Below the pieces are notes generated by a model that ran no database searches, was not told the DNA's origin, and was given only the letters and a program-made list of their open reading frames with translations. From IMG/VR virus record IMGVR_UViG_3300033412_000368, positions 1 through 48,669 of that record: a DNA stretch of 48,669 nt; one strand, given 5' to 3'. Every line of letters begins with the position of its first letter. Within the stretch, counting starts at the first letter, position 1. Shown here piece by piece: positions 1 to 48,669 of the stretch. This DNA comes from a virus (taxonomy: Duplodnaviria; Caudoviricetes). The position numbers were made by a program, and so were the translations under genes.

Positions 1-2
1 CA

Positions 3-122
3 GTATTATTAGCAGTTATATATACATTAATTGTTGCATGGAAAGAATTATTACCTGTAATTTTAATATTTGTATTTTTCAGTTGGTTATTTTGGAGTAT
101 TTATTATTTAGGAGTATATTAA
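3..122 (+). CDS. 3' part of a small membrane protein, probably continuing from 48631 across the window ends
   Basis: Open hydrophobic frame VLLAVIYTLIVAWKELLPVILIFVFFSWLFWSIYYLGVY*; its TAA lies just before the ATG at 124. Confidence 0.5.
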   Translation, partial: VLLAVIYTLIVAWKELLPVILIFVFFSWLFWSIYYLGVY

Positions 123-123
123 T

Positions 124-579
124 ATGACTACAATTGCTTGGGATGGAAGAATATTGGCTAGTGAAAGTAGAGAAACATTAGATAATGAAATAGTAAATGA
201 TAAAAGAAAAAAATTATTTCAATTAGAGAATTCTATTAAATATTATGATGATGAAATAATTGCCTATGGACTTGCTGGAAGTATTAGTGATTTTATTTTG
301 ATAAAAGAGTATATTATATCCTCTATTTTTCCATCAGTTGATAAAATAGATCACAATTGTAATGGTATTTTCATTGGTAAAAAATTAGTTTATTTATTAG
401 AAAGTGGTAATGGTTTGCTTATTGAGTATCCATTTAAATCTAAACTAGCAATTGGAAGTGGACATACATACGCAATAATGGCAATGAACCTTGGATTAGA
501 TTCATGTGCAGCTATTAAAGAGACAATTAAATTTGATTGTAAAAGTGGGGGTAAGATTCAAAGTATTCGAATTAAATGA
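124..579 (+). CDS. Ntn-hydrolase / proteasome-beta (HslV-like) peptidase
   Basis: N-terminal M-T-T-I-A-W-D-G (Thr nucleophile after Met removal), GLAG and AIGSG motifs, C-terminal D..SGG; AGGAG RBS. Confidence 0.7.
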   Translation: MTTIAWDGRILASESRETLDNEIVNDKRKKLFQLENSIKYYDDEIIAYGLAGSISDFILIKEYIISSIFPSVDKIDHNCNGIFIGKKLVYLLESGNGLLIEYPFKSKLAIGSGHTYAIMAMNLGLDSCAAIKETIKFDCKSGGKIQSIRIK

Positions 580-606
580 TCTTTATAAATAGAGATTCTT
601 TTTATT

Positions 607-647
607 TTTACTATTTATTTACAATAAATCATTTATAAAGTTATAAT
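607..647 (+). promoter_or_regulatory. Sigma70-like promoter overlapped by a palindromic operator-like repeat
   Basis: TTTACA(618-623)-18 nt-TATAAT(642-647). The 23-mer tttactatttatttacaataaat (607-629) recurs at 2976-2998 and contains the palindrome ATTTATT-tac-AATAAAT. Confidence 0.5.
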
Positions 648-699
648 TTTCCAATTAAATAGAATATAATTAGAATATAATAATTATTAGGAGATTTTT

Positions 700-918
700 A
701 TGGAGAATTTATATTATGAAGATAATATTACTATTTTTAAAACTTATAAGATAGAAAATAATACTTATTCTTATTGGGTAGATGAATTACCTAATCATGA
801 TAAATATGATCTTCTTATGGGTCAACAAATTATCCCTCCTCATATTTCTAATTATTATTTAGTTGAGTTGAATGATCAAAAATTTCTATCAAATTGTTAT
901 AATTGGAATAAAGAATAA
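700..918 (+). CDS. Hypothetical protein
   Basis: 72-aa ORF with AGGAG RBS, downstream of the putative promoter. Confidence 0.6.
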   Translation: MENLYYEDNITIFKTYKIENNTYSYWVDELPNHDKYDLLMGQQIIPPHISNYYLVELNDQKFLSNCYNWNKE

Positions 919-1043
919 GATTATCATTATATGTTTGACGAAAGAAAATAGTAGGTAAGGAAAGATTGATTTATAAAAGAATCAAGTTTTACTGCGGTTG
1001 GAAAATTTATAGAATGAATATTCTAACTTAAAGGGGATTAATA

Positions 1044-1769
1044 ATGACTAATACTAAATTAAAGATTATAACCCAAGAAGAATTAGATAAGGTTCTTAGT
1101 GATCATAAGACTTGGTTAGATTCTGATGGGGATAAAGGGACTAGGGCTGATTTATCTTATTCTAATTTATCTTATTCTAATTTATCTTATTCTAATTTAT
1201 CTGGGTCTGATTTATCTTATTCTTATTTATCAAGGACTAATTTATCTAATTCTAATTTATCTAACTCTAATTTATCTTATTCTATTTTATATTGGGCTGA
1301 TTTATCTGATTCTGATTTATCTAAGATTGATTTATCTTATTCTAATTTATCTTATTCTAATTTATCTTATTCTAATTTATCTTATTCTAATTTATCTTAT
1401 TCTAATTTATCTGGGTCTGATTTATCTAATTCTAATTTATCTAATTCTAATTTATCTTATTCTATTTTATCTTATTCTAATTTATCTTATTCTAATTTAT
1501 CTAGGTCTGATTTAACTGGGGCTAATTTAACTAATGTTAATTTAACTGGGGCTAATACTTCCACTATAATAGGTAAAAGAATTATTACATTTCAGGGTAA
1601 TAAACACTTTGCTTATTATGTTGATGGATATATTAAGATAGGGTGTGAATATCATACCTTAGACTATTGGATTAAGAATTATGAGAGGATTGGTACTGAG
1701 GCTGAGTATAGTTCTGAGGATATTGAGTCTTATGGTAATTGGATTAAGAGTATTAAAACTGAGGAATAA
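1044..1769 (+). CDS. Pentapeptide-repeat protein, copy 1 (28 repeats)
   Basis: 34-aa conserved N-cap, [SAT][ND]L[ST]x repeats, 67-aa conserved C-domain with IGCEYH..DYW. Confidence 0.9.
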   Translation: MTNTKLKIITQEELDKVLSDHKTWLDSDGDKGTRADLSYSNLSYSNLSYSNLSGSDLSYSYLSRTNLSNSNLSNSNLSYSILYWADLSDSDLSKIDLSYSNLSYSNLSYSNLSYSNLSYSNLSGSDLSNSNLSNSNLSYSILSYSNLSYSNLSRSDLTGANLTNVNLTGANTSTIIGKRIITFQGNKHFAYYVDGYIKIGCEYHTLDYWIKNYERIGTEAEYSSEDIESYGNWIKSIKTEE

Positions 1770-1772
1770 ATA

Positions 1773-2288
1773 ATGACTAATACTAAATTGAAGACTATAA
1801 CCCAAGAGGAATTAGACAAGGTTCTTAGTGATCATAAGACTTGGTTAGATTCTCATGGGACTAGGGGGACTAGGGCTGATTTATCTCTTACTGATTTATC
1901 TAAGATGGATTTATCTTATTTTGATTTATATAAGATGGATTTATCTTATTCTATTTTATCTTATACTGATTTATCTTATACTGATTTATCTAATTCTTAT
2001 TTATTTAAATCTGATTTATCTCATTCTGATTTATCTAATTCTGATTTATCTGGGGCTGATTTAACTGGGGCTAATATCTCTAATATAATAGGTAAAAGAA
2101 TTATTACATTTCAGGGTAATAAACACTTTGCTTATTATGTTGATGGATATATTAAGATAGGGTGTGAATATCATACCTTAGACTATTGGATTAAGAACTA
2201 TGAGAGGATTGGTACTGAGGCTGAGTATAGTTCTGAGGATATTGAGTCTTATGGTAATTGGATTAAGAGTATTAAAACTGAGGATTAG
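1773..2288 (+). CDS. Pentapeptide-repeat protein, copy 2 (14 repeats)
   Basis: Same N-cap and C-domain as copy 1; in tandem with it. Confidence 0.9.
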   Translation: MTNTKLKTITQEELDKVLSDHKTWLDSHGTRGTRADLSLTDLSKMDLSYFDLYKMDLSYSILSYTDLSYTDLSNSYLFKSDLSHSDLSNSDLSGADLTGANISNIIGKRIITFQGNKHFAYYVDGYIKIGCEYHTLDYWIKNYERIGTEAEYSSEDIESYGNWIKSIKTED

Positions 2289-2334
2289 ATTAATTAAATT
2301 TAAGATTTTTAAATTAAACGCATTGAATAATTAT

Positions 2335-2362
2335 TTGACAAAAATTATTAAAATACTATACT
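2335..2362 (+). promoter_or_regulatory. Sigma70-like promoter
   Basis: TTGACA-16 nt-TATACT in an intergenic region. Confidence 0.55.
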
Positions 2363-2516
2363 TATATTAAGAATAATAAAGTTGTAAGAGGGTAAAAACC
2401 TTGTGTGAGAAATAAAATGATATTCACTATATGTTGTATCGGTATATTTTTAGTATTAAGACAAAATGCAGTAGAGGAAATGAAATCTTATACTAAAAAG
2501 CCAAGGAGGAATTATA

Positions 2517-2723
2517 ATGAAAACGTATATAATAGAGAGTATAAAATACCCAATAGAAATTATATTCGCTAATAATTCGAAAAAAGCTTTAAAACAATAT
2601 GCAAAAGATTATGGATTTAAAAATATTAAGGATTTAGAAAAGGATTGTGAAAAATCGTTTAATTTATTAGATGATATCCATAGAATAATTCGAATTGAGA
2701 GATTATGTAAATCTAATCATTAA
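2517..2723 (+). CDS. Hypothetical protein
   Basis: 68-aa ORF with AAGGAG RBS. Confidence 0.6.
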   Translation: MKTYIIESIKYPIEIIFANNSKKALKQYAKDYGFKNIKDLEKDCEKSFNLLDDIHRIIRIERLCKSNH

Positions 2724-2752
2724 TAAGAAGCCCCTTAAAGGGGTTTTATTTT
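2723..2752. terminator. Probable bidirectional intrinsic terminator
   Basis: aagcccct-taa-aggggttt hairpin with A-rich and T-rich flanks, between convergent ORFs. Confidence 0.6.
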
Positions 2753-2923
2753 ATATATTAAATCATTTATTTTAAGGAGCTCTTTTATTATTTTTTCTCT
2801 ATCGGTAATTAAATCAGTTTCAAAGATATCATTTTGATGGGATAAGGTGTGTGTTCTTATATCCCCAATATCCTCTATAATTCTACCTTCTCCGGTTCCT
2901 ATACTATCTGGTTGATATTTCAT
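2735..2923 (-). CDS. Hypothetical protein, lone reverse gene in the early arm
   Basis: 62-aa ORF with AGGAG RBS on the - strand, ending in the terminator. Confidence 0.55.
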   Translation of the reverse strand: MKYQPDSIGTGEGRIIEDIGDIRTHTLSHQNDIFETDLITDREKIIKELLKINDLIYKIKPL

Positions 2924-2975
2924 AATAATCTCCTATATTTATAGTATAGTATATAGATTTAAATTTTGTTCTATC

Positions 2976-2998
2976 TTTACTATTTATTTACAATAAAT
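2976..2998. promoter_or_regulatory. Second copy of the 23-nt palindromic operator-like repeat
   Basis: Identical to 607-629; lies in a divergent intergenic region. Confidence 0.45.
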
Positions 2999-3135
2999 AA
3001 GAATTCTTATCTTGAAAAATTTTTATTTGTTATAGTTATAAAGATCTCCTTTCTTTTACATATTTTTTACATTCTCTTTCTTAATAAATTTATAATTAAT
3101 AGTCTAAACTATAAATAAACATTAAAGGAGAAATA

Positions 3136-3372
3136 ATGAAAACTTTATTAATAAGAGATATCGAAAGATATCTTAAAAGAGAAAAGAGTCGCTATAAAGA
3201 AGAATACTGGCCATATTATGAATTATGGTCAGCAGTTATTATTGATGCTGTTCGAGATACAACTATTAACAATTATAAAGAAGAATCAATGATTAATTTA
3301 TGTGATATGTTAGGTATTGATTCTGAGTTTATTATTGAATCTTGTAAAAAACAATTAAGGAGAGTAAAATGA
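3136..3372 (+). CDS. Hypothetical protein
   Basis: AAGGAG RBS; overlaps the start of the next gene. Confidence 0.65.
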   Translation: MKTLLIRDIERYLKREKSRYKEEYWPYYELWSAVIIDAVRDTTINNYKEESMINLCDMLGIDSEFIIESCKKQLRRVK

Positions 3373-3602
3373 GTAAATATAAAGATTTAGTTCTTGAAGG
3401 TTCTATGACTGTGAATCTAGGTAAAAATGTAAAATTAGGTGATTTACTTTCTATTACTGAAAAAGAAATTATAAAAATGGTAATTAATAAATGTAAGAGA
3501 AATCAATCAATTTGTGCTAAAGCTCTGGGGATAAATAGAGGTACATTAAGGACTAAGCTTAGAAAACATTTTGGTAATGAGTATTTCAGAGGAATAAAAT
3601 AG
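3369..3602 (+). CDS. Fis/NinH-like HTH DNA-binding protein
   Basis: [20 protein letters not shown] closely matches the Fis HTH ([20 protein letters not shown]). Confidence 0.8.
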   Translation: [77 protein letters not shown]

Positions 3603-5272
3603 TGGGGGATTGGTTAAATAAAAATCTTTCTTGTTTTGAATGTGGTAGCTCAGATGCTATGCAAGAGTCTGAGCACCATTTTAAATGTTTTAGTTGTAAT
3701 AAAACATTTCTTAAGAAAAATTATTCTCAAACTAATAATATAAGGTATAGTATGAATTATAAAACTAATTTAATTGATAAAGGAGAATATTATGATCTTA
3801 AAACTCGCGGAAATATTACAAAAAAAACTTGTCAAAAGTATGGAATAACGTGCAGCAGATATACTGGTACTTTTGGGCATGGTGAAAATCAACATTATTT
3901 AAATAATGAACCTATTTATATATTTAATTATTATAAAAATAATGAAATTATTAAGCAAAAATTAAGACCAGTAAATAAAAAAAATTATAAAATTTTAGGA
4001 GATTCATCATTTAAAGAATTTTTTGGGCAAAATATTTTTAAGATTGATTCTAATAGAATTTTAGTTATTACTGAAGGAGAATTTGAAGCTGCAGTTATTT
4101 ATCAAGAGGCTGGATTTAATGCTGTTAGTTTACCAAATGGCATTTCTTCTTTAATAAGCTGTATAAAAAATAATTTTGATTATATTTTTGGATGGAAATA
4201 TATAATTATTGCTGTTGATAATGATGAACCGTCTCAAAAAGAAGTAAATAAATTTTTATTATCAGATTTAGTTAATAAATTAGGGCCCGGAAAAATAAGA
4301 ATAGTAAAATGGCCATTAAAAGATGCTAATGAATTACTAATACAAAATCGTTCTCCTGATATAAAAAAAGCATTGTGGGATGCTGAAGAATATAGACCAA
4401 AAGATTTATTTAAAGCATCCGATTTAATAGAATCAGCATTAATAAAACCAGACCCAGGGATTAATACCCCTTGGCCATCTTTAACACGTGCTATATCAGG
4501 ATGGAGATCAAATACAATAATTACAATAGCAGGAGCGGACGGTATTGGAAAATCAGAATTAAAAGATGAAATTATTTTTAATTTAATAAAAAATGGTCAT
4601 TCAACGTGGGTATGGTCTGTAGAGGAAGAGGGAGAAGAATTGATACGAAGACAAGCGGGAAAATATCTTGATTTACCTCTTCATATTCCTGATATTAAAT
4701 GGGATATTGATAAAATAAAAAATGCAATGATGAAGATAGGGGATAATTTGATTATTTGGAAACCAGAAACAGTAATGACAACAGACGATTTATTGAATCG
4801 AATGCAATATGTTTCAGTTGCAAATAATGTTAAATATTTTATTATTGATCATTTAAAAGGTATTGACAGTCAAATGACTGATATTAATAATTCTATGGCC
4901 AAGTTTTTATCAGATTTAAAATTATTTTGTAAAACATATAAAACGACAGTTATTTTACTTTCACATGTTGCTAAAGATAAGAAACAAGGTAGAGTTGGAA
5001 AAGATGATGAATCATGGAATCGAGGAAGAATCCCAACAAAAGAAAATATTTATGGTTCATCCGCTATTGCAGCTTGGAGTGATATAATAATTGTATTATC
5101 TCGAAATGTTGAATCTGATAATAGTGATATTGCTTGTGTGACTTTATTATCTATTCTAAAGAATAGATTGATGGGGAATCGTGGTCAAAAAAAAATTTTT
5201 ACTAAATATATTGAAGATACGGGGCGTATAATAGAGATAGAACCTATTGATTATAGTGGAAGTATTGAATGA
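3602..5272 (+). CDS. T7 gp4-like primase-helicase
   Basis: Zn finger CFECGSSDA..CFSC, TOPRIM ITEGEFEA and DND, Walker A GADGIGKS, Walker B IIDHL. Confidence 0.92.
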   Translation: MGDWLNKNLSCFECGSSDAMQESEHHFKCFSCNKTFLKKNYSQTNNIRYSMNYKTNLIDKGEYYDLKTRGNITKKTCQKYGITCSRYTGTFGHGENQHYLNNEPIYIFNYYKNNEIIKQKLRPVNKKNYKILGDSSFKEFFGQNIFKIDSNRILVITEGEFEAAVIYQEAGFNAVSLPNGISSLISCIKNNFDYIFGWKYIIIAVDNDEPSQKEVNKFLLSDLVNKLGPGKIRIVKWPLKDANELLIQNRSPDIKKALWDAEEYRPKDLFKASDLIESALIKPDPGINTPWPSLTRAISGWRSNTIITIAGADGIGKSELKDEIIFNLIKNGHSTWVWSVEEEGEELIRRQAGKYLDLPLHIPDIKWDIDKIKNAMMKIGDNLIIWKPETVMTTDDLLNRMQYVSVANNVKYFIIDHLKGIDSQMTDINNSMAKFLSDLKLFCKTYKTTVILLSHVAKDKKQGRVGKDDESWNRGRIPTKENIYGSSAIAAWSDIIIVLSRNVESDNSDIACVTLLSILKNRLMGNRGQKKIFTKYIEDTGRIIEIEPIDYSGSIE

Positions 5273-5397
5273 TTAAGAAGTGTTTATTTATAATTTTTTT
5301 TAGTTTGGTTTTATTGAGTTGTGGATTAATATATTTATCAATTAATTTATTTTTTGTTATTTTTAAATTTCAAGAGAAGGAAACCAATAATGACTAA
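5269..5397 (+). CDS. Small membrane protein or lipoprotein (42 aa, not in the ORF track)
   Basis: MIKKCLFIIFFSLVLLSCGLIYLSINLFFVIFKFQEKETNND*; ATGA overlap with the primase stop; lipobox-like LLSC. Confidence 0.45.
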   Translation: MIKKCLFIIFFSLVLLSCGLIYLSINLFFVIFKFQEKETNND

Positions 5398-6148
5398 TAC
5401 TAAATTAAAGACTATAACCCAAGAGGAATTAGATAAGGTTCTTAGTGATCATAAGACTTGGTTAGATTCTCATGGGGATAAAGGGACTAGGGCTGATTTA
5501 TCTCTTACTGATTTATCAAAGTTTGATTTATCTGGGTCTGATTTATCAATGACTAATTTATCTGGGTCTGATTTATCTGATTCTAATTTAGAAATGGCAT
5601 TTTTAACTTATTCAGGAAAAGTGATTGATCCATTTAATATAAAAGAAGAAGATATTTGTTTTATTGATATTGCCCATCATTTATCAAAAATATGTCGCTA
5701 TGGTGGAGCTTTACCTCATAATATAAATTATAGTGTTGCTCAACATTCCCTCCATTTAGTTGAATGGGCTAGGGAAAATAATTATTCTACCTCTTTGCAA
5801 AAACAATTATTATTACATGATGCGGCTGAGACTTATATAGGAGATATGATATCGAGTGTTAAAAAGGGTCTTAATGATTATAAAAAATTAGAATATAAAA
5901 TAGAAATGATTATAAAAAAGAAATATTCTATAATTGATTGTAAGGAAGATATAAATCTTATAAAATTATTAGATAAAAGAATTGTTTTAGATGAGGCAAG
6001 GGCTTTTTTTCAATCATATTATACTATTTTTTCCTCTAGATCAGGAGGTTTAACCCCTCTTGGGTTGAATATTATGATTTCTGATCCTAAAATAATAGAA
6101 CAACAATTTCTTAGAGAAGGGTTTTTATTGTTAGATAATATTTATTAA
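5390..6148 (+). CDS. Truncated pentapeptide cassette (copy 3) fused in frame to an HD-domain 5'-deoxynucleotidase (YfbR/YfdR-like)
   Basis: N-cap plus ~7 repeats at 5390-5593, then from the ATG at 5594: DIAHHLS..CRYGG, YSVAQHS, LLHDAAETYIGD. Confidence 0.8.
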   Translation: MTNTKLKTITQEELDKVLSDHKTWLDSHGDKGTRADLSLTDLSKFDLSGSDLSMTNLSGSDLSDSNLEMAFLTYSGKVIDPFNIKEEDICFIDIAHHLSKICRYGGALPHNINYSVAQHSLHLVEWARENNYSTSLQKQLLLHDAAETYIGDMISSVKKGLNDYKKLEYKIEMIIKKKYSIIDCKEDINLIKLLDKRIVLDEARAFFQSYYTIFSSRSGGLTPLGLNIMISDPKIIEQQFLREGFLLLDNIY

Positions 6149-6169
6149 TTGAGTATTTGGAGATTAATA

Positions 6170-6895
6170 ATGACTAATATTAGATTGAAGACTATAACCC
6201 AAGAAGAATTAGATAAGGTTCTTAGTGATCATAAGACTTGGTTAGAATCTAATGGGACTAAGGGGACTAGGGCTGATTTATCTCTTACTGATTTATCAAA
6301 GTTTGATTTATCTGGGTCTGATTTATCAATGACTAATTTATCTGGGTCTGATTTATCAAGGACTAATTTATCTAATTCTAATTTATCTAACTCTAATTTA
6401 TCTTATTCTATTTTATATTGGGCTGATTTATCTCTTAATGATTTATCTAGGTTTGATTTATCAAGGACTAATTTATCTTATTCTAATTTATCTAGGTCTG
6501 ATTTATTTTATTATGATTTGTCTCTTACTGATTTATTTTATTCTAATTTATCTAATTCTAATTTATCTAATTCTAATTTATCTAATTCTAATTTGTCTAA
6601 TTCAAATTTATATGGAGTTAATTTATCTAATTCTGATTTATATGGGGCTAATTTAACTAAGGTTAATTTAACTGGGGCTAATATCTCTAATATAATAGGT
6701 AAAAGAATCATTACATTTCAGGGTAATAAAGACTTCGCTTATTATGTTGATGGATATATTAAGATAGGGTGTGAATATCATACCTTAGACTATTGGATTA
6801 AGAACTATGAGAGGATTGGTACTGAGGCTGAGTATAGTTCTGAGGATATTGAGTCTTATGGTAATTGGATTAAGAGTATTAAAACTGAGGGTTAG
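6170..6895 (+). CDS. Pentapeptide-repeat protein, copy 4 (28 repeats)
   Basis: Start moved to the ATG at 6170 by homology with the other copies and a GGAG RBS. Confidence 0.9.
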   Translation: MTNIRLKTITQEELDKVLSDHKTWLESNGTKGTRADLSLTDLSKFDLSGSDLSMTNLSGSDLSRTNLSNSNLSNSNLSYSILYWADLSLNDLSRFDLSRTNLSYSNLSRSDLFYYDLSLTDLFYSNLSNSNLSNSNLSNSNLSNSNLYGVNLSNSDLYGANLTKVNLTGANISNIIGKRIITFQGNKDFAYYVDGYIKIGCEYHTLDYWIKNYERIGTEAEYSSEDIESYGNWIKSIKTEG

Positions 6896-6897
6896 AT

Positions 6898-8799
6898 ATG
6901 TGGATAGGGGATATTGAAACTGATGGGCTATTAGAAAATTGCACTAAAATCCATTGTGCCGTTTTCTATAATATAGAGGGGGGTCAATACAGGATCTTCA
7001 CCCCTGATACTATTAAGAATTTACCTCTATTTTTAGATTCAATTAATAGTCTGTCAATGCATAATGGAATTGGATTTGATTTAAAAGTTTTTAAAAAATT
7101 ATTAAATTATGAATTTAAAGGGTTTTATATAGATACTCTTCTTATGTCAAGAATTCTTTGGCCTGATATAGAAAAAGTTACTTTTATAAGTCAAGGTGAA
7201 TCAGAAAATAATCCTATTTATAAGATTTTAAATTCACCTCATTCTGTTGAATCTTGGGGGGTTCGATTTAATACAAAAAAACCAAATCATGAGGATTGGA
7301 CTGTTTATAGTGAAGAAATGCTTTATCGCTGTAAAGAAGATGTTAAAATACAAACTTTATTATATAAAAAATGTAAGGAAACTATCAATAATTATAAAAT
7401 TAAAGATGAGAGACTTAATAAATGGAAAGATATTTTTCAGATGGAACAAAAATTTTGGAGTGGGATGGAAATTCAAGCTGAGAATGGTTGGCAATTTAAT
7501 ATTGATAAATGTTATTTTTATATAAAAATGTTGATTCAGTATATTGAAGATATTGATAAAGAAATAGATAAAATTTTACCTAAAATAGTGGTTTATCCAT
7601 ATAAAGATAAAATATGTAAAGCATTTAAAAATAATGGAGATTTAACATTGACCACTTTTAATTGGTTGAAAAAATTTAATTATACAAAAAATGAGATAGG
7701 AGGAGATTTTGTTCGAGTTGAATTCAAAAAATTAAATCTTAACTCTCCAGAGCAAATAAAAAATTTTTTATTAAAAGAAGGATGGAAACCAGTAGAATAT
7801 AATACAAAGAAAGATAAGCATAATAAACCAATAAAAGATGAAAAGGGGAGGGTTATTTATACTACTCCTAAATTACCAAAGGAATTAGAGGACTGGGAGA
7901 AAGCTGCTGCTGAGACAAATTCTCCATCAATTAAATTGTTATCTAAAAGAAATAAAATGAAACATCGTTTAGGGCTTTTACAGGGTCTTTATGATTCAGT
8001 TAATTGTAATAGAAGAATCCCAGCTAAAATGGTGACATGTGGGACTCCAACTGCACGTGCACGACATATAACCGTAGTCAATATACCAAAATCTGAAGAG
8101 AGGGTATTTTTCGGAAAAGAGTGTCGATCATTATTTGTTGTTCCTGAAAATAAAATTTTAGTGGGAATTGATGCAAGTGCTTTAGAAGCTCGTTGTGAAT
8201 CTCATTATTTATATAAAATTGATCCTCGTTCTTCTGACGTTATTATCAATGGTGATATTCATAGTATTAATGCAAAAATATGGGGAGTTGAAAGATCTTT
8301 AGCAAAAAATGGAAAATATGCGTTAACTTATGGGTGTAGTGCAAAGAAGCTTGCAATTACTTTATTAAAAGACTCAGTTTTATCAGAAAAATTATATAAT
8401 GATTTTTGGGATGCAAATCCAGCGCTTAAAGAACTCGTAGAAAAATTAAAAATTCAAGTTAAATCTAAAGGTTATTTGGTAGCTGTTGATGGGAGACCTT
8501 TAAATATTCGATATGAACATGCTCAATTAAATACTTTATTACAGTCAGCAGGGGCTATTGTTATGAAAAAAGCGTGGTGTTTATTTGATGAGTGGAGAAA
8601 TAAGGAGAACTTAGAAAATAAGATACTAGATGTTGGAAATTTTCATGACGAAACGCAAATTGAAACTTTACCTGAACTAGGAGATAGAGTGGGAAATAAA
8701 TATATTGAGTGTATTAAATTAGCGGGCGAATATTATAATTTTAATGTACCATTAACTGGAGAATATAAAATTGGTAAATCATGGGATGAAACTCACTAA
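6898..8799 (+). CDS. DNA polymerase family A (T7 gp5-like)
   Basis: ExoI DIETDGL, ExoII HNGIGFD, motif A GIDASALEAR, motif B RSLAKNGKYALTYG, motif C HDE, C-terminal SWDETH. Confidence 0.95.
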   Translation: MWIGDIETDGLLENCTKIHCAVFYNIEGGQYRIFTPDTIKNLPLFLDSINSLSMHNGIGFDLKVFKKLLNYEFKGFYIDTLLMSRILWPDIEKVTFISQGESENNPIYKILNSPHSVESWGVRFNTKKPNHEDWTVYSEEMLYRCKEDVKIQTLLYKKCKETINNYKIKDERLNKWKDIFQMEQKFWSGMEIQAENGWQFNIDKCYFYIKMLIQYIEDIDKEIDKILPKIVVYPYKDKICKAFKNNGDLTLTTFNWLKKFNYTKNEIGGDFVRVEFKKLNLNSPEQIKNFLLKEGWKPVEYNTKKDKHNKPIKDEKGRVIYTTPKLPKELEDWEKAAAETNSPSIKLLSKRNKMKHRLGLLQGLYDSVNCNRRIPAKMVTCGTPTARARHITVVNIPKSEERVFFGKECRSLFVVPENKILVGIDASALEARCESHYLYKIDPRSSDVIINGDIHSINAKIWGVERSLAKNGKYALTYGCSAKKLAITLLKDSVLSEKLYNDFWDANPALKELVEKLKIQVKSKGYLVAVDGRPLNIRYEHAQLNTLLQSAGAIVMKKAWCLFDEWRNKENLENKILDVGNFHDETQIETLPELGDRVGNKYIECIKLAGEYYNFNVPLTGEYKIGKSWDETH

Positions 8800-8814
8800 G
8801 AAAAAAAAGAATTC

Positions 8815-8855
8815 ACTTGTCACGATTTCATTATCATTTTGTGACAAGTTGTTTT
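8815..8855 (+). terminator. Inverted repeat, possible terminator after the polymerase
   Basis: acttgtcac(8815-8823) pairs with gtgacaagt(8841-8849), followed by tgtttt. Confidence 0.4.
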
Positions 8856-8885
8856 ATAGTTAAAATAAAATATAAGAGGTGATAA

Positions 8886-9238
8886 ATGAAATTAGCTGTT
8901 ATAGGTAGTCGGGGATTTATAAACATGGATCTTCTTTCCATCACATTAATGAAATATTATCCCGATATAACACAGATAATATCGGGAGGAGCAAGAGGTG
9001 CTGATAAATTAGCTAAACATTATGCCCGAGAAAAAATATAAACTATTTAGAATTTCCGGCCGATTGGGAAAATTATGGTAAAAGCGCTGGCTACAGAAGA
9101 AATAGAGATATTATAAATGCATGTGACGAAGTGTTAGCGTTTTGGGACGGCACTAGTAAAGGCACTAAGCATTCGATCGATTTAGCTAATAAATTAAATA
9201 AGATTATTAGAATTGTAAATATAGGTGATAAGAAATGA
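8886..9238 (+). pseudogene. SLOG-family (DUF2493/YspA-like) gene with a 1-nt frameshift
   Basis: MKLAVIGSRGF..ISGGARGAD in one frame and FPADWENYGKSAGYRRN..AFWDGTSKGT in another. The break is in the A6 run at 9031-9036; A7 would restore the frame. Confidence 0.85.
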
Positions 9239-9528
9239 AACAAATTAAATTTGGTAAAAAATATGAAAAAACGATTAATGACATCGATACTAAATTTACA
9301 TTTACCCTCCCGTGTGGAACATTATGGCAGGATCTTTATTCTGGGAAAGTTTATATTAGTTCCTCTTCTTCCGAAAGAATTTATTTAGAGTCCGATGGAC
9401 GTAAACTTTATATTAAAGATTATTCAGATTTATATGATGTAATTAAGCGCCTATATACAGATGATATAATAACCCCTATTGATATGTTTCAATTACCTAA
9501 TTTTAGCGCAAAAGTAAATAAAATGTAA
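9235..9528 (+). CDS. Hypothetical protein
   Basis: 97-aa ORF with ATGA overlap to the upstream gene. Confidence 0.65.
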   Translation: MKQIKFGKKYEKTINDIDTKFTFTLPCGTLWQDLYSGKVYISSSSSERIYLESDGRKLYIKDYSDLYDVIKRLYTDDIITPIDMFQLPNFSAKVNKM

Positions 9529-9614
9529 AGAGATTGATTTGTTAGAATAAATGTAATAATATTAAATTATGACAACTTGTTAGTATATATTGTTACTTTA
9601 TTAAGGAGGTTTTT

Positions 9615-11528
9615 ATGAGGTCATTAAAAGGTCTGAAGGTTAAATATAATGTAGAAAAACCCCCTATTATCGGGATAGAAGAATATATTAAATTATTAAA
9701 TACGGACCCTGCTGTTCGTAGAACCCCATTTGAGAGAATGTTATCAGCCATTGGTGAGCCTGAAGTGATTGATACCTCTAAGAATGTTCGCTTATCAAGA
9801 ATTTTTGGGAATCGTCTTATTAAAAAATATAAACCTTTCAGTGAATTTTATGGGATGGAAGAAGTTGTTGAGAGAATTGTTTCTTATTTTAAATTTGCAG
9901 CCCAGGGTCTTGAAGAATCTAGGCAAATTTTATATTTATTAGGTCCAGTGGGAGGGGGAAAATCTTCAATTGCTGAAAAATTAAAAGAATTAATAGCAAA
10001 AGAACCAGTTTATGTATTAACAGACGAAAATGGTCAAATCTCTCCTGTGTTTGAGACTCCTTTATCTCTTTTATCACCAGAAGATTTTCCAGAAATACCG
10101 AAACGGTATTTTAAGTATCAATTATCACCATGGGGAATTAAAAGATTAGAGGAGTATAATGGTGATATATCACGTTTTAAAGTAGCAAAATTATTTCCTA
10201 ATGAATCAAAACAATATTGTATTAGCAAAACTGAGCCAGGAGATGATAATAATCAAGATATATCAGCCTTAGTTGGAAAGACTAATATTAGAAAATTAGA
10301 ATATTTTGATCAGAATGACCCAGATAGTTATTCTTATAGTGGGGGTCTCAATAAATCAAATCAAGGATTATTAGAGTTTGTTGAAATGTTTAAATCACCA
10401 ATAAAAATCTTACATCCTTTACTGACCGCAACACAGGAAGGAGATTATAATTCAACAGAAGGAATGGCTTCTCTCCCCTTTGAAGGTATAATTTTAGCCC
10501 ATTCCAATGAATCGGAGTGGAATTCTTTTAAAAATGATAATAAAAATGAAGCATTTATAGATAGAGTGTATGTAGTAAAGGTTCCTTATTGTTTACGTGT
10601 TGATGATGAGGTTAAAATTTATGAGAAATTAATAAAAAATTCAGATCTTTGTGACAAACCAATTGCACCTAATACTTTAGATTTACTAGCTAAATTGTTT
10701 ATTTTGACTCGTTTAGAAGAGCCTAAGACTTCAAATATTTTTACAAAATTAAAAGTATATAATGGTGAATCTGTTAAAGAAAAAGATCCATCGGCAAAAT
10801 CCCTTTATGATTATAAAATGCTTAGTTCTAAATTAGAGGGGTTTCGAGGATTGTCAACTCGTCTTGCCCACAAGGTTATTTCGCAAACATATAATTATGA
10901 TACGATGGAAATTGCAGCCAATCCTGTTCATTTATTTATTGTTATTGAACAAATGATTTATAATGAGCATTTAAATGAAAATGATGAATTACGATTTATG
11001 GGATATTTAAATGAATATCTAATTCTTCCATATATTGACTTAATCGGTGATGAGATTCAAAAATGCTATTTAGATAGTTATTCTGAATATGGTCAAAATT
11101 TATTTGATCGTTATATTACTTATGCGGATTACTGGCTTCAAGATCAAGATTATAGAGATCCCGATACTGGGCAATTATTTGACAGAGGAATTCTTTCTTC
11201 AGAATTAGAAAAATTAGAAATACCAGCAGAAATAACTAATAAAAAAGATTTTAGAAATGAGGTAGTTAATTTTTGTTTGCATTATAAAGCTGATCATGGT
11301 GTCTATCCCGATTGGACCTCCTATTCTAAATTAAAATTAGTGATAGAAAAATCAATTTTTGATAAAACAGAAAATTTATTACCAATAATTTCATTTCATA
11401 GTCATAAAAATAAAGATGATTCTAAAAAGCATGTTGATTTTATTAATAGAATGAAGAAAAAGGGTTATACTGAAAAACAAATAAAATTATTGTGTGAATG
11501 GTTTATTCGTTATAAACAATCAGCTTAA
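9615..11528 (+). CDS. prkA: PrkA/YeaG family AAA+ protein (annotated as a Ser kinase)
   Basis: LYLLGPVGGGKSS, KTEPGDDNNQDISALVGK, LLEFVEMFK, LHPLLTATQEG, AHSNESEW; full length; AAGGAGG RBS. Confidence 0.95.
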   Translation: MRSLKGLKVKYNVEKPPIIGIEEYIKLLNTDPAVRRTPFERMLSAIGEPEVIDTSKNVRLSRIFGNRLIKKYKPFSEFYGMEEVVERIVSYFKFAAQGLEESRQILYLLGPVGGGKSSIAEKLKELIAKEPVYVLTDENGQISPVFETPLSLLSPEDFPEIPKRYFKYQLSPWGIKRLEEYNGDISRFKVAKLFPNESKQYCISKTEPGDDNNQDISALVGKTNIRKLEYFDQNDPDSYSYSGGLNKSNQGLLEFVEMFKSPIKILHPLLTATQEGDYNSTEGMASLPFEGIILAHSNESEWNSFKNDNKNEAFIDRVYVVKVPYCLRVDDEVKIYEKLIKNSDLCDKPIAPNTLDLLAKLFILTRLEEPKTSNIFTKLKVYNGESVKEKDPSAKSLYDYKMLSSKLEGFRGLSTRLAHKVISQTYNYDTMEIAANPVHLFIVIEQMIYNEHLNENDELRFMGYLNEYLILPYIDLIGDEIQKCYLDSYSEYGQNLFDRYITYADYWLQDQDYRDPDTGQLFDRGILSSELEKLEIPAEITNKKDFRNEVVNFCLHYKADHGVYPDWTSYSKLKLVIEKSIFDKTENLLPIISFHSHKNKDDSKKHVDFINRMKKKGYTEKQIKLLCEWFIRYKQSA

Positions 11529-11553
11529 TAATTTCAAGAGAAGGAAACCAATA

Positions 11554-12384
11554 ATGACTAATATTGGATTGAAGACTATAACCCAAGAGGAATTAGACAA
11601 GGTTCTTAGTAATCATAAGACTTGGTTAGAATCTAATGGGACTAAAGGGACTAGGGCTGATTTATCTTATACAGATTTATCTGATTCTGATTTATCTAAG
11701 ATTGATTTATCTGGGTCTGATTTATCTTATTCTAATTTATCTTATTCTAATTTATCTGGGTCTGATTTATCTTATTCTTATTTATCTGATACTGATTTAT
11801 CAAAGACTAATTTATCTTATTCTAATTTATCTGGGTCTAATTTATCTAGGGTTAATTTATCTAATTCTATCTTACCTTATTCTGATTTATCTAAATCTGA
11901 TTTATATGGGGCTGATTTATCTTATATTGATTTAGCTGGGTCTGATTTATCTCATTCTGATTTATCTAATTCTAATTTATCTAATTCTAATTTATCTTAT
12001 TCTATTTTATCTTATTCTATCTTACCTTATTCTGATTTATCTCATTCTGATTTATCTGATTCTATCTTATCTCATTCTATCTTATCTCATTCTGATTTAT
12101 CTAATTCTAATTTATCTAATTCTGATTTATCTGGGGCTAATTTAACTAGGGTGAATTTAAATAGGTCTAATATCTCTAATATAATAGGTAAAAGAATCAT
12201 TACATTTCAGGGTAATAAAGACTTCGCTTATTATGTTGATGGATATATTAAGATAGGGTGTGAATATCATACCTTAGACTATTGGATTAAGAACTATGAG
12301 AGGATTGGTACTGAGGCTGAGTATAGCTCTGAGGATATTGAGTCTTATGGTAATTGGATTAAGAGTATTAAAACTGAGGGTTAG
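11554..12384 (+). CDS. Pentapeptide-repeat protein, copy 5 (35 repeats)
   Basis: Start at ATG 11554 by homology with the other copies. Confidence 0.9.
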   Translation: MTNIGLKTITQEELDKVLSNHKTWLESNGTKGTRADLSYTDLSDSDLSKIDLSGSDLSYSNLSYSNLSGSDLSYSYLSDTDLSKTNLSYSNLSGSNLSRVNLSNSILPYSDLSKSDLYGADLSYIDLAGSDLSHSDLSNSNLSNSNLSYSILSYSILPYSDLSHSDLSDSILSHSILSHSDLSNSNLSNSDLSGANLTRVNLNRSNISNIIGKRIITFQGNKDFAYYVDGYIKIGCEYHTLDYWIKNYERIGTEAEYSSEDIESYGNWIKSIKTEG

Positions 12385-12407
12385 ATATGAAACTGGAGGA
12401 ATTATAA

Positions 12408-12686
12408 ATGAATAAATATATTTGTAGTGGAATAGTTGGACATGATCCGGATTTAATTGATAAAGGTTTAAAATTTTCAGTGGCAGTTAAGCAAGATGAT
12501 AAGTCTACTCTTTGGATTAGAGTATTGTGTTTTGGAAAAATTGCTGATAATTGTAAAGAAATTGTAAAGAAAAGTATGAAGGTTTTAGTGGAAGGGAAAC
12601 TTATAATGTCTTCTAATGATAAAATGTCTTTATTAGCTGATAGAGTCGAATTTTTAACTTGGAAAGAGGAAACCAATAATGACTAA
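12408..12686 (+). CDS. ssb: Short SSB (OB fold) without an acidic tail
   Basis: MNK...G.VG.DP, FSVAV, W..V..FGKIA, KVLVEGKL, typical of bacterial-type SSB. Confidence 0.75.
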   Translation: MNKYICSGIVGHDPDLIDKGLKFSVAVKQDDKSTLWIRVLCFGKIADNCKEIVKKSMKVLVEGKLIMSSNDKMSLLADRVEFLTWKEETNND

Positions 12687-13254
12687 TACTAAATTAAAGA
12701 CTATAACCAAAAGAAAATTAGATAAGGTTCTTAGTAATCATAAGACTTGGTTAGATTCTTATGGGACTAAGGGGACTAGGGCTGATTTATCTTATACTGA
12801 TTTATCTAATACTGATTTATCTCTTACTGATTTATTTTATTCTAATTTATCTAATTCTAATTTATCTCATTCTGATTTATATGGGTCTAATTTATCTAAT
12901 TCTGATTTATCTGGGGCTAATTTAACTAATTCTAATTTATCTTATTCTATTTTATCTTATTCTATCTTACCTTATTCTGATTTATCTAATTCTGATTTAT
13001 CTGGGGCTAATTTAACTAATATTAATTTAACTAAGGCTAATATCTCTAATATAATAGGTAAAAGAATCATTACATTTCAGGGTAATAAAGACTTCGCTTA
13101 TTATGTTGATGGATATATTAAGATAGGGTGTGAATATCATACCTTAGACTATTGGATTAAGAACTATGAGAGGATTGGTACTGAGGCTGAGTATAGCTCT
13201 GAGGATATTGAGTCTTATGGTAATTGGATTAAGAGTATTAAAACTGAGGGTTAG
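12679..13254 (+). CDS. Pentapeptide-repeat protein, copy 6 (18 repeats)
   Basis: Same cassette as the other copies. Confidence 0.9.
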   Translation: MTNTKLKTITKRKLDKVLSNHKTWLDSYGTKGTRADLSYTDLSNTDLSLTDLFYSNLSNSNLSHSDLYGSNLSNSDLSGANLTNSNLSYSILSYSILPYSDLSNSDLSGANLTNINLTKANISNIIGKRIITFQGNKDFAYYVDGYIKIGCEYHTLDYWIKNYERIGTEAEYSSEDIESYGNWIKSIKTEG

Positions 13255-13256
13255 AT

Positions 13257-14411
13257 ATGACTATTATAATCGATCGGAGGAATACCCGCTCATCAAAAAA
13301 TTGTTCTAATCGGACTCGTTTTATTCATCGATATAAAAATTATATAAAGAAAACTTTAGATGATTGTGTTGAAAAAAAGAAAATTAAAGATTTAACTGAT
13401 TCAGTAGCTATCCCAATTAATTGGGATATTCGAGATATAGATATGGGATTTAATAGATCAACGGGAACTTATGATTATATCGGAACTGGGAATAAAGAGT
13501 ATGAGAAAGGGGATCGATTCTATAAAGATAATGATAATCCAGAGTCTTCAATTTATGAGGATGAGGAATCTGACCAGGGAGATTATACTTTTACTTTAAC
13601 TAAAGAAGAATTCTTTGATCTCTATTTCGATGATATGGAACTTCCAGATTTTATTAAAACTTCCATGATGAATATTTGTAAATCCTCTTATAAACGTGCA
13701 GGTTATATAAAAAATGGGGTGATTTCGAGATTAGATATTCTTAAAACATTACAAATGTCGCTTGCTAGACGATTGTCATGCCCTAAAGATAAAAACCCCC
13801 CTTTTTTAGATGATATTGATCTTCGTTTTAAGAATATTATTTCTGTTCCTCAACCAATGTTAAAAGCAGTTATGTTCTGTATGATGGATGTATCTGGATC
13901 AATGACTGAACATCATAGTTATTTATCAAAGAAATTTTTTATATTATTATATTTATTTCTTTGTAAAAATTATACTTCAGTTGATATTCGTTTTATTCGT
14001 TATCATCATAGTGCCAAGGATGTTTCGGAAGAAGAATTTTTCAATTCCCATCAAACAGGGGGAACACAGGTATTACCCGCTTTGCAATTAATTAATGAGA
14101 TTATAAAGAATGAATATTCAATAAATACATATAATATTTATATTGCTCATACGAGTGATGGAGATATTGGGAACTTGGATGATACTCTTATTGAGTATTT
14201 AGATCATAATTTAATTAATAAATTGCAATATTATGCTTATCTTCAAGTTCAAGATGCTTATCAATATGGAGATTTTAAAGAGGGGAATGAGGGGCTTTAT
14301 GGTATTTTGAAAAGTTCTTCTTATTGGATGACAAAATTAAATATTGAAACGGCTGTTGATTTACAAGATATTTTCCCAGTTTTAAAAAATTTATTTAAGA
14401 GGAATAAATAA
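13257..14411 (+). CDS. yeaH: YeaH/YhbH (DUF444) VWA-domain protein
   Basis: IIDRR..NR.RFI.RYK, PFLDDIDLRF, KAVMFCMMDVSGSM (MIDAS), TGGT, SDGD. Confidence 0.92.
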   Translation: MTIIIDRRNTRSSKNCSNRTRFIHRYKNYIKKTLDDCVEKKKIKDLTDSVAIPINWDIRDIDMGFNRSTGTYDYIGTGNKEYEKGDRFYKDNDNPESSIYEDEESDQGDYTFTLTKEEFFDLYFDDMELPDFIKTSMMNICKSSYKRAGYIKNGVISRLDILKTLQMSLARRLSCPKDKNPPFLDDIDLRFKNIISVPQPMLKAVMFCMMDVSGSMTEHHSYLSKKFFILLYLFLCKNYTSVDIRFIRYHHSAKDVSEEEFFNSHQTGGTQVLPALQLINEIIKNEYSINTYNIYIAHTSDGDIGNLDDTLIEYLDHNLINKLQYYAYLQVQDAYQYGDFKEGNEGLYGILKSSSYWMTKLNIETAVDLQDIFPVLKNLFKRNK

Positions 14412-15391
14412 TGACTAATATTAGATTGAAGATTCTAACCCAAGAAGAATTAGAAAAGGTTCTTAGTGATCATAAGACTTGGTTAGAATCTAATGGGACT
14501 AAGGGGACTAGGGCTGATTTATCTTATACAGATTTATCTAAGATTAATCTATCTTATACTGATTTATCTGGGTCTAATCTATTAAGGGCTAATTTATTTA
14601 ATTCTGATTTATCTTATACTGATTTATCTGGGTCTAATCTATTAAGGGCTAATTTATCTAATTCTGATTTATCTTATACTGATTTATCTGGGTCTAATCT
14701 ATTAAGGGCTAATTTATCTAATTCTGATTTATCTGGGTCTGATTTATCTAATACTGATTTATCTTATACTGATTTATCTGGGTCTAATCTATTAAGGGCT
14801 AATTTATTTAATTCTGATTTATCTTATACAGATTTATCTAAGATTAATCTATCTTATACTGATTTATCTGGGTCTAATCTATTAAGGGCTAATTTATTTA
14901 ATTCTGATTTATCGGGGTCTAATTTATCTAATTCTAATTTATATGGAGTTAATTTATCTAATTCTAATTTATCTTGTATTGATTTATCTGGGTCTAATTT
15001 ATCTAATTCTAATTTATTTAATTCTAATTTATCTGATTCTAATTTATCTAGGTCTGATTTATCTAATTCTAATTTATCTTATTCTAATTTATCTAGGTCT
15101 GATTTATCTTATTCTGATTTATCTAGGTCTGATTTATATGGGGCTAATTTAACTAATGTTAATTTAACTGGGGCTAATATCTCTAATATAATAGGTAAAA
15201 GAATCATTACATTTCAGGGTAATAAAGACTTCGCTTATTATGTTGATGGATATATTAAGATAGGGTGTGAATATCATACCTTAGACTATTGGATTAAGAA
15301 TTATGAGAGGATTGGTACTGAGGCTGAGTATAGTTCTGAGGATATTGAGTCTTATGGTAATTGGATTAAGAGTATTAAAACTAAGGATTAG
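14411..15391 (+). CDS. Pentapeptide-repeat protein, copy 7 (45 repeats)
   Basis: Same cassette; internal higher-order repeat TDLSGSNLLRANL(F/S)NSDLS present 5 times. Confidence 0.9.
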   Translation: MTNIRLKILTQEELEKVLSDHKTWLESNGTKGTRADLSYTDLSKINLSYTDLSGSNLLRANLFNSDLSYTDLSGSNLLRANLSNSDLSYTDLSGSNLLRANLSNSDLSGSDLSNTDLSYTDLSGSNLLRANLFNSDLSYTDLSKINLSYTDLSGSNLLRANLFNSDLSGSNLSNSNLYGVNLSNSNLSCIDLSGSNLSNSNLFNSNLSDSNLSRSDLSNSNLSYSNLSRSDLSYSDLSRSDLYGANLTNVNLTGANISNIIGKRIITFQGNKDFAYYVDGYIKIGCEYHTLDYWIKNYERIGTEAEYSSEDIESYGNWIKSIKTKD

Positions 15392-15417
15392 ATATAATTA
15401 TTGGATAGGAGAGAATT

Positions 15418-16851
15418 ATGCAAAATCCTCTTTTTATTGGATATGACTGGGATATAAATTTAATTGAAAAATTATGGAAAAGAATTGATTTTTATGGAAA
15501 AAAAATGGGGTTGGATTATTACCCCCCTAAATTTGAAGTTATAACATCAGAACAAATGATAGATGCCTATTCTAGCAATGGAATGCCAATTTATTATAAT
15601 CATTGGTCATTTGGTAAAAATTTTATTAAGACTATGGATAATTATAAAAAGGGAAAAATGGGGTTGGCTTATGAAATGGTTATTAATTCTAATCCTTGTT
15701 TGGCGTATCTAATGGAGGATAATACGGCAACATTAACTGCTATGGTAATTTCTCATGCTAGTTGTGGGCATTCTCATTTTTTCAAAAATAATTATTTATT
15801 TAAAAAAAATACTAACCCAGAGTCAATAATTAATTTATTAGAGTCAACTAAAAAATATATCCTTAAATGTGAAGAACAGTATGGGTTTGAGAGAGTTGAA
15901 AATCTTATTAGTTGTATTCATTTTTTATCTAAATTTGGAATAAATAAATATCCTCGATGTAATAAAACTAATGATAAATTAATTAGAGAACGAGAAGAAT
16001 ATTATAGACAGAGTTATGATCCTATTATCAACAATCATCTTTTTTCATTAAATAATCAGGATATTAAAAAAGAAAATAATTTATTGATTGAAAATATAGA
16101 CGAAGAAAATTTAATAAAGTTTATAATTGATCATTCTTTAAGTTTAGAGATTTGGCAGAAAAATATTCTTAATTTAATAATGAGTATTGAACAATATTTT
16201 TATCCGCAGAGTCAAACTAAAATAATGAATGAAGGATTTGCTTGTTTTATTCATTATCACATAATGGAGGAACTTTATAAAAACGGTGATATTGATGAAG
16301 GGTCCTACATTGAATTTATTAAACATCACACTGATGTTTGTTATCAACCTGAATTAACCTCTATTAACCCTTATGCCTTAGGATTTGAAATTTTTATGGA
16401 TATTAAACGCTCTTGTTTATATCCCGATGAGGAAGATTATATTCATCTATCAACATCAGGGAGTAAAGATTGGATGGTTGAAATTAAAAATGTTGTGAAG
16501 TATTATAAAGATGAGAGTTTTATTACTCAATTTTTATCACCAAAAGTAATAAGAAAATTGGGATTATTCTCATATCACGATTCTAGTGAGTTTCCTTATG
16601 TTGAAATTACTGGTACCCAAGATGATTGTGATATTATGACAATAAGAGAACAATTGTGCAATTATTTGAAAAGAGAGAATTTTATACCTGATTTAGAAAT
16701 TATTTCTTTTAATAAAGTAAATAATCGTGTTATTATTAAGTATAATAAATTTAAAAATAGAGAAATTTATAATTTTGATATTTTTGAAGAAGTTTTTAAT
16801 GAACTAACAGGTTTAACTGTTAATTTAGAGGAGAGTGAGAATGGCTTATAA
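15418..16851 (+). CDS. spoVR: SpoVR/YcgB family protein
   Basis: GMPIYYNHWSFGK, GLAYEMVINSNPCLAYLMEDN, HASCGHSHFFKNNYLF, QTKIMNEGFA, INPYALGF, DESFITQFLSPK. Confidence 0.93.
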   Translation: MQNPLFIGYDWDINLIEKLWKRIDFYGKKMGLDYYPPKFEVITSEQMIDAYSSNGMPIYYNHWSFGKNFIKTMDNYKKGKMGLAYEMVINSNPCLAYLMEDNTATLTAMVISHASCGHSHFFKNNYLFKKNTNPESIINLLESTKKYILKCEEQYGFERVENLISCIHFLSKFGINKYPRCNKTNDKLIREREEYYRQSYDPIINNHLFSLNNQDIKKENNLLIENIDEENLIKFIIDHSLSLEIWQKNILNLIMSIEQYFYPQSQTKIMNEGFACFIHYHIMEELYKNGDIDEGSYIEFIKHHTDVCYQPELTSINPYALGFEIFMDIKRSCLYPDEEDYIHLSTSGSKDWMVEIKNVVKYYKDESFITQFLSPKVIRKLGLFSYHDSSEFPYVEITGTQDDCDIMTIREQLCNYLKRENFIPDLEIISFNKVNNRVIIKYNKFKNREIYNFDIFEEVFNELTGLTVNLEESENGL

Positions 16852-17362
16852 TGTGAAAGTAATTAAAAAAGAAGATGATAAAGTTGGTAAAAGTCAAAAG
16901 GGAGAATATCGTTATACCTCTTTAACAATTGATTATGAAGGGAAAATTTCTGAAAGGAAAATTCTATCAACATCATTTCAAAGATATCCTGATCTAAAAG
17001 GGGAATTAGAAAAAGTAAAAGATGGTATGACTATTGGGATAGAAACGCAACAAAATGGGAATTATAAAGAGATTAGTAAAATTGTTTTATCACCAATTAC
17101 TCATAGTAAAACTATTATTCCTTCTGAATCTAGGGATATTTCTATACAAGTAATGAATGCAATGAATAATGCATGTCAGACATTAGGGGAAGGAATGGTG
17201 ACAGTCAATCAGATTGAACAAAGATCCTGGGAATTAGTTTTATTGGGGGAGAGACTCAAAAAACGATTAGCTGATGGAGATCATCTAAAAGATAATATAT
17301 CTCCTCCGAATGATCCATCTGTTAATACCGGTTCATATGAAGAAGAGGAAGTTCCTTTTTGA
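16841..17362 (+). CDS. Putative phage ssDNA-binding/recombination protein
   Basis: Acidic tail YEEEEVPF; lies just before the exonuclease; GAGGAG RBS. Confidence 0.55.
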   Translation: MAYNVKVIKKEDDKVGKSQKGEYRYTSLTIDYEGKISERKILSTSFQRYPDLKGELEKVKDGMTIGIETQQNGNYKEISKIVLSPITHSKTIIPSESRDISIQVMNAMNNACQTLGEGMVTVNQIEQRSWELVLLGERLKKRLADGDHLKDNISPPNDPSVNTGSYEEEEVPF

Positions 17363-17388
17363 CCCTTTTAATTTTGGAGAACTGAATT

Positions 17389-18390
17389 ATGTTAATAATT
17401 GATGGAGATCTTTATGTTTATAAAGCTGGATTTGCCTATCGGGGCAAAGAGATTGGTCATAAATTAATTAATAGGAGGACCTCAGAAATTGTTGACCTTG
17501 GTAATGTATCTCTGATAAAAGCTAAGAAATTTTGTAAAGAAAATGGGTATGTCAATTCTGATTGGAAATTAATTTATTATAATAATCCTTTTCCTTTACA
17601 TTTTATATTGGGTAAATTAGATGAGATTATTCAGTCACTATTGAATAAATTTGCGAATCACGAATATCAAATGTTTATAACCTCTTCGGATGTGAGTAAT
17701 TATCGTTTTAACATTGCTACAATAACCCCTTATAAAGGTAGTAGAAGGAAGTGTGTAAAATGTTTTGAACGTTGTAAATCTGAATTTGATAGAAATAAAA
17801 AGGTAATTTTAATTTGTAAAAATTGTGGGGAGGTTGATAAGGAAGCAACTGTCCAGGATAAGCCTGAATATTATGAGGAAATTAGGGATCATCTGATTCA
17901 GCGATGGAATGCAGAATTAGTGCATGGTCAAGAGGCGGATGACGCTGTTAGTATCCTTGCAAAAAAATTATCTAATGATATTGATAGTAATCCTATAATG
18001 GTTCATATTGATAAAGATATTAATAATACTCCTGGAGTTCATTATAATCCTGATAAAGAATTGTTATATACAATTGATTATTCAACATCTATTAAAAATT
18101 TTTATACTCAATTTTTATTAGGGGATCGGATTGATTGTATTCCTGGAGTAATTGGAATTGGACCAGTTTTAGCCGAAGAAATATTTAAAGAGTGTTTTGT
18201 TTCTTCTGATTATGAACAGATTATTATGGAAATATATCAAGGTGAATATATTTTTAGTAAAAGACCACCAAAAAATAGGATGAATTTAACTCCTAACGAG
18301 GCATATCAAAGATTAGTGGAAATAGGGCAATTATTATATATTAGACAAGAGGAGAATGAATTATGGAGACCAACAATACCGCAACCTTAG
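17389..18390 (+). CDS. 5'-3' exonuclease (T7 gp6-like) with a Zn-finger insertion
   Basis: IDGD, YKGSR, EADD, DKD, GD..D.IPGVIGIG; insertion CVKC...CKNC. Confidence 0.88.
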   Translation: MLIIDGDLYVYKAGFAYRGKEIGHKLINRRTSEIVDLGNVSLIKAKKFCKENGYVNSDWKLIYYNNPFPLHFILGKLDEIIQSLLNKFANHEYQMFITSSDVSNYRFNIATITPYKGSRRKCVKCFERCKSEFDRNKKVILICKNCGEVDKEATVQDKPEYYEEIRDHLIQRWNAELVHGQEADDAVSILAKKLSNDIDSNPIMVHIDKDINNTPGVHYNPDKELLYTIDYSTSIKNFYTQFLLGDRIDCIPGVIGIGPVLAEEIFKECFVSSDYEQIIMEIYQGEYIFSKRPPKNRMNLTPNEAYQRLVEIGQLLYIRQEENELWRPTIPQP

Positions 18391-18512
18391 AAGAGATGGA
18401 AATTCCAGATGATTGGAATGATGATTGGGATCTCTGGTCAGAATCTCTTTATGATAATGAAGAATGGTGGGAGCAATTTGATAAAGATAATTATTTGAAG
18501 GAGTTAGAATGA
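18363..18512 (+). CDS. Small, very acidic, Trp-rich protein (49 aa, not in the ORF track)
   Basis: METNNTATLEEMEIPDDWNDDWDLWSESLYDNEEWWEQFDKDNYLKELE*; GGAG RBS; ATGA overlap with the next gene. Confidence 0.6.
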   Translation: METNNTATLEEMEIPDDWNDDWDLWSESLYDNEEWWEQFDKDNYLKELE

Positions 18513-18874
18513 CATCACCTCAATATGCTAAACAATTAGGTCGAGAGGGACAGAAGAAAGTAAAAGAGATTTTACTTCGACGATTCCCACATCTTGAAAA
18601 TGATGATATTTATTCTAGACCAATGGGATCTCCTGGAGAGGATTTAATGTTATCTCCTAGAGCGAGAAAAGTACTTCCTTTTGATATTGAGGTGAAATAT
18701 GGGAAACAAATTAATTTAATTAGAGCTTGTCAACAGGCATCAGTAGAGTCTAGAAATAAAAAATACACCCCTCTTTCTGTTGGATGTTATCGATTAGAAA
18801 AGCCTCACCAGTGGTATTGTTGTTTGAAATTGGAGGATTTTTTAAAACTTTTAGTTTGTAGGGTAGGAGATTAA
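18509..18874 (+). CDS. PD-(D/E)xK nuclease, Holliday-junction resolvase-like
   Basis: AK..GR..Q, GEDL..., DIEVK pattern. Confidence 0.7.
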   Translation: MTSPQYAKQLGREGQKKVKEILLRRFPHLENDDIYSRPMGSPGEDLMLSPRARKVLPFDIEVKYGKQINLIRACQQASVESRNKKYTPLSVGCYRLEKPHQWYCCLKLEDFLKLLVCRVGD

Positions 18875-18876
18875 TA

Positions 18877-19452
18877 ATGACTAATATTGGATTGAAGACT
18901 ATAACCCAAGAAGAATTAGATAAGGTTCTTAGTAATCATGAGACTTGGTTAGATTCTCATGGGACTAAGGGGACTAGGGCTGATTTATCTTATACAGATT
19001 TATCTAATTCTGATTTATATGATTCTAATTTATCTCATTCTGATTTATCTAGGACTAATTTATCAATGACTAATTTATATAATACTAATTTATCTAATTC
19101 TAATTTATTTAATTCTAATTTATCTGATTCTAATTTATCTAGGTCTGATTTATCTAATTCTAATTTATCTTATTCTAATTTATCTAGGTCTGATTTATCT
19201 TATTCTGATTTATCTAGGTCTGATTTATATGGGGCTAATATTTCCAATATAATAGGTAAAAGAATCATTACATTTCAGGGTAATAAAGACTTCGCTTATT
19301 ATGTTGATGGATATATTAAGATAGGGTGTGAATATCATACCTTAGACTATTGGATTAAGAACTATGAGAGGATTGGTACTGAGGCTGAGTATAGTTCTGA
19401 GGATATTGAGTCTTATGGTAATTGGATTAAGAGTATTAAAACTGAGGGTTAG
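18877..19452 (+). CDS. Pentapeptide-repeat protein, copy 8 (18 repeats)
   Basis: Same cassette as the other copies. Confidence 0.9.
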   Translation: MTNIGLKTITQEELDKVLSNHETWLDSHGTKGTRADLSYTDLSNSDLYDSNLSHSDLSRTNLSMTNLYNTNLSNSNLFNSNLSDSNLSRSDLSNSNLSYSNLSRSDLSYSDLSRSDLYGANISNIIGKRIITFQGNKDFAYYVDGYIKIGCEYHTLDYWIKNYERIGTEAEYSSEDIESYGNWIKSIKTEG

Positions 19453-19454
19453 AT

Positions 19455-19943
19455 ATGAAAAAATTTATATTAGGATGTTTTTTCTTTTGTATTTCACAAT
19501 TGGCACAAGCGCAAATCTCAATACAAGAGTTAGATAAAATCTATAAGACTATAATTATAAAAAATGGACTGATACAACCCGTATCTAAATCTATTATTAA
19601 TTCAAATATAATACAAGCGATGGTTACTAAAGGAAATCATTTATTTATAACAGTGGGATTATTGAAATATTTATCTAAGCCTGAACTTGCTTTTGTATTA
19701 TCACATGAATTGGCTCATATTAAATTCAAAGATCCATATCATAAGCAGATTGGGACTCAACAAGAAGATCGGGCTGATAAATATGGAAGTCAATATGCTA
19801 AAAAAGCAGGATATTCTGAATGTCAGCAGGCTTTATTTTTTATCCGATTATATCGATTATATGGGAATCAAGGAGGATTAAATGATACTCATTCTTCTAA
19901 TTTAAAGAGATTTTGGAATATCTATAAGGGGTGTAATAAATGA
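19455..19943 (+). CDS. Exported M48-family Zn metallopeptidase
   Basis: Signal peptide MKKF...AQA; ELAFVLSHELAH, QEDRAD..G, TH.S...R. Confidence 0.8.
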   Translation: MKKFILGCFFFCISQLAQAQISIQELDKIYKTIIIKNGLIQPVSKSIINSNIIQAMVTKGNHLFITVGLLKYLSKPELAFVLSHELAHIKFKDPYHKQIGTQQEDRADKYGSQYAKKAGYSECQQALFFIRLYRLYGNQGGLNDTHSSNLKRFWNIYKGCNK

Positions 19944-20704
19944 AACATTTGGTAATACCCGATGTTCAGGCTAAACCTGGGGTCCCATTAGATCATTTAA
20001 TTTGGATTGGAAAATATATTCTTCTTAAAAAACCAGAGGTTATTATATGCCTAGGGGACTTTGCGGACATGGAAAGTTTATCTAGTTATGATAAAGGGAA
20101 AAAAAGTTTCGAGGGTCGTCGTTATAAAGAGGATATTAATTCAGCAAGAACTGCTATGTCAAACTTGTTAACTCCAATTAATGAATATAATAAAAAAATG
20201 GCAATGGGTAGACATAAACAATATAAACCAAGAATGGTTCTTACCTTAGGAAATCATGAACAACGTATTGAGAGAGTTACGGAGTGTCAACCTGAGTTTG
20301 ATGGGGTTATTCATTATAATGATCTTCCTTATAACGAATGGGAAGTTTATGATTTTTTAGAACCGGTTGAAATTGATGGAATCACTTATGTCCATTATTT
20401 AGCAAATCCAATGACAGGAAAACCATATAGTGGGACTGCTGCTAATCAAATGTTAAAAGCTAGAAAGAGTTTTATAGTTGGGCATAAACAAGTATTGGAT
20501 GTTCATACTAGTTTTTCATTAGATGGTCGCCAGCAATGGGGGATAATAGCGGGGTCGGCATATCTGCATGATGAGTTATATAAAGGTCCTCAAGGGAATA
20601 ATCATTGGAGGGGTATAATTATGTTACATAATGTAGTTGATGGGTCTTTTGATCCAATGTTTATTTCATTAAATTATTTAAAAAATCGATTTGTAGCTAG
20701 CTAA
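19940..20704 (+). CDS. Calcineurin-like metallophosphoesterase
   Basis: IPDVQ, LGDFAD, LGNHE, GH motifs. Confidence 0.85.
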   Translation: MKHLVIPDVQAKPGVPLDHLIWIGKYILLKKPEVIICLGDFADMESLSSYDKGKKSFEGRRYKEDINSARTAMSNLLTPINEYNKKMAMGRHKQYKPRMVLTLGNHEQRIERVTECQPEFDGVIHYNDLPYNEWEVYDFLEPVEIDGITYVHYLANPMTGKPYSGTAANQMLKARKSFIVGHKQVLDVHTSFSLDGRQQWGIIAGSAYLHDELYKGPQGNNHWRGIIMLHNVVDGSFDPMFISLNYLKNRFVAS

Positions 20705-20789
20705 TAAGACACAAATCGATTTGTGTAACCTAAATTGAATAACTCAAGACACAAACAAGATAGAGTCTCATAGAGAGAGGAGAATTAAA

Positions 20790-21485
20790 ATGGGGATATT
20801 TTCTAATATAATTGACTTTTTAAAATCAGTCACATTAAAAGATCAAATTAATCCGACTTTCATTTATAATGAGGTCAATGATATAAATGATAATTATCAA
20901 ATTGGTCTTTTAACTAAAAAGTATGAGTGTAGTAATAAGGGCCCTGGTTATATTTCTAATGGTTCTAAGTGGGGAGATCCGGGTGGTGATAGTTATGGGA
21001 GTTATCAATTAGAAACTAAAAAAGGTACTATGCAAGAATATTTAACAAGAGTGGATGATAAATTCACCGAGGCTTTACGAGCTTTGAAGATCAATAGTGA
21101 TTCCTTTAAATCAAAATGGAAAGATATTGCTTTAAAGGATCCTGTTGGGTTTGAACAATCACAATTTAATTATCTTGCTAATAAAAAAAATGGTTATTAT
21201 GATGGAATAAAATATGCCAAAAATCTTGGATGGAATACGGATAATTTAGCAATGAAATCGGCCATCTTCTCAGCGGTAAACCAATCTGGAGGATGGAAAA
21301 CATTTTTTGATAAGACAGGAATAATAAAAACAGATAGTTTAGATGTACAAATAAATAAATTATATGATGCCCGAGCCAATTATTTCAAAAAATTAAATTT
21401 GACAAAAAATGTAAAAGATTCTATTATTAAGAATAGAACTGTGGATGAAAGAAAAGATTGTTTAACATTAATAGGGAGAAAATAA
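20790..21485 (+). CDS. Putative endolysin (lysozyme-like, VgrG3-C-like muramidase)
   Basis: KYE.S..G...IS.G...GD.GG.SYG.YQL pattern; I..LYDAR..YF; GAGGAG RBS. Confidence 0.65.
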   Translation: MGIFSNIIDFLKSVTLKDQINPTFIYNEVNDINDNYQIGLLTKKYECSNKGPGYISNGSKWGDPGGDSYGSYQLETKKGTMQEYLTRVDDKFTEALRALKINSDSFKSKWKDIALKDPVGFEQSQFNYLANKKNGYYDGIKYAKNLGWNTDNLAMKSAIFSAVNQSGGWKTFFDKTGIIKTDSLDVQINKLYDARANYFKKLNLTKNVKDSIIKNRTVDERKDCLTLIGRK

Positions 21486-21486
21486 T

Positions 21487-21654
21487 ATGCCCATTTATGA
21501 ATATTATTGTTCACTATGCGATAAAACATTTGAACGATTCCATAATATGAATTTTAAAGGGGAATTTAAATGCGACAAGTGTCAAAAGGTAATAGAGAGA
21601 ATTTTATCTTCTTCTTATGTATACCCAAATGGATTTAAATATAAGGAGAAATAA
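21487..21654 (+). CDS. FmdB-family zinc-ribbon protein (55 aa, not in the ORF track)
   Basis: MPIYEYYCSLCDKTFE...CDKC...RILS. Confidence 0.8.
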   Translation: MPIYEYYCSLCDKTFERFHNMNFKGEFKCDKCQKVIERILSSSYVYPNGFKYKEK

Positions 21655-21821
21655 TGTCCAAAACAAATAGAAAACATAATCGTCATAAAACTAGGAGCCC
21701 TTCAGCTAAAGCATATAATTCCGAAGGGCGTTACTTTAAAAATAAGAAAAAGAGGTTAATAAGACATTTAAAAGTCCACGTTGCGGATAAACAGTCTGAA
21801 AAAGTTTATTTGGAGTTATGA
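21654..21821 (+). CDS. Small basic protein (55 aa)
   Basis: MSKTNRKHNRHKTRSPS...; AAGGAG RBS; TAATG overlap with the previous gene. Confidence 0.55.
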   Translation: MSKTNRKHNRHKTRSPSAKAYNSEGRYFKNKKKRLIRHLKVHVADKQSEKVYLEL

Positions 21822-21908
21822 TGAAATATTTATTTATTATTGGATCAATTTGTACAATACTTAATTTTTTATGCAATATCTTTTGGCATTTTAATTGAGG
21901 AGAAGGTG

Positions 21909-22049
21909 ATGAGCAAATTCCATATTTTAGTGGGCTTATTTTTAGGACTAGTATTGATAAATAAGGTGATGGCCGATCAATCATGCATATTAGTTTGTGA
22001 TCAAATTGGAACAACAACTTATTGTCATAATATTTGTGTTGATTATTAA
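21909..22049 (+). CDS. Small secreted Cys-containing peptide
   Basis: Signal-like N-terminus followed by DQSCILVCDQIGTTTYCHNICVDY; GAGGAG upstream. Confidence 0.5.
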   Translation: MSKFHILVGLFLGLVLINKVMADQSCILVCDQIGTTTYCHNICVDY

Positions 22050-22071
22050 TATATTTTGGAAGGAGATTATA

Positions 22072-22293
22072 ATGGATAATAAAAAAGTAAAAGTGTATTT
22101 AACCAATGGAAGATGTCTTGTTGTGAATGAGATTCAACATATAAGTGATAATGATAAAGTCTTAGTGATTGAAACATTGACTACAGGTTATAATATTTTA
22201 TTGAATCATGTTTTATATATTGAGTATGATCCTCGTCAACATGAAAAAAATAATCATATTGAAGAAGGAGTAGTTCTTGATGAAAATAAATAA
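22072..22293 (+). CDS. Hypothetical protein
   Basis: AAGGAG RBS before the ATG at 22072. Confidence 0.6.
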   Translation: MDNKKVKVYLTNGRCLVVNEIQHISDNDKVLVIETLTTGYNILLNHVLYIEYDPRQHEKNNHIEEGVVLDENK

Positions 22294-22552
22294 CCAGAAT
22301 TTTGATTCAAATAAAAAACTCCATGTTTATATAGTTCTTAAATGTTCTGATTGTGTTGATAATAATGAACGAATAATATCAATTTTTTTACAAAAAGATA
22401 TTGCTGAGAGGCAAAAAGAATTTTTATCTACTCTTTATCCAAATAGATATTATGCGGTTTTAAAGAAGACTATCAAGGGTAAATATGCGAGAGAATTAAG
22501 TTTATATTACTCTTTTTTAAATTCAGATGAGGGAGGGAATCATGGAGAATAA
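22277..22552 (+). CDS. Hypothetical protein
   Basis: AAGGAG RBS; part of an overlapping gene chain. Confidence 0.55.
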   Translation: MMKINNQNFDSNKKLHVYIVLKCSDCVDNNERIISIFLQKDIAERQKEFLSTLYPNRYYAVLKKTIKGKYARELSLYYSFLNSDEGGNHGE

Positions 22553-22844
22553 TGATAAAATGAATCAAGTCAATAGTATAGAATATCCTAAAGAATTTCA
22601 TGATGTATTTAAAGTTGTAGATATGGGGGCGAATAAATATTCACCAAATGGGTGGTTAGATCCTAGTGGAAAGGGGCAAAGTTATAAAGAGAATCATGAT
22701 AGTATGTTTCATCATTTATCTAAATCTTATTCTGGGGAAAGAACTGATCCAGAGTCTCAATTAGATCATTATCTACATCTTGCATGTAGAGCATTAATGG
22801 CCTATACTAGACTCAAAAGAGGGATTAAATATCCAGGAGAATGA
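22542..22844 (+). CDS. DUF5664-like dATP/dGTP diphosphohydrolase domain protein
   Basis: V..MGANKY...GW, SMFHHL, DPESQLDH..H.AC.A pattern. Confidence 0.7.
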   Translation: MENNDKMNQVNSIEYPKEFHDVFKVVDMGANKYSPNGWLDPSGKGQSYKENHDSMFHHLSKSYSGERTDPESQLDHYLHLACRALMAYTRLKRGIKYPGE

Positions 22845-23221
22845 CTATGGGTCAAATTAAAAATTCTTTTTATTTTATGTATTTATTGTAGGGATTAGTT
22901 CCTGTTTTTTAGGAACAGGAGCTTTCTTTATCATTATAGGAAAACATTACAATCTTGGTTTTTAGGCTATTCCCTGGGATTTATGTTTATATATACAGGA
23001 TTATCATTTTCGAGGCGGATCAAGATACTTTGATCAAAAAATCTTTGTCAAAGACGAATCGTCATGGGGAAAAGCTCTCTATGTTGGTGACTTAACATAC
23101 GTTGATATTTCACAAAGAAAACTTGCAGAAGTCAATTATGGACACACTTAAAAAAATGAAGAAGTGTTGAAATTTGCTTATGAAATAAAGAAAAAATACG
23201 AACAGTGTAATATTGCTTTCT

Positions 23222-25228
23222 CTAATTACTTCCCAAACTCTTAGCAGCAGCAGGAATAGCCCCTTTCAGTATAGTCTTTAATACCGCCTTAACAATACCA
23301 TCTTGACCAGTTTGAGCTAATTTGCCGCCTGCAAGCTTAATCAACAATTTCGCAGTCCTAGGGCTTGTCATAGCCATACTTAGTGCCTTAGTAACTGCTC
23401 CTACTCCTAACATCTTCCCTAATCCTGCAAACCCCCAAATAGCCAGTCCCGAGAGAACCGACCCCGAGCCTCCTACCCAATTAGAAAGGCTTGTAGAGGA
23501 TAACTTAGATGTTTTAATCATATTATCAGCTCTTACTAACAAGTTTTGTAAACCCTTAATCTTCATTTGTTCAGCTTGTGGCAACATGTCAATGGTCTCA
23601 CCTAACTTATGTATTCCTTGACTAAACTTACCTAAATCTAACATATCTTTATTATCTAAAGATGTTCTAAAAACCTTATTAACTATCGCTTTACTAAATG
23701 ATTGTTGTCCCTGTGGAGACAAAGCGTCCATAACTTTCTTTGTAAGAACTGGCCTGTCATTTTGAACTATTTGATTTAATAACTCATCAGCATCTTTTTT
23801 ACCAGACAGAACTTTATTTAAGATATTAATGTTTTGAAAAGGGGCTTTTTCTGTCATAAAGACATTTCTCGCCTTAGTTAATAAACTACCAAATCCTTGA
23901 TTCAATCCTCCAGCAGACTCTAAATCAGTGTCTAAAGAAGATTTTATTTGTTTTAATATTGGAGATAATCCTTCTGGGTCATCTGTTAGTTTAATAGATG
24001 AAATTTTCTTTCTTAATAAATCAAAAGACTTGGCAGGAATTGAACCAGTGGGCAGATCAGCTAAATCTTGTATAACTTGACCTGCTTTAGAATTACTCAT
24101 ATCGGCTGATAAAATACCAGCATCTTTTAGTTGATTAACCTGAGCTAGAGCATCCTTTGCAACAGTTTGGGTATTTTGTAGTGGAATGTCTATTTTATTT
24201 TTACTAGCAAAATCAAGAGCATCAGAATAGGCTTTATTTGTATTAATCGTGGCTTCATCATAAGATGATTTAATAGCATTATTTAATTCTTCTCCTAAAT
24301 CCACTTTAGATTGATTTCCAACTCCTATATCATTTAAAATATCATTGGTATAATTTTTTAATACATCAACTTGCTTATTTATCCCTCTTTTAGCCCCTAT
24401 AACAGGTAATCTACCAAGGACATCTTCAGTGCCCTGTAAAAATGAATTGCCCGTAACACTAGCAGGGGTGGTCAACAAGCCTTTATCGGCAGATTGTACT
24501 GCCTCCTCAATGGGTGTAGTAAATAATGCCTTAGCGCCCTTCTGTAGGCCTTTGGAGAGCACTTCCCCCCCACTTTGAAATGCTGCACCTAAATAACCAG
24601 AATTAATTGCATTACCAATTCTTGATTCTCCTGGGTTTACATACTCTTGACCACCAGACAAGAAAGAAGCGGCAGCAGTTTGCAATAATCTTCCACCATA
24701 ATCAAGAGCTTTTGCCGCTAAGATTGGTTGAGTTCCAGGGGATGTTATTGTTGCTCCTATCTTTGACCCCACATCTGTTATAAATCCTGATATTGGTGAG
24801 TTCTGCATAGCTTGTTGATAATCTCTCTTATGAATAGCTTGTTGATTAGCTAAATTCTGTTGAAAATTATCTATATCAGATTGTGGAATCTCTGGTAATA
24901 AAGTTTTTTCTCTGTCGATACCAAGTGTTGAGAGAATATTAGTGTTTAATTTATCTATGCCGCCCATTACGTTAGATAACATTTGTAATCCACCATTAGC
25001 AACATTAGCAAAATTTCTATTAATAATATCAATATTGTCCATGAATGTAGATTGATTTATTTGTCCAGGAAATTGAGCGGGAATCTCGGATTGTTGAGCT
25101 GGAGAACTCGGATTACTAATAAACGGATTAAAAGGGTTCTCATCAGACGATTGCTGAGATGATAATCCAGGAGGATTATTTACTTCTGAAGATTGAGTAA
25201 ACTGTAAGAATGGGTTTTGATCGTCCAT
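23222..25228 (-). CDS. Internal virion / DNA ejection protein
   Basis: Large A/G/Q/L-rich helical protein with a hydrophobic C-terminal segment; last gene of the structural arm. Confidence 0.6.
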   Translation of the reverse strand: MDDQNPFLQFTQSSEVNNPPGLSSQQSSDENPFNPFISNPSSPAQQSEIPAQFPGQINQSTFMDNIDIINRNFANVANGGLQMLSNVMGGIDKLNTNILSTLGIDREKTLLPEIPQSDIDNFQQNLANQQAIHKRDYQQAMQNSPISGFITDVGSKIGATITSPGTQPILAAKALDYGGRLLQTAAASFLSGGQEYVNPGESRIGNAINSGYLGAAFQSGGEVLSKGLQKGAKALFTTPIEEAVQSADKGLLTTPASVTGNSFLQGTEDVLGRLPVIGAKRGINKQVDVLKNYTNDILNDIGVGNQSKVDLGEELNNAIKSSYDEATINTNKAYSDALDFASKNKIDIPLQNTQTVAKDALAQVNQLKDAGILSADMSNSKAGQVIQDLADLPTGSIPAKSFDLLRKKISSIKLTDDPEGLSPILKQIKSSLDTDLESAGGLNQGFGSLLTKARNVFMTEKAPFQNINILNKVLSGKKDADELLNQIVQNDRPVLTKKVMDALSPQGQQSFSKAIVNKVFRTSLDNKDMLDLGKFSQGIHKLGETIDMLPQAEQMKIKGLQNLLVRADNMIKTSKLSSTSLSNWVGGSGSVLSGLAIWGFAGLGKMLGVGAVTKALSMAMTSPRTAKLLIKLAGGKLAQTGQDGIVKAVLKTILKGAIPAAAKSLGSN

Positions 25229-25231
25229 TAT

Positions 25232-26743
25232 TTAATTCCCCATTGATGAAGTGTCGGGTTCATAACCAAATGTACTTTTAAAATATTCTCTATTTTTTGG
25301 AGTATTATTGTCATAAAGATATTTTACTGCCTCTGGAGGAGCTGATTTATAATATTGAATAGAGTTCTCAGGTAATGAGTTATTTTGTAATTGAGTTCTA
25401 TAAAATAAATTGGTTTCATTTTGTCTTTTTTCATAAACATTACGAATAATACCGGTCATTTTGCTAATATTATCAATCTCCCTAGGAGTTAAAACTACCT
25501 TATCCCCTGTACCTAAAGATTGAATGTATTTAAGTGCTTGTGCCATTTCTCCTGAATTAGATGCAGTTCTATTAATATCTTGATCTGACATCACTCCCGG
25601 CCCTGATAATGCTTTAGCAAAAGCAAACTGTAACGTTTGTTGAGCTGTTGGATTTGTAGGATCAACTTTTAAACTCTGAAGTGCGGCGTCAACTTTAGTA
25701 TTACTGGTTTGAAAATCTGCATAACTCCTTGATCTATTTTCATAATTTCTAGTGATACTGGTTAACAATTGCTGTTGCATATTATTATATTCTATTTTAT
25801 TTTTAGCCGTTGCTAAATTTTGATTTTCTTGAGAGTATTTAGTCTGTTCAGCCTCATTCTTCAGTTTTATAGCTTGATAATTAGCTGCATCTGCCTGATT
25901 TAATAAATTCTTTAAAGAGGGGCTATTTTCTACTGTTTCTCCTTTTTTCACCCTTGCTTCAATATCCGCTTGAAGTTTTCCTGAAGCACTCTGTGCAATA
26001 GTTGCATTCTTATTAGCATCATAAAGTATTGCAGCAGGAGTAGATAAAGACATCCCTAGGGCCATTTTAGAAACAGCTTCTTCATTGAGTGTATTTGGTA
26101 AACTGGGATCAATTTGTTTAGCAACCGGTAAAAGTGCCTGATATGTATCTTCTCTTTGATCTGAAGGGGTTTTCAATAGAGTTGCCCCTATTCCCCCTAA
26201 TAATTTATAACCTTCAATCAAAACTTGATTCTTGTCATTAGAATGAGCTAATTTATAAGTTTCATTCTCCATCATAGCAGTATCAAGTTCAGATTTAGAT
26301 TTCTGCATTTCAAGAGCTAAGTCAGGAGCCGCACCTTGTAAATAATCAATAACACCATTAAAACCCCCATCTCGGGCCGCTAATGACATCCCTGATTGGA
26401 TTGCCATTTGGCGTTGTTTATCATATCTGTCCCAACTGAACTTCTCTTCTGCAATAGATTGGGTGGAATTAGCCCTCTTATTAGCATCGGTCTCAAAACC
26501 GAGTTGCTTAGAAGCTAAGTATCCCTCCACCCATGACTTGTCAACTCCATAAGGAACAGGTAAATTACCTTGTTGAACCTGAGGAGATAAATTCATTGTA
26601 TTCGCGGATAAATATCCATTAATTTTTCCATCATATGGATTAGGATTATCAGGTGTCGGTTGAGGTAATTTCCCACCTTGCGAATTTATATTAGGATTAT
26701 CATTTTGATCTTGATAGATCGGTAGTTGTGATATAAAAGACAT
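25232..26743 (-). CDS. Internal virion / DNA ejection protein
   Basis: Q/N/A-rich coiled coil; syntenic with P22-like ejection genes. Confidence 0.55.
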   Translation of the reverse strand: MSFISQLPIYQDQNDNPNINSQGGKLPQPTPDNPNPYDGKINGYLSANTMNLSPQVQQGNLPVPYGVDKSWVEGYLASKQLGFETDANKRANSTQSIAEEKFSWDRYDKQRQMAIQSGMSLAARDGGFNGVIDYLQGAAPDLALEMQKSKSELDTAMMENETYKLAHSNDKNQVLIEGYKLLGGIGATLLKTPSDQREDTYQALLPVAKQIDPSLPNTLNEEAVSKMALGMSLSTPAAILYDANKNATIAQSASGKLQADIEARVKKGETVENSPSLKNLLNQADAANYQAIKLKNEAEQTKYSQENQNLATAKNKIEYNNMQQQLLTSITRNYENRSRSYADFQTSNTKVDAALQSLKVDPTNPTAQQTLQFAFAKALSGPGVMSDQDINRTASNSGEMAQALKYIQSLGTGDKVVLTPREIDNISKMTGIIRNVYEKRQNETNLFYRTQLQNNSLPENSIQYYKSAPPEAVKYLYDNNTPKNREYFKSTFGYEPDTSSMGN

Positions 26744-26758
26744 TATTTATCATCCCTC

Positions 26759-28408
26759 TTAAATAGTATACCAGGCTTGTGTATTAGGATTATAAGATGG
26801 CCATCCATTCCCGGATAACATTCCACCAGAATTATTATAAGCAAATCCTGCTCCATAATTTTGATTCTGGGCTATTTGATAACCAAATTGATTATTGGCT
26901 AAATTTAAATATCCTGCCTGTATGTTGTTTTGAGCCGCATCTTGTTGTTGTTTAGCATCTTGAGCATGTTTCTGAGCTATAGCTTGATTCTGTGCGTTAG
27001 CATTGAAAATATTTGATTGTTGAGTTACTTGCCCTGCATTGGTATAGGAATTATATTGTGCTTGACCGATATTTTGATAAGCACTCAATAATCCAGATCC
27101 AAGATTTCCATATAATTGGGCTAATGATCCCCCTTGTGCCATATAATTATTTGCTATCTGTGATAAGGCCGTATTTCCTGCACTCATCAAAGGGCCAAGG
27201 TTATTGAGGAAATTTTGATAATAACTAGAAGCTAAATTCTGATTAAATTGAGATAAAGCTGCTCCAGTTCCTCCACTATTTAGCCCACCTGCTGCAGCAG
27301 CAGCTCTATTAATCGCCTGTTGACCTTGCAACGCTTGAAATTGATAACCAGGAGTATTTTGGAGTTTATTATTAATTTGTTCCCCTGTATAACCTTTATC
27401 CATTTCAGGTGTATAATTTTTTCCAAATTCATTAATAAAACCTTGAACATCTTGCTGTTGTGATGAAACTGATGATGCATTTGCGTTTTTAGATGCTAAC
27501 CATTGATCATAGGCGGCTTGACTTGATTGTGCTTTTTGTTGTTCAGAGGCCAGAAATGGGGTTATGTAATCTGTTCCACTCTCAGCAAATTGTTTAGTAG
27601 CTCCTCCATAGGCTTTTGATTTTAAAAGGTCATTATATTGATTCTGTTTAAAATTCTGAAATTCAACACTATTTGTTGCAGCTTTGATTCTTTGCGATAA
27701 AGCATCTTGTCCATAAAGATTGAACTGATCCGGATGTTCTCTCAATGCTGTCTGATATTCCTCAGGAGTAACATCTGTAACAGGTTTATAAATTACTGGT
27801 GCAGGGGTTGTAAAAGAATTGTTTTTAGCAATTTGTCCTTGAAGAATGGGGATTTGATCCATAATTTGTTGTTTTGCTTGTGCCCTTTCGGATGGATCAA
27901 ATATTGATTCTGCATTTTGCATCTGTTGAACTAAATCATTATAACCTGCCCCGCTAATTCGACTATATAAATCACTCGTCTGATTTGCAGTTGGCGGATT
28001 TAGTCCAAGCATTCGCATATATTCCTGAGAAGCGGGAGTTCCCTGAGCAACAATTTGTCCTAGTTGTTGATTCGATTGTTTAACAGTATTATTTACATTA
28101 TCAATTGCAGATTGAAAAGCATTTTGATATAGACTGATTCCTTGCAATGATTGATTATTATAAGCCTCTGCAGCCTGAGAAAAATATTTAATTGCATTTG
28201 AAGGATCAACCTGAGCAACTGACAATTCATCATTAGCCTTTGTTTTCTTTTGAATAACAGCTTTTGAGATACCAGGGACACCCGTATCAGGTCCAATAGG
28301 GGCTGGATCTCCCATAATGGCTTTTGCCGCTAATCCCCCTAAAACACTCCCTAAAGCACCAATAGCAGGTCCCTGTAATTTATATTTATGATAATTAAAC
28401 CCGAACAT
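26759..28408 (-). CDS. DNA ejection (pilot) protein
   Basis: N-terminal Gly-rich hydrophobic stretch; PGYQF..QG..A..R.AAA.GGL.SG motif of phage DNA-transfer proteins. Confidence 0.7.
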   Translation of the reverse strand: MFGFNYHKYKLQGPAIGALGSVLGGLAAKAIMGDPAPIGPDTGVPGISKAVIQKKTKANDELSVAQVDPSNAIKYFSQAAEAYNNQSLQGISLYQNAFQSAIDNVNNTVKQSNQQLGQIVAQGTPASQEYMRMLGLNPPTANQTSDLYSRISGAGYNDLVQQMQNAESIFDPSERAQAKQQIMDQIPILQGQIAKNNSFTTPAPVIYKPVTDVTPEEYQTALREHPDQFNLYGQDALSQRIKAATNSVEFQNFKQNQYNDLLKSKAYGGATKQFAESGTDYITPFLASEQQKAQSSQAAYDQWLASKNANASSVSSQQQDVQGFINEFGKNYTPEMDKGYTGEQINNKLQNTPGYQFQALQGQQAINRAAAAAGGLNSGGTGAALSQFNQNLASSYYQNFLNNLGPLMSAGNTALSQIANNYMAQGGSLAQLYGNLGSGLLSAYQNIGQAQYNSYTNAGQVTQQSNIFNANAQNQAIAQKHAQDAKQQQDAAQNNIQAGYLNLANNQFGYQIAQNQNYGAGFAYNNSGGMLSGNGWPSYNPNTQAWYTI

Positions 28409-28883
28409 TCTTCTTCTCACTTTTTAGATCAAGACCATAGATATAGATACCAATCAACTCTTTTCTCCATACCTGACAATTAGTAATATGCCCCTCTTTC
28501 TTAAAACCATGTTTTTCACACGCTTTAATTGCATGAATACAAGAATCTGATACAAAAGCAATTACCTTTCTTATTTCTGTCTGTTTGATAAAATGTTCAT
28601 AAAGGAAAGTATAAATCTCGGATAAAACCCCTTTACCATGATATTTACTTGACACATAAGGGTGTATGCAAACACAAATATCCGTAAAATATTCATATTT
28701 AAGAATACAAACTAAACCATCATCATTTTCTAAACCAATGTAATATGAACCTGGAACTAAAGAGTATTTTCCTTTTTCATGCATATAAATTAATTCTTTA
28801 TCACTAAATCCCATATATACTAATTGAGGATCATTAATGATAAAATCTGATATTTGTTCTTTTGTTAATTCAATAAAATTCAT
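28395..28883 (-). CDS. GNAT-fold protein
   Basis: YHGKG, AI...EKHGFKKEG; located between tail and ejection genes, as in many podoviruses. Confidence 0.7.
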   Translation of the reverse strand: MNFIELTKEQISDFIINDPQLVYMGFSDKELIYMHEKGKYSLVPGSYYIGLENDDGLVCILKYEYFTDICVCIHPYVSSKYHGKGVLSEIYTFLYEHFIKQTEIRKVIAFVSDSCIHAIKACEKHGFKKEGHITNCQVWRKELIGIYIYGLDLKSEKKNVRV

Positions 28884-28885
28884 AA

Positions 28886-29971
28886 TTAAAACTTAATAAG
28901 AGCGTGTAAAATCATTGAAGGTTGTATAGTATTATGACCAGTTCCACTTCCCGATGCAGCCGTAGAAGTACTAATAACACTAGAGGTTGTTCCTGAATTA
29001 ACTGTGGTAGTCCCAGAACTTCCAGTACCATTATTAATAATTAAAGGGGTATAATTTGGGGAAGTATAAGTATAGGTATGTGTATGACTTGGACCTTCAG
29101 CAATCGATAAAGAATGATTTTCTTCACCACCAATATTACCAAGTGAATTACCTATTGTCCCAGTTCCTGTTCCACCTGAACCCATCCTAACTCTTCTACT
29201 TAAATTAGGTAAATTAAAAGTATTAACACCATCCCCAGATCCGAAAGTTGTCCCAATTGCTGCAAATAAATCAGAGAAAGAAGCTCTACTAACTGCAGAA
29301 CCATTACAAAGAAGCCATCCATCTGGGATAGATCCCCCAGCATAGTCTAATATTATCCCAGGAGGAAAAGAGGTACTAACCCCTGGGATCGGTTGAAATG
29401 TAACCGCCCCTGATCCATTTGTAGTTAAAACAGTTCCACTTAAACCATCAGAAGAGGGAAAAGAATAGGACCCAGAATCACTAGAAAAAGTAATAGCCCC
29501 CGATCCTTTAGTAGAAAATTTCATATTCACTGAAGATTGGGGACCCGTTACGGATAGAATAGGACTAGAATTATTAGCATTACTAATAATAAAATGATCA
29601 TTTGCGGAAGAAACATATGTATAATCCAGAAGGATATTACCATTAGGATCAATAACAGTATTTCCGAATCGACCAATATTGTCAGCAACCCAGATCATAG
29701 AACCATGTCCAGTATCTGGATCAATATCTGAATTTTCAGCTACAAATTTAGATGGCCCTGAATAAACTATTGAAGCTCGTCCCGAAGCATCTAAAGTATA
29801 AGGATTATCAATTGGATTCATCTGATTGATTGCATCAGAGATAGTTGAGTACATATCCCGTAAATTATCACTTTCAGCGTCATAACACCAAATTAAACCT
29901 CCCTGAACAGGAACCCCATTACCATCAACAACTTGGAGAATTGGATCTCCTAAAAAATCTATTTGTGCCAT
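28886..29971 (-). CDS. Tail fibre with tail-collar domain
   Basis: PPGII.DYAG..IPDGWLLCNGSAVSR..FSDLFAAIGTTFGSGDG..TFNLPNL; N-terminal head-binding-like D.NG.P..GG...NP..LDA.G. Confidence 0.85.
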   Translation of the reverse strand: MAQIDFLGDPILQVVDGNGVPVQGGLIWCYDAESDNLRDMYSTISDAINQMNPIDNPYTLDASGRASIVYSGPSKFVAENSDIDPDTGHGSMIWVADNIGRFGNTVIDPNGNILLDYTYVSSANDHFIISNANNSSPILSVTGPQSSVNMKFSTKGSGAITFSSDSGSYSFPSSDGLSGTVLTTNGSGAVTFQPIPGVSTSFPPGIILDYAGGSIPDGWLLCNGSAVSRASFSDLFAAIGTTFGSGDGVNTFNLPNLSRRVRMGSGGTGTGTIGNSLGNIGGEENHSLSIAEGPSHTHTYTYTSPNYTPLIINNGTGSSGTTTVNSGTTSSVISTSTAASGSGTGHNTIQPSMILHALIKF

Positions 29972-31743
29972 TAAGTTCTCTCTACTATGATATCAGCCCG
30001 AAGATCAATAATTGCATGATCAATGGGGGCTGTTATTTTAAATAATAATATCCATTGATAAGAGGTCCCTCGTATATTCCATATTAATCGTTTCATATAC
30101 TCACCCGTAGATCCAATAGGCCGTAACTCTTCATTTGACCAAGTATAACCACCATCATTAGAAAATTGCATCATTACATTCGCCATTGATGAATATCCGG
30201 TTAGACTGGTACTTCCTGTTTTCACTTTTAATTCAATGTCATTAACCCCAATTAATTTAAAATCCGGATCTTCATAATGAGGAGTAGTAAAAATTCTCGT
30301 AATCAAATCACCATTATCATCATAAATAGTTGATGATAATAGATAAATTTTATTATCACGTATTCCCCCACTAATAATTAAACCATTATATGTATCACAG
30401 TATTGATTCAGTGAGTGTTCTAAAGTACCTAATTCAGAATTAGTATGATTACGTTCATGCCAAGTCTCAGTTGTAAAATCCCTTACCCATGTCTTTTTAG
30501 CGGCGGGAAAAGTTACTTCATACATGACATGACCACGATCAACATAAGTCATTCCAATTGCATCATTCAAAAGCGGGTAGGTTGCTAATTCAGCATCTAA
30601 TTCTTCGGTAGAAATTTTTTTAAGAGTGTACCCTGTTGATTGATCCCGAAATAAATTAGATACGTCAGATTGGACAATAAAACCTCTGGAATCAACCCAT
30701 ACTAATAAATCACTAACATTCGTAACCGAATAAGGGGCTAAACAGCCAATATTAATATCAGACCCAACTCTCTTTGTAAAAGGAGGTCCGACCGGATTCC
30801 CATTATCATACCAGACTTCAATAGAATTACTACCAAAGAGCCATAATTCACTTTTACTTTCAGCCATAGCAACCAATAAGTCAGGCTTTGATTCAGCAGC
30901 AGCTACATCTAAGCCATTCCAAATTCTCCCCTCATTTGGTTGTGAAAATTGAAATTTTTGAGTGTCAGAATTATTAACTATAAAATAACCATCAATATAA
31001 ACAACATGAGATCCTCCAACAAAATCAGTATCAGTAATTTGCTGAAATTGCTCAAAAGGGAGAGATGAACTAAATACACCCGGATTAACTGATATACCAT
31101 TGACTCCAGAGACAAACCCAGTTCCAGATTCTGTAACTACTATTGAAGTGATCCCATCTAAAGCTGTAAGAGTTAATAAACCTCCTTGATATGAGGCTTG
31201 CACTTTAGTTGTGGAAGAATGGGTATTTATTGTTGATACTAAAGTTAATGGATTTAAAGATGTACTTACTGAAAAAGAACTATAAATTGATACACCATTT
31301 ATAGTTAATGTGTATGTATTGCCAGAGGATCCTCCTATTGGTCCAAGAGGAACAGTTCCTGCAAATATGAAATTATAGATATACCCATCAGTCCCATCTA
31401 ATAAAATAATCTGTGTTGGATTATTAGTCCCAATTACTGTTCCTGAAGAACTATTTAAAGTCCCAATTGTTGTTAAACTCACATTTAAAGAATATTGGTC
31501 AATATCTGCAGAGATAAATTTATTTCCTACAACAAAATAAATAATATCATTAATTTTTTTTACAAAACGGATTGGACCTTCTTCTTCAGGATCTGAAATT
31601 AAACGAGATCCCATAGTTGGTAATAAAGTTATTTTTCCTCGTCCATTTTCACCAGAGGAGGTAGGAAAATAATTAATACAAAGTTGATAATTAGTAGGTC
31701 TGGAAGGATGTTTATGCGACCCACTAGGTAAAGGTAATTGCAT
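29971..31743 (-). CDS. P22 gp10-like tail hub / packaged-DNA stabilisation protein
   Basis: AESKPD, LFGSNSIEVW, GC.A..S, TWHER, SNDGGYTWS, G.TGEY..R motifs. Confidence 0.8.
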   Translation of the reverse strand: MQLPLPSGSHKHPSRPTNYQLCINYFPTSSGENGRGKITLLPTMGSRLISDPEEEGPIRFVKKINDIIYFVVGNKFISADIDQYSLNVSLTTIGTLNSSSGTVIGTNNPTQIILLDGTDGYIYNFIFAGTVPLGPIGGSSGNTYTLTINGVSIYSSFSVSTSLNPLTLVSTINTHSSTTKVQASYQGGLLTLTALDGITSIVVTESGTGFVSGVNGISVNPGVFSSSLPFEQFQQITDTDFVGGSHVVYIDGYFIVNNSDTQKFQFSQPNEGRIWNGLDVAAAESKPDLLVAMAESKSELWLFGSNSIEVWYDNGNPVGPPFTKRVGSDINIGCLAPYSVTNVSDLLVWVDSRGFIVQSDVSNLFRDQSTGYTLKKISTEELDAELATYPLLNDAIGMTYVDRGHVMYEVTFPAAKKTWVRDFTTETWHERNHTNSELGTLEHSLNQYCDTYNGLIISGGIRDNKIYLLSSTIYDDNGDLITRIFTTPHYEDPDFKLIGVNDIELKVKTGSTSLTGYSSMANVMMQFSNDGGYTWSNEELRPIGSTGEYMKRLIWNIRGTSYQWILLFKITAPIDHAIIDLRADIIVERT

Positions 31744-32754
31744 TTATCTCCCCCATCCTTCACCACCATTATAAGACGAATATCCGCTTCCTTCGTAATA
31801 TGGTTGTAATGTTAAACTGGTTATTTCTTGATCCCAATCTAATAGATTTTGTAACATCTCACTAGCCATAGGTAATAAATATTGGGCCTTAGCCTCTTTT
31901 CCAAATATAGAGGCAATTCGAATAGCCAATTGATACGTAAGGGGTTCAAGCCATTCTGAAGGAAAGTCAAAATTATTATTAACCGAATATAAGTCATCTA
32001 TTAATCTTTCATAAGTAATTTGGATGCGTTTTGATGCATCTAATGGTCTAGGCCAAATATAAAATCGACCATTTAAGTCTTTAGGGACATACATACCTTG
32101 GTTTGGTAAAGTAGAAGTAACCGTTGTCATTCCTACATTAAAATATGTTTGATAAGATACTAGTGTTAAAGGTGTTTCAACTAAAGATGTCCCTTCATTC
32201 CCCAGATCAATACCAGTCAATGTTCGAGCATCTAAAATTCGTAAAGGTTTAGAAGCTAATTGAGAATAAGAATATACTAATTGATTAGAACTAATTTCCA
32301 ATGGTAAACCTGGACCCGGTATATTAACAGTAATAGAATCAGGGATTGAACTGATCGTAGTCCAATAAATATACCCATCATCTTGTACAATTCCTATAGG
32401 ATCATCAATAGACATACCTTCGGTTGATTTAACAACTAAAGATGTTTCTCCTAAAACTGAATCAGACGCTAAACAAGTAGTCACTGATAAATCTTTTAAA
32501 ACAAATTTAGCAGAAGATCCAAGATCATACTGTCCAATATAGGGTTCTAAAAACAATAAACCTTCCTCTTTGGTCCATAAATGAAGTCCTTTAGACTGCC
32601 ATGCTTTTACCATTTTATTTAGAATATTATTACAAACTGTAATATCTGCAGCTTGGGGAATCCTCCCAACAGAATTGCAACCAATTAATGATAATGCATC
32701 TAAAATCAAATCATTACGAGTCTGGGAAAAATTAGTTGATCCTGATACTGCCAT
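31744..32754 (-). CDS. Head-tail adaptor
   Basis: I.DAL..IG, LN.M...W, IWPRP, FP.EW...L.Y.LA..IA pattern; gene position. Confidence 0.65.
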   Translation of the reverse strand: MAVSGSTNFSQTRNDLILDALSLIGCNSVGRIPQAADITVCNNILNKMVKAWQSKGLHLWTKEEGLLFLEPYIGQYDLGSSAKFVLKDLSVTTCLASDSVLGETSLVVKSTEGMSIDDPIGIVQDDGYIYWTTISSIPDSITVNIPGPGLPLEISSNQLVYSYSQLASKPLRILDARTLTGIDLGNEGTSLVETPLTLVSYQTYFNVGMTTVTSTLPNQGMYVPKDLNGRFYIWPRPLDASKRIQITYERLIDDLYSVNNNFDFPSEWLEPLTYQLAIRIASIFGKEAKAQYLLPMASEMLQNLLDWDQEITSLTLQPYYEGSGYSSYNGGEGWGR

Positions 32755-35700
32755 TATCTCATTCTCCTTGCAGCAATAAATCCATATCCACTACATGTAC
32801 TAACAGCAAAGGTAACATTTGCCACTAAATAAACAGTAGTAGTTCCGGATAATTTCAAAACGGTTGGTGGGATATCTGCAATTGCTATTCCACCTGCAGG
32901 AAGAGCAGCAGAAGAATATGATCGCCCAGCTCCAGCAGATCCAATAGATCCAGGGAAAGTCGCCAAAGTATTACTAGTCGTATTAATACCACAATTAACG
33001 ATGCTTGTTGTGGTCGTTCCCGCGGGATTAGTTCCAACAGCTCCCCAAACATTCCAATCCCCTGCTGTTAAAGATATCGATGTGATGTCTTTTGATGTAC
33101 CAGAAGATAAAGAAACAGCTGAGCCAACAGCAACAAAACTCGATATAACTTCACCAACACTTCCTGCGGCTGCATCATCATTAGTAGTTGTTCCTACTAT
33201 TCCCGTAGTCGAAGAAAAAGTAATACTTGGGACAGTATTAATTGCTTGCCCCGTCATTAACATCGTTCCAGTCGCATCAGGGAGGGTTATTGTCCGGCTA
33301 GCGGACGTATCTGACATTGTAAATGTCGTACTGTGCTGCTGTGAAGTTCCACTAAATATTTTAAATGGACTACTAGAGGTAGTTAATACTTTGCATTGGC
33401 CAGTCCCTTTCATACTCAAATTCATGCCAATATTTGAATCAGATCCTGCAACTGACATATGTGGATCATTTGCTGTTGCGCTATTTAATATAGATAAATA
33501 ATTCACAGCACTAGCAGTAGCACTAGTTCCTAACATAGCATTACCATTAGCATCATTAATCTGAGCTATAATAGGAGTAGCTATAGTAGGTCCAGTAGCT
33601 AATACAATATTACCACTGCCAGTAGAACTATTACCTAATAAAGTCATAGTCCCTGAAGCATCTGGGACTGTTATAGTCCTCGTAGCAGATGTATTAGAAA
33701 ATGAAAAAATAGTGCCATGTTGATATCCAGTCCCACTACTTATACTAATAGGAGTATTACTAGTAGAAGAAAGGCCGATAATACCTGATCCTTTTGATAT
33801 TACATTAATACCAATATTTGAATCAGATCCAATAGAACTAACAGCAGGAGCTGAACCAGTTACATTATTTGTTAAATTAACATAATTAACCGAGCTAGAA
33901 GTTGCCGACATCCCTAACATAGCATTACCATTAGCATCATTAATCTGAGCTATAATAGGAGTAGCTATAGTAGGTCCAGTAGCTAATACAATATTACCAC
34001 TGCCAGTAGAACTATTACCTAATAAAGTCATAGTCCCTGAAGCATCTGGGACTGTTATAGTCCTCGTAGCAGATGTATTAGAAAATGAAAAAATAGTGCC
34101 ATGTTGATATCCAGTCCCACTACTTATACTAATAGGAGTATTACTAGTAGAAGAAAGGCCGATAATACCTGATCCTTTTGATATTACATTAATACCAATA
34201 TTTGAATCAGATCCAATAGAACTAACAGCAGGAGCTGAACCAGTTACATTATTTGTTAAATTAACATAATTAACCGAGCTAGAAGTTGCCGACATCCCTA
34301 ACATAGCATTACCATTAGCATCATTAATCTGAGCTATAATAGGAGTAGCTATAGTAGGTCCAGTACCAAAGACAGCAAATCCAGTTCCCGTTTCATCAGT
34401 TAAAAATGCTCTTAAATTAGCACTAGTTGGTGTTGTTAGGAATGTGTTAGCAGCAGCAGTAACTTGAGTCAAATAACGAGTATTAACCCCAGAATCAGTT
34501 ACAGAAAGACTACTAGGATTATAATTAGGTGCTATAACAGTTAAACTACTATTGGCGGTTATATATATTGATGGAGTAGAGATTGAAGATAATAAAGAAT
34601 TATTCTCAATAAATGTATCAGTTGCATAATCAAGATAAATTAATCCTAAACTGACAGCAGAATGCCCATTAATATTATTTCCAGTTATAGAACAATTATG
34701 AATACTTTTTCCTGAACTTCCCGATAATACTATAGAGGATGTGATAGATCCAGAAATAACTTCTATTTGATTATTAACAATTCTTACATTTTGAGCATAA
34801 TCACCAATAAAAATAGAATATTTATTTCCGGTTAATAAACAATTATCTTGGATAGATAAATTAGCAGAACCATTTTGAAATGCAGTAATCGTTATACAAT
34901 TATTACTGGATCCGCTAACTCCATCAATCAGATTATTATTAATAACATTCCCATCACCCCAATGGCCAGTAGAAGTTAATCCACCAATTAAACCACATCG
35001 TCTGATGGAATTTTGAAAAAATGAATCTGTGGTTCCACCATCGTGATAAAAAGCATATCCTGAAGTAGGATACAACCAAAGATCTGAGAAAGAGGATTTA
35101 TATAATGAATAACCATTTGTACAATCTACTAATAAAGCATTACTTAGATGAGTAGTTCCATCAGTAACACTGAATCTCGCCAATGATAAATAAACTCCAC
35201 CAAAAGAGGCATAACTAACTTTAACCCCCGCTCTGTCAGAAGAAAAATAGCATTTTAGAATTGAACTACTTCCCTCCCCAATAAAACGTAATGGACGATT
35301 GATAATAATCGTATCAGTTATTTTATAGGTTCCTGGTGGGATATAGACATCATCATTAGCATTTAAACAAGCTTGAATGGCTGCCGTATCATCCGTTGAA
35401 TTATCACCAACCGCCCCATATGCTTTAATACTTACGGGACAAGTTTTTCTTTGAGTAACCGCAGGAATAATTGTTGTGATACTTGGAACCCCTGATGCAC
35501 TAGTTGCTAAAATACTATCATTTCCAGATGTTAAGCCCGAGACAGAATTACCAGTATTAGCATAATAGGCAAGTTGATTAGCTGTTCCGCTAATCACTTT
35601 ACCATTGGCAACGGTTGGATCAACCCAAGTCCCATCTCCTCTCCAATAAGTAGAAGAGGAAGCTCCAGTTCCACTATTAAATCTAGCAATTGCTAGATTA

Positions 35701-36236
35701 CCAGTTAACTGAGTCGCAGGAAAAGAAGTACAATTCGAAAGATTCCCACTGGCAGGAGTTCCAAGAACAGGGGATGATAAAGTTGGACCTGTAGCAAAAA
35801 CTAAAGAACCGCTCCCAGTCTCGTCAAGAATTGCTGAGGATAAATTAGCACTAGTTGGGGTTGTTAAGAATGTAGAAATTCCTGATGCTAAACCAGAAAT
35901 TCCAGTTGAAACTGGTAATCCGGTACAATTGGTAAGAATACCTCCTGTAGGAGTTCCTAAATTAATGTTTGGAAGCGTAGTACTCCATAAAACAGATGAA
36001 CTTCCATCGGTCCTTAGAATAGAATTACTAGAAGTAGTAGTTCCAGAGAATTGAAATCCATTTAAGTTTAAATTAGCCGATAAATGAGGAGAAGGATCCA
36101 TACTTAATGTTGGAGCAAAATTTAATGTACCAGTTATATTAGGATTTCCAATTTTTTGCCCTACAAAATAATCCCCAACCTCGGCATCCCCTAAATTAGA
36201 ATCTATATGTAATTGTTTTATTGTATAATCAGGCAT
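32754..36236 (-). CDS. Tail fibre/tailspike with a beta-helix (pectate-lyase-like) domain and internal repeats
   Basis: SIKAYGAVGDNSTDDTAAIQA...VYIPPGTY followed by Asn-rich beta-helix; S/T/G-rich shaft. Confidence 0.85.
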   Translation of the reverse strand: MPDYTIKQLHIDSNLGDAEVGDYFVGQKIGNPNITGTLNFAPTLSMDPSPHLSANLNLNGFQFSGTTTSSNSILRTDGSSSVLWSTTLPNINLGTPTGGILTNCTGLPVSTGISGLASGISTFLTTPTSANLSSAILDETGSGSLVFATGPTLSSPVLGTPASGNLSNCTSFPATQLTGNLAIARFNSGTGASSSTYWRGDGTWVDPTVANGKVISGTANQLAYYANTGNSVSGLTSGNDSILATSASGVPSITTIIPAVTQRKTCPVSIKAYGAVGDNSTDDTAAIQACLNANDDVYIPPGTYKITDTIIINRPLRFIGEGSSSILKCYFSSDRAGVKVSYASFGGVYLSLARFSVTDGTTHLSNALLVDCTNGYSLYKSSFSDLWLYPTSGYAFYHDGGTTDSFFQNSIRRCGLIGGLTSTGHWGDGNVINNNLIDGVSGSSNNCITITAFQNGSANLSIQDNCLLTGNKYSIFIGDYAQNVRIVNNQIEVISGSITSSIVLSGSSGKSIHNCSITGNNINGHSAVSLGLIYLDYATDTFIENNSLLSSISTPSIYITANSSLTVIAPNYNPSSLSVTDSGVNTRYLTQVTAAANTFLTTPTSANLRAFLTDETGTGFAVFGTGPTIATPIIAQINDANGNAMLGMSATSSSVNYVNLTNNVTGSAPAVSSIGSDSNIGINVISKGSGIIGLSSTSNTPISISSGTGYQHGTIFSFSNTSATRTITVPDASGTMTLLGNSSTGSGNIVLATGPTIATPIIAQINDANGNAMLGMSATSSSVNYVNLTNNVTGSAPAVSSIGSDSNIGINVISKGSGIIGLSSTSNTPISISSGTGYQHGTIFSFSNTSATRTITVPDASGTMTLLGNSSTGSGNIVLATGPTIATPIIAQINDANGNAMLGTSATASAVNYLSILNSATANDPHMSVAGSDSNIGMNLSMKGTGQCKVLTTSSSPFKIFSGTSQQHSTTFTMSDTSASRTITLPDATGTMLMTGQAINTVPSITFSSTTGIVGTTTNDDAAAGSVGEVISSFVAVGSAVSLSSGTSKDITSISLTAGDWNVWGAVGTNPAGTTTTSIVNCGINTTSNTLATFPGSIGSAGAGRSYSSAALPAGGIAIADIPPTVLKLSGTTTVYLVANVTFAVSTCSGYGFIAARRMR
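33529..34365. repeat. 384-bp tandem duplication (~2.2 copies) within the tail fibre gene
   Basis: cctaacatagcattacc begins at 33529, 33913 and 34297; the 128-aa unit is repeated identically. Confidence 0.92.
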
Positions 36237-36914
36237 TTATCTCTCAATAATTAAATTATAATTATTTTGTGTGGCAGATAATTTATTTAAATCATTCTGT
36301 GTAGTAACAAGAAAATATGGTTCTGTGTATTTTGGAAAATAGGCGATATTAGATAAAGGAGATTCTCCTAAATTTGTTATCCTAGAAACACGATACGAAT
36401 AAACTGACTCAATATCTCCAGAACTATCTAAATAATAAGTTGCTAAACTATTGGTGTTACTATTAATTACAGTATATATTTCAGTAACCCCATCAGCCCT
36501 ATACACTCTGTAACCTAAGGTTAAAGCATTCCCCCAATATAAAGGTCCATCCCAAATAAGTTGGATATTAAGAGTTAATGGAGCAAGTGTAGCAATTAAA
36601 TCCCTCGGCGCAGAACCAATTGTATCTTCATTTTCTAAATTAGTATAAGAAAAAAATGTTGATTCTGGACGGACATAGTCCTTCTTAACTAACAAATCTT
36701 CATATATTCTAATAGGTTTTATCTGAGGGTTTGTTTTATCGGCATCTGCCAAGCAAACAATCATATTATTTAATAGATTAAACCGATCTTGAATCTTAAT
36801 TGTATCTTTAACTCGGAATTTTTTACCACAAACATCACATATAACAAATCGATTATCGATTCCAGGATAAATTTCACGGTTTCTACGTCTATTGATCAAA
36901 TCTGTAAAACCCAA
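36237..36914 (-). CDS. Structural-arm protein with CxxC and an FN3-like domain
   Basis: CDVCG; AP.DL.A...L.W.....GYRVYR...Y.YRV...N.GESPLSN. Confidence 0.6.
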   Translation of the reverse strand: MGFTDLINRRRNREIYPGIDNRFVICDVCGKKFRVKDTIKIQDRFNLLNNMIVCLADADKTNPQIKPIRIYEDLLVKKDYVRPESTFFSYTNLENEDTIGSAPRDLIATLAPLTLNIQLIWDGPLYWGNALTLGYRVYRADGVTEIYTVINSNTNSLATYYLDSSGDIESVYSYRVSRITNLGESPLSNIAYFPKYTEPYFLVTTQNDLNKLSATQNNYNLIIER

Positions 36915-37273
36915 AGAAAAACAGTCACAATTTCCCCTGCACCAATTCCACTGGTAGTTAATAGAACATCACCAGTCGCCCCCGATCCTCTTGGATTAGG
37001 GACTCCTCCGAATTTACTCATATTTAACTTAGGTGAATTAACAGGATTAACAGAGACTATAGAACTATCAGTTGTCTGATCCCATTCTAAAGTTACTAAG
37101 GAATCTGATCCTGATATAGAATATCCCATAACTATACCCTTATTAACGTTATTAATAAAAGCAGAATTATCATAAACCACTAAATCAGTTTCATCCGCCC
37201 CAGAGATTGTTATTAAATTAACAATACTTTTATCATTTCCTGAACCAACTAATGTTCTTATTGTATGACTCAT
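36896..37273 (-). CDS. Hypothetical virion protein
   Basis: GAGG RBS; within the structural operon. Confidence 0.6.
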   Translation of the reverse strand: MSHTIRTLVGSGNDKSIVNLITISGADETDLVVYDNSAFINNVNKGIVMGYSISGSDSLVTLEWDQTTDSSIVSVNPVNSPKLNMSKFGGVPNPRGSGATGDVLLTTSGIGAGEIVTVFLWVLQI

Positions 37274-37284
37274 TAATGGCCCTC

Positions 37285-38139
37285 TTATGCAACTGTTTTA
37301 GAAAATTTCAACATAATTCCATAATAATCGTAGGCCGTTGTCGCAGCATTATTAGCCGTGACCTCAATTATATATTTACTATCGCTGGTTATATCAAAAG
37401 CAGGAGTTGTAATTGAAATATTACTAACATAAGGATTAGCTTGAGTTGCAGTAGATAATGATCCTGTCAAATCAACTGATGTTATTGATACGGCAGCATT
37501 ATTAGAATAATCAATACGATCTAAAGTAATAGTATGAGCATCCATGGCCAATGTACCAATACTATAAATAACATCAAAACTATCTAATCGAAAACCTTTG
37601 GAAGCGGCGACTCGAATCTCAGGAGTAATATCAACTCCAATTATTGATGTCTCATCCCCAGCGGTATGTCTTTTAACATAATTCCCTTGAGCAATTCTAG
37701 TGGTTGTCCATGTTCCTGTACCAAAAGATAGAACATTGGATATCCCAACAAATTGTTGTCGAGCAATAATATTGGCCGAACCTGTATCTAATAAAATATT
37801 GGCTGTTGATGCGCCTGGATCGGGTAATGAAATAACTGATGATTGACCCATAATACTATTTCTTATAGTAGTATTATAAGCACCACCTGCATTTAATGCC
37901 TCAAAAATAAAAGTACCATTCGCGGCAGTTGAAGGATAGGATATAAAAGATCCAGCATCCCCAGATGATCCAGAAGTTATCGGACCTCCAGTTGCAGTAA
38001 TACTGGTAGATGCAGTTATAGCCCCTGTAACAGATACTGCTCCAGTAATTCCAATGGCTCCAGATAAAGTAGTAGTACCACCAACAATTAGATTTCCACC
38101 AATACTAAAATTTGTACTAGTGTGACTTGTATTTGTCAT
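37285..38139 (-). CDS. Putative capsid fibre/decoration protein
   Basis: T/G/S/A-rich; follows the major capsid gene. Confidence 0.5.
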   Translation of the reverse strand: MTNTSHTSTNFSIGGNLIVGGTTTLSGAIGITGAVSVTGAITASTSITATGGPITSGSSGDAGSFISYPSTAANGTFIFEALNAGGAYNTTIRNSIMGQSSVISLPDPGASTANILLDTGSANIIARQQFVGISNVLSFGTGTWTTTRIAQGNYVKRHTAGDETSIIGVDITPEIRVAASKGFRLDSFDVIYSIGTLAMDAHTITLDRIDYSNNAAVSITSVDLTGSLSTATQANPYVSNISITTPAFDITSDSKYIIEVTANNAATTAYDYYGIMLKFSKTVA

Positions 38140-38152
38140 TCTTTATACCTTT

Positions 38153-38176
38153 AAAATAGGGGGTATTAACCCCCAA
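38153..38176 (-). terminator. Intrinsic terminator after the major capsid gene
   Basis: Minus strand GGGGGT-taat-ACCCCC followed by TATTTT. Confidence 0.75.
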
Positions 38177-38180
38177 TTAA

Positions 38181-39092
38181 TTATGCCCCTGGATTTCCCC
38201 ATAAAGCTCTTTTATCTGTAACACCGAAAGAGACCCTGAAATCACACTTAAATCGCATTACATCAGTATCAAAATCAGATGTATCATTGGCCATATTTAC
38301 ATCTCGGCGAATAAAACGTTTTGCACCATTTGGGCAATCAGTTTTAATAAAATACGCATTAGTATCAGTTAAATAATGATTCACAGTATAACCTTCAGGA
38401 AGCATTCCTTTATAAGCTAATGCAGGTATATCTCTATCCATTGTAGCAGGACGCCATTGAGTATTCCCCAATAATCTCTCTGCTTCAAATTGTAATTGAA
38501 TAGGAACAATTAATTTCTTTGCCATCACAGAAATTTTATTACTTGCATCATCAGTATATTGACCAATTTGATTAATAGCATTCTCTAATGATGCTTCTGA
38601 AAGTTGAGCGCCTGCAGCAGTATTAGAAAAAGTACCACCTTTTGACAATTTATTAGAGGCAGAAAATAATGCCACTCCATCGGGCCATAAATAACTTGAA
38701 CTAAACCCCTGATTAAGAATAAAAGCTCCTAAATTCTCCATCGTCTGATTAGCACTAATACCTAAAGCCTGAGCTCTTGCATAAGACAGTTGTTCATAAA
38801 AATTATCTTCAATTGCCTCTCTTGAAATAGCATACCCAAGAGAATAAACAATATGACGATAATAATAGGACCATGCTTGTCCCATATCATCATATTTAAT
38901 AGGTGCAGTTTCAGGTTTAACTCGGAACTGACCTAATCCATAATAATTAACATCTTCTTCAAAGTTTTTATCAGATGTATAATTATCAAAAATTTCAGAC
39001 CATTCAGAAGGGTAACGATTATAACCCACACCAAACCAATCATTAACACCAGGCATTACCGCACGAGCGGCACTGGCAACAACATTAACCAT
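38181..39092 (-). CDS. Major capsid protein
   Basis: 303 aa; Y.LG..ISREAIEDN.Y, DGVALFSA, LSEASLE.A, NHYLTD, R.SFG..D.R...G.PG; followed by a terminator. Confidence 0.85.
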   Translation of the reverse strand: MVNVVASAARAVMPGVNDWFGVGYNRYPSEWSEIFDNYTSDKNFEEDVNYYGLGQFRVKPETAPIKYDDMGQAWSYYYRHIVYSLGYAISREAIEDNFYEQLSYARAQALGISANQTMENLGAFILNQGFSSSYLWPDGVALFSASNKLSKGGTFSNTAAGAQLSEASLENAINQIGQYTDDASNKISVMAKKLIVPIQLQFEAERLLGNTQWRPATMDRDIPALAYKGMLPEGYTVNHYLTDTNAYFIKTDCPNGAKRFIRRDVNMANDTSDFDTDVMRFKCDFRVSFGVTDKRALWGNPGA

Positions 39093-39109
39093 TATTTATT
39101 TCCTCAAAA

Positions 39110-39703
39110 TTATATATCAGTTAGATTAGAAGCACTGTCATTAACTTCAGTACTAAGATTCATTTGTACTAACCACTTAGCATAATCACCAACCGCATTC
39201 TGTGATCCATTATCTAATCTGGCAATACGGCAAGAACTTCCTGAGCCGATAGTTGAAGAATCAAGTTGTAATTTAGATAAACCAGTCTGAGCATCACCAT
39301 CTAAATTAGTTATCGGGTCAATATAATCATCAACTGCCGCGACTGTCAAAGCTCCACCAACACTATCTTCTTGTATTCTATATAAAACCGAAGGGTCATC
39401 TTCAACCATCAAATATCCAGTATCAGTCGCTTCATAGCACAACTTATGTAAATTTGATGGAGTTACCTCAAAACCAACAACTACACCAGTACAGGCAGAA
39501 GCGGCAGAAGTTGCTTTAATTATTTCAGGGAAACCATTAGGATCAGTACAAGTAGTTATTACTACTCGGTCACCTTTACAAATACGAGTATTAGCGGCAG
39601 TTCCTTTATAATATCGATTTCCTTTACCAACATAACGATTTCCGTTAGCATGACATACGGGTTGAAAACCCATAGGTGCATTAACGTTTCCTACATCAGC
39701 CAT
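39110..39703 (-). CDS. Capsid-associated protein
   Basis: N.NAP.GF.PV, GD.V, DDP..LY.IQ pattern, immediately upstream of the major capsid gene. Confidence 0.6.
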   Translation of the reverse strand: MADVGNVNAPMGFQPVCHANGNRYVGKGNRYYKGTAANTRICKGDRVVITTCTDPNGFPEIIKATSAASACTGVVVGFEVTPSNLHKLCYEATDTGYLMVEDDPSVLYRIQEDSVGGALTVAAVDDYIDPITNLDGDAQTGLSKLQLDSSTIGSGSSCRIARLDNGSQNAVGDYAKWLVQMNLSTEVNDSASNLTDI

Positions 39704-39714
39704 TATTTAAAACC

Positions 39715-40203
39715 TCATTTATTATTAAATTTATTTTGTTTAAAATCTAAATCACCAGAATAATAAATATCAGGATTAGATTTTACTATATTTTTAGGAT
39801 TCCAATCAGCAGCACGTTCATCATTTAATTTAGCTTTAGCCTGTTGATCTTCATAATAATCCTCTTTTCTTATTTTCATCCAAATTGCTGTAGCAGAACT
39901 TGCGCCAGGACGTCGATTTACAACTTCTCTAATAACAGTTCCTAAAGCATGATCATGTTGGACTCTTTGATCTCTAAGACTAATATCTTTCTCATTACAA
40001 GGGATATATCCAGCTCTTAAAAATCTTTCTACTTCTCCTGGTTTTTCTAGAACCTGATAAGGGATCCAACCTTCTTCAACTTGTATTCCTAAAGCATTTT
40101 GTTTATATAAGGGGGTTCTTCTTCCCATCTCTTTTTTAACAATCTCAACCTTTGATTTTTCTTCAGTTTGATCTTTCAAATTTATTTTCTGCTCTTCTTT
40201 CAT
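39715..40203 (-). CDS. Hypothetical head-module protein
   Basis: ORF translationally coupled within the head operon. Confidence 0.6.
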   Translation of the reverse strand: MKEEQKINLKDQTEEKSKVEIVKKEMGRRTPLYKQNALGIQVEEGWIPYQVLEKPGEVERFLRAGYIPCNEKDISLRDQRVQHDHALGTVIREVVNRRPGASSATAIWMKIRKEDYYEDQQAKAKLNDERAADWNPKNIVKSNPDIYYSGDLDFKQNKFNNK

Positions 40204-40949
40204 TATCTATTATCCAATTCCATTAACTTTTTAATATAATCATCAATTGAAATCCCACGAGTCTTCAGTAAATTTCTCGCACAATTTTTTTGATATTCAT
40301 CCAAATCATCAAAGGTGATTTTCTTCTTATGTGATGATTTAATCGCGCTTTGTTGTTTTCCCTCGACCGCATTAATAATTGGATCAGGATCCACTTTAAA
40401 ATAATCTGGATACTTACCTTTCATGAACTCTTCCAATTTTTCAAAATGTTTATCAGGGGGTAATCTCTCTTCAATTAACTCTTTATCTCGTGATTTACAA
40501 ACCAATTGCATTTCTTGATCACGATAAGAAGTACCATTAAACCAAGCTTGATGTTTCATAATGAATGCGTCTGCATGTTCCTTCACACTTGGATCAAGTA
40601 ACTGTCTTGTTTGATCTTCTATTTGTTTGACTCTTTCTACATCTGCCAATTCAATGGCTTCAATTCTTTTTGCTTCTAATTCTGCCTTTGCACGAGCATA
40701 AATATCTTGCTCTTGTCTGGCTAATTTATCTTTTAACCGTTCTACAGTCTGAAAAAGACTGTCTAATTTTTTATTCTTAACTTTAAATCCATTATCAATC
40801 CACTCTTCAGCTGATAATTCACCATCCGGTTTCCATCCATGCTCCAACATCTTTTTTTCAAAAGAAGATAAATTAGTGATATTATTTGATGATTCCTCTA
40901 ATTGAGCTGATGACTTTTCTTTCACCTCTAATTTATTTTCATTAGTCAT
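40203..40949 (-). CDS. Putative scaffolding protein
   Basis: Charged coiled coil with GWKP...AEEW and a C-terminal F.DL......Y.K; between portal and capsid genes. Confidence 0.65.
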   Translation of the reverse strand: MTNENKLEVKEKSSAQLEESSNNITNLSSFEKKMLEHGWKPDGELSAEEWIDNGFKVKNKKLDSLFQTVERLKDKLARQEQDIYARAKAELEAKRIEAIELADVERVKQIEDQTRQLLDPSVKEHADAFIMKHQAWFNGTSYRDQEMQLVCKSRDKELIEERLPPDKHFEKLEEFMKGKYPDYFKVDPDPIINAVEGKQQSAIKSSHKKKITFDDLDEYQKNCARNLLKTRGISIDDYIKKLMELDNR

Positions 40950-41320
40950 TATTCATCCTCCCAATGAACATAAACATCATGGTCAGAGATAACTCTATAA
41001 ATTTCTCCGTCCCCTATATCTGGAAGGGCTTCACCAGACCATCTACATATAGTAACTAAATCTCCAATTTCTACCCAATTATCACCACTTCCTAGACTTT
41101 TATAAGCATCTTTCCCAATTTGAACAACTCGTGCTTCTTGAGTTCCTAATTTAAGATTCTCAATTTGATCTTTAGTCAAGGATTGAATAACAAATCCGGT
41201 TTCCGAAACTTCATCATATTTACCAGTTTTAGAATTAAATTGATAATCTTTATCAATTAAATCTTTTTTTACCTTAACTAAGATTCGATCACCAAGTATA
41301 CGCGGTTTTCGTAATTTCAC
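40949..41320 (-). CDS. GroES-like co-chaperonin
   Basis: LGDRILVK, VVQIGKDAY, WVEIGDLV, YRVISD.D; GTG start at 41320. Confidence 0.75.
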   Translation of the reverse strand: MKLRKPRILGDRILVKVKKDLIDKDYQFNSKTGKYDEVSETGFVIQSLTKDQIENLKLGTQEARVVQIGKDAYKSLGSGDNWVEIGDLVTICRWSGEALPDIGDGEIYRVISDHDVYVHWEDE

Positions 41321-41588
41321 TCTTTTCTTCCTCTTCTTCAATAAACAACTTATCAAATGATAAATTTAAAAATTGGTCACACACTTCCATACTTCCTTTT
41401 ATATAGGCATATTTCTTTTCTAAATTTACATCATAAATAGGATCAAAGGATTTAATATCTTCTTCTAAAACCTTTTTATTTTCTTTAAAGATTAAATAAA
41501 TCTCAGTAGTTATTTTATTATTTAACCAATCTTTAAAATCTGATTCATCTAAATCAAACGATCGGGTTTTGTTTTTTCTCTTTTTCAT
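41289..41588 (-). CDS. Hypothetical protein
   Basis: Overlaps the end of the portal gene; F..W..N..T pattern. Confidence 0.6.
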   Translation of the reverse strand: MKKRKNKTRSFDLDESDFKDWLNNKITTEIYLIFKENKKVLEEDIKSFDPIYDVNLEKKYAYIKGSMEVCDQFLNLSFDKLFIEEEEEKSEITKTAYTW

Positions 41589-43614
41589 TCTTTATTTTCT
41601 CTAAGGCTACATCATGTTTCATAACATTATCAGCAGCTTTTATATTTAATTCTTTATCTTTTAATAAAGAATCAATCTTAGACTGAACTTGATTAAATTG
41701 CTCTTGAAGCTGTTTTAATTGTTCCTCTTGAGTCATTTTTGAACCAGTAATCATTATTTTTTGATCATTATGTGCCGCATCTTTCATCGTTTTCCATGAT
41801 CGCATTTGAGATTCATTCTTTTGAGTATCAATCCATTCCATATCCTTCTGTATCTTTGCGGCTTCTAATGGAGCATTTATTCCTTTTAATTGATTATTAA
41901 GAATTATCTCCTGTTTTTTAGCATCAGATAATCCCGCATCTGCTAATAATTTTACTGCCTCTGGAGGAGGAGGCTGATTTGGATCAGGTGGAGGTTGAAA
42001 TTTCTTTATTTGTTCTTGATCAAATTGAAGTGATTCAAGAATATATTTTTCAATTTCCCTACGATCCACAGTTTGAAGGCTCATTAAAATTGAACCTTTC
42101 CTTAATCTTTGATCCATTGTTGATAATTCAGGATCAGCAACAGGCTGTATATCATTTGAAGATAAATCAAAATCCTTTTTAACCGAAACACCCTCTTCAT
42201 CTAAAATATTCTGATATTCTTTATCACTTAAATAATAATAATTTAATTCATATAATTTTTTAAAACTTTTAGTTAAGGAATCATATAATCGATGATTAAT
42301 AGCTTTTAATACTTTTGAACCCTGTTCAATTAAACCTTCTAATGTCTGATTAGCCACATTATTGGGATTCATTGTTCCATTCATTGCTTCAGTTGAAGCA
42401 GTTAATTCTTTTCCAATATTTATTAATAATGTTAATAAAGATAAAAGAGTGCTACTAGGTTCACGAACAGGGAATGGAAATACATTCTGTTTTAGATCTA
42501 AACCGGATCCGGCATCTAATACTTTCCATTCAAAAGGTTTAAATCGTAATTCCCCCCCTTTTAAACGTAAACCTTTCCCTAAAAATCCTCCTTGAGTGAC
42601 ACTAATTGTCCCAGCGTCTAGTAATTGATTTATCAGAGAATTAATTGCCTTATTTAATGGTAATAATAATTGACCAAACCCCATTGAATAATATCCACCA
42701 TCGGGAGATCTAATGAAATGATAATCTTGAAAATAATTGATTGCTTCAATTTTTTGTATATCCCCATCACCATTTTTTTGAATAGATTTAGGCTTTATTC
42801 TATTAACAATTCTAAGTACCGTATTTGTTTCAGGATGAACAGTTACAACATATGGTTCTTTATAATTATCACCATCAAGATCTAACCAACAATGTTGTTC
42901 ATATAATTGGATTTCAAAATCATTATCTTCAGGATCGCAATCCTGTGGACGTAATAAATTTATATCGCAGTCACAATATTCCCCAGTTCTTTGATAACTT
43001 ATGATATCATTTATTGATAATCGAAGTATATGGGTTACTCTTCTTGCACTATCTAGTGATAAGGTCGTTTCGTGATTAATAATAATCTGATCAGGGGGAC
43101 ACAATTCAACACAATTCTTCTTATCTAAATTAGAATAATAAGTTTTAGTAAATACAGTTCCAACTACTGGTAATATATGTAATAATCTATCAATATGCTC
43201 CTTCCAATCAGATGAAGAAACACATTGATAGCTCATACACTTCTCAACTCTACACCCCCTTTTAAATTTTTCTCCTGTAACATCAACTCCAACAACATTC
43301 ATCCGAACAATATTATCATTTGGGACTATCTCAGGATAGGTCCTAGAAGCAAAATTTATAGCAGCTTCACATATTAACGGGTATTTAACATTGGCCGCAC
43401 CATCCCATGGAAAACTTTTGTTATTCATTATTTGTTTAGCAATATCCATTGATTCATCAATGGATTTTCTCCATGATTCAGAGGATTTATCATCAATTTC
43501 AACCCCACGAACTATAGATCTACCAATTTTTTGGAGTTCAATCTTTCCATTTTGTAAATCTGAAAAAAGATCCGCAACATTTTTACTTTTTCGTATTTTT
43601 TCTAAATCTAACAT
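41554..43614 (-). CDS. Portal protein
   Basis: Follows terminase; KSFPWDGAANVKYPLI, INQLLDAGT, C-terminal coiled-coil barrel. Confidence 0.85.
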   Translation of the reverse strand: MLDLEKIRKSKNVADLFSDLQNGKIELQKIGRSIVRGVEIDDKSSESWRKSIDESMDIAKQIMNNKSFPWDGAANVKYPLICEAAINFASRTYPEIVPNDNIVRMNVVGVDVTGEKFKRGCRVEKCMSYQCVSSSDWKEHIDRLLHILPVVGTVFTKTYYSNLDKKNCVELCPPDQIIINHETTLSLDSARRVTHILRLSINDIISYQRTGEYCDCDINLLRPQDCDPEDNDFEIQLYEQHCWLDLDGDNYKEPYVVTVHPETNTVLRIVNRIKPKSIQKNGDGDIQKIEAINYFQDYHFIRSPDGGYYSMGFGQLLLPLNKAINSLINQLLDAGTISVTQGGFLGKGLRLKGGELRFKPFEWKVLDAGSGLDLKQNVFPFPVREPSSTLLSLLTLLINIGKELTASTEAMNGTMNPNNVANQTLEGLIEQGSKVLKAINHRLYDSLTKSFKKLYELNYYYLSDKEYQNILDEEGVSVKKDFDLSSNDIQPVADPELSTMDQRLRKGSILMSLQTVDRREIEKYILESLQFDQEQIKKFQPPPDPNQPPPPEAVKLLADAGLSDAKKQEIILNNQLKGINAPLEAAKIQKDMEWIDTQKNESQMRSWKTMKDAAHNDQKIMITGSKMTQEEQLKQLQEQFNQVQSKIDSLLKDKELNIKAADNVMKHDVALEKIKNEKEKKQNPIV

Positions 43615-45101
43615 TAATATCCTGTAATATTGTCATGTTCATGGTTTCTCCCCATAAACTTACTATAATTATCCGGATCCGGTTCAAGAGATAATATATC
43701 GGGGCATGCCATCATTAAATACCTCCATGCATCCATTAAATGATCTTCTTGTTTTTCCGCTGGTTTACCTGACTTTTCATCACGACGGTACGTTCGAAAT
43801 TCATTTATCCAATTTGTTAAAGTATCAAATACTTTAATTCTCCCAGCAGCTAGTAATTGCTGTATTTTCATTATACCCGCTTCAACTGCTTTGTCAGCAA
43901 ATGTTAATTCTAATCCTTCATTAACATACTGATCATAAATACATCGTCCATCTAATTCATTGGATCTTAAAGAGGCCGTATCAATAACTCCTGGTATCCA
44001 ATTTCCCCGTGATTTAATAGCAGAGGAATGAATTGGTATAACACTGGTTCCTACTTCTGATAAATCTTTTCCCCTATAATATTCAGAGTATAAATAATAT
44101 ATCCCAGAATCCGGATCTAATGCAGCCCAAATAGCCGCGGTTCTTTCCCATCCAACATCTAATCCATAAGCTTTTGGCCAATAAAATGGAATCTCACGAG
44201 GTCTTATTAAAATATCATCTTCCGAATAAGGATAAATAACACCAGCGCCTAAATGAGGTAAACCTTTAGTTCTAGCATCCCGCAAGTGTGGAGAAATAGA
44301 ATGCATTAATTCAGATTTTTGTTCTTCACTTAAATGTGGTGCTTCATCCCAAGAAATCTGTATAGCCCATTTGGCAGGATCATCAGGATTTATCCCATCA
44401 TCAGTGAATCTTCCACCTTTTAAAAAACTAAGAACCATTTCAGATAGGCCAAAAAGGGGGGTAAATGTCATATAAATGATACCAGGTTTAATATCATCCA
44501 TTGTACGCATTAAACATTCTTCATAAATCCCGTAATCACGTGGTTCTTCATCCATCCAAATTACATCTTTAGCAGTACCCTGAAAATCATCTCTCCCTTG
44601 TTCATATACCTTAAAAGTACATTCAGAAATTAATCCTGAAATGTGTCTTACATAAACAGTTTCATAACAATTAGCTATACCAACCCTCCGAGTTGTATTA
44701 ACAATTAAATGTTTAGGTATTAGTCCCGATCCAGGATCATTAAAATCCCCCATAAGACATAATTGTTGTACTTCTTTAGAAACCTGATAAGACTTACTGA
44801 CTGCCCATGATTTTATAGGATTTAGAAATTTTCTCCCCTTCCAATCATCTGGATATAAACCGGTTAAATGATACGTTAATTCACATCCACCAGTTAATGT
44901 TTTTCCTGTTCTATTTCCACCACAAAGTAATCTTTGTTTATGTTTAGATCCAGCTTCAAAGAATCTTAAATGTTTTGGATATAAATCTTTTCTATATTTC
45001 CCTTCACTAGGGAATAACATATTTAATTTATTATATTTTATCTTTTTTTCAAAAGTTTCTAATAATTTAAGATGTTCTATTTGTTCTTGTTTATTTTTCA
45101 T
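43614..45101 (-). CDS. terL: Terminase large subunit
   Basis: GGNRTGKT, YEQGR..FQG, WMDEEP, TFTPL.G, nuclease LDVGW and DHLMDAWRY; P22 gp2-like. Confidence 0.93.
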   Translation of the reverse strand: MKNKQEQIEHLKLLETFEKKIKYNKLNMLFPSEGKYRKDLYPKHLRFFEAGSKHKQRLLCGGNRTGKTLTGGCELTYHLTGLYPDDWKGRKFLNPIKSWAVSKSYQVSKEVQQLCLMGDFNDPGSGLIPKHLIVNTTRRVGIANCYETVYVRHISGLISECTFKVYEQGRDDFQGTAKDVIWMDEEPRDYGIYEECLMRTMDDIKPGIIYMTFTPLFGLSEMVLSFLKGGRFTDDGINPDDPAKWAIQISWDEAPHLSEEQKSELMHSISPHLRDARTKGLPHLGAGVIYPYSEDDILIRPREIPFYWPKAYGLDVGWERTAAIWAALDPDSGIYYLYSEYYRGKDLSEVGTSVIPIHSSAIKSRGNWIPGVIDTASLRSNELDGRCIYDQYVNEGLELTFADKAVEAGIMKIQQLLAAGRIKVFDTLTNWINEFRTYRRDEKSGKPAEKQEDHLMDAWRYLMMACPDILSLEPDPDNYSKFMGRNHEHDNITGY

Positions 45102-45579
45102 CTTCTAATAATAAAGGATCTTGATTGATTATCATACCTGATTTTCGTAAAACTTCAGAGGATCTGGCAATTCTATATTTTAGTTCTTCTAAAGAGAGAT
45201 TATCAAAAACTAAATTATTATTAATTGTAGTATTCCCATTATTATCTTGTGGAGGTTTATATTCCTCTCTATATTTTGCATTAAATAGTAAGGCAAAAGC
45301 GGTAGCATTACCTTTTGTTTTTCCAGTAGCAAAATCCATAACAGCTTTTTCATCGTTAGCTTGTGATATTATTTGTGATTGCTGCCATGCATCTTCAAAT
45401 TCAGGATATTCTTTTCTCCACCTCGCAAATGTATCTGGAGAAATGGGTCGTTTACTTCCTAATCTTTTTCCTAGTTCCCAAAGCATCGCTGATTGATACT
45501 GTCCAGGGATTGAAGCAACTTCACAAATACAATCACACATCCAATCAGAATATTTTGTTTTTGGACCAGTTTTAGCCAT
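45091..45579 (-). CDS. terS: Terminase small subunit
   Basis: G.KTKY, TF.RW...YPEF..A; directly upstream of terL. Confidence 0.75.
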   Translation of the reverse strand: MAKTGPKTKYSDWMCDCICEVASIPGQYQSAMLWELGKRLGSKRPISPDTFARWRKEYPEFEDAWQQSQIISQANDEKAVMDFATGKTKGNATAFALLFNAKYREEYKPPQDNNGNTTINNNLVFDNLSLEELKYRIARSSEVLRKSGMIINQDPLLLEDEK

Positions 45580-45582
45580 AAT

Positions 45583-45855
45583 TTATAATTTTTCTAATTT
45601 TTTTAAAACTTCATCTACTTTTTGATCTAATGTATCTAAAACATCAGACATTTTATGATCTAAGCGATTTACAGTATCTTCTAAATAATCAATTCTTATA
45701 GAATGTTTATTAGAGTTTATTTTTAATTTACTGAGTGATATATCTGATTTCTCAATTTTATTAGATAAATTTTTATAGTGCCATCCTAGAAGATATGTAA
45801 TGGGGGCAATTAAAGCTAATAATATATTTTTAACTGTGAAATAGTCATTATCCAT
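45583..45855 (-). CDS. Small membrane-anchored coiled-coil protein
   Basis: N-terminal TM segment followed by heptad repeats. Confidence 0.6.
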   Translation of the reverse strand: MDNDYFTVKNILLALIAPITYLLGWHYKNLSNKIEKSDISLSKLKINSNKHSIRIDYLEDTVNRLDHKMSDVLDTLDQKVDEVLKKLEKL

Positions 45856-45883
45856 ATTTTCTTCTTATTATTTTAAAATCTAT

Positions 45884-46227
45884 GAGGAGATTCTATCTCC
45901 TCCGATCCCTATTACTACCGACCTTTCTCCAGGGAAACTAGTACAATTCTAATTGTAGTATACTCCCATTTCCACAGTACAATCATGGGTCTTATCTTAG
46001 ACGATAGAGATGTCCGATAAATGTAGACACATTTCAGGATAAGATGAATTCAATCTTAATTCCTTTACTCCTAGTCCTTCTCTATATATTATAGGCCTTT
46101 CGGAGATATTAACTCTGATAAGTGAGATCAGTTCTGCTTAGTCGTTGCAGCGGGCACCATCCCTAGTTAATTACCTTACGGCAAGTTTAGGACAACTTCC
46201 CCGTTATTCAGTCATTCTGTGTCTACA
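45884..46227 (-). ncRNA. Candidate structured ncRNA A (~345 nt)
   Basis: Starts just downstream of a promoter; 10-bp long-range stem 46218-46227/46022-46031; GNRA hairpin; terminal 8-bp hairpin 45884-45902; no ORF. Confidence 0.55.
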
Positions 46228-46232
46228 GTATT

Positions 46233-46261
46233 ATTGTAGACTATATAATCTAAATTGTCAA
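46233..46261 (-). promoter_or_regulatory. Sigma70 promoter
   Basis: TTGACA-17 nt-TACAAT. Confidence 0.75.
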
Positions 46262-46530
46262 GCAATATTTAATAAATTCTCTACAAAATTATCAATTTTA
46301 CAAATATTATTTTCATAATTAATTAATTCAATTTCTATTTTATGAGGATTTATTTTTAATTCCTCTAGAAAATTGATTAAAATCATATTAACATTTAATA
46401 TATTATCCATTTCATAAATCTTAAAATAACAATCATTATTATTGGAATAATAAAATCCATAAAATAATAAAAATTCATGTAACTTAATTGAAAGATTATT
46501 GGTAAATAATGATACCTTGATATTATTCAT
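46258..46530 (-). CDS. Hypothetical protein
   Basis: 90-aa very AT-rich ORF with a weak RBS. Confidence 0.4.
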   Translation of the reverse strand: MNNIKVSLFTNNLSIKLHEFLLFYGFYYSNNNDCYFKIYEMDNILNVNMILINFLEELKINPHKIEIELINYENNICKIDNFVENLLNIA

Positions 46531-46583
46531 TTGACTTCTCTAATTGTTTAGCAAAAATTATTCCCACAAAACCCTCTCTAATC

Positions 46584-47096
46584 TTAATTTCCATCTCTTT
46601 GCTTAAGAGCTTCTTCTAAAACATCAACTTGATCTTGAGTCATCCCAGATTTAAATATTTTCTGACGTAAAACAGAGAAAAATCTTTCATCGTTAGCGGG
46701 GCCGTATTTAGCCTGAGAATATGCACTCATTGTTTCTTTACCTAAATAACCACCTAATCCAACTGTCACCAGTGTCCAAAGCTCAGGAGGAACTGGGACA
46801 GATTCAATAGGTAATCCAAATGGTTTTAAAAAAGCATTCAAGAGAGATACTATGATCCAATTGTACCCTACTATAGCTATACATATCATCATTAAATATG
46901 AACGCCATTGAGAAGCAAAACCCCCATTGTTCATTTCTGTAGTTATAACATCTTTTTGAGCTTCTATTACTTTAGATGAAGCTTCATTAAGCGCTTTCTG
47001 TAATTCTAATTTAGCTTGATCTTGTTCTGCTTTATCAGGGAATATTTTTTCAATTAATTTACTGAATACTGGTATTAATGCTAATAATGCACCCAT
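46584..47096 (-). CDS. Holin-like protein (3TM, GTA-holin-like)
   Basis: LIEKIFPDK......K.EL, WR..L, LW.L...GLGGY; TM segments. Confidence 0.7.
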   Translation of the reverse strand: MGALLALIPVFSKLIEKIFPDKAEQDQAKLELQKALNEASSKVIEAQKDVITTEMNNGGFASQWRSYLMMICIAIVGYNWIIVSLLNAFLKPFGLPIESVPVPPELWTLVTVGLGGYLGKETMSAYSQAKYGPANDERFFSVLRQKIFKSGMTQDQVDVLEEALKQRDGN

Positions 47097-47131
47097 TTAA
47101 ATCTCTCTCTATTTAATATCTTTATAAAAAG

Positions 47132-47160
47132 ATTATATCAATTACTATCAACAGTGTCAA
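47132..47160 (-). promoter_or_regulatory. Consensus sigma70 promoter of the holin-like gene
   Basis: TTGACA-17 nt-TATAAT with an extended TG. Confidence 0.8.
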
Positions 47161-47177
47161 TATATTTAAGCAATATT

Positions 47178-47683
47178 GTATCAAGAGACGGGATACGAGC
47201 CTCTAGCTTGTTTAGATTGTTAATGTTTATTATTATTTACTTTATACTGTTTAATGTATATTGATATTAACAATCTAGTAGGGATTATAGCAATCAACTA
47301 CTACTTAATAAAAGTAAAACATTAGATAACTTATCAGTGCACTTTCCATCCATAGTTAGCATTAGTGCCAGATGCCGCCTCAGTTAAACTGAATTAACTC
47401 GTATATCCACTGTTTGAACTGTTAAATTAAGCATAACAGTTAACTGCGTCTCTAAACAGCTTACCTAATGAGTTTCTGTAATTCTGTAATTACCCCTTTC
47501 GGGGACGGTAGCTTACAGTGCTACCGGGCTATTTTATTGTTGATTTCTCGATTGAGGAGCTTACTCTCAATACTACAATAGGTCTTAAATAGCCAACCTT
47601 TACTATTTCCGATTATTATTTAGAGACGTTAAGGATATTCAGCAAATCATTCGTCTTCCTTCATTGAGAAAGCAAGTTTTCTT
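47178..47683 (-). ncRNA. Candidate structured ncRNA B (~500 nt)
   Basis: TGATATAAT at 47690-47698; several nested stems; CCCC-GAAA-GGGG hairpin; no ORF. Confidence 0.55.
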
Positions 47684-47714
47684 AAATCTATTATATCAGA
47701 AATCTTTTTGAATT

Positions 47715-47739
47715 AAAAGAGGGGTACGAATGACCCCTC
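47715..47739 (-). terminator. Intrinsic terminator
   Basis: GAGGGGT-7 nt-ACCCCTC-TTTT on the - strand. Confidence 0.7.
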
Positions 47740-47826
47740 AAGGCTTTGGGATAAGAACCCTCCTTCATTATCCACTTATTCCCACTAACTTCGTTTTTAT
47801 AATTATTTTGAGTTAGTTCATCCAAC
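47715..47826 (-). ncRNA. Candidate sRNA C (~110 nt)
   Basis: Bounded by a consensus promoter and a terminator; two internal stems; no plausible ORF. Confidence 0.55.
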
Positions 47827-47832
47827 ATTTGT

Positions 47833-47861
47833 ATTATAGACTATATGTTTTTATTTGTCAA
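47833..47861 (-). promoter_or_regulatory. Consensus sigma70 promoter
   Basis: TTGACA-17 nt-TATAAT; shares ATATAGTCTA(T/C)AAT with the promoter at 46233-46261. Confidence 0.8.
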
Positions 47862-48443
47862 GTATTTCATTAAAATTTTTTATTTATATAAATATTACTG
47901 TTGTGGCAGTATATTAAATAACTTTTATTTGTTTATTTAATACTTTTATTATTATTCAATAATAATTTCTATTATAGCAGTAAATTTTTATAAATATCAC
48001 TGCGAGGGTTGCGGCTGTCCATAAAGACAAAGAGCCTCCCGAGCGCAACTAAATAATTAAATTATATCATATATTTATATTTTGGCTCAGATATATAAGT
48101 AGTTACATACCCACTCCCACTATACCCGTTTATAAAATAGGGTCATGGGGCTTAAATAATTTGGACTTAATACCCCTTAGTATAGTATCTAGTCTTTTTC
48201 ATTAGTTATTTCTAAATCCTATAAGCCTAGAAGCAACGATCATTATATAGGTAATACCATAGTAGTGGGTTAAATATGATCGTTTAATACTGATAAACCA
48301 TGGAGCTATTAGATCATAATAAAACTTGGTGCGTTATAACCATGTAATAGATATGGAGTTGGGTACATGAATCCAACTTAATAATAACATCCGAAAATAG
48401 ATTATGATCTTAACAACATATATTTTATATATTACGATATTAA

Positions 48444-48472
48444 TTGACACAATAATAATTATCATATATAGT
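48444..48472 (+). promoter_or_regulatory. Sigma70 promoter pointing across the window end toward the early genes
   Basis: TTGACA-17 nt-TATAGT. Confidence 0.65.
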
Positions 48473-48630
48473 AATTATATTAAATGATAAATATTTATAA
48501 ATATTTCAAAGAATTATGGCTATAGAACTTGCATTCCATTTTATACGAGACTATATTCCATATTAGACGATGCTAAAACATAAGCAGTCTATTTAATAAA
48601 TATGTATTAAAAACTATTAAGGGGTCTTAT

Positions 48631-48669
48631 ATGATAATATTGAAAATATTAGCACTTATTCCAGTGATT
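48631..48669 (+). CDS. 5' part of a small membrane protein running off the window end
   Basis: AAGGGG RBS, MIILKILALIPV... Confidence 0.45.
   Translation, partial: MIILKILALIPVI

Follow-up and report, generated by a model that had tools for sequence, protein, structure and literature searches.

In the complete 48.7-kb genome of a soil phage, a single pentapeptide-repeat gene is present seven times in full and once as a half copy, interleaved with the core replication genes. Near-identical paralogues are seldom kept by small phages, and their placement as direct repeats on either side of a polymerase and an exonuclease is rarer still; here both of these genes are bracketed by 200-nt direct repeats. 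The best explanation, held with roughly even confidence, is a gene accordion whose dispersed copies evolve in concert and encode a protein for host interaction (counter-defence). The predicted rod-shaped products would likely act against host defences and not as DNA mimics that block gyrase.

Copy inventory and assembly support

The window, meaning the whole 48,669-nt stretch of DNA analysed, contains the copies listed in Table 1, which are named below by their first position. Each full copy consists of a 34-codon N-terminal cap, an array of 15-nt units and a 67-codon C-terminal domain, with all boundaries exact. A preliminary description of this DNA had given the eight starts, the unit counts and the two domain lengths, all of which proved exact on recheck, and its estimate of about 5.1 kb, or about 10% of the genome, agrees with the 5,133 nt (10.5%) measured. 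The same description called the ends near-identical, which holds for the C-domain (96.1–100% identity among copies) but not for the N-cap (87.3–97.1%, with 14 of 34 residues variable). It also called copy 5390 truncated; the array is indeed partial, ending three codons after its sixth full unit, but the frame is intact and continues into an HD 5ʹ-dNMP phosphatase. Chance is excluded as the source of the likeness among copies by the gap in blastn matches: caps match one another at E 1e-33 or better and C-domains at E 1e-93 or better, versus E 0.004 and 0.002 for the best non-copy matches. Apart from the single tandem pair, the gaps between copies span 294–4,658 nt. The M48 peptidase ATG lies 2 nt past the stop of copy 18877; for this gene, a PHROG "HNH" label (E 4e-5) was weaker than the Pfam M48 match (E 2e-13) and was rejected.

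Table 1. Positions of the repeat-gene copies and of two example features within the window
Feature	Positions	Strand	Description
Copy 1	1044..1769	+	Cap, 28 units, C-domain; 241 aa; 3 nt before copy 2
Copy 2	1773..2288	+	14 units; 171 aa; tandem with copy 1
Half copy	5390..6148	+	Cap and 6 units, in-frame fusion to HD 5ʹ-deoxynucleotidase; 252 aa
Copy 4	6170..6895	+	28 units; 241 aa; stop, 2 nt, then DNA polymerase ATG
Copy 5	11554..12384	+	35 units; 276 aa; prkA before, 6-codon mini-ORF and SSB after
Copy 6	12679..13254	+	18 units; 191 aa; overlaps SSB stop; yeaH ATG 2 nt past stop
Copy 7	14411..15391	+	45 units; 326 aa; flanked by yeaH (DUF444) and spoVR
Copy 8	18877..19452	+	18 units; 191 aa; RusA-like resolvase before; used for structure model
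Example C-domain (copy 8)	19249..19452	+	IGC...W...IG...Y...I..Y; terminal GAGG is RBS of next gene
Example sigma70-like site	6668..6696	+	TTAACT-17-TATAAT at array/C-domain junction; compatible with chance

The copy number is real. Every array is distinct, and six of the eight recur in other assemblies (L001, L002, L003 and L036): the array of copy 1044 is identical in L003 and that of copy 1773 is present there with one substitution, copies 5390 and 6170 are found in both L003 and L036, and the arrays of copies 14411 and 18877 appear in L002 and L001, respectively. Parts of copies 11554 and 12679 are covered by Logan contigs. The depth of the shared C-domain contig is about 4–7 times that of the others (227 versus 34–52 in X2; 51 versus 7–12 in X3), and separate Logan contigs lead from the C-domain end into the next cap for each segment. 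An artefactual copy number, which would fit the conflict among assemblies at C-domain joins and the occurrence of C-domain variants on different copies in different assemblies, is therefore exceedingly improbable. Further joints in the Logan contigs are accounted for by copies or segments outside the compared stretch. Bins lacking coverage in X1 and X2, where 65% and 28% of the runs were covered, were left out of account.

The order of the segments is less secure than their number, so that the worry about collapse or misassembly is answered for the one and persists for the other. L002 connects copy 14411 to the gene that normally follows copy 18877, and L003 connects copy 6170 to yeaH; in contig data, which cannot phase joins between copies, these alternative joins fit assembly ambiguity as well as real reshuffling. 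The risk of an artefact in segment order is small but appreciable. Save for the one substitution, arrays are constant across the available assemblies, and fast switching was not seen among them.

Mosaic ancestry and placement at gene junctions

The copies are recombinant mosaics. In the seven full copies, the four-gamete test is violated by 55 of the 105 informative pairs of sites, and the nearest relative of a copy differs from part to part: in copy 5390, the leader resembles that of 11554, the cap that of 1044 and the array that of 6170. Exact array blocks of 155, 86, 83, 67 and 62 nt tie different pairs of copies, and at least four whole units are common to 4 of 28 pairs, as against none in 300 shuffles. 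Together with low pS, the four-gamete failures bear out the earlier suggestion of a recently amplified or homogenised family.

All copy frames are open, and no decayed copies were found in the genome. Variable C-domain sites comprise 6 synonymous and 3 replacement changes (p = 0.002), and those of the N-cap 4 and 19, a neutral ratio. Within the repeat, the inward-facing Leu has a pN of 0. The outward fifth residue has a pN of 0.60–0.64 versus a pS of 0.28–0.37, and the inward first position 0.34–0.42 versus 0.08–0.14; because the excess is seen inward too, its source may be long-standing unit types and not diversifying selection. The open frames, the 6:3 ratio and the constant Leu suggest selection on the protein and so favour an accordion. 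Conversion off one useful copy, or the avoidance of polarity on essential downstream genes, would explain both the purifying signal and the open frames just as well.

All eight copies sit between genes, on the early strand only, and AATA precedes each of them, compared with 8 of 42 other genes. An ATG lies 2 nt past the stop in four of the seven full copies, and most copies supply the ribosome-binding site of the next gene from their terminal C-domain codons (GAGG). The HD gene has its own ATG at 5594 and no visible ribosome-binding site of its own, and the fused cap appears to be needed for its translation. At the junction of array and C-domain, TATAAT is present in all seven full copies, with TTAACT 17 nt before it in five (10/12 sigma70-like matches). 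Seven terminator-like sites were found, none inside a full copy; Rfam had no match in the repeat, and no RNA datasets with the phage were listed among the sequencing runs.

These signals are what would be expected under the main competing explanation, in which the gene is a tolerated, self-spreading coding cassette resembling the PeSLs of T4-type phages. One copy would be functional, and the others would recombine easily, do no harm and be hard to lose, each insertion equipping the next gene with a ribosome-binding site and possibly with a sigma70 promoter. The PeSLs of RB49 and phi1 shuffle genes, with no integrase involved, by recombination close to Shine-Dalgarno and -10 sequences (PMC2839356), and expansions lacking a C-domain exist in other phages, where copy 3ʹ ends can likewise provide the next start. 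However, promoter-like sites occur at the level of shuffled sequence (139 versus 137 ± 12), TATAAT occurs 47 times in the 17.9 kb outside the copies, and the lack of decayed copies counts against it. Moreover, giving a tenth of the genome to the copies and flanking the polymerase and exonuclease with direct repeats should, in the absence of a benefit, carry a cost. This explanation is thus somewhat unlikely, although it is the strongest competitor.

An unlikely extension is that the gene is a mobile element in its own right, a transposase-free coding cassette with a putative promoter and a ribosome-binding site that inserts at translation starts and makes modules of the replication arm swappable. 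These modules (polymerase–prkA, SSB, yeaH and spoVR–exonuclease) might change order or be traded by way of the identical end domains, a proposal that is just as doubtful, and it is no more probable that recombination among the arrays would meanwhile yield a combinatorial range of rods for counter-defence. If true, the alternative joins of L002 and L003 would be real molecules, and the multi-copy contigs of other phages (11 of 164) would point to a general way in which phage genomes evolve that has gone undescribed.

The hallmarks of enzyme-driven transposition are absent. Although all copies share sharp ends, as an IS or MITE would, the best terminal inverted repeats are 6–7 nt, a match reached by 33–73% of random pairs, and direct matches outside the tandem pair are 5–7 nt, none above chance as target duplications. 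Pfam scans of 56 distinct ORFs found no transposase, integrase or reverse transcriptase, in keeping with the earlier remark that the cassette has no transposase of its own, and no homing endonuclease was found in the phage. Variation is spread over all bases (adenine at 8 of 20 variable sites in caps and 0 of 9 in C-domains), which argues against the target of a diversity-generating retroelement. An enzyme-driven element is thus largely refuted and most improbable, although a host-encoded enzyme may act on the cassette in trans. The phage itself encodes a 5ʹ–3ʹ exonuclease, SSB and a RusA-like resolvase.

Predicted rod and end domain

All eight copies match PF00805 (27–192 bits; cut-off 20.2), and Leu occupies repeat position 3 in 185 of 192 units. 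The structure prediction proposed in the preliminary description yielded a confident model for copy 18877 (AF2, pLDDT 96.7), a right-handed quadrilateral beta-helix; with array lengths that differ, the description of variable-length rods stands at the level of prediction. Arrays are uninterrupted, exact multiples of five residues and correspond to 3.5–11 turns. Qnr and MfpA form dimers through C-terminal helices; a homodimer prediction for the same copy (score 0.23; mark 0.42) decides neither way.

The end domain, predicted to contain four strands and two helices, has 565 relatives, and G150, C151 and W159 are invariant in all 67 aligned sequences. It matched no Pfam, PHROG or NCBIfam family, and in a search with the whole model its matches were weak (Z 4.7–5.9: PSRP-3/Ycf65, SsgA-like, Pur-alpha and a designed protein), values too low to name a fold from the model. 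Its single-sequence model was poor (pLDDT 55) and was left out of the fold search, and a PADLOC REase_II row (E 0.004) was set aside. Hexapeptide and ydcK solenoids are also followed by this domain, which makes the rod look like a stalk that can be exchanged.

The preliminary description had raised the possibility of DNA mimicry on gyrase, a reading that now appears improbable for a Qnr/MfpA-like repertoire directed against either host gyrase or DNA-binding defence enzymes. The fold is shared (Z 15.1 to MfpA and 12.4 to AhQnr), the copies are mildly acidic (pI 4.6–5.6), and phage peptides of other folds inhibit gyrase (PMC10886550). However, the predicted fold comes closest to Rfr proteins that lack loops (synthetic beta1, Z 18.1; Alr5209, Z 17.6), and the two copies scanned reached 30.3 and 63.7 bits with the Qnr HMM (cut-off 240) and 39.7 bits with the MfpA HMM (cut-off 360). 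Solenoid loops protrude in some Qnr/MfpA members (PMC10886550, section 4.3); none of the Qnr type, nor any insert, was found in any array. Net charge per unit (-0.18 to -0.57) is ordinary for the family (median -0.21), and it is the end domain that is conserved, a part not confined to pentapeptide solenoids. By HMM score, length and loops, the gene therefore does not appear to be a Qnr or MfpA. Like those proteins, it has net negative charge and a predicted right-handed quadrilateral beta-helix; unlike them, its products would be loop-free rods of variable length with an N-terminal helix cap and an unrelated end domain, encoded in multiple copies and scoring below the HMM cut-offs.

Recurrent expansion and comparison with known systems

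By its motifs (H..W..G.RA[DN]L in the cap and I.IGC...W...IG...Y...I..Y in the end domain), the gene belongs to a large phage family built of cap, rod and end domain, to which no function has been assigned. With the full protein as query, tblastn returned nothing from cultured phages, probably through low-complexity masking, and a homologue query returned 209 records. A short HxxWL pattern (five records) did no better than its control. At least two copies occur in 11 of 164 viral contigs and at least three in 5, mostly clustered. In G001, two copies 13 kb apart have 98% identical 3ʹ ends and arrays of different length; G003, G006 and G011 have expansions without any C-domain; and in G001, G006 and G011 the copy 3ʹ end supplies the next start. 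The family has thus multiplied independently in several other phage genomes, and the present genome, with eight dispersed copies, is the most extreme case among those seen. Being common and repeatedly multiplied, the family makes this expansion less surprising. A pattern search found no copies in bacterial genomes.

In a distant relative (L004/L005; PrkA 57% identical, virion genes homologous), prkA, yeaH and spoVR are contiguous and a single copy lies upstream of Fis. The searches turned up no close relative in which a true empty site could be seen: primase returned only the same phage or hits of 25–35%, and 16 of 20 PrkA loci were 28–31% identical. The phage PrkA is 55–60% identical to that of many Beta- and Gammaproteobacteria.

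Extra copies might instead serve as filler, holding genome length inside the packaging range once other DNA has been lost. Capsid size limits genome length in T4 amplification experiments (PMC9391042), but filling accounts neither for the amplification of the same family in unrelated phages nor for frames that are intact and copies placed exactly at junctions, and it is an improbable explanation.

Under the accordion, an initial duplication, visible now as the tandem pair, would have been followed by dispersal to new gene junctions through microhomology recombination at matches of ribosome-binding site and start codon, only non-disruptive, translation-coupled insertions surviving. Continuing gene conversion would keep the ends similar, and the 15-nt units would be rearranged by slippage and unequal exchange. 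These steps are quite probable; given them, the chance that selection favours higher dose and varied surfaces against a host factor is slightly better than even. Neutral cap changes (4:19) and arrays static across assemblies count against an accordion. The supposed working end is dispensable for amplification, since the expansions in G003, G006 and G011 lack it. The analysis shows repeated multiplication, in unrelated phages, of a family without an assigned function, whose end domain is carried by interchangeable solenoids. Since known counter-defence genes reveal themselves by amplification, the family is a concrete candidate for anti-defence screens, and with their near-constant ends and differing rods, the eight natural variants offer a test set for separating the roles of rod and end domain.

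In the literature searched (main texts, mostly open-access), no account of multi-copy pentapeptide genes in phages was found. Phage PF00805 proteins (PHROGs 7713/28697), such as Silviavirus LSA2308_00029 and _00013 and those of Rheinheimera Barba phages, Listeria B025 (gp51) and Salmonella g341c (gp37), share the helix cap (H..WL...G.RADL), repeat rod and small end domain. Array length is also variable in the Barba phages, and Silviavirus has the gene in one to three places per record, the two compared copies being 65% identical overall with another version of the end domain; here, eight copies with ends 87–100% identical lie amid replication genes in 48.7 kb. PeSLs (PMC2839356) are likewise dispersed, same-strand repeats at gene boundaries with expression signals and are possible recombination sites. 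Mini-circles or reshuffled genomes are the mark of recombination between them, a candidate counterpart here being the alternative joins of L002 and L003, which assembly ambiguity explains as well. They are, however, short, non-coding promoter/terminator motifs around dispensable genes, whereas the present repeat is a whole coding gene that supplies a ribosome-binding site, has a putative promoter and no terminator stem-loop, and brackets essential genes. Recombination amplifies the T4 counter-defence gene tifA (the dmd-tifA amplification, PMC9391042), and SegB drives similar amplification of a counter-defence gene (PMC13096335). These accordions, together with poxvirus K3L (cited in PMC9391042), resemble the present case in the integrase-free gain of copies of a small, non-structural gene through microhomology, as the mosaic copies here also suggest. 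The published examples are tandem and transient and have a known target, whereas the phage copies, with one tandem pair among them, are dispersed, diverged in their repeats and apparently stable, and flank essential genes as direct repeats.

Genome and setting of the copies

The phage genome, a single virus record of 48,669 nt, is complete, because another assembly (L003) connects its end to its start and a Logan contig reads through position 1. This contig, 15,431 nt long and found in two sequencing runs, spans 1-1096 and continues beyond, ending, by arithmetic from its length, near 34.3 kb in the repeat of the tail gene. Up to about 23 kb, the + strand carries T7-like primase/helicase, family A polymerase, SSB, exonuclease, RusA-like resolvase and Fis-like genes along with a host-type prkA-yeaH-spoVR module; the virion genes are on the - strand. 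The three runs containing the phage are labelled soil metagenome. Its PrkA is 55-60% identical to that of Beta- and Gammaproteobacteria, which suggests a host among these bacteria. Among 20 viral PrkA loci, prkA, yeaH and spoVR occur together in 19, and the 20th stops after yeaH.

Features accompanying the copies, with window coordinates
Feature	Position	Remarks
HslV-like peptidase	124-579	
23-nt AT-rich motif	607-629 and 2976-2998	identical at both sites, upstream of early gene blocks; likely early promoter, judged by sequence
Fis-like regulator	3369-3602	
8-bp inverted repeat	8816-8848	arms at 8816 and 8841; 3ʹ of polymerase gene; operator-like
prkA (YeaG)-yeaH-spoVR	9615-16851	host-type; prkA above NCBIfam cut-off
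Six-codon mini-ORF	12387-12407	between copy 11554 and SSB; stop overlaps SSB start
175-aa uncatalogued protein	16835-17362	adjoins exonuclease; weak OB-fold likeness; candidate second single-strand binding or annealing protein
Perfect 384-nt repeat	33529-34365	2.2 copies, inside 1,160-aa tail gene
Cpn10-like gene	40949-41356	

The Fis-like, HslV-like and Cpn10-like genes occur together in one 49-kb phage. The first 23-nt motif overlaps a sigma70 match of 11/12, and an A-run just upstream of the inverted repeat has one additional A in two runs. By coordinate arithmetic, the contig behind L001 and L003 is 384 nt shorter over the tail-gene repeat, reflecting either one repeat unit less or a collapsed assembly.

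Number, order and ancestry of the copies

The eight start coordinates and the unit counts of the preliminary description proved exact on recheck. The seven full copies, at 1044, 1773, 6170, 11554, 12679, 14411 and 18877, contain 28, 14, 28, 35, 18, 45 and 18 array units, respectively; copy 5390 consists of a cap and six units that read on in frame into an HD 5ʹ-dNMP phosphatase. Together the copies sum to 5,133 nt (10.5% of the window), and no further copies or remnants were found across the genome. Identity between copies is 96.1-100% in the C-domain (pS 0.055, pN 0.009) and 87.3-97.1% in the cap (pS 0.097, pN 0.082).

Misassembly, a concern raised at the outset, is answered for copy number, which is real, by recurring arrays and C-domain depth, and less surely for order, given conflicting joins in two assemblies. 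Six of the eight arrays are present again in other assemblies (L001, L002, L003 and L036), identical except for one substitution; these may share one source site, so that their recurrence tests assembly rather than population variety. Among Logan contigs, the C-domain piece common to the copies reaches a depth of 227 vs 34-52 for unique pieces in run X2, and 51 vs 7-12 in run X3, a rough ratio that is compatible with at least five copies. Contrary to the window order, L002 connects copy 14411 to the M48 peptidase gene and L003 connects copy 6170 to yeaH, two joins that cannot coexist within one complete genome. The segments that these joins omit have depths of 7.3-8.7 in X3 vs 8-11.7 for their flanks, so deletion forms are not dominant there. 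In a distant relative, prkA, yeaH, spoVR and, further along, metallophosphoesterase follow the same order as in the window, an arrangement compatible with only 3 of 24 possible segment orders, which counts for the window order. We read the joins as short-read ambiguity at the 204-nt repeat, with some probability left to real rearranged molecules.

On sequence comparison, the copies are mosaics. The four-gamete test fails for 55 of 105 pairs (15 informative sites, caps and C-domains), and the closest relative of a copy switches along the gene. Copy 5390 has a 24-nt leader in common with 11554, a cap 97% identical to that of 1044 and 86 nt of array shared with 6170; for copy 14411, the shared parts are the leader (with 1773), the cap (with 6170) and 155 nt of array (with 18877). 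At least four whole units are exactly alike in 4 of 28 array pairs, vs none in 300 shuffles. Repeated ectopic recombination or gene conversion would produce this pattern.

Insertion sites, fold and selection

All eight copies are intergenic on the early strand. Each is preceded by AATA, vs 8 of 42 other genes; their leaders fall into three types, one of which matches the primase gene's own leader, and six of the seven full copies end in TTAG-AT. In four of the seven, an ATG lies two bases past the stop (polymerase, yeaH, M48 and the mini-ORF ahead of SSB), and the GAGG ribosome-binding site is thus provided by the final codons of the copy. The main rival explanation, which we consider rather unlikely, would have the copies be tolerated cassettes that earn their keep by such translation signals. 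The mini-ORF is similar, possibly by chance, to the start of a gene (4651) between pentapeptide copies in another viral record, L101. A sigma70-like site is found at the array/C-domain junction (TATAAT in 7/7 full copies, TTAACT-17 in 5/7); it is a lead only, since such sites are no commoner in the window than in shuffles (139 vs 137). At the copies, neither terminal inverted repeats nor target duplications exceed chance; Pfam scans of 56 distinct window ORFs found no transposase, integrase or reverse transcriptase, and Rfam gave no match.

The preliminary description had proposed related phages as a source of empty sites. In none of 20 PrkA loci is the module interrupted by a copy, which points to lineage-specific dispersal, but 16 of them are very distant. 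In the distant relative, contig L004 has gaps of 102 nt (prkA-yeaH) and 3 nt (yeaH-spoVR) and, directly before the Fis-like gene, a single pentapeptide gene whose end domain is that of the window copies and which is truncated where the contig begins; its 29.6-kb companion record L005 contains no copy. The simplest dispersal route would be recombination at ribosome-binding-site/start-codon microhomology, with harmless insertions surviving.

An AlphaFold2 model (67 sequences; pLDDT 96.7) predicts a helical cap, followed by an uninterrupted beta-helix and an end domain of four strands and two helices, whose G, C and W are invariant in 67/67 aligned sequences. A search of 1.84 billion representatives yielded 565 relatives of the end domain; the best 150 of these, with solenoid classes assigned by regular expression, comprise 124 pentapeptide, 2 hexapeptide, 10 stand-alone or fragmentary and 14 other proteins. 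In the ESM Atlas, the same predicted end-domain fold occurs behind hexapeptide and ydcK solenoids (TM 0.78-0.85; clusters 63-100% viral), and the same cap and rod are also found with different end domains, PF19062 among them. Cap, rod and end domain thus look like modules, the rod resembling an interchangeable stalk. A Schizotequatrovirus protein (L031, 3671-4207) has the same end domain after a different five-residue Gly-rich repeat.

Variable sites are 6 synonymous vs 3 replacement in the C-domain (p = 0.002) and 4 vs 19 in the cap, a neutral ratio with family-conserved residues spared. Within the array, pN is 0 at the central Leu and 0.60-0.64 at the outward fifth residue, vs a pS of 0.28-0.37; the first position has a similar excess, which weakens a reading of diversifying selection.

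Recurrence of multi-copy expansions and comparison with known systems

Two cap patterns run over viral contigs, the second covering 21 of 64 parts, matched 170 further contigs, of which 164 contain a pentapeptide frame. At least two distinct copies occur in 11 of the 164, a lower bound in which two contigs represent one lineage, and at least three occur in five. The 269-kb contig G001 has three copies; two of them, 13 kb apart, are 98% alike over the last 200 nt and differ by four array units, and the 3ʹ end of each forms the ribosome-binding site of the next gene. Two contigs contain clusters that lack the end domain, with six copies within 3.8 kb (G003) and five within 2.5 kb (G006); G007 has three copies carrying the same end domain as the window, and G009 has three. 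A 6,351-nt fragment (G011, also L228) has at least six cap-and-array genes of 51-146 aa on both strands, without the end domain and with caps 86-94% identical, and may be a stronger expansion or an assembly knot. In cultured phages, one homologue used as query matched 209 records at 254 places; Silviavirus records among the matches listed have 1-3 places each, and Barba phages for the most part have a single place, which varies in length. Literature searches found no description of a multi-copy dispersed pentapeptide gene family like this one. Among the cases found, the window is the most extreme, with the most copies, the most dispersed and those with the youngest ends. The eight-copy set is real and unusual, the extreme of a family-wide tendency more than an element of a novel type.

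A short early gene containing an array of 15-nt units would have been duplicated and spread to gene junctions through microhomology recombination, its copy ends since homogenised and its array units reshuffled; jointly, these steps are quite probable. The best overall explanation, held with middling confidence, is that the copies may be kept because they raise the dose and the variety of a protein that interacts with the host.

The proposed likeness to MfpA and Qnr, DNA mimics acting on gyrase, fared poorly: HMM scores fall below cut-offs, loops are absent, length varies and charge is ordinary. Two copies scanned reached 30 and 64 bits with the Qnr HMM (cut-off 240), and the longer 40 bits with that of MfpA (cut-off 360). 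Rods range from 3.5 to 11 turns. Net charge per unit is -0.18 to -0.57 (median of 96 homologues, -0.21), ordinary for the family. The closest solved structures are loop-free Rfr proteins (Z 18.1-16.2 in the top seven rows, which include the effector NleL), with MfpA (15.1) and AhQnr (12.4) lower. For Qnr/MfpA-type proteins, PMC10886550 describes C-terminal dimers, negative surfaces and, in some members, loops; the window copies are loop-free. Membership is made strongly less likely, and a similar mode of action, as far as sequence can tell, moderately so. Analogies for dose and variety are the amplification of T4 tifA via 6-10-bp microhomologies (PMC9391042) and SegB-driven gene amplification (PMC13096335), and tolerated cassettes with translation signals would resemble PeSLs (PMC2839356).

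What the first reader, a model, noticed from the sequence alone, without database searches (positions are those of the whole stretch)
6880..19460. Cassettes sit exactly at gene junctions and supply the next gene's RBS and ATG
Seen: copies 4, 5, 6 and 8 all end ACTGAGGGTTAGATATG. For copies 4, 6 and 8 that ATG is the start codon of three unrelated genes (DNA polymerase 6898, yeaH 13257, M48 peptidase 19455), with GAGGG as the SD. Homology also extends upstream of the cassette ATG. TTTCAAGAGAAGGAAACCAATAATG precedes copies 3 and 5, with AGGAAACCAATAATG before copy 6. GGAGATTAATAATG precedes copies 4 and 8, and GAGGAATAAATAATG precedes copies 2 and 7. All copies are co-oriented and none interrupts a gene. 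Inference: the unit runs from RBS to start codon and spreads by recombination at translation-start microhomology, keeping operons translationally coupled. No integrase, transposase or RT was recognised.
Basis: partly seen in the sequence, partly recalled or inferred. Interest (0 to 1): 0.85.

Follow-up and report, generated by a model that had tools for sequence, protein, structure and literature searches.

The report
Repeat-protein gene multiplying at phage junctions
A soil phage carries eight near-identical copies of one repeat-protein gene wedged between other genes, four of them ending in the same short tail that holds the start codon of the next reading frame; the copies likely spread by recombination at these short translation-start sequences, a junction pattern also seen in other phages.

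Summary
The motifs are real, at the stated coordinates, and are present in read-derived contigs. The 'cassette' is a protein gene: eight co-oriented pentapeptide-repeat (predicted beta-helix) genes, 10.6% of a 48.7-kb soil phage. Four end GAGGGTTAGATATG. That ATG starts pol, yeaH and M48 where homologs start, and a six-codon mini-ORF before ssb. Corrections: the left edge is not fixed (three leader classes, 8-24 nt), and copy 3 is truncated and fused in frame to an HD gene. No terminal repeats, hairpins or recombinase were found. No close empty-site relative was obtained. One distant relative has GAGGAGTTAGATATG before yeaH without a cassette, so the tail may be yeaH's own leader, captured. 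Other phages show the same pattern, including duplicates of non-pentapeptide genes and one near-empty-site pair whose boundary falls at ATGA. Best reading: serial gene copying by short-homology recombination at ribosome-binding sites and start codons, filtered by selection, not a dedicated mobile element. The scan noted a similar case on other DNA (e1-9578778). New variant of a known kind; interest 0.45.

The parts
1044..1769 (+). Copy 1, pentapeptide-repeat gene, 241 aa, 28 repeats; leader GGGGATTAATA; tail GAGGAATAA-ATA-ATG runs into copy 2
1773..2288 (+). Copy 2, 171 aa, 14 repeats; leader shared with copy 7; tail GGATTAGATTAATT
5366..5389 (+). 24-nt leader shared exactly with copy 5 (11530-11553); lies in the end of the 42-aa ORF 5269-5397
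5390..6148 (+). Copy 3: 5' part of the gene (6 repeats) fused in frame to a YfbR/HD nucleotidase whose own Met is at 5594; junction TTAGAAATG resembles the tail TTAGATATG
6170..6895 (+). Copy 4, 241 aa, 28 repeats; leader GGAGATTAATA shared with copy 8
6884..6900 (+). Tail ACTGAGGGTTAGATATG: SD-like GAGGG, stop TAG, AT, and the ATG of pol
6898..8799 (+). Family A DNA polymerase
9615..11528 (+). prkA; copy 5's leader begins at its stop
11554..12384 (+). Copy 5, 276 aa, 35 repeats
12387..12407 (+). Mini-ORF MKLEEL* opened by copy 5's tail; holds GGAGG, and its stop abuts the ssb ATG
12408..12686 (+). ssb, 92 aa; its last codons and stop lie in copy 6's leader and start
12679..13254 (+). Copy 6, 191 aa, 18 repeats; 12-nt leader shared with copies 3 and 5
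13257..14411 (+). yeaH (DUF444); ATG in copy 6's tail; its start ATGACTA equals the copies' own start; its end FKRNK* is copy 7's leader and resembles homolog ends
14411..15391 (+). Copy 7, 326 aa, 45 repeats; tail GGATTAGATATAATT; ycgB (15418) keeps a separate SD
18877..19452 (+). Copy 8, 191 aa, 18 repeats; follows a RusA-like resolvase gene (18509-18874)
19455..19943 (+). M48 peptidase; ATG in copy 8's tail (19441-19457)

Best explanation
This phage holds eight copies of one pentapeptide-repeat gene at gene junctions, likely spread one after another by the phage's or host's ordinary recombination using the few bases that unrelated junctions share (the ribosome-binding site on the left, the start codon on the right), with selection likely keeping only insertions that leave the next gene translatable. 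Shown: copies, shared leaders and tails, downstream starts in register with homologs, open frames, no terminal repeats or hairpins. Inferred: a founder copy landed before yeaH and took yeaH's leader as its tail; later copies carried that tail, and a variable piece of the donor site's left leader, to pol, M48, HD and ssb; recombination between copies then mixed their interiors, changed repeat number (14-45) and produced the copy 3-HD fusion by deletion. Inferred, weakly: the protein, an acidic predicted beta-helix with a conserved C-terminal cap, is kept for dose or length variety against a host target; DNA mimicry is the first guess and is untested.
For: Leader sharing 7 of 28 pairs versus 1 of 820. 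Downstream ATG in register with homolog starts. Left edges vary and stop at SD-like bases. Copy 7's leader is yeaH's family-like C-terminus and reappears before copy 2 at the GAGG of copy 1's tail; copies 2 and 7 also share GGATTAGAT(A)TAATT. Short matches extend past the ATG: ATGACTA (gene start and yeaH), ATGAAA (copies 5 and 8). The only TTAGAT-ATG among 443 SD-led starts in 26 related phage loci is before yeaH in G047, and that phage's pentapeptide proteins end WLKSLK/T*, without our TEG. Parallel cases: G001, two copies sharing an 18-nt leader and TAGGAGAATACT(A/G)ATG, then different ORFs; L210 versus L223, where the same upstream gene end is followed by ATGAGT or by ATGACA (a pentapeptide gene), and that gene's tail GGGAGGTAATAAA-ATGAA leads into different genes. 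Of 17 repeat pairs looked at in related loci, 3 non-pentapeptide pairs (L011, L055, L056) also end at or just past the next ATG. No stop among 77 distinct repeat units (rough P 0.002) and a central Leu kept in 73 of 77.
Against: No close relative with an empty site was obtained; the closest yeaH homologs (54-62%) had no DNA within reach. Leader classes do not follow interior similarity: copies 3 and 5 are 90% alike in the first 115 nt, 2 and 7 are 91%, while 4 and 7 are 96.5%, so the parent-daughter order needs later mixing. The G047 match is one genome at 39% protein identity and could be chance. pol (TGG) and HD (GCA) share nothing past the ATG with the other starts, so the homology there is only 3 nt and selection alone could explain the edge. 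In 74 of 90 codon changes between repeat units the residue changes, so constraint on the repeats is loose. The stop test treats recombined units as mutations and overstates significance.
Confidence: 0.6

Rival explanations
1. Homology plays no part: copies land by random illegitimate recombination and only selection for an intact, translated neighbour makes the edges coincide with starts.
For: This is the second standard model of phage mosaicism (PMC3233612, passage). Homology at pol and HD is only ATG. Copies 2 and 7 end without donating an ATG.
Against: Selection allows many right edges (copy 7 keeps ycgB's own SD), yet 4 of 7 full copies, probably also copy 3, end at the same base. Left edges stop at SD-like bases. 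Short matches run past the ATG in three cases here and in L210/L223.
Confidence: 0.18
2. A tandem array of the gene arose first, and neighbouring genes were then captured or shuffled between copies by homologous recombination and small circles, as with PeSL modules.
For: Copies 1-2 are tandem; ssb sits between copies 5 and 6 inside the prkA-yeaH junction, which is direct (60 nt or less) in 10 of 21 related loci. Copies share runs of repeat units: 7 and 8 nine units, 3 and 4 five. Other assemblies join copy 7 to M48 and copy 4 to yeaH.
Against: Homologous exchange between copies keeps old junctions and cannot create new tail-to-gene joins; prkA-yeaH-ycgB order is unchanged against relatives. 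The alternative joins may be assembly errors at repeats.
Confidence: 0.12
3. It is a non-autonomous mobile element moved by a dedicated host or helper recombinase that joins TTAGAT-ATG to targets ending AATA-ATG through a circle.
For: AATA-ATG in 8 of 8 versus 7 of 41 controls; sharp right edge; recent copies (3' part 94-99.5% identical).
Against: No terminal inverted repeats in 3 copies examined, no stable hairpins at 5 ends, no recombinase among the ORFs scanned. Left sharing of up to 24 nt does not fit a fixed end. Non-pentapeptide duplicates show the same edge.
Confidence: 0.08
4. The copies or junctions are an assembly artefact.
For: Three assemblies of this phage disagree on some joins and on one tail base.
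Against: Each copy has its own repeat string; read-derived contigs hold the tail joined to four different sequences.
Confidence: 0.02

Closest known systems
Boundary-sequence versus illegitimate-recombination-plus-selection models of phage mosaicism (PMC3233612 and PMC3029335, passages read)
   Same: Module edges coincide with gene edges; short shared sequences at junctions; no dedicated enzyme needed.
   Different: Here one gene is repeated eight times within one genome and the shared sequence is the translation start itself, so several events can be compared side by side.
PeSL regulatory cassettes of T4-type phages RB49/phi1 (Arbiol et al. 2010, PMC2839356; abstract and Discussion read)
   Same: Dispersed co-oriented repeats at junctions, thought to use general recombination and to spare essential genes.
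   Different: PeSLs are non-coding promoter plus stem-loop units with mini-circles shown. This repeat is a whole coding gene, has no stem-loop at its ends, sits among replication genes, and no circle was seen.
Pentapeptide repeat (Rfr-fold) proteins, PF00805, including MfpA/Qnr (PMC8145042, PMC10886550, passages read)
   Same: Eight or more contiguous repeats in 7 of 8 copies; predicted beta-helix matching solved PRPs (best Z 12.2, rmsd 1.9 A over 87 residues); acidic (pI 4.6-5.6).
   Different: Carries an N-terminal helix and a 65-residue C-terminal cap with no Pfam match (1420 clusters at E<=0.001); dimer and gyrase binding not tested.
MPME elements of mycobacteriophages (PMC3029335, passage read)
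   Same: Small single-ORF unit found at several phage sites.
   Different: MPMEs have terminal inverted repeats, a 6-bp addition and can interrupt genes; no terminal repeats are seen here.

Membership tests
Pentapeptide repeat protein (Rfr fold) | At least eight contiguous five-residue repeats | tested here: met
   14-45 repeats in 7 copies, 6 in copy 3; PF00805 in all 8
Pentapeptide repeat protein (Rfr fold) | Quadrilateral beta-helix | tested here: met
   Predicted only: copy 2 model pLDDT 92.6 with 111 sequences; top fold hits are PRPs
MfpA/Qnr gyrase-binding PRPs | Dimer through C-terminal helices | not tested
   No complex prediction was obtained
MfpA/Qnr gyrase-binding PRPs | Binds gyrase as a DNA mimic | not testable with these tools
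   Needs a biochemical assay; only fold resemblance
IS / MITE / MPME | Terminal inverted repeats | tested here: not met
   No arm pair links the two ends in copies 4, 6, 8
IS / MITE / MPME | Fixed ends in all copies | tested here: not met
   Left sharing 4-24 nt; right end shared by 4 of 7 full copies
IS / MITE / MPME | Target duplication or addition at an empty site | tested here: inconclusive
   No close empty-site relative
IS / MITE / MPME | Transposase in cis or in trans | tested here: inconclusive
   None among the ORFs scanned in Pfam (51) and PHROGs (13 and 33); host unknown, many ORFs unassigned
IS200/IS605 or integron cassette | Subterminal hairpin or attC-like palindrome | tested here: not met
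   Five junction stretches fold no better than shuffles, z -0.89 to +0.96; no Rfam hit
PeSL | Consensus promoter plus terminator stem-loop in a non-coding unit | tested here: not met
   Promoter-like sites 141 versus 144 expected; no terminator-like site at copy ends; the unit is coding
PeSL | Mini-circles from exchange between copies | tested here: inconclusive
   Only contigs were available; they drop rare forms
Boundary-sequence mosaicism | Short shared sequences at module edges coinciding with gene edges | tested here: met
Boundary-sequence mosaicism | Crossover shown inside the shared sequence by filled versus empty comparison | tested here: inconclusive
   Seen in another family (L210/L223), not for this phage

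The most novel reading that the evidence does not exclude
Phage pentapeptide-repeat genes are a class of enzyme-free selfish genes that home to translation starts: each copy hands its SD and ATG to the gene it lands before, is then hard to lose cleanly, and its DNA-mimic product may itself raise illegitimate recombination by acting on host gyrase, driving the recurrent 3- to 11-copy expansions seen here in unrelated phages.
Probability: 0.1. Interest if true: 0.85.

Novelty: new variant of a known kind. Interest (0 to 1): 0.45.

Why it matters
Why phage module edges fall on gene edges is an old open question: targeted short homology or blind recombination plus selection. One genome with eight recent copies of the same gene gives several events to compare directly and points to ribosome-binding sites and start codons as the joints. 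It also flags a phage protein family, with an unannotated C-terminal cap, that expands repeatedly in unrelated phages and here takes a tenth of the genome, which suggests a host-interaction role worth testing.

Tried and rejected
Empty-site search: pol found one relative at 46%; yeaH profiles gave phage relatives near 40% or bacteria; the closest homologs have no accession. Self-encoded mobility enzyme: fold searches gave PRPs for the repeat part; the cap had only weak matches (Z 6 or less, within noise) and no solved relative by sequence; the cap was not folded alone, so this does not show a new fold. A single-sequence fold failed (pLDDT 40). Terminal repeats, hairpins and Rfam families: none. 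Internal promoter TTAACT-17-TATAAT: present in five copies but the regional count is at chance level. Circles and deletions: no tail-to-head or copy-skipping joint was listed, but only contigs were available, so this says nothing on rare forms. No RNA holder listed. A dimer prediction was not obtained. An idea that the 24-nt leader of copies 3 and 5 is yeaH's native leader competes with the tail being that leader; favours the tail, and neither is settled. Nine full-text searches (listings only unless named) showed no paper on multi-copy phage pentapeptide genes or start-codon crossovers; most subscription journals are outside the library and no supplements were read.
Full report
Setting. The window is the whole record G000, 48,669 bases, 31% GC. 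It is a phage: primase-helicase, family A polymerase, exonuclease, resolvase, prkA-yeaH-ycgB on +, and terminase, portal, capsid and tail genes on -. Another assembly joins its two ends (L003). The three runs that hold it are soil metagenomes and may be its source.

What the cassette is. Eight co-oriented genes start ATGACTAATA (1044, 1773, 5390, 6170, 11554, 12679, 14411, 18877). Each has an N-terminal cap of about 33 residues and 14-45 pentapeptide repeats (6 in copy 3); the seven full copies end in a cap of about 65 residues. The first 115 nt are 88.7-96.5% identical and the last 215 nt 94.4-99.5%. They total 5,136 bp, 10.6% of the genome. Copy 2 folds as a beta-helix with a helical N-cap and an alpha/beta C-cap (pLDDT 92.6). 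The top structural hits are pentapeptide repeat proteins. The C-cap has no Pfam match in 111 aligned members but 1420 clusters at E<=0.001. All frames are open, none of 77 distinct repeat units holds a stop (rough P 0.002) and the central Leu is kept in 73 of 77, although 74 of 90 codon changes alter the residue.

The observation. Leader sharing is far beyond this genome's background: 7 of 28 cassette pairs share 8 nt or more before the ATG against 1 of 820 control pairs. Read-derived contigs join the tail to pol, ssb, yeaH and M48. The ATG in the tail is in register with the homolog start for yeaH (invariant M1 in 27 sequences) and pol (L001), and within a few residues for M48 and HD. Three corrections follow. 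Copy 3 stops after six repeats at TCTAATTTAGAAATG and continues in frame as a YfbR/HD gene; TTAGAAATG is one base from the tail, which suggests a deletion of a once complete copy (inference). Copy 5's ATG opens MKLEEL*, which abuts ssb. The left edge falls into three classes of 8-24 nt, with only AATA common to all, and copies 1, 2 and 7 have other tails. Two other assemblies pair copies differently and differ at one tail base.

Where leaders and tail come from. Copy 7's leader is the end of yeaH (FKRNK*), matching homolog ends FKKDK and FKKEK, so it is probably native there. It reappears before copy 2, starting at the GAGG of copy 1's tail, and copies 2 and 7 share a tail variant. This fits copying with a piece of the donor's flank, a reading I took up after seeing scan note e1-9578778. 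Interior similarity does not follow leader class, and copies share runs of repeat units across classes, so later exchange between copies is needed. For the tail, relative G047 (L006/L193; yeaH 39% identical, no pentapeptide gene at that junction) has GAGGAGTTAGATATGAC before yeaH. It is the only TTAGAT-ATG among 443 SD-led starts in 26 related loci. The exact and one-variable-base tail patterns were found only in this phage's own loci among those fetched up. G047's two pentapeptide proteins end WLKSLK/T*. So the tail may be yeaH's old leader, picked up by a founder copy and carried on.

Other phages. A motif scan of viral contigs gave 63 stretches. I searched 48 of the records for PF00805 and fetched parts of 10, chosen mostly for many matches. 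Six of the 10 had three or more pentapeptide ORFs: G038 11, G023 6, G045 6, G001, G032 and G046 3 each. This is a biased sample, not a frequency. In G001 two copies share an 18-nt leader and TAGGAGAATACT(A/G)ATG and then lead into ORFs of 99 and 43 aa. G047's two copies share a 13-nt leader and loosely similar downstream leaders, which are common in that phage. G038 and G045 copies share upstream stretches but not tails. In another family, L223 has ...GACAAGAAA-ATGAGT where L210 has ...GACAAGAAA-ATGACA (the pentapeptide gene), with the ATGAGT gene further on, and the gene's tail leads into different ATGAA genes. That is the nearest thing to an empty site, though the genes around it are shuffled too. 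As a control, 3 of 17 repeat pairs from related loci, all non-pentapeptide, also end at or just past the next ATG. The prkA-yeaH and yeaH-ycgB junctions are direct in 10 and 11 of 21 related loci and filled by other DNA in the rest. The junction rule looks general; what is special here is the copy number.

Mechanism. Shown: anatomy, statistics, reading-frame register, and no terminal repeats, hairpins or recognised recombinase. Inferred: serial copying by short-homology recombination, left crossover at SD-like bases, right crossover at ATG or a few bases beyond, and selection for a translated neighbour (0.6). Rivals: selection alone (0.18), tandem array with gene capture (0.12), dedicated element (0.08), artefact (0.02). 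The protein's role is untested; acidity and fold make a DNA-mimic or host-binding role the first guess.

Known systems. It works like boundary-sequence mosaicism (PMC3233612 and PMC3029335, passages) and resembles PeSL shuffling (PMC2839356, abstract and Discussion), but it is not a PeSL, IS, MPME or integron cassette by the features tested. The protein is a PRP by the definition in PMC8145042 (passages); MfpA/Qnr features (PMC10886550, passages) were not tested. Pentapeptide genes are routine in phage annotations, with up to four matching places in Staphylococcus phage records, and a 375-bp deletion in one is noted in PMC11053796 (passages). Nine searches found no description of such expansions (listed under Tried and rejected). 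The scan itself noted two other cases, unchecked.

Verdict. Real and clean, a good natural test of an old question, but most likely general phage recombination rather than a new element. New variant of a known kind, interest 0.45; novel case probability 0.1.

Noticed in passing
window 9615-16851; L006-L024, L034, L047, L077, L165, L166: prkA-yeaH-ycgB sits in a broad group of phages, many on 40-50-kb contigs, often with other genes between the three.
   Followed up: partly
L264-L266 (G038), L267-L268 (G045): Expansions of 11 and 6 pentapeptide genes in the parts fetched; many copies share a 36-40-nt upstream stretch that begins with TTGAC, like a portable promoter-RBS cassette.
   Followed up: partly
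window 1542, 2061, 6668, 13027, 15164: TTAACT-17-TATAAT inside five copies, about 230 nt before the next gene; TATAAT is coded by N-I-I and the regional count is at chance level.
   Followed up: partly
window 6683-6892 and equivalents: The C-terminal cap is a large family without a Pfam model (1420 clusters); IGC, W, G, Y, I, Y are nearly invariant.
   Followed up: partly
window 12408-12686 and 5269-5397: ssb (92 aa, no acidic tail) and a 42-aa hydrophobic ORF both end KEETNND* or EKETNND*, read through a copy's leader and start; whether insertion truncated them is unknown.
   Followed up: partly
window 8886-9041 and 8800: The SLOG-family ORF is only 51 aa and may be frameshifted; contigs of two runs have one more A after 8800.
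   Followed up: no
window 33420-34391: Three 384-nt repeats in the 1160-aa tail fibre gene.
   Followed up: no
window 16841-17362: Unassigned 173-aa protein ending EEEEVPF, with only unnamed viral look-alikes; possibly a second ssDNA-binding protein.
   Followed up: partly
window 20790-21485; 40949-41356; 47100-48669: VgrG3-like C-terminal domain gene, a GroES-like gene, and a 1.5-kb stretch almost free of ORFs.
   Followed up: no
L210, L216, L222, L223, L235, L248: A group of contigs in which small genes, one a pentapeptide gene, are reshuffled gene by gene at RBS/ATG edges.
   Followed up: partly

Follow-up and report, generated by a model that had tools for sequence, protein, structure and literature searches.

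What does a stretch of about 500 bases, lying without an open reading frame directly 5' of the holin gene, encode in a podovirus-like phage genome? This genome is the window, the whole 48,669-nucleotide stretch of DNA analysed here, in which replication genes occupy the plus strand and the minus strand carries the holin, terS, terL, portal, capsid and ejection genes; the stretch sits in the non-coding region of the early/late divergence. We suggest that it is likely an uncatalogued structured phage RNA made late in infection, with a function that we infer. It is referred to below as RNA B.

Genomic setting and boundaries of RNA B

The window genome is probably complete and permuted, despite a CheckV completeness estimate of 22%, because an identical contig joins its end to its start and three DNA runs, all identical to the window with zero variants and perhaps its source, span the end. 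A second non-coding stretch of ~940 bp occupies 47862-48669 plus 1-123. Neither a tRNA nor a tmRNA was found in the window, and the search of the genome for a 14-nt antisense target of RNA B returned nothing except one AT-rich match.

Some other genes of the phage are of note. Homologues of PrkA/YeaG, DUF444 (YeaH) and SpoVR are encoded on the plus strand at 9615-11528, 13257-14411 and 15418-16851, a trio of the bacterial stress/sporulation type. Eight ORFs between 1044 and 19452 (plus strand), interleaved with the replication genes, match one and the same set of repeat-protein families (pentapeptide repeat in the one case checked), and the DNA repeats they share are long, with 77-93% identity. 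A GroES-like co-chaperonin (40949-41356, minus strand) is located within the head module, and the ORF at 20790-21485 (plus strand) has a VgrG3-like C-terminal domain and is possibly an endolysin.

The features are collected in Table 1. The promoters on either side, together with a 6-bp terminal helix UUAAGA/UCUUGA that is predicted with p 0.53, were used to place the ends of RNA B. The extended -10 element and the absence of ORFs, both described in an earlier note made from the sequence alone, are confirmed, the longest minus-strand stop-free run in 47151-47720 being 32 codons. The motif TGnTATAAT occurs at nine sites in the genome, and the copy before RNA B is without a good -35; at the same place the homologous contig L011, described below, has TTGACA-18-TG-TATAAT. 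Read-through of the terminator-like hairpin further upstream would transcribe RNA B too. In neither the window nor L011 did the search detect a terminator-like site at the 3' boundary of RNA B, so its transcript may continue into the holin gene. Just 5' of RNA B, a perfect promoter match and the terminator-like hairpin delimit a candidate ~110-nt transcript (47712-47826, minus strand), the promoter region of which is repeated at 46225-46262.

Table 1. Positions of the features around RNA B in the window, and of gene-free stretches in related contigs
Feature	Position	Strand	Remark
sigma70-type promoter, upstream of unit	47833..47861	-	TTGACA-17-TATAAT, 12/12
intrinsic-terminator-like hairpin	47712..47739	-	~90 nt past the 47833..47861 promoter; also given as 47739-47719
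extended -10 TGATATAAT	47690..47698	-	candidate promoter of RNA B
candidate ncRNA B	47180..47684	-	~500 nt
core hairpin	47625..47655	-	GACG/CGUC stem, AAU/CUUAA internal loop, GAU/AUC inner stem
conserved word AAUCGGAA	47607..47614	-	common to window, L011, L250
10-bp stem	47628-47619/47456-47447	-	perfect complement
rival strand	47447..47458	-	pairs with 47628-47617, 12 bp with G-U
8-bp stem	47594-47587/47534-47527	-	perfect complement
AUUGAG/CUCAAU	AUUGAG 47571, CUCAAU 47556	-	local hairpin
GGUAGC/GCUACC (extended CGGUAGC/GCUACCG)	47525-47507	-	local hairpin
CCCC-GAAA-GGGG	47504-47493	-	local hairpin
AACUGUUA/UAACAGUU hairpin	47417..47441	-	CUUAAU loop, then CAAACAG; present in sequence
12-bp AU-rich 3' helix	47277-47266/47224-47213 (within 47213..47277)	-	perfect complement
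perfect promoter match between RNA B and holin	47132..47160	-	counterpart in L011, 5996-6024
3TM holin (PF11351)	46584..47096	-	first gene of late block
manA-like RNA (RF01745)	46030..46241	-	51.5 bits, below gathering 55.2; E 1.4e-11
gene-free well-folding stretches	L007:445-795, L009:640-968, L010:790-1095, L013:2525-3068, L088:835-1057, L011:6489-6870		without Rfam match; z -2.4 to -7.1

The conserved core and its homologues

A blastn comparison of 45851-48669 with 89 loci (three of them own copies) gave one non-self match inside RNA B, in L011 (E 0.022). The terL of L011 is 52% identical to that of the window, and the core lies 2.5 kb upstream of terL in both, so that the position is syntenic. 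The order in L011 is promoter, ~560-nt gap, second perfect promoter, PF11351 holin, second gap, small ORF, terS, ORF and terL, and its first gap folds at z -3.43. The core reads, 5' to 3', GACG-AAU-GAU-loop-AUC-CUUAA-CGUC. For a 20-base core pattern, the 945 kb searched should contain 3e-5 chance occurrences, but the pattern was derived from the L011 match itself. With this pattern L250 was retrieved, which carries the exact word AAUCGGAA although the word is not in the pattern (chance ~8e-4 per match).

In L250 the outer stem of the core is 3 bp longer, the inner stem has 4 bp, and the gap (~400 nt) folds at z -4.08. After this gap come tRNA-Thr, tRNA-Ile and a putative terS gene; the labels terS and terL in this contig are our own reading, with Pfam giving a weak DUF5681 only. 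By eye, no consensus promoter stands directly upstream of the L250 core. The same contig has upstream repeats at 841-890, which we take to be Fur-box-like, and its tRNA-Ile (1856-1947) has the rare TAT anticodon. A further match, L253:1870-2230, retains the outer and inner stems, with two mismatches in AAUCGGAA and a core pairing p~0; it was kept for training of the covariance model R1 and is not counted as a family member. It follows a 14-nt direct repeat and precedes an IS-like ORF, outside an evident phage context.

Hence, the core sequence, its variable spacing and its location before holin or tRNA/terminase genes are common to three phage sequences. The conserved 5' parts follow in the order of a sequence-variable upstream hairpin, the core, an A-rich linker, an optional hairpin and AAUCGGAA. 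Loop length and the distance from core to AAUCGGAA (10 nt in the window, 28 nt in L011, 44 nt in L250) differ with inserted hairpins. Each body after AAUCGGAA is a series of hairpins, and the three bodies do not align with one another (pairwise z 0.2, 0.2 and -0.2). The conservation seen is that of the core with AAUCGGAA, rather than of a ~500-nt fold.

In the covariation analysis suggested in the earlier note, pairing of the core is kept in 32 of 32 cells, with one pair changed on both sides (the outer A-U to U-A) and one on one side (the inner U-A to U-G), while the covariation itself is not significant (84/500 shuffles as high, n=3-4); most paired positions are invariant, and in L250 and L253 they are fixed by the search pattern. 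The inner-stem variation and the inserted hairpins fit an RNA better than a DNA site. This bears on a further explanation, that of a packaging, origin or late-activator site acting at the DNA level, or of a pRNA-like packaging RNA. The proximity to terS/terL and to the early/late divergence in all three phages agrees with it. However, the distance between the conserved words differs by more than 30 nt among the phages, with hairpins inserted, as would not be expected of a site of fixed geometry, and the separate ~940-bp non-coding stretch could host origin or end functions. The known pRNA belongs to phi29-type motors, and the phages considered here use terS/terL motors. We consider such a site or packaging RNA very improbable. 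The feature itself is real, and RNA B and its homologues probably make up a small and new family of structured phage RNAs, as far as comparison of the three sequences can tell.

The core family is rare in the collections searched. The exact 20-base pattern returned two stretches from the viral collection, namely the window's own and L011, and nine from the metagenome collection, comprising the own copy, L250, the uncertain L253 and six that were rejected; five exact matches in GTDB all fall inside long stop-free frames and were rejected as well. Two relaxed viral patterns (39 and 19 matches) yielded no member beyond the window and the L011 contig. A third, scanned over 17 of 64 parts, gave at least 119 matches (an estimated 480), with no new member among the matches listed. 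Model R1, built from four training sequences, scores strongly on only those four among 96 sources and did not find the core in 58 of 59 phage records, of which many are terL relatives and some are unrelated or incomplete. L084 (R1 E 0.13) and L256 (R1 E 0.005, selected by pattern) were dropped as members. Matches of the RNA B, L011 and L250 stretches by blastn to named phages and plasmids were absent or at chance level. The strings of the core motif were not found in the full texts searched or in the searched part of the PMC10690425 supplement, a source that lists >10,000 viral RNA candidates; they could occur in the alignments of PMC10690425, in the PMC5737381 supplement or in the GOLLD alignment.

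Folding of the body and the competing helix

All the stems listed in the earlier note are present in the sequence. Perfect stems are mildly enriched relative to shuffles, with seven of at least 8 bp (shuffle mean 3.3; 4.5% of 200 shuffles reach seven), two of at least 10 bp (3% of 200 shuffles) and one of at least 12 bp (3%). The stretch folds modestly above chance: three minus-strand runs with slightly different ends gave MFE z of -1.86 (5/100 shuffles as good), -2.75 and -2.22. Folding energy neither proves structure nor assigns the strand, because the plus strand of the same stretch reaches -3.45 and the upstream neighbouring non-coding control -1.71/-2.23; a true ROOL RNA in the same folding test has a z of -1.23 only. 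The 8-bp stem is outcompeted by a local hairpin in the ensemble, and the local hairpins at 47493..47571 (minus strand) have no sequence counterparts in the homologues.

It could be argued that only the ~50-nt core is functional, as a small RNA or a processing or binding element, and that the other ~430 nt are an AT-rich spacer with incidental hairpins. The bodies that fail to align, the z of -0.82 for the 3' half of the window stretch and the stem counts at the 3-5% level are in agreement with this. Against it, each of the three gaps measures 400-560 nt, folding is well above chance in L011 and L250, and promoter matches flank the gap in two phages. We regard a bare core within a spacer as improbable.

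The core hairpin is predicted with p 0.93-0.96 in early window transcripts and 1.0 in L250. In the window its probability falls with transcript length from 0.96 at 70 nt to 0.85 at 230 nt and 0.00 at 310 nt, and in full-length folds it is 0.01 in the window and 0.04 in L011. A rival helix takes the 3' strand of the core hairpin and is predicted to displace the core in transcripts of at least ~310 nt. The window's rival helix is matched by 0 of 300 shuffles, whereas its equivalent is at chance in L011 (165/300) and L250 (92/300). The long-range stems of the earlier note do not hold as the conserved structure; its 10-bp stem competes with the core hairpin and has no above-chance counterpart in L011 or L250.

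The main rival explanation is that the stretch is a cis-acting leader of the late operon, in which the nascent core modifies RNA polymerase or gives way to the rival helix and so times holin and packaging expression. In put-like antitermination, a nascent hairpin modifies RNA polymerase. The core is always at the start of the late block and on the coding strand, no 3' terminator match follows it, and in the window it is predicted to form first and to be displaced afterwards by a 12-bp helix that no shuffle matches. The upstream promoter-terminator pair also resembles that of lambda pR'/tR'. However, a perfect promoter match of the holin's own lies 3' of the RNA in both the window and L011, the rival helix does not exceed chance in L011 or L250, and the downstream genes differ, being either the holin or tRNAs. 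We think a leader function unlikely.

We prefer, with a probability of about 0.55, the reading that RNA B is a stand-alone structured late ncRNA of a new rare phage family, the core of which binds a conserved host factor as a decoy or scaffold. Host sigma70 polymerase would transcribe RNA B where the late (lysis/packaging) region begins; ICP1 and GOLLD, as analogues, suggest that its late abundance might be high. The small 5' core would be the acting part, borne on an interchangeable multi-hairpin body. We suggest that the near-invariant core (the AAU/CUUAA loop and AAUCGGAA) docks a conserved host protein or RNA, so that RNA B may work as a decoy or scaffold, and that the body protects it from nucleases and perhaps makes contacts in multimers. 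The position and the conserved sequence are observed; transcription, abundance and binding are what we infer here.

Neighbouring candidate RNAs and comparison with known phage RNAs

RNA B is not the only candidate RNA of this region. A manA-like RNA lies 1 kb downstream of it, between the holin and terminase genes of this soil-associated phage, with its own promoter match (46261-46233) and a terminator-like site (45902-45884); it aligns with the S-CREM1 manA at z 6.5. The manA RNAs are reported to form closed oligomers and cages (bioRxiv 10.64898/2026.07.01.735769). Five relatives (L007, L009, L010, L013 and L088) have promoter-like sites and gaps of 220-540 nt (z -2.4 to -7.1) before a small ORF, which is shown to be a holin homologue for L088 only; the core is absent from all five gaps. 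The gap stretches of L009 and L010 are one family, and those of L088 and L013 have long closing helices. Since several relatives carry another structured RNA in the pre-holin slot, a general late-infection role of such RNAs is suggested.

Elements within the pre-holin gaps of L007 and L088 look like the CUUAAU-loop hairpin of RNA B (47441-47417), and two double changes are seen among them; this likeness is weak and was selected after the fact among 91 pairwise comparisons. Model R2 of this putative second module found only its three training sequences among 92 sources, 58 of 500 shuffles are as high, and the descriptor has background matches. The sharing of the module with L007 and L088 might be taken as a lead only. 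We think it unlikely that, in this podovirus group, the pre-lysis/packaging slot serves as a cassette of large structured RNAs with swappable modules, in which RNA B, as a new family, would grip a conserved host machine by its core, be fused to a second module shared with relatives and stand beside a manA-type cage RNA. If this cassette were true, a single phage would use two distinct assemblies made of RNA alone during late infection.

The earlier note had left a choice between a GOLLD/ROOL-type RNA and a new class. The latter is partly supported, by the core, its position in two other phage contigs and the matching promoter boundaries, and membership in ROOL failed. The Rfam search that the note proposed gave no Rfam 15 family at gathering score in the window. 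The best match within RNA B is RAGATH-12 (19.8 bits vs 75, E 0.82); group I/II introns, tmRNA, RNase P, riboswitches, OLE and HEARO are not matched, the gaps of L011, L250 and L253 have no Rfam match, and manA (RF01745) is matched by the neighbouring element and not by RNA B itself.

For ROOL (RF03087), neither G000 nor G001 had a match at E<=10, and the positive control, an L. salivarius plasmid, scored 130.4 bits. RNA B resembles ROOL, which averages 581 nt (PMC5737381), in its comparable length and phage context, with tRNAs in L250, a likeness that is not diagnostic; it differs by the lack of a covariance match, and ROOL junctions or pseudoknots were not evident in the three bodies, which do not align.

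Like GOLLD, RNA B is a large phage-borne RNA, adjacent to tRNAs in L250, with a conserved and a variable part. Unlike GOLLD, it and its homologues have 400-560 nt rather than the 700-830 nt of the two solved full-length GOLLD RNAs, and the conserved portion is a ~50-nt 5' core rather than a 3' domain. The GOLLD (RF02032) 3' domain had no match in the window, G001 or L250 (GOLLD-bearing control genomes found: 0/40, 0/4, 0/151, 0/5), which leans against such a domain in RNA B. A detached variant of the GOLLD 5' domain, with the manA-like neighbour replacing part of GOLLD, may still be considered, as GOLLD 5' regions are variable and tRNA-associated (PMC12286853, PMC12990946), L250 is tRNA-associated too, and short 5' words resemble the GOLLD env-38 construct by eye (PMC12286853 Supplementary Table 4). 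However, a three-word pattern gave 29 stretches with the hairpin context in the window's own copy only; by eye, the words are absent from L011 and L250; env-38 has neither the core nor AAUCGGAA; and the RF02032 match is absent. We give this variant hardly any credence.

Last, GOLLD, ROOL and the ICP1 RNA are abundant large phage ncRNAs, some of them cage-forming and none with a known function. In a further family whose very small core is invariant while the body can be replaced, the nucleotides worth mutating or using as bait are indicated, and this division of core and body therefore makes the question of function testable. In ICP1 the most abundant transcript (~800 nt) occupies a gap free of ORFs ahead of the lysis cluster (PMC7567579). 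It folds at z -3.08 and has no convincing Rfam family. Model R1, run with filters off, found no core in the ICP1 gap, and the pairwise z is not above 2.5. Unlike RNA B, the ICP1 RNA is longer, lacks the core and has a terminator-like 3' end (by eye). Like RNA B, it occupies an ORF-free gap between two sigma70-type promoter matches before lysis genes, as its layout appears by eye. Of the known systems, the pre-lysis RNA of ICP1 is the closest functional analogue of RNA B.
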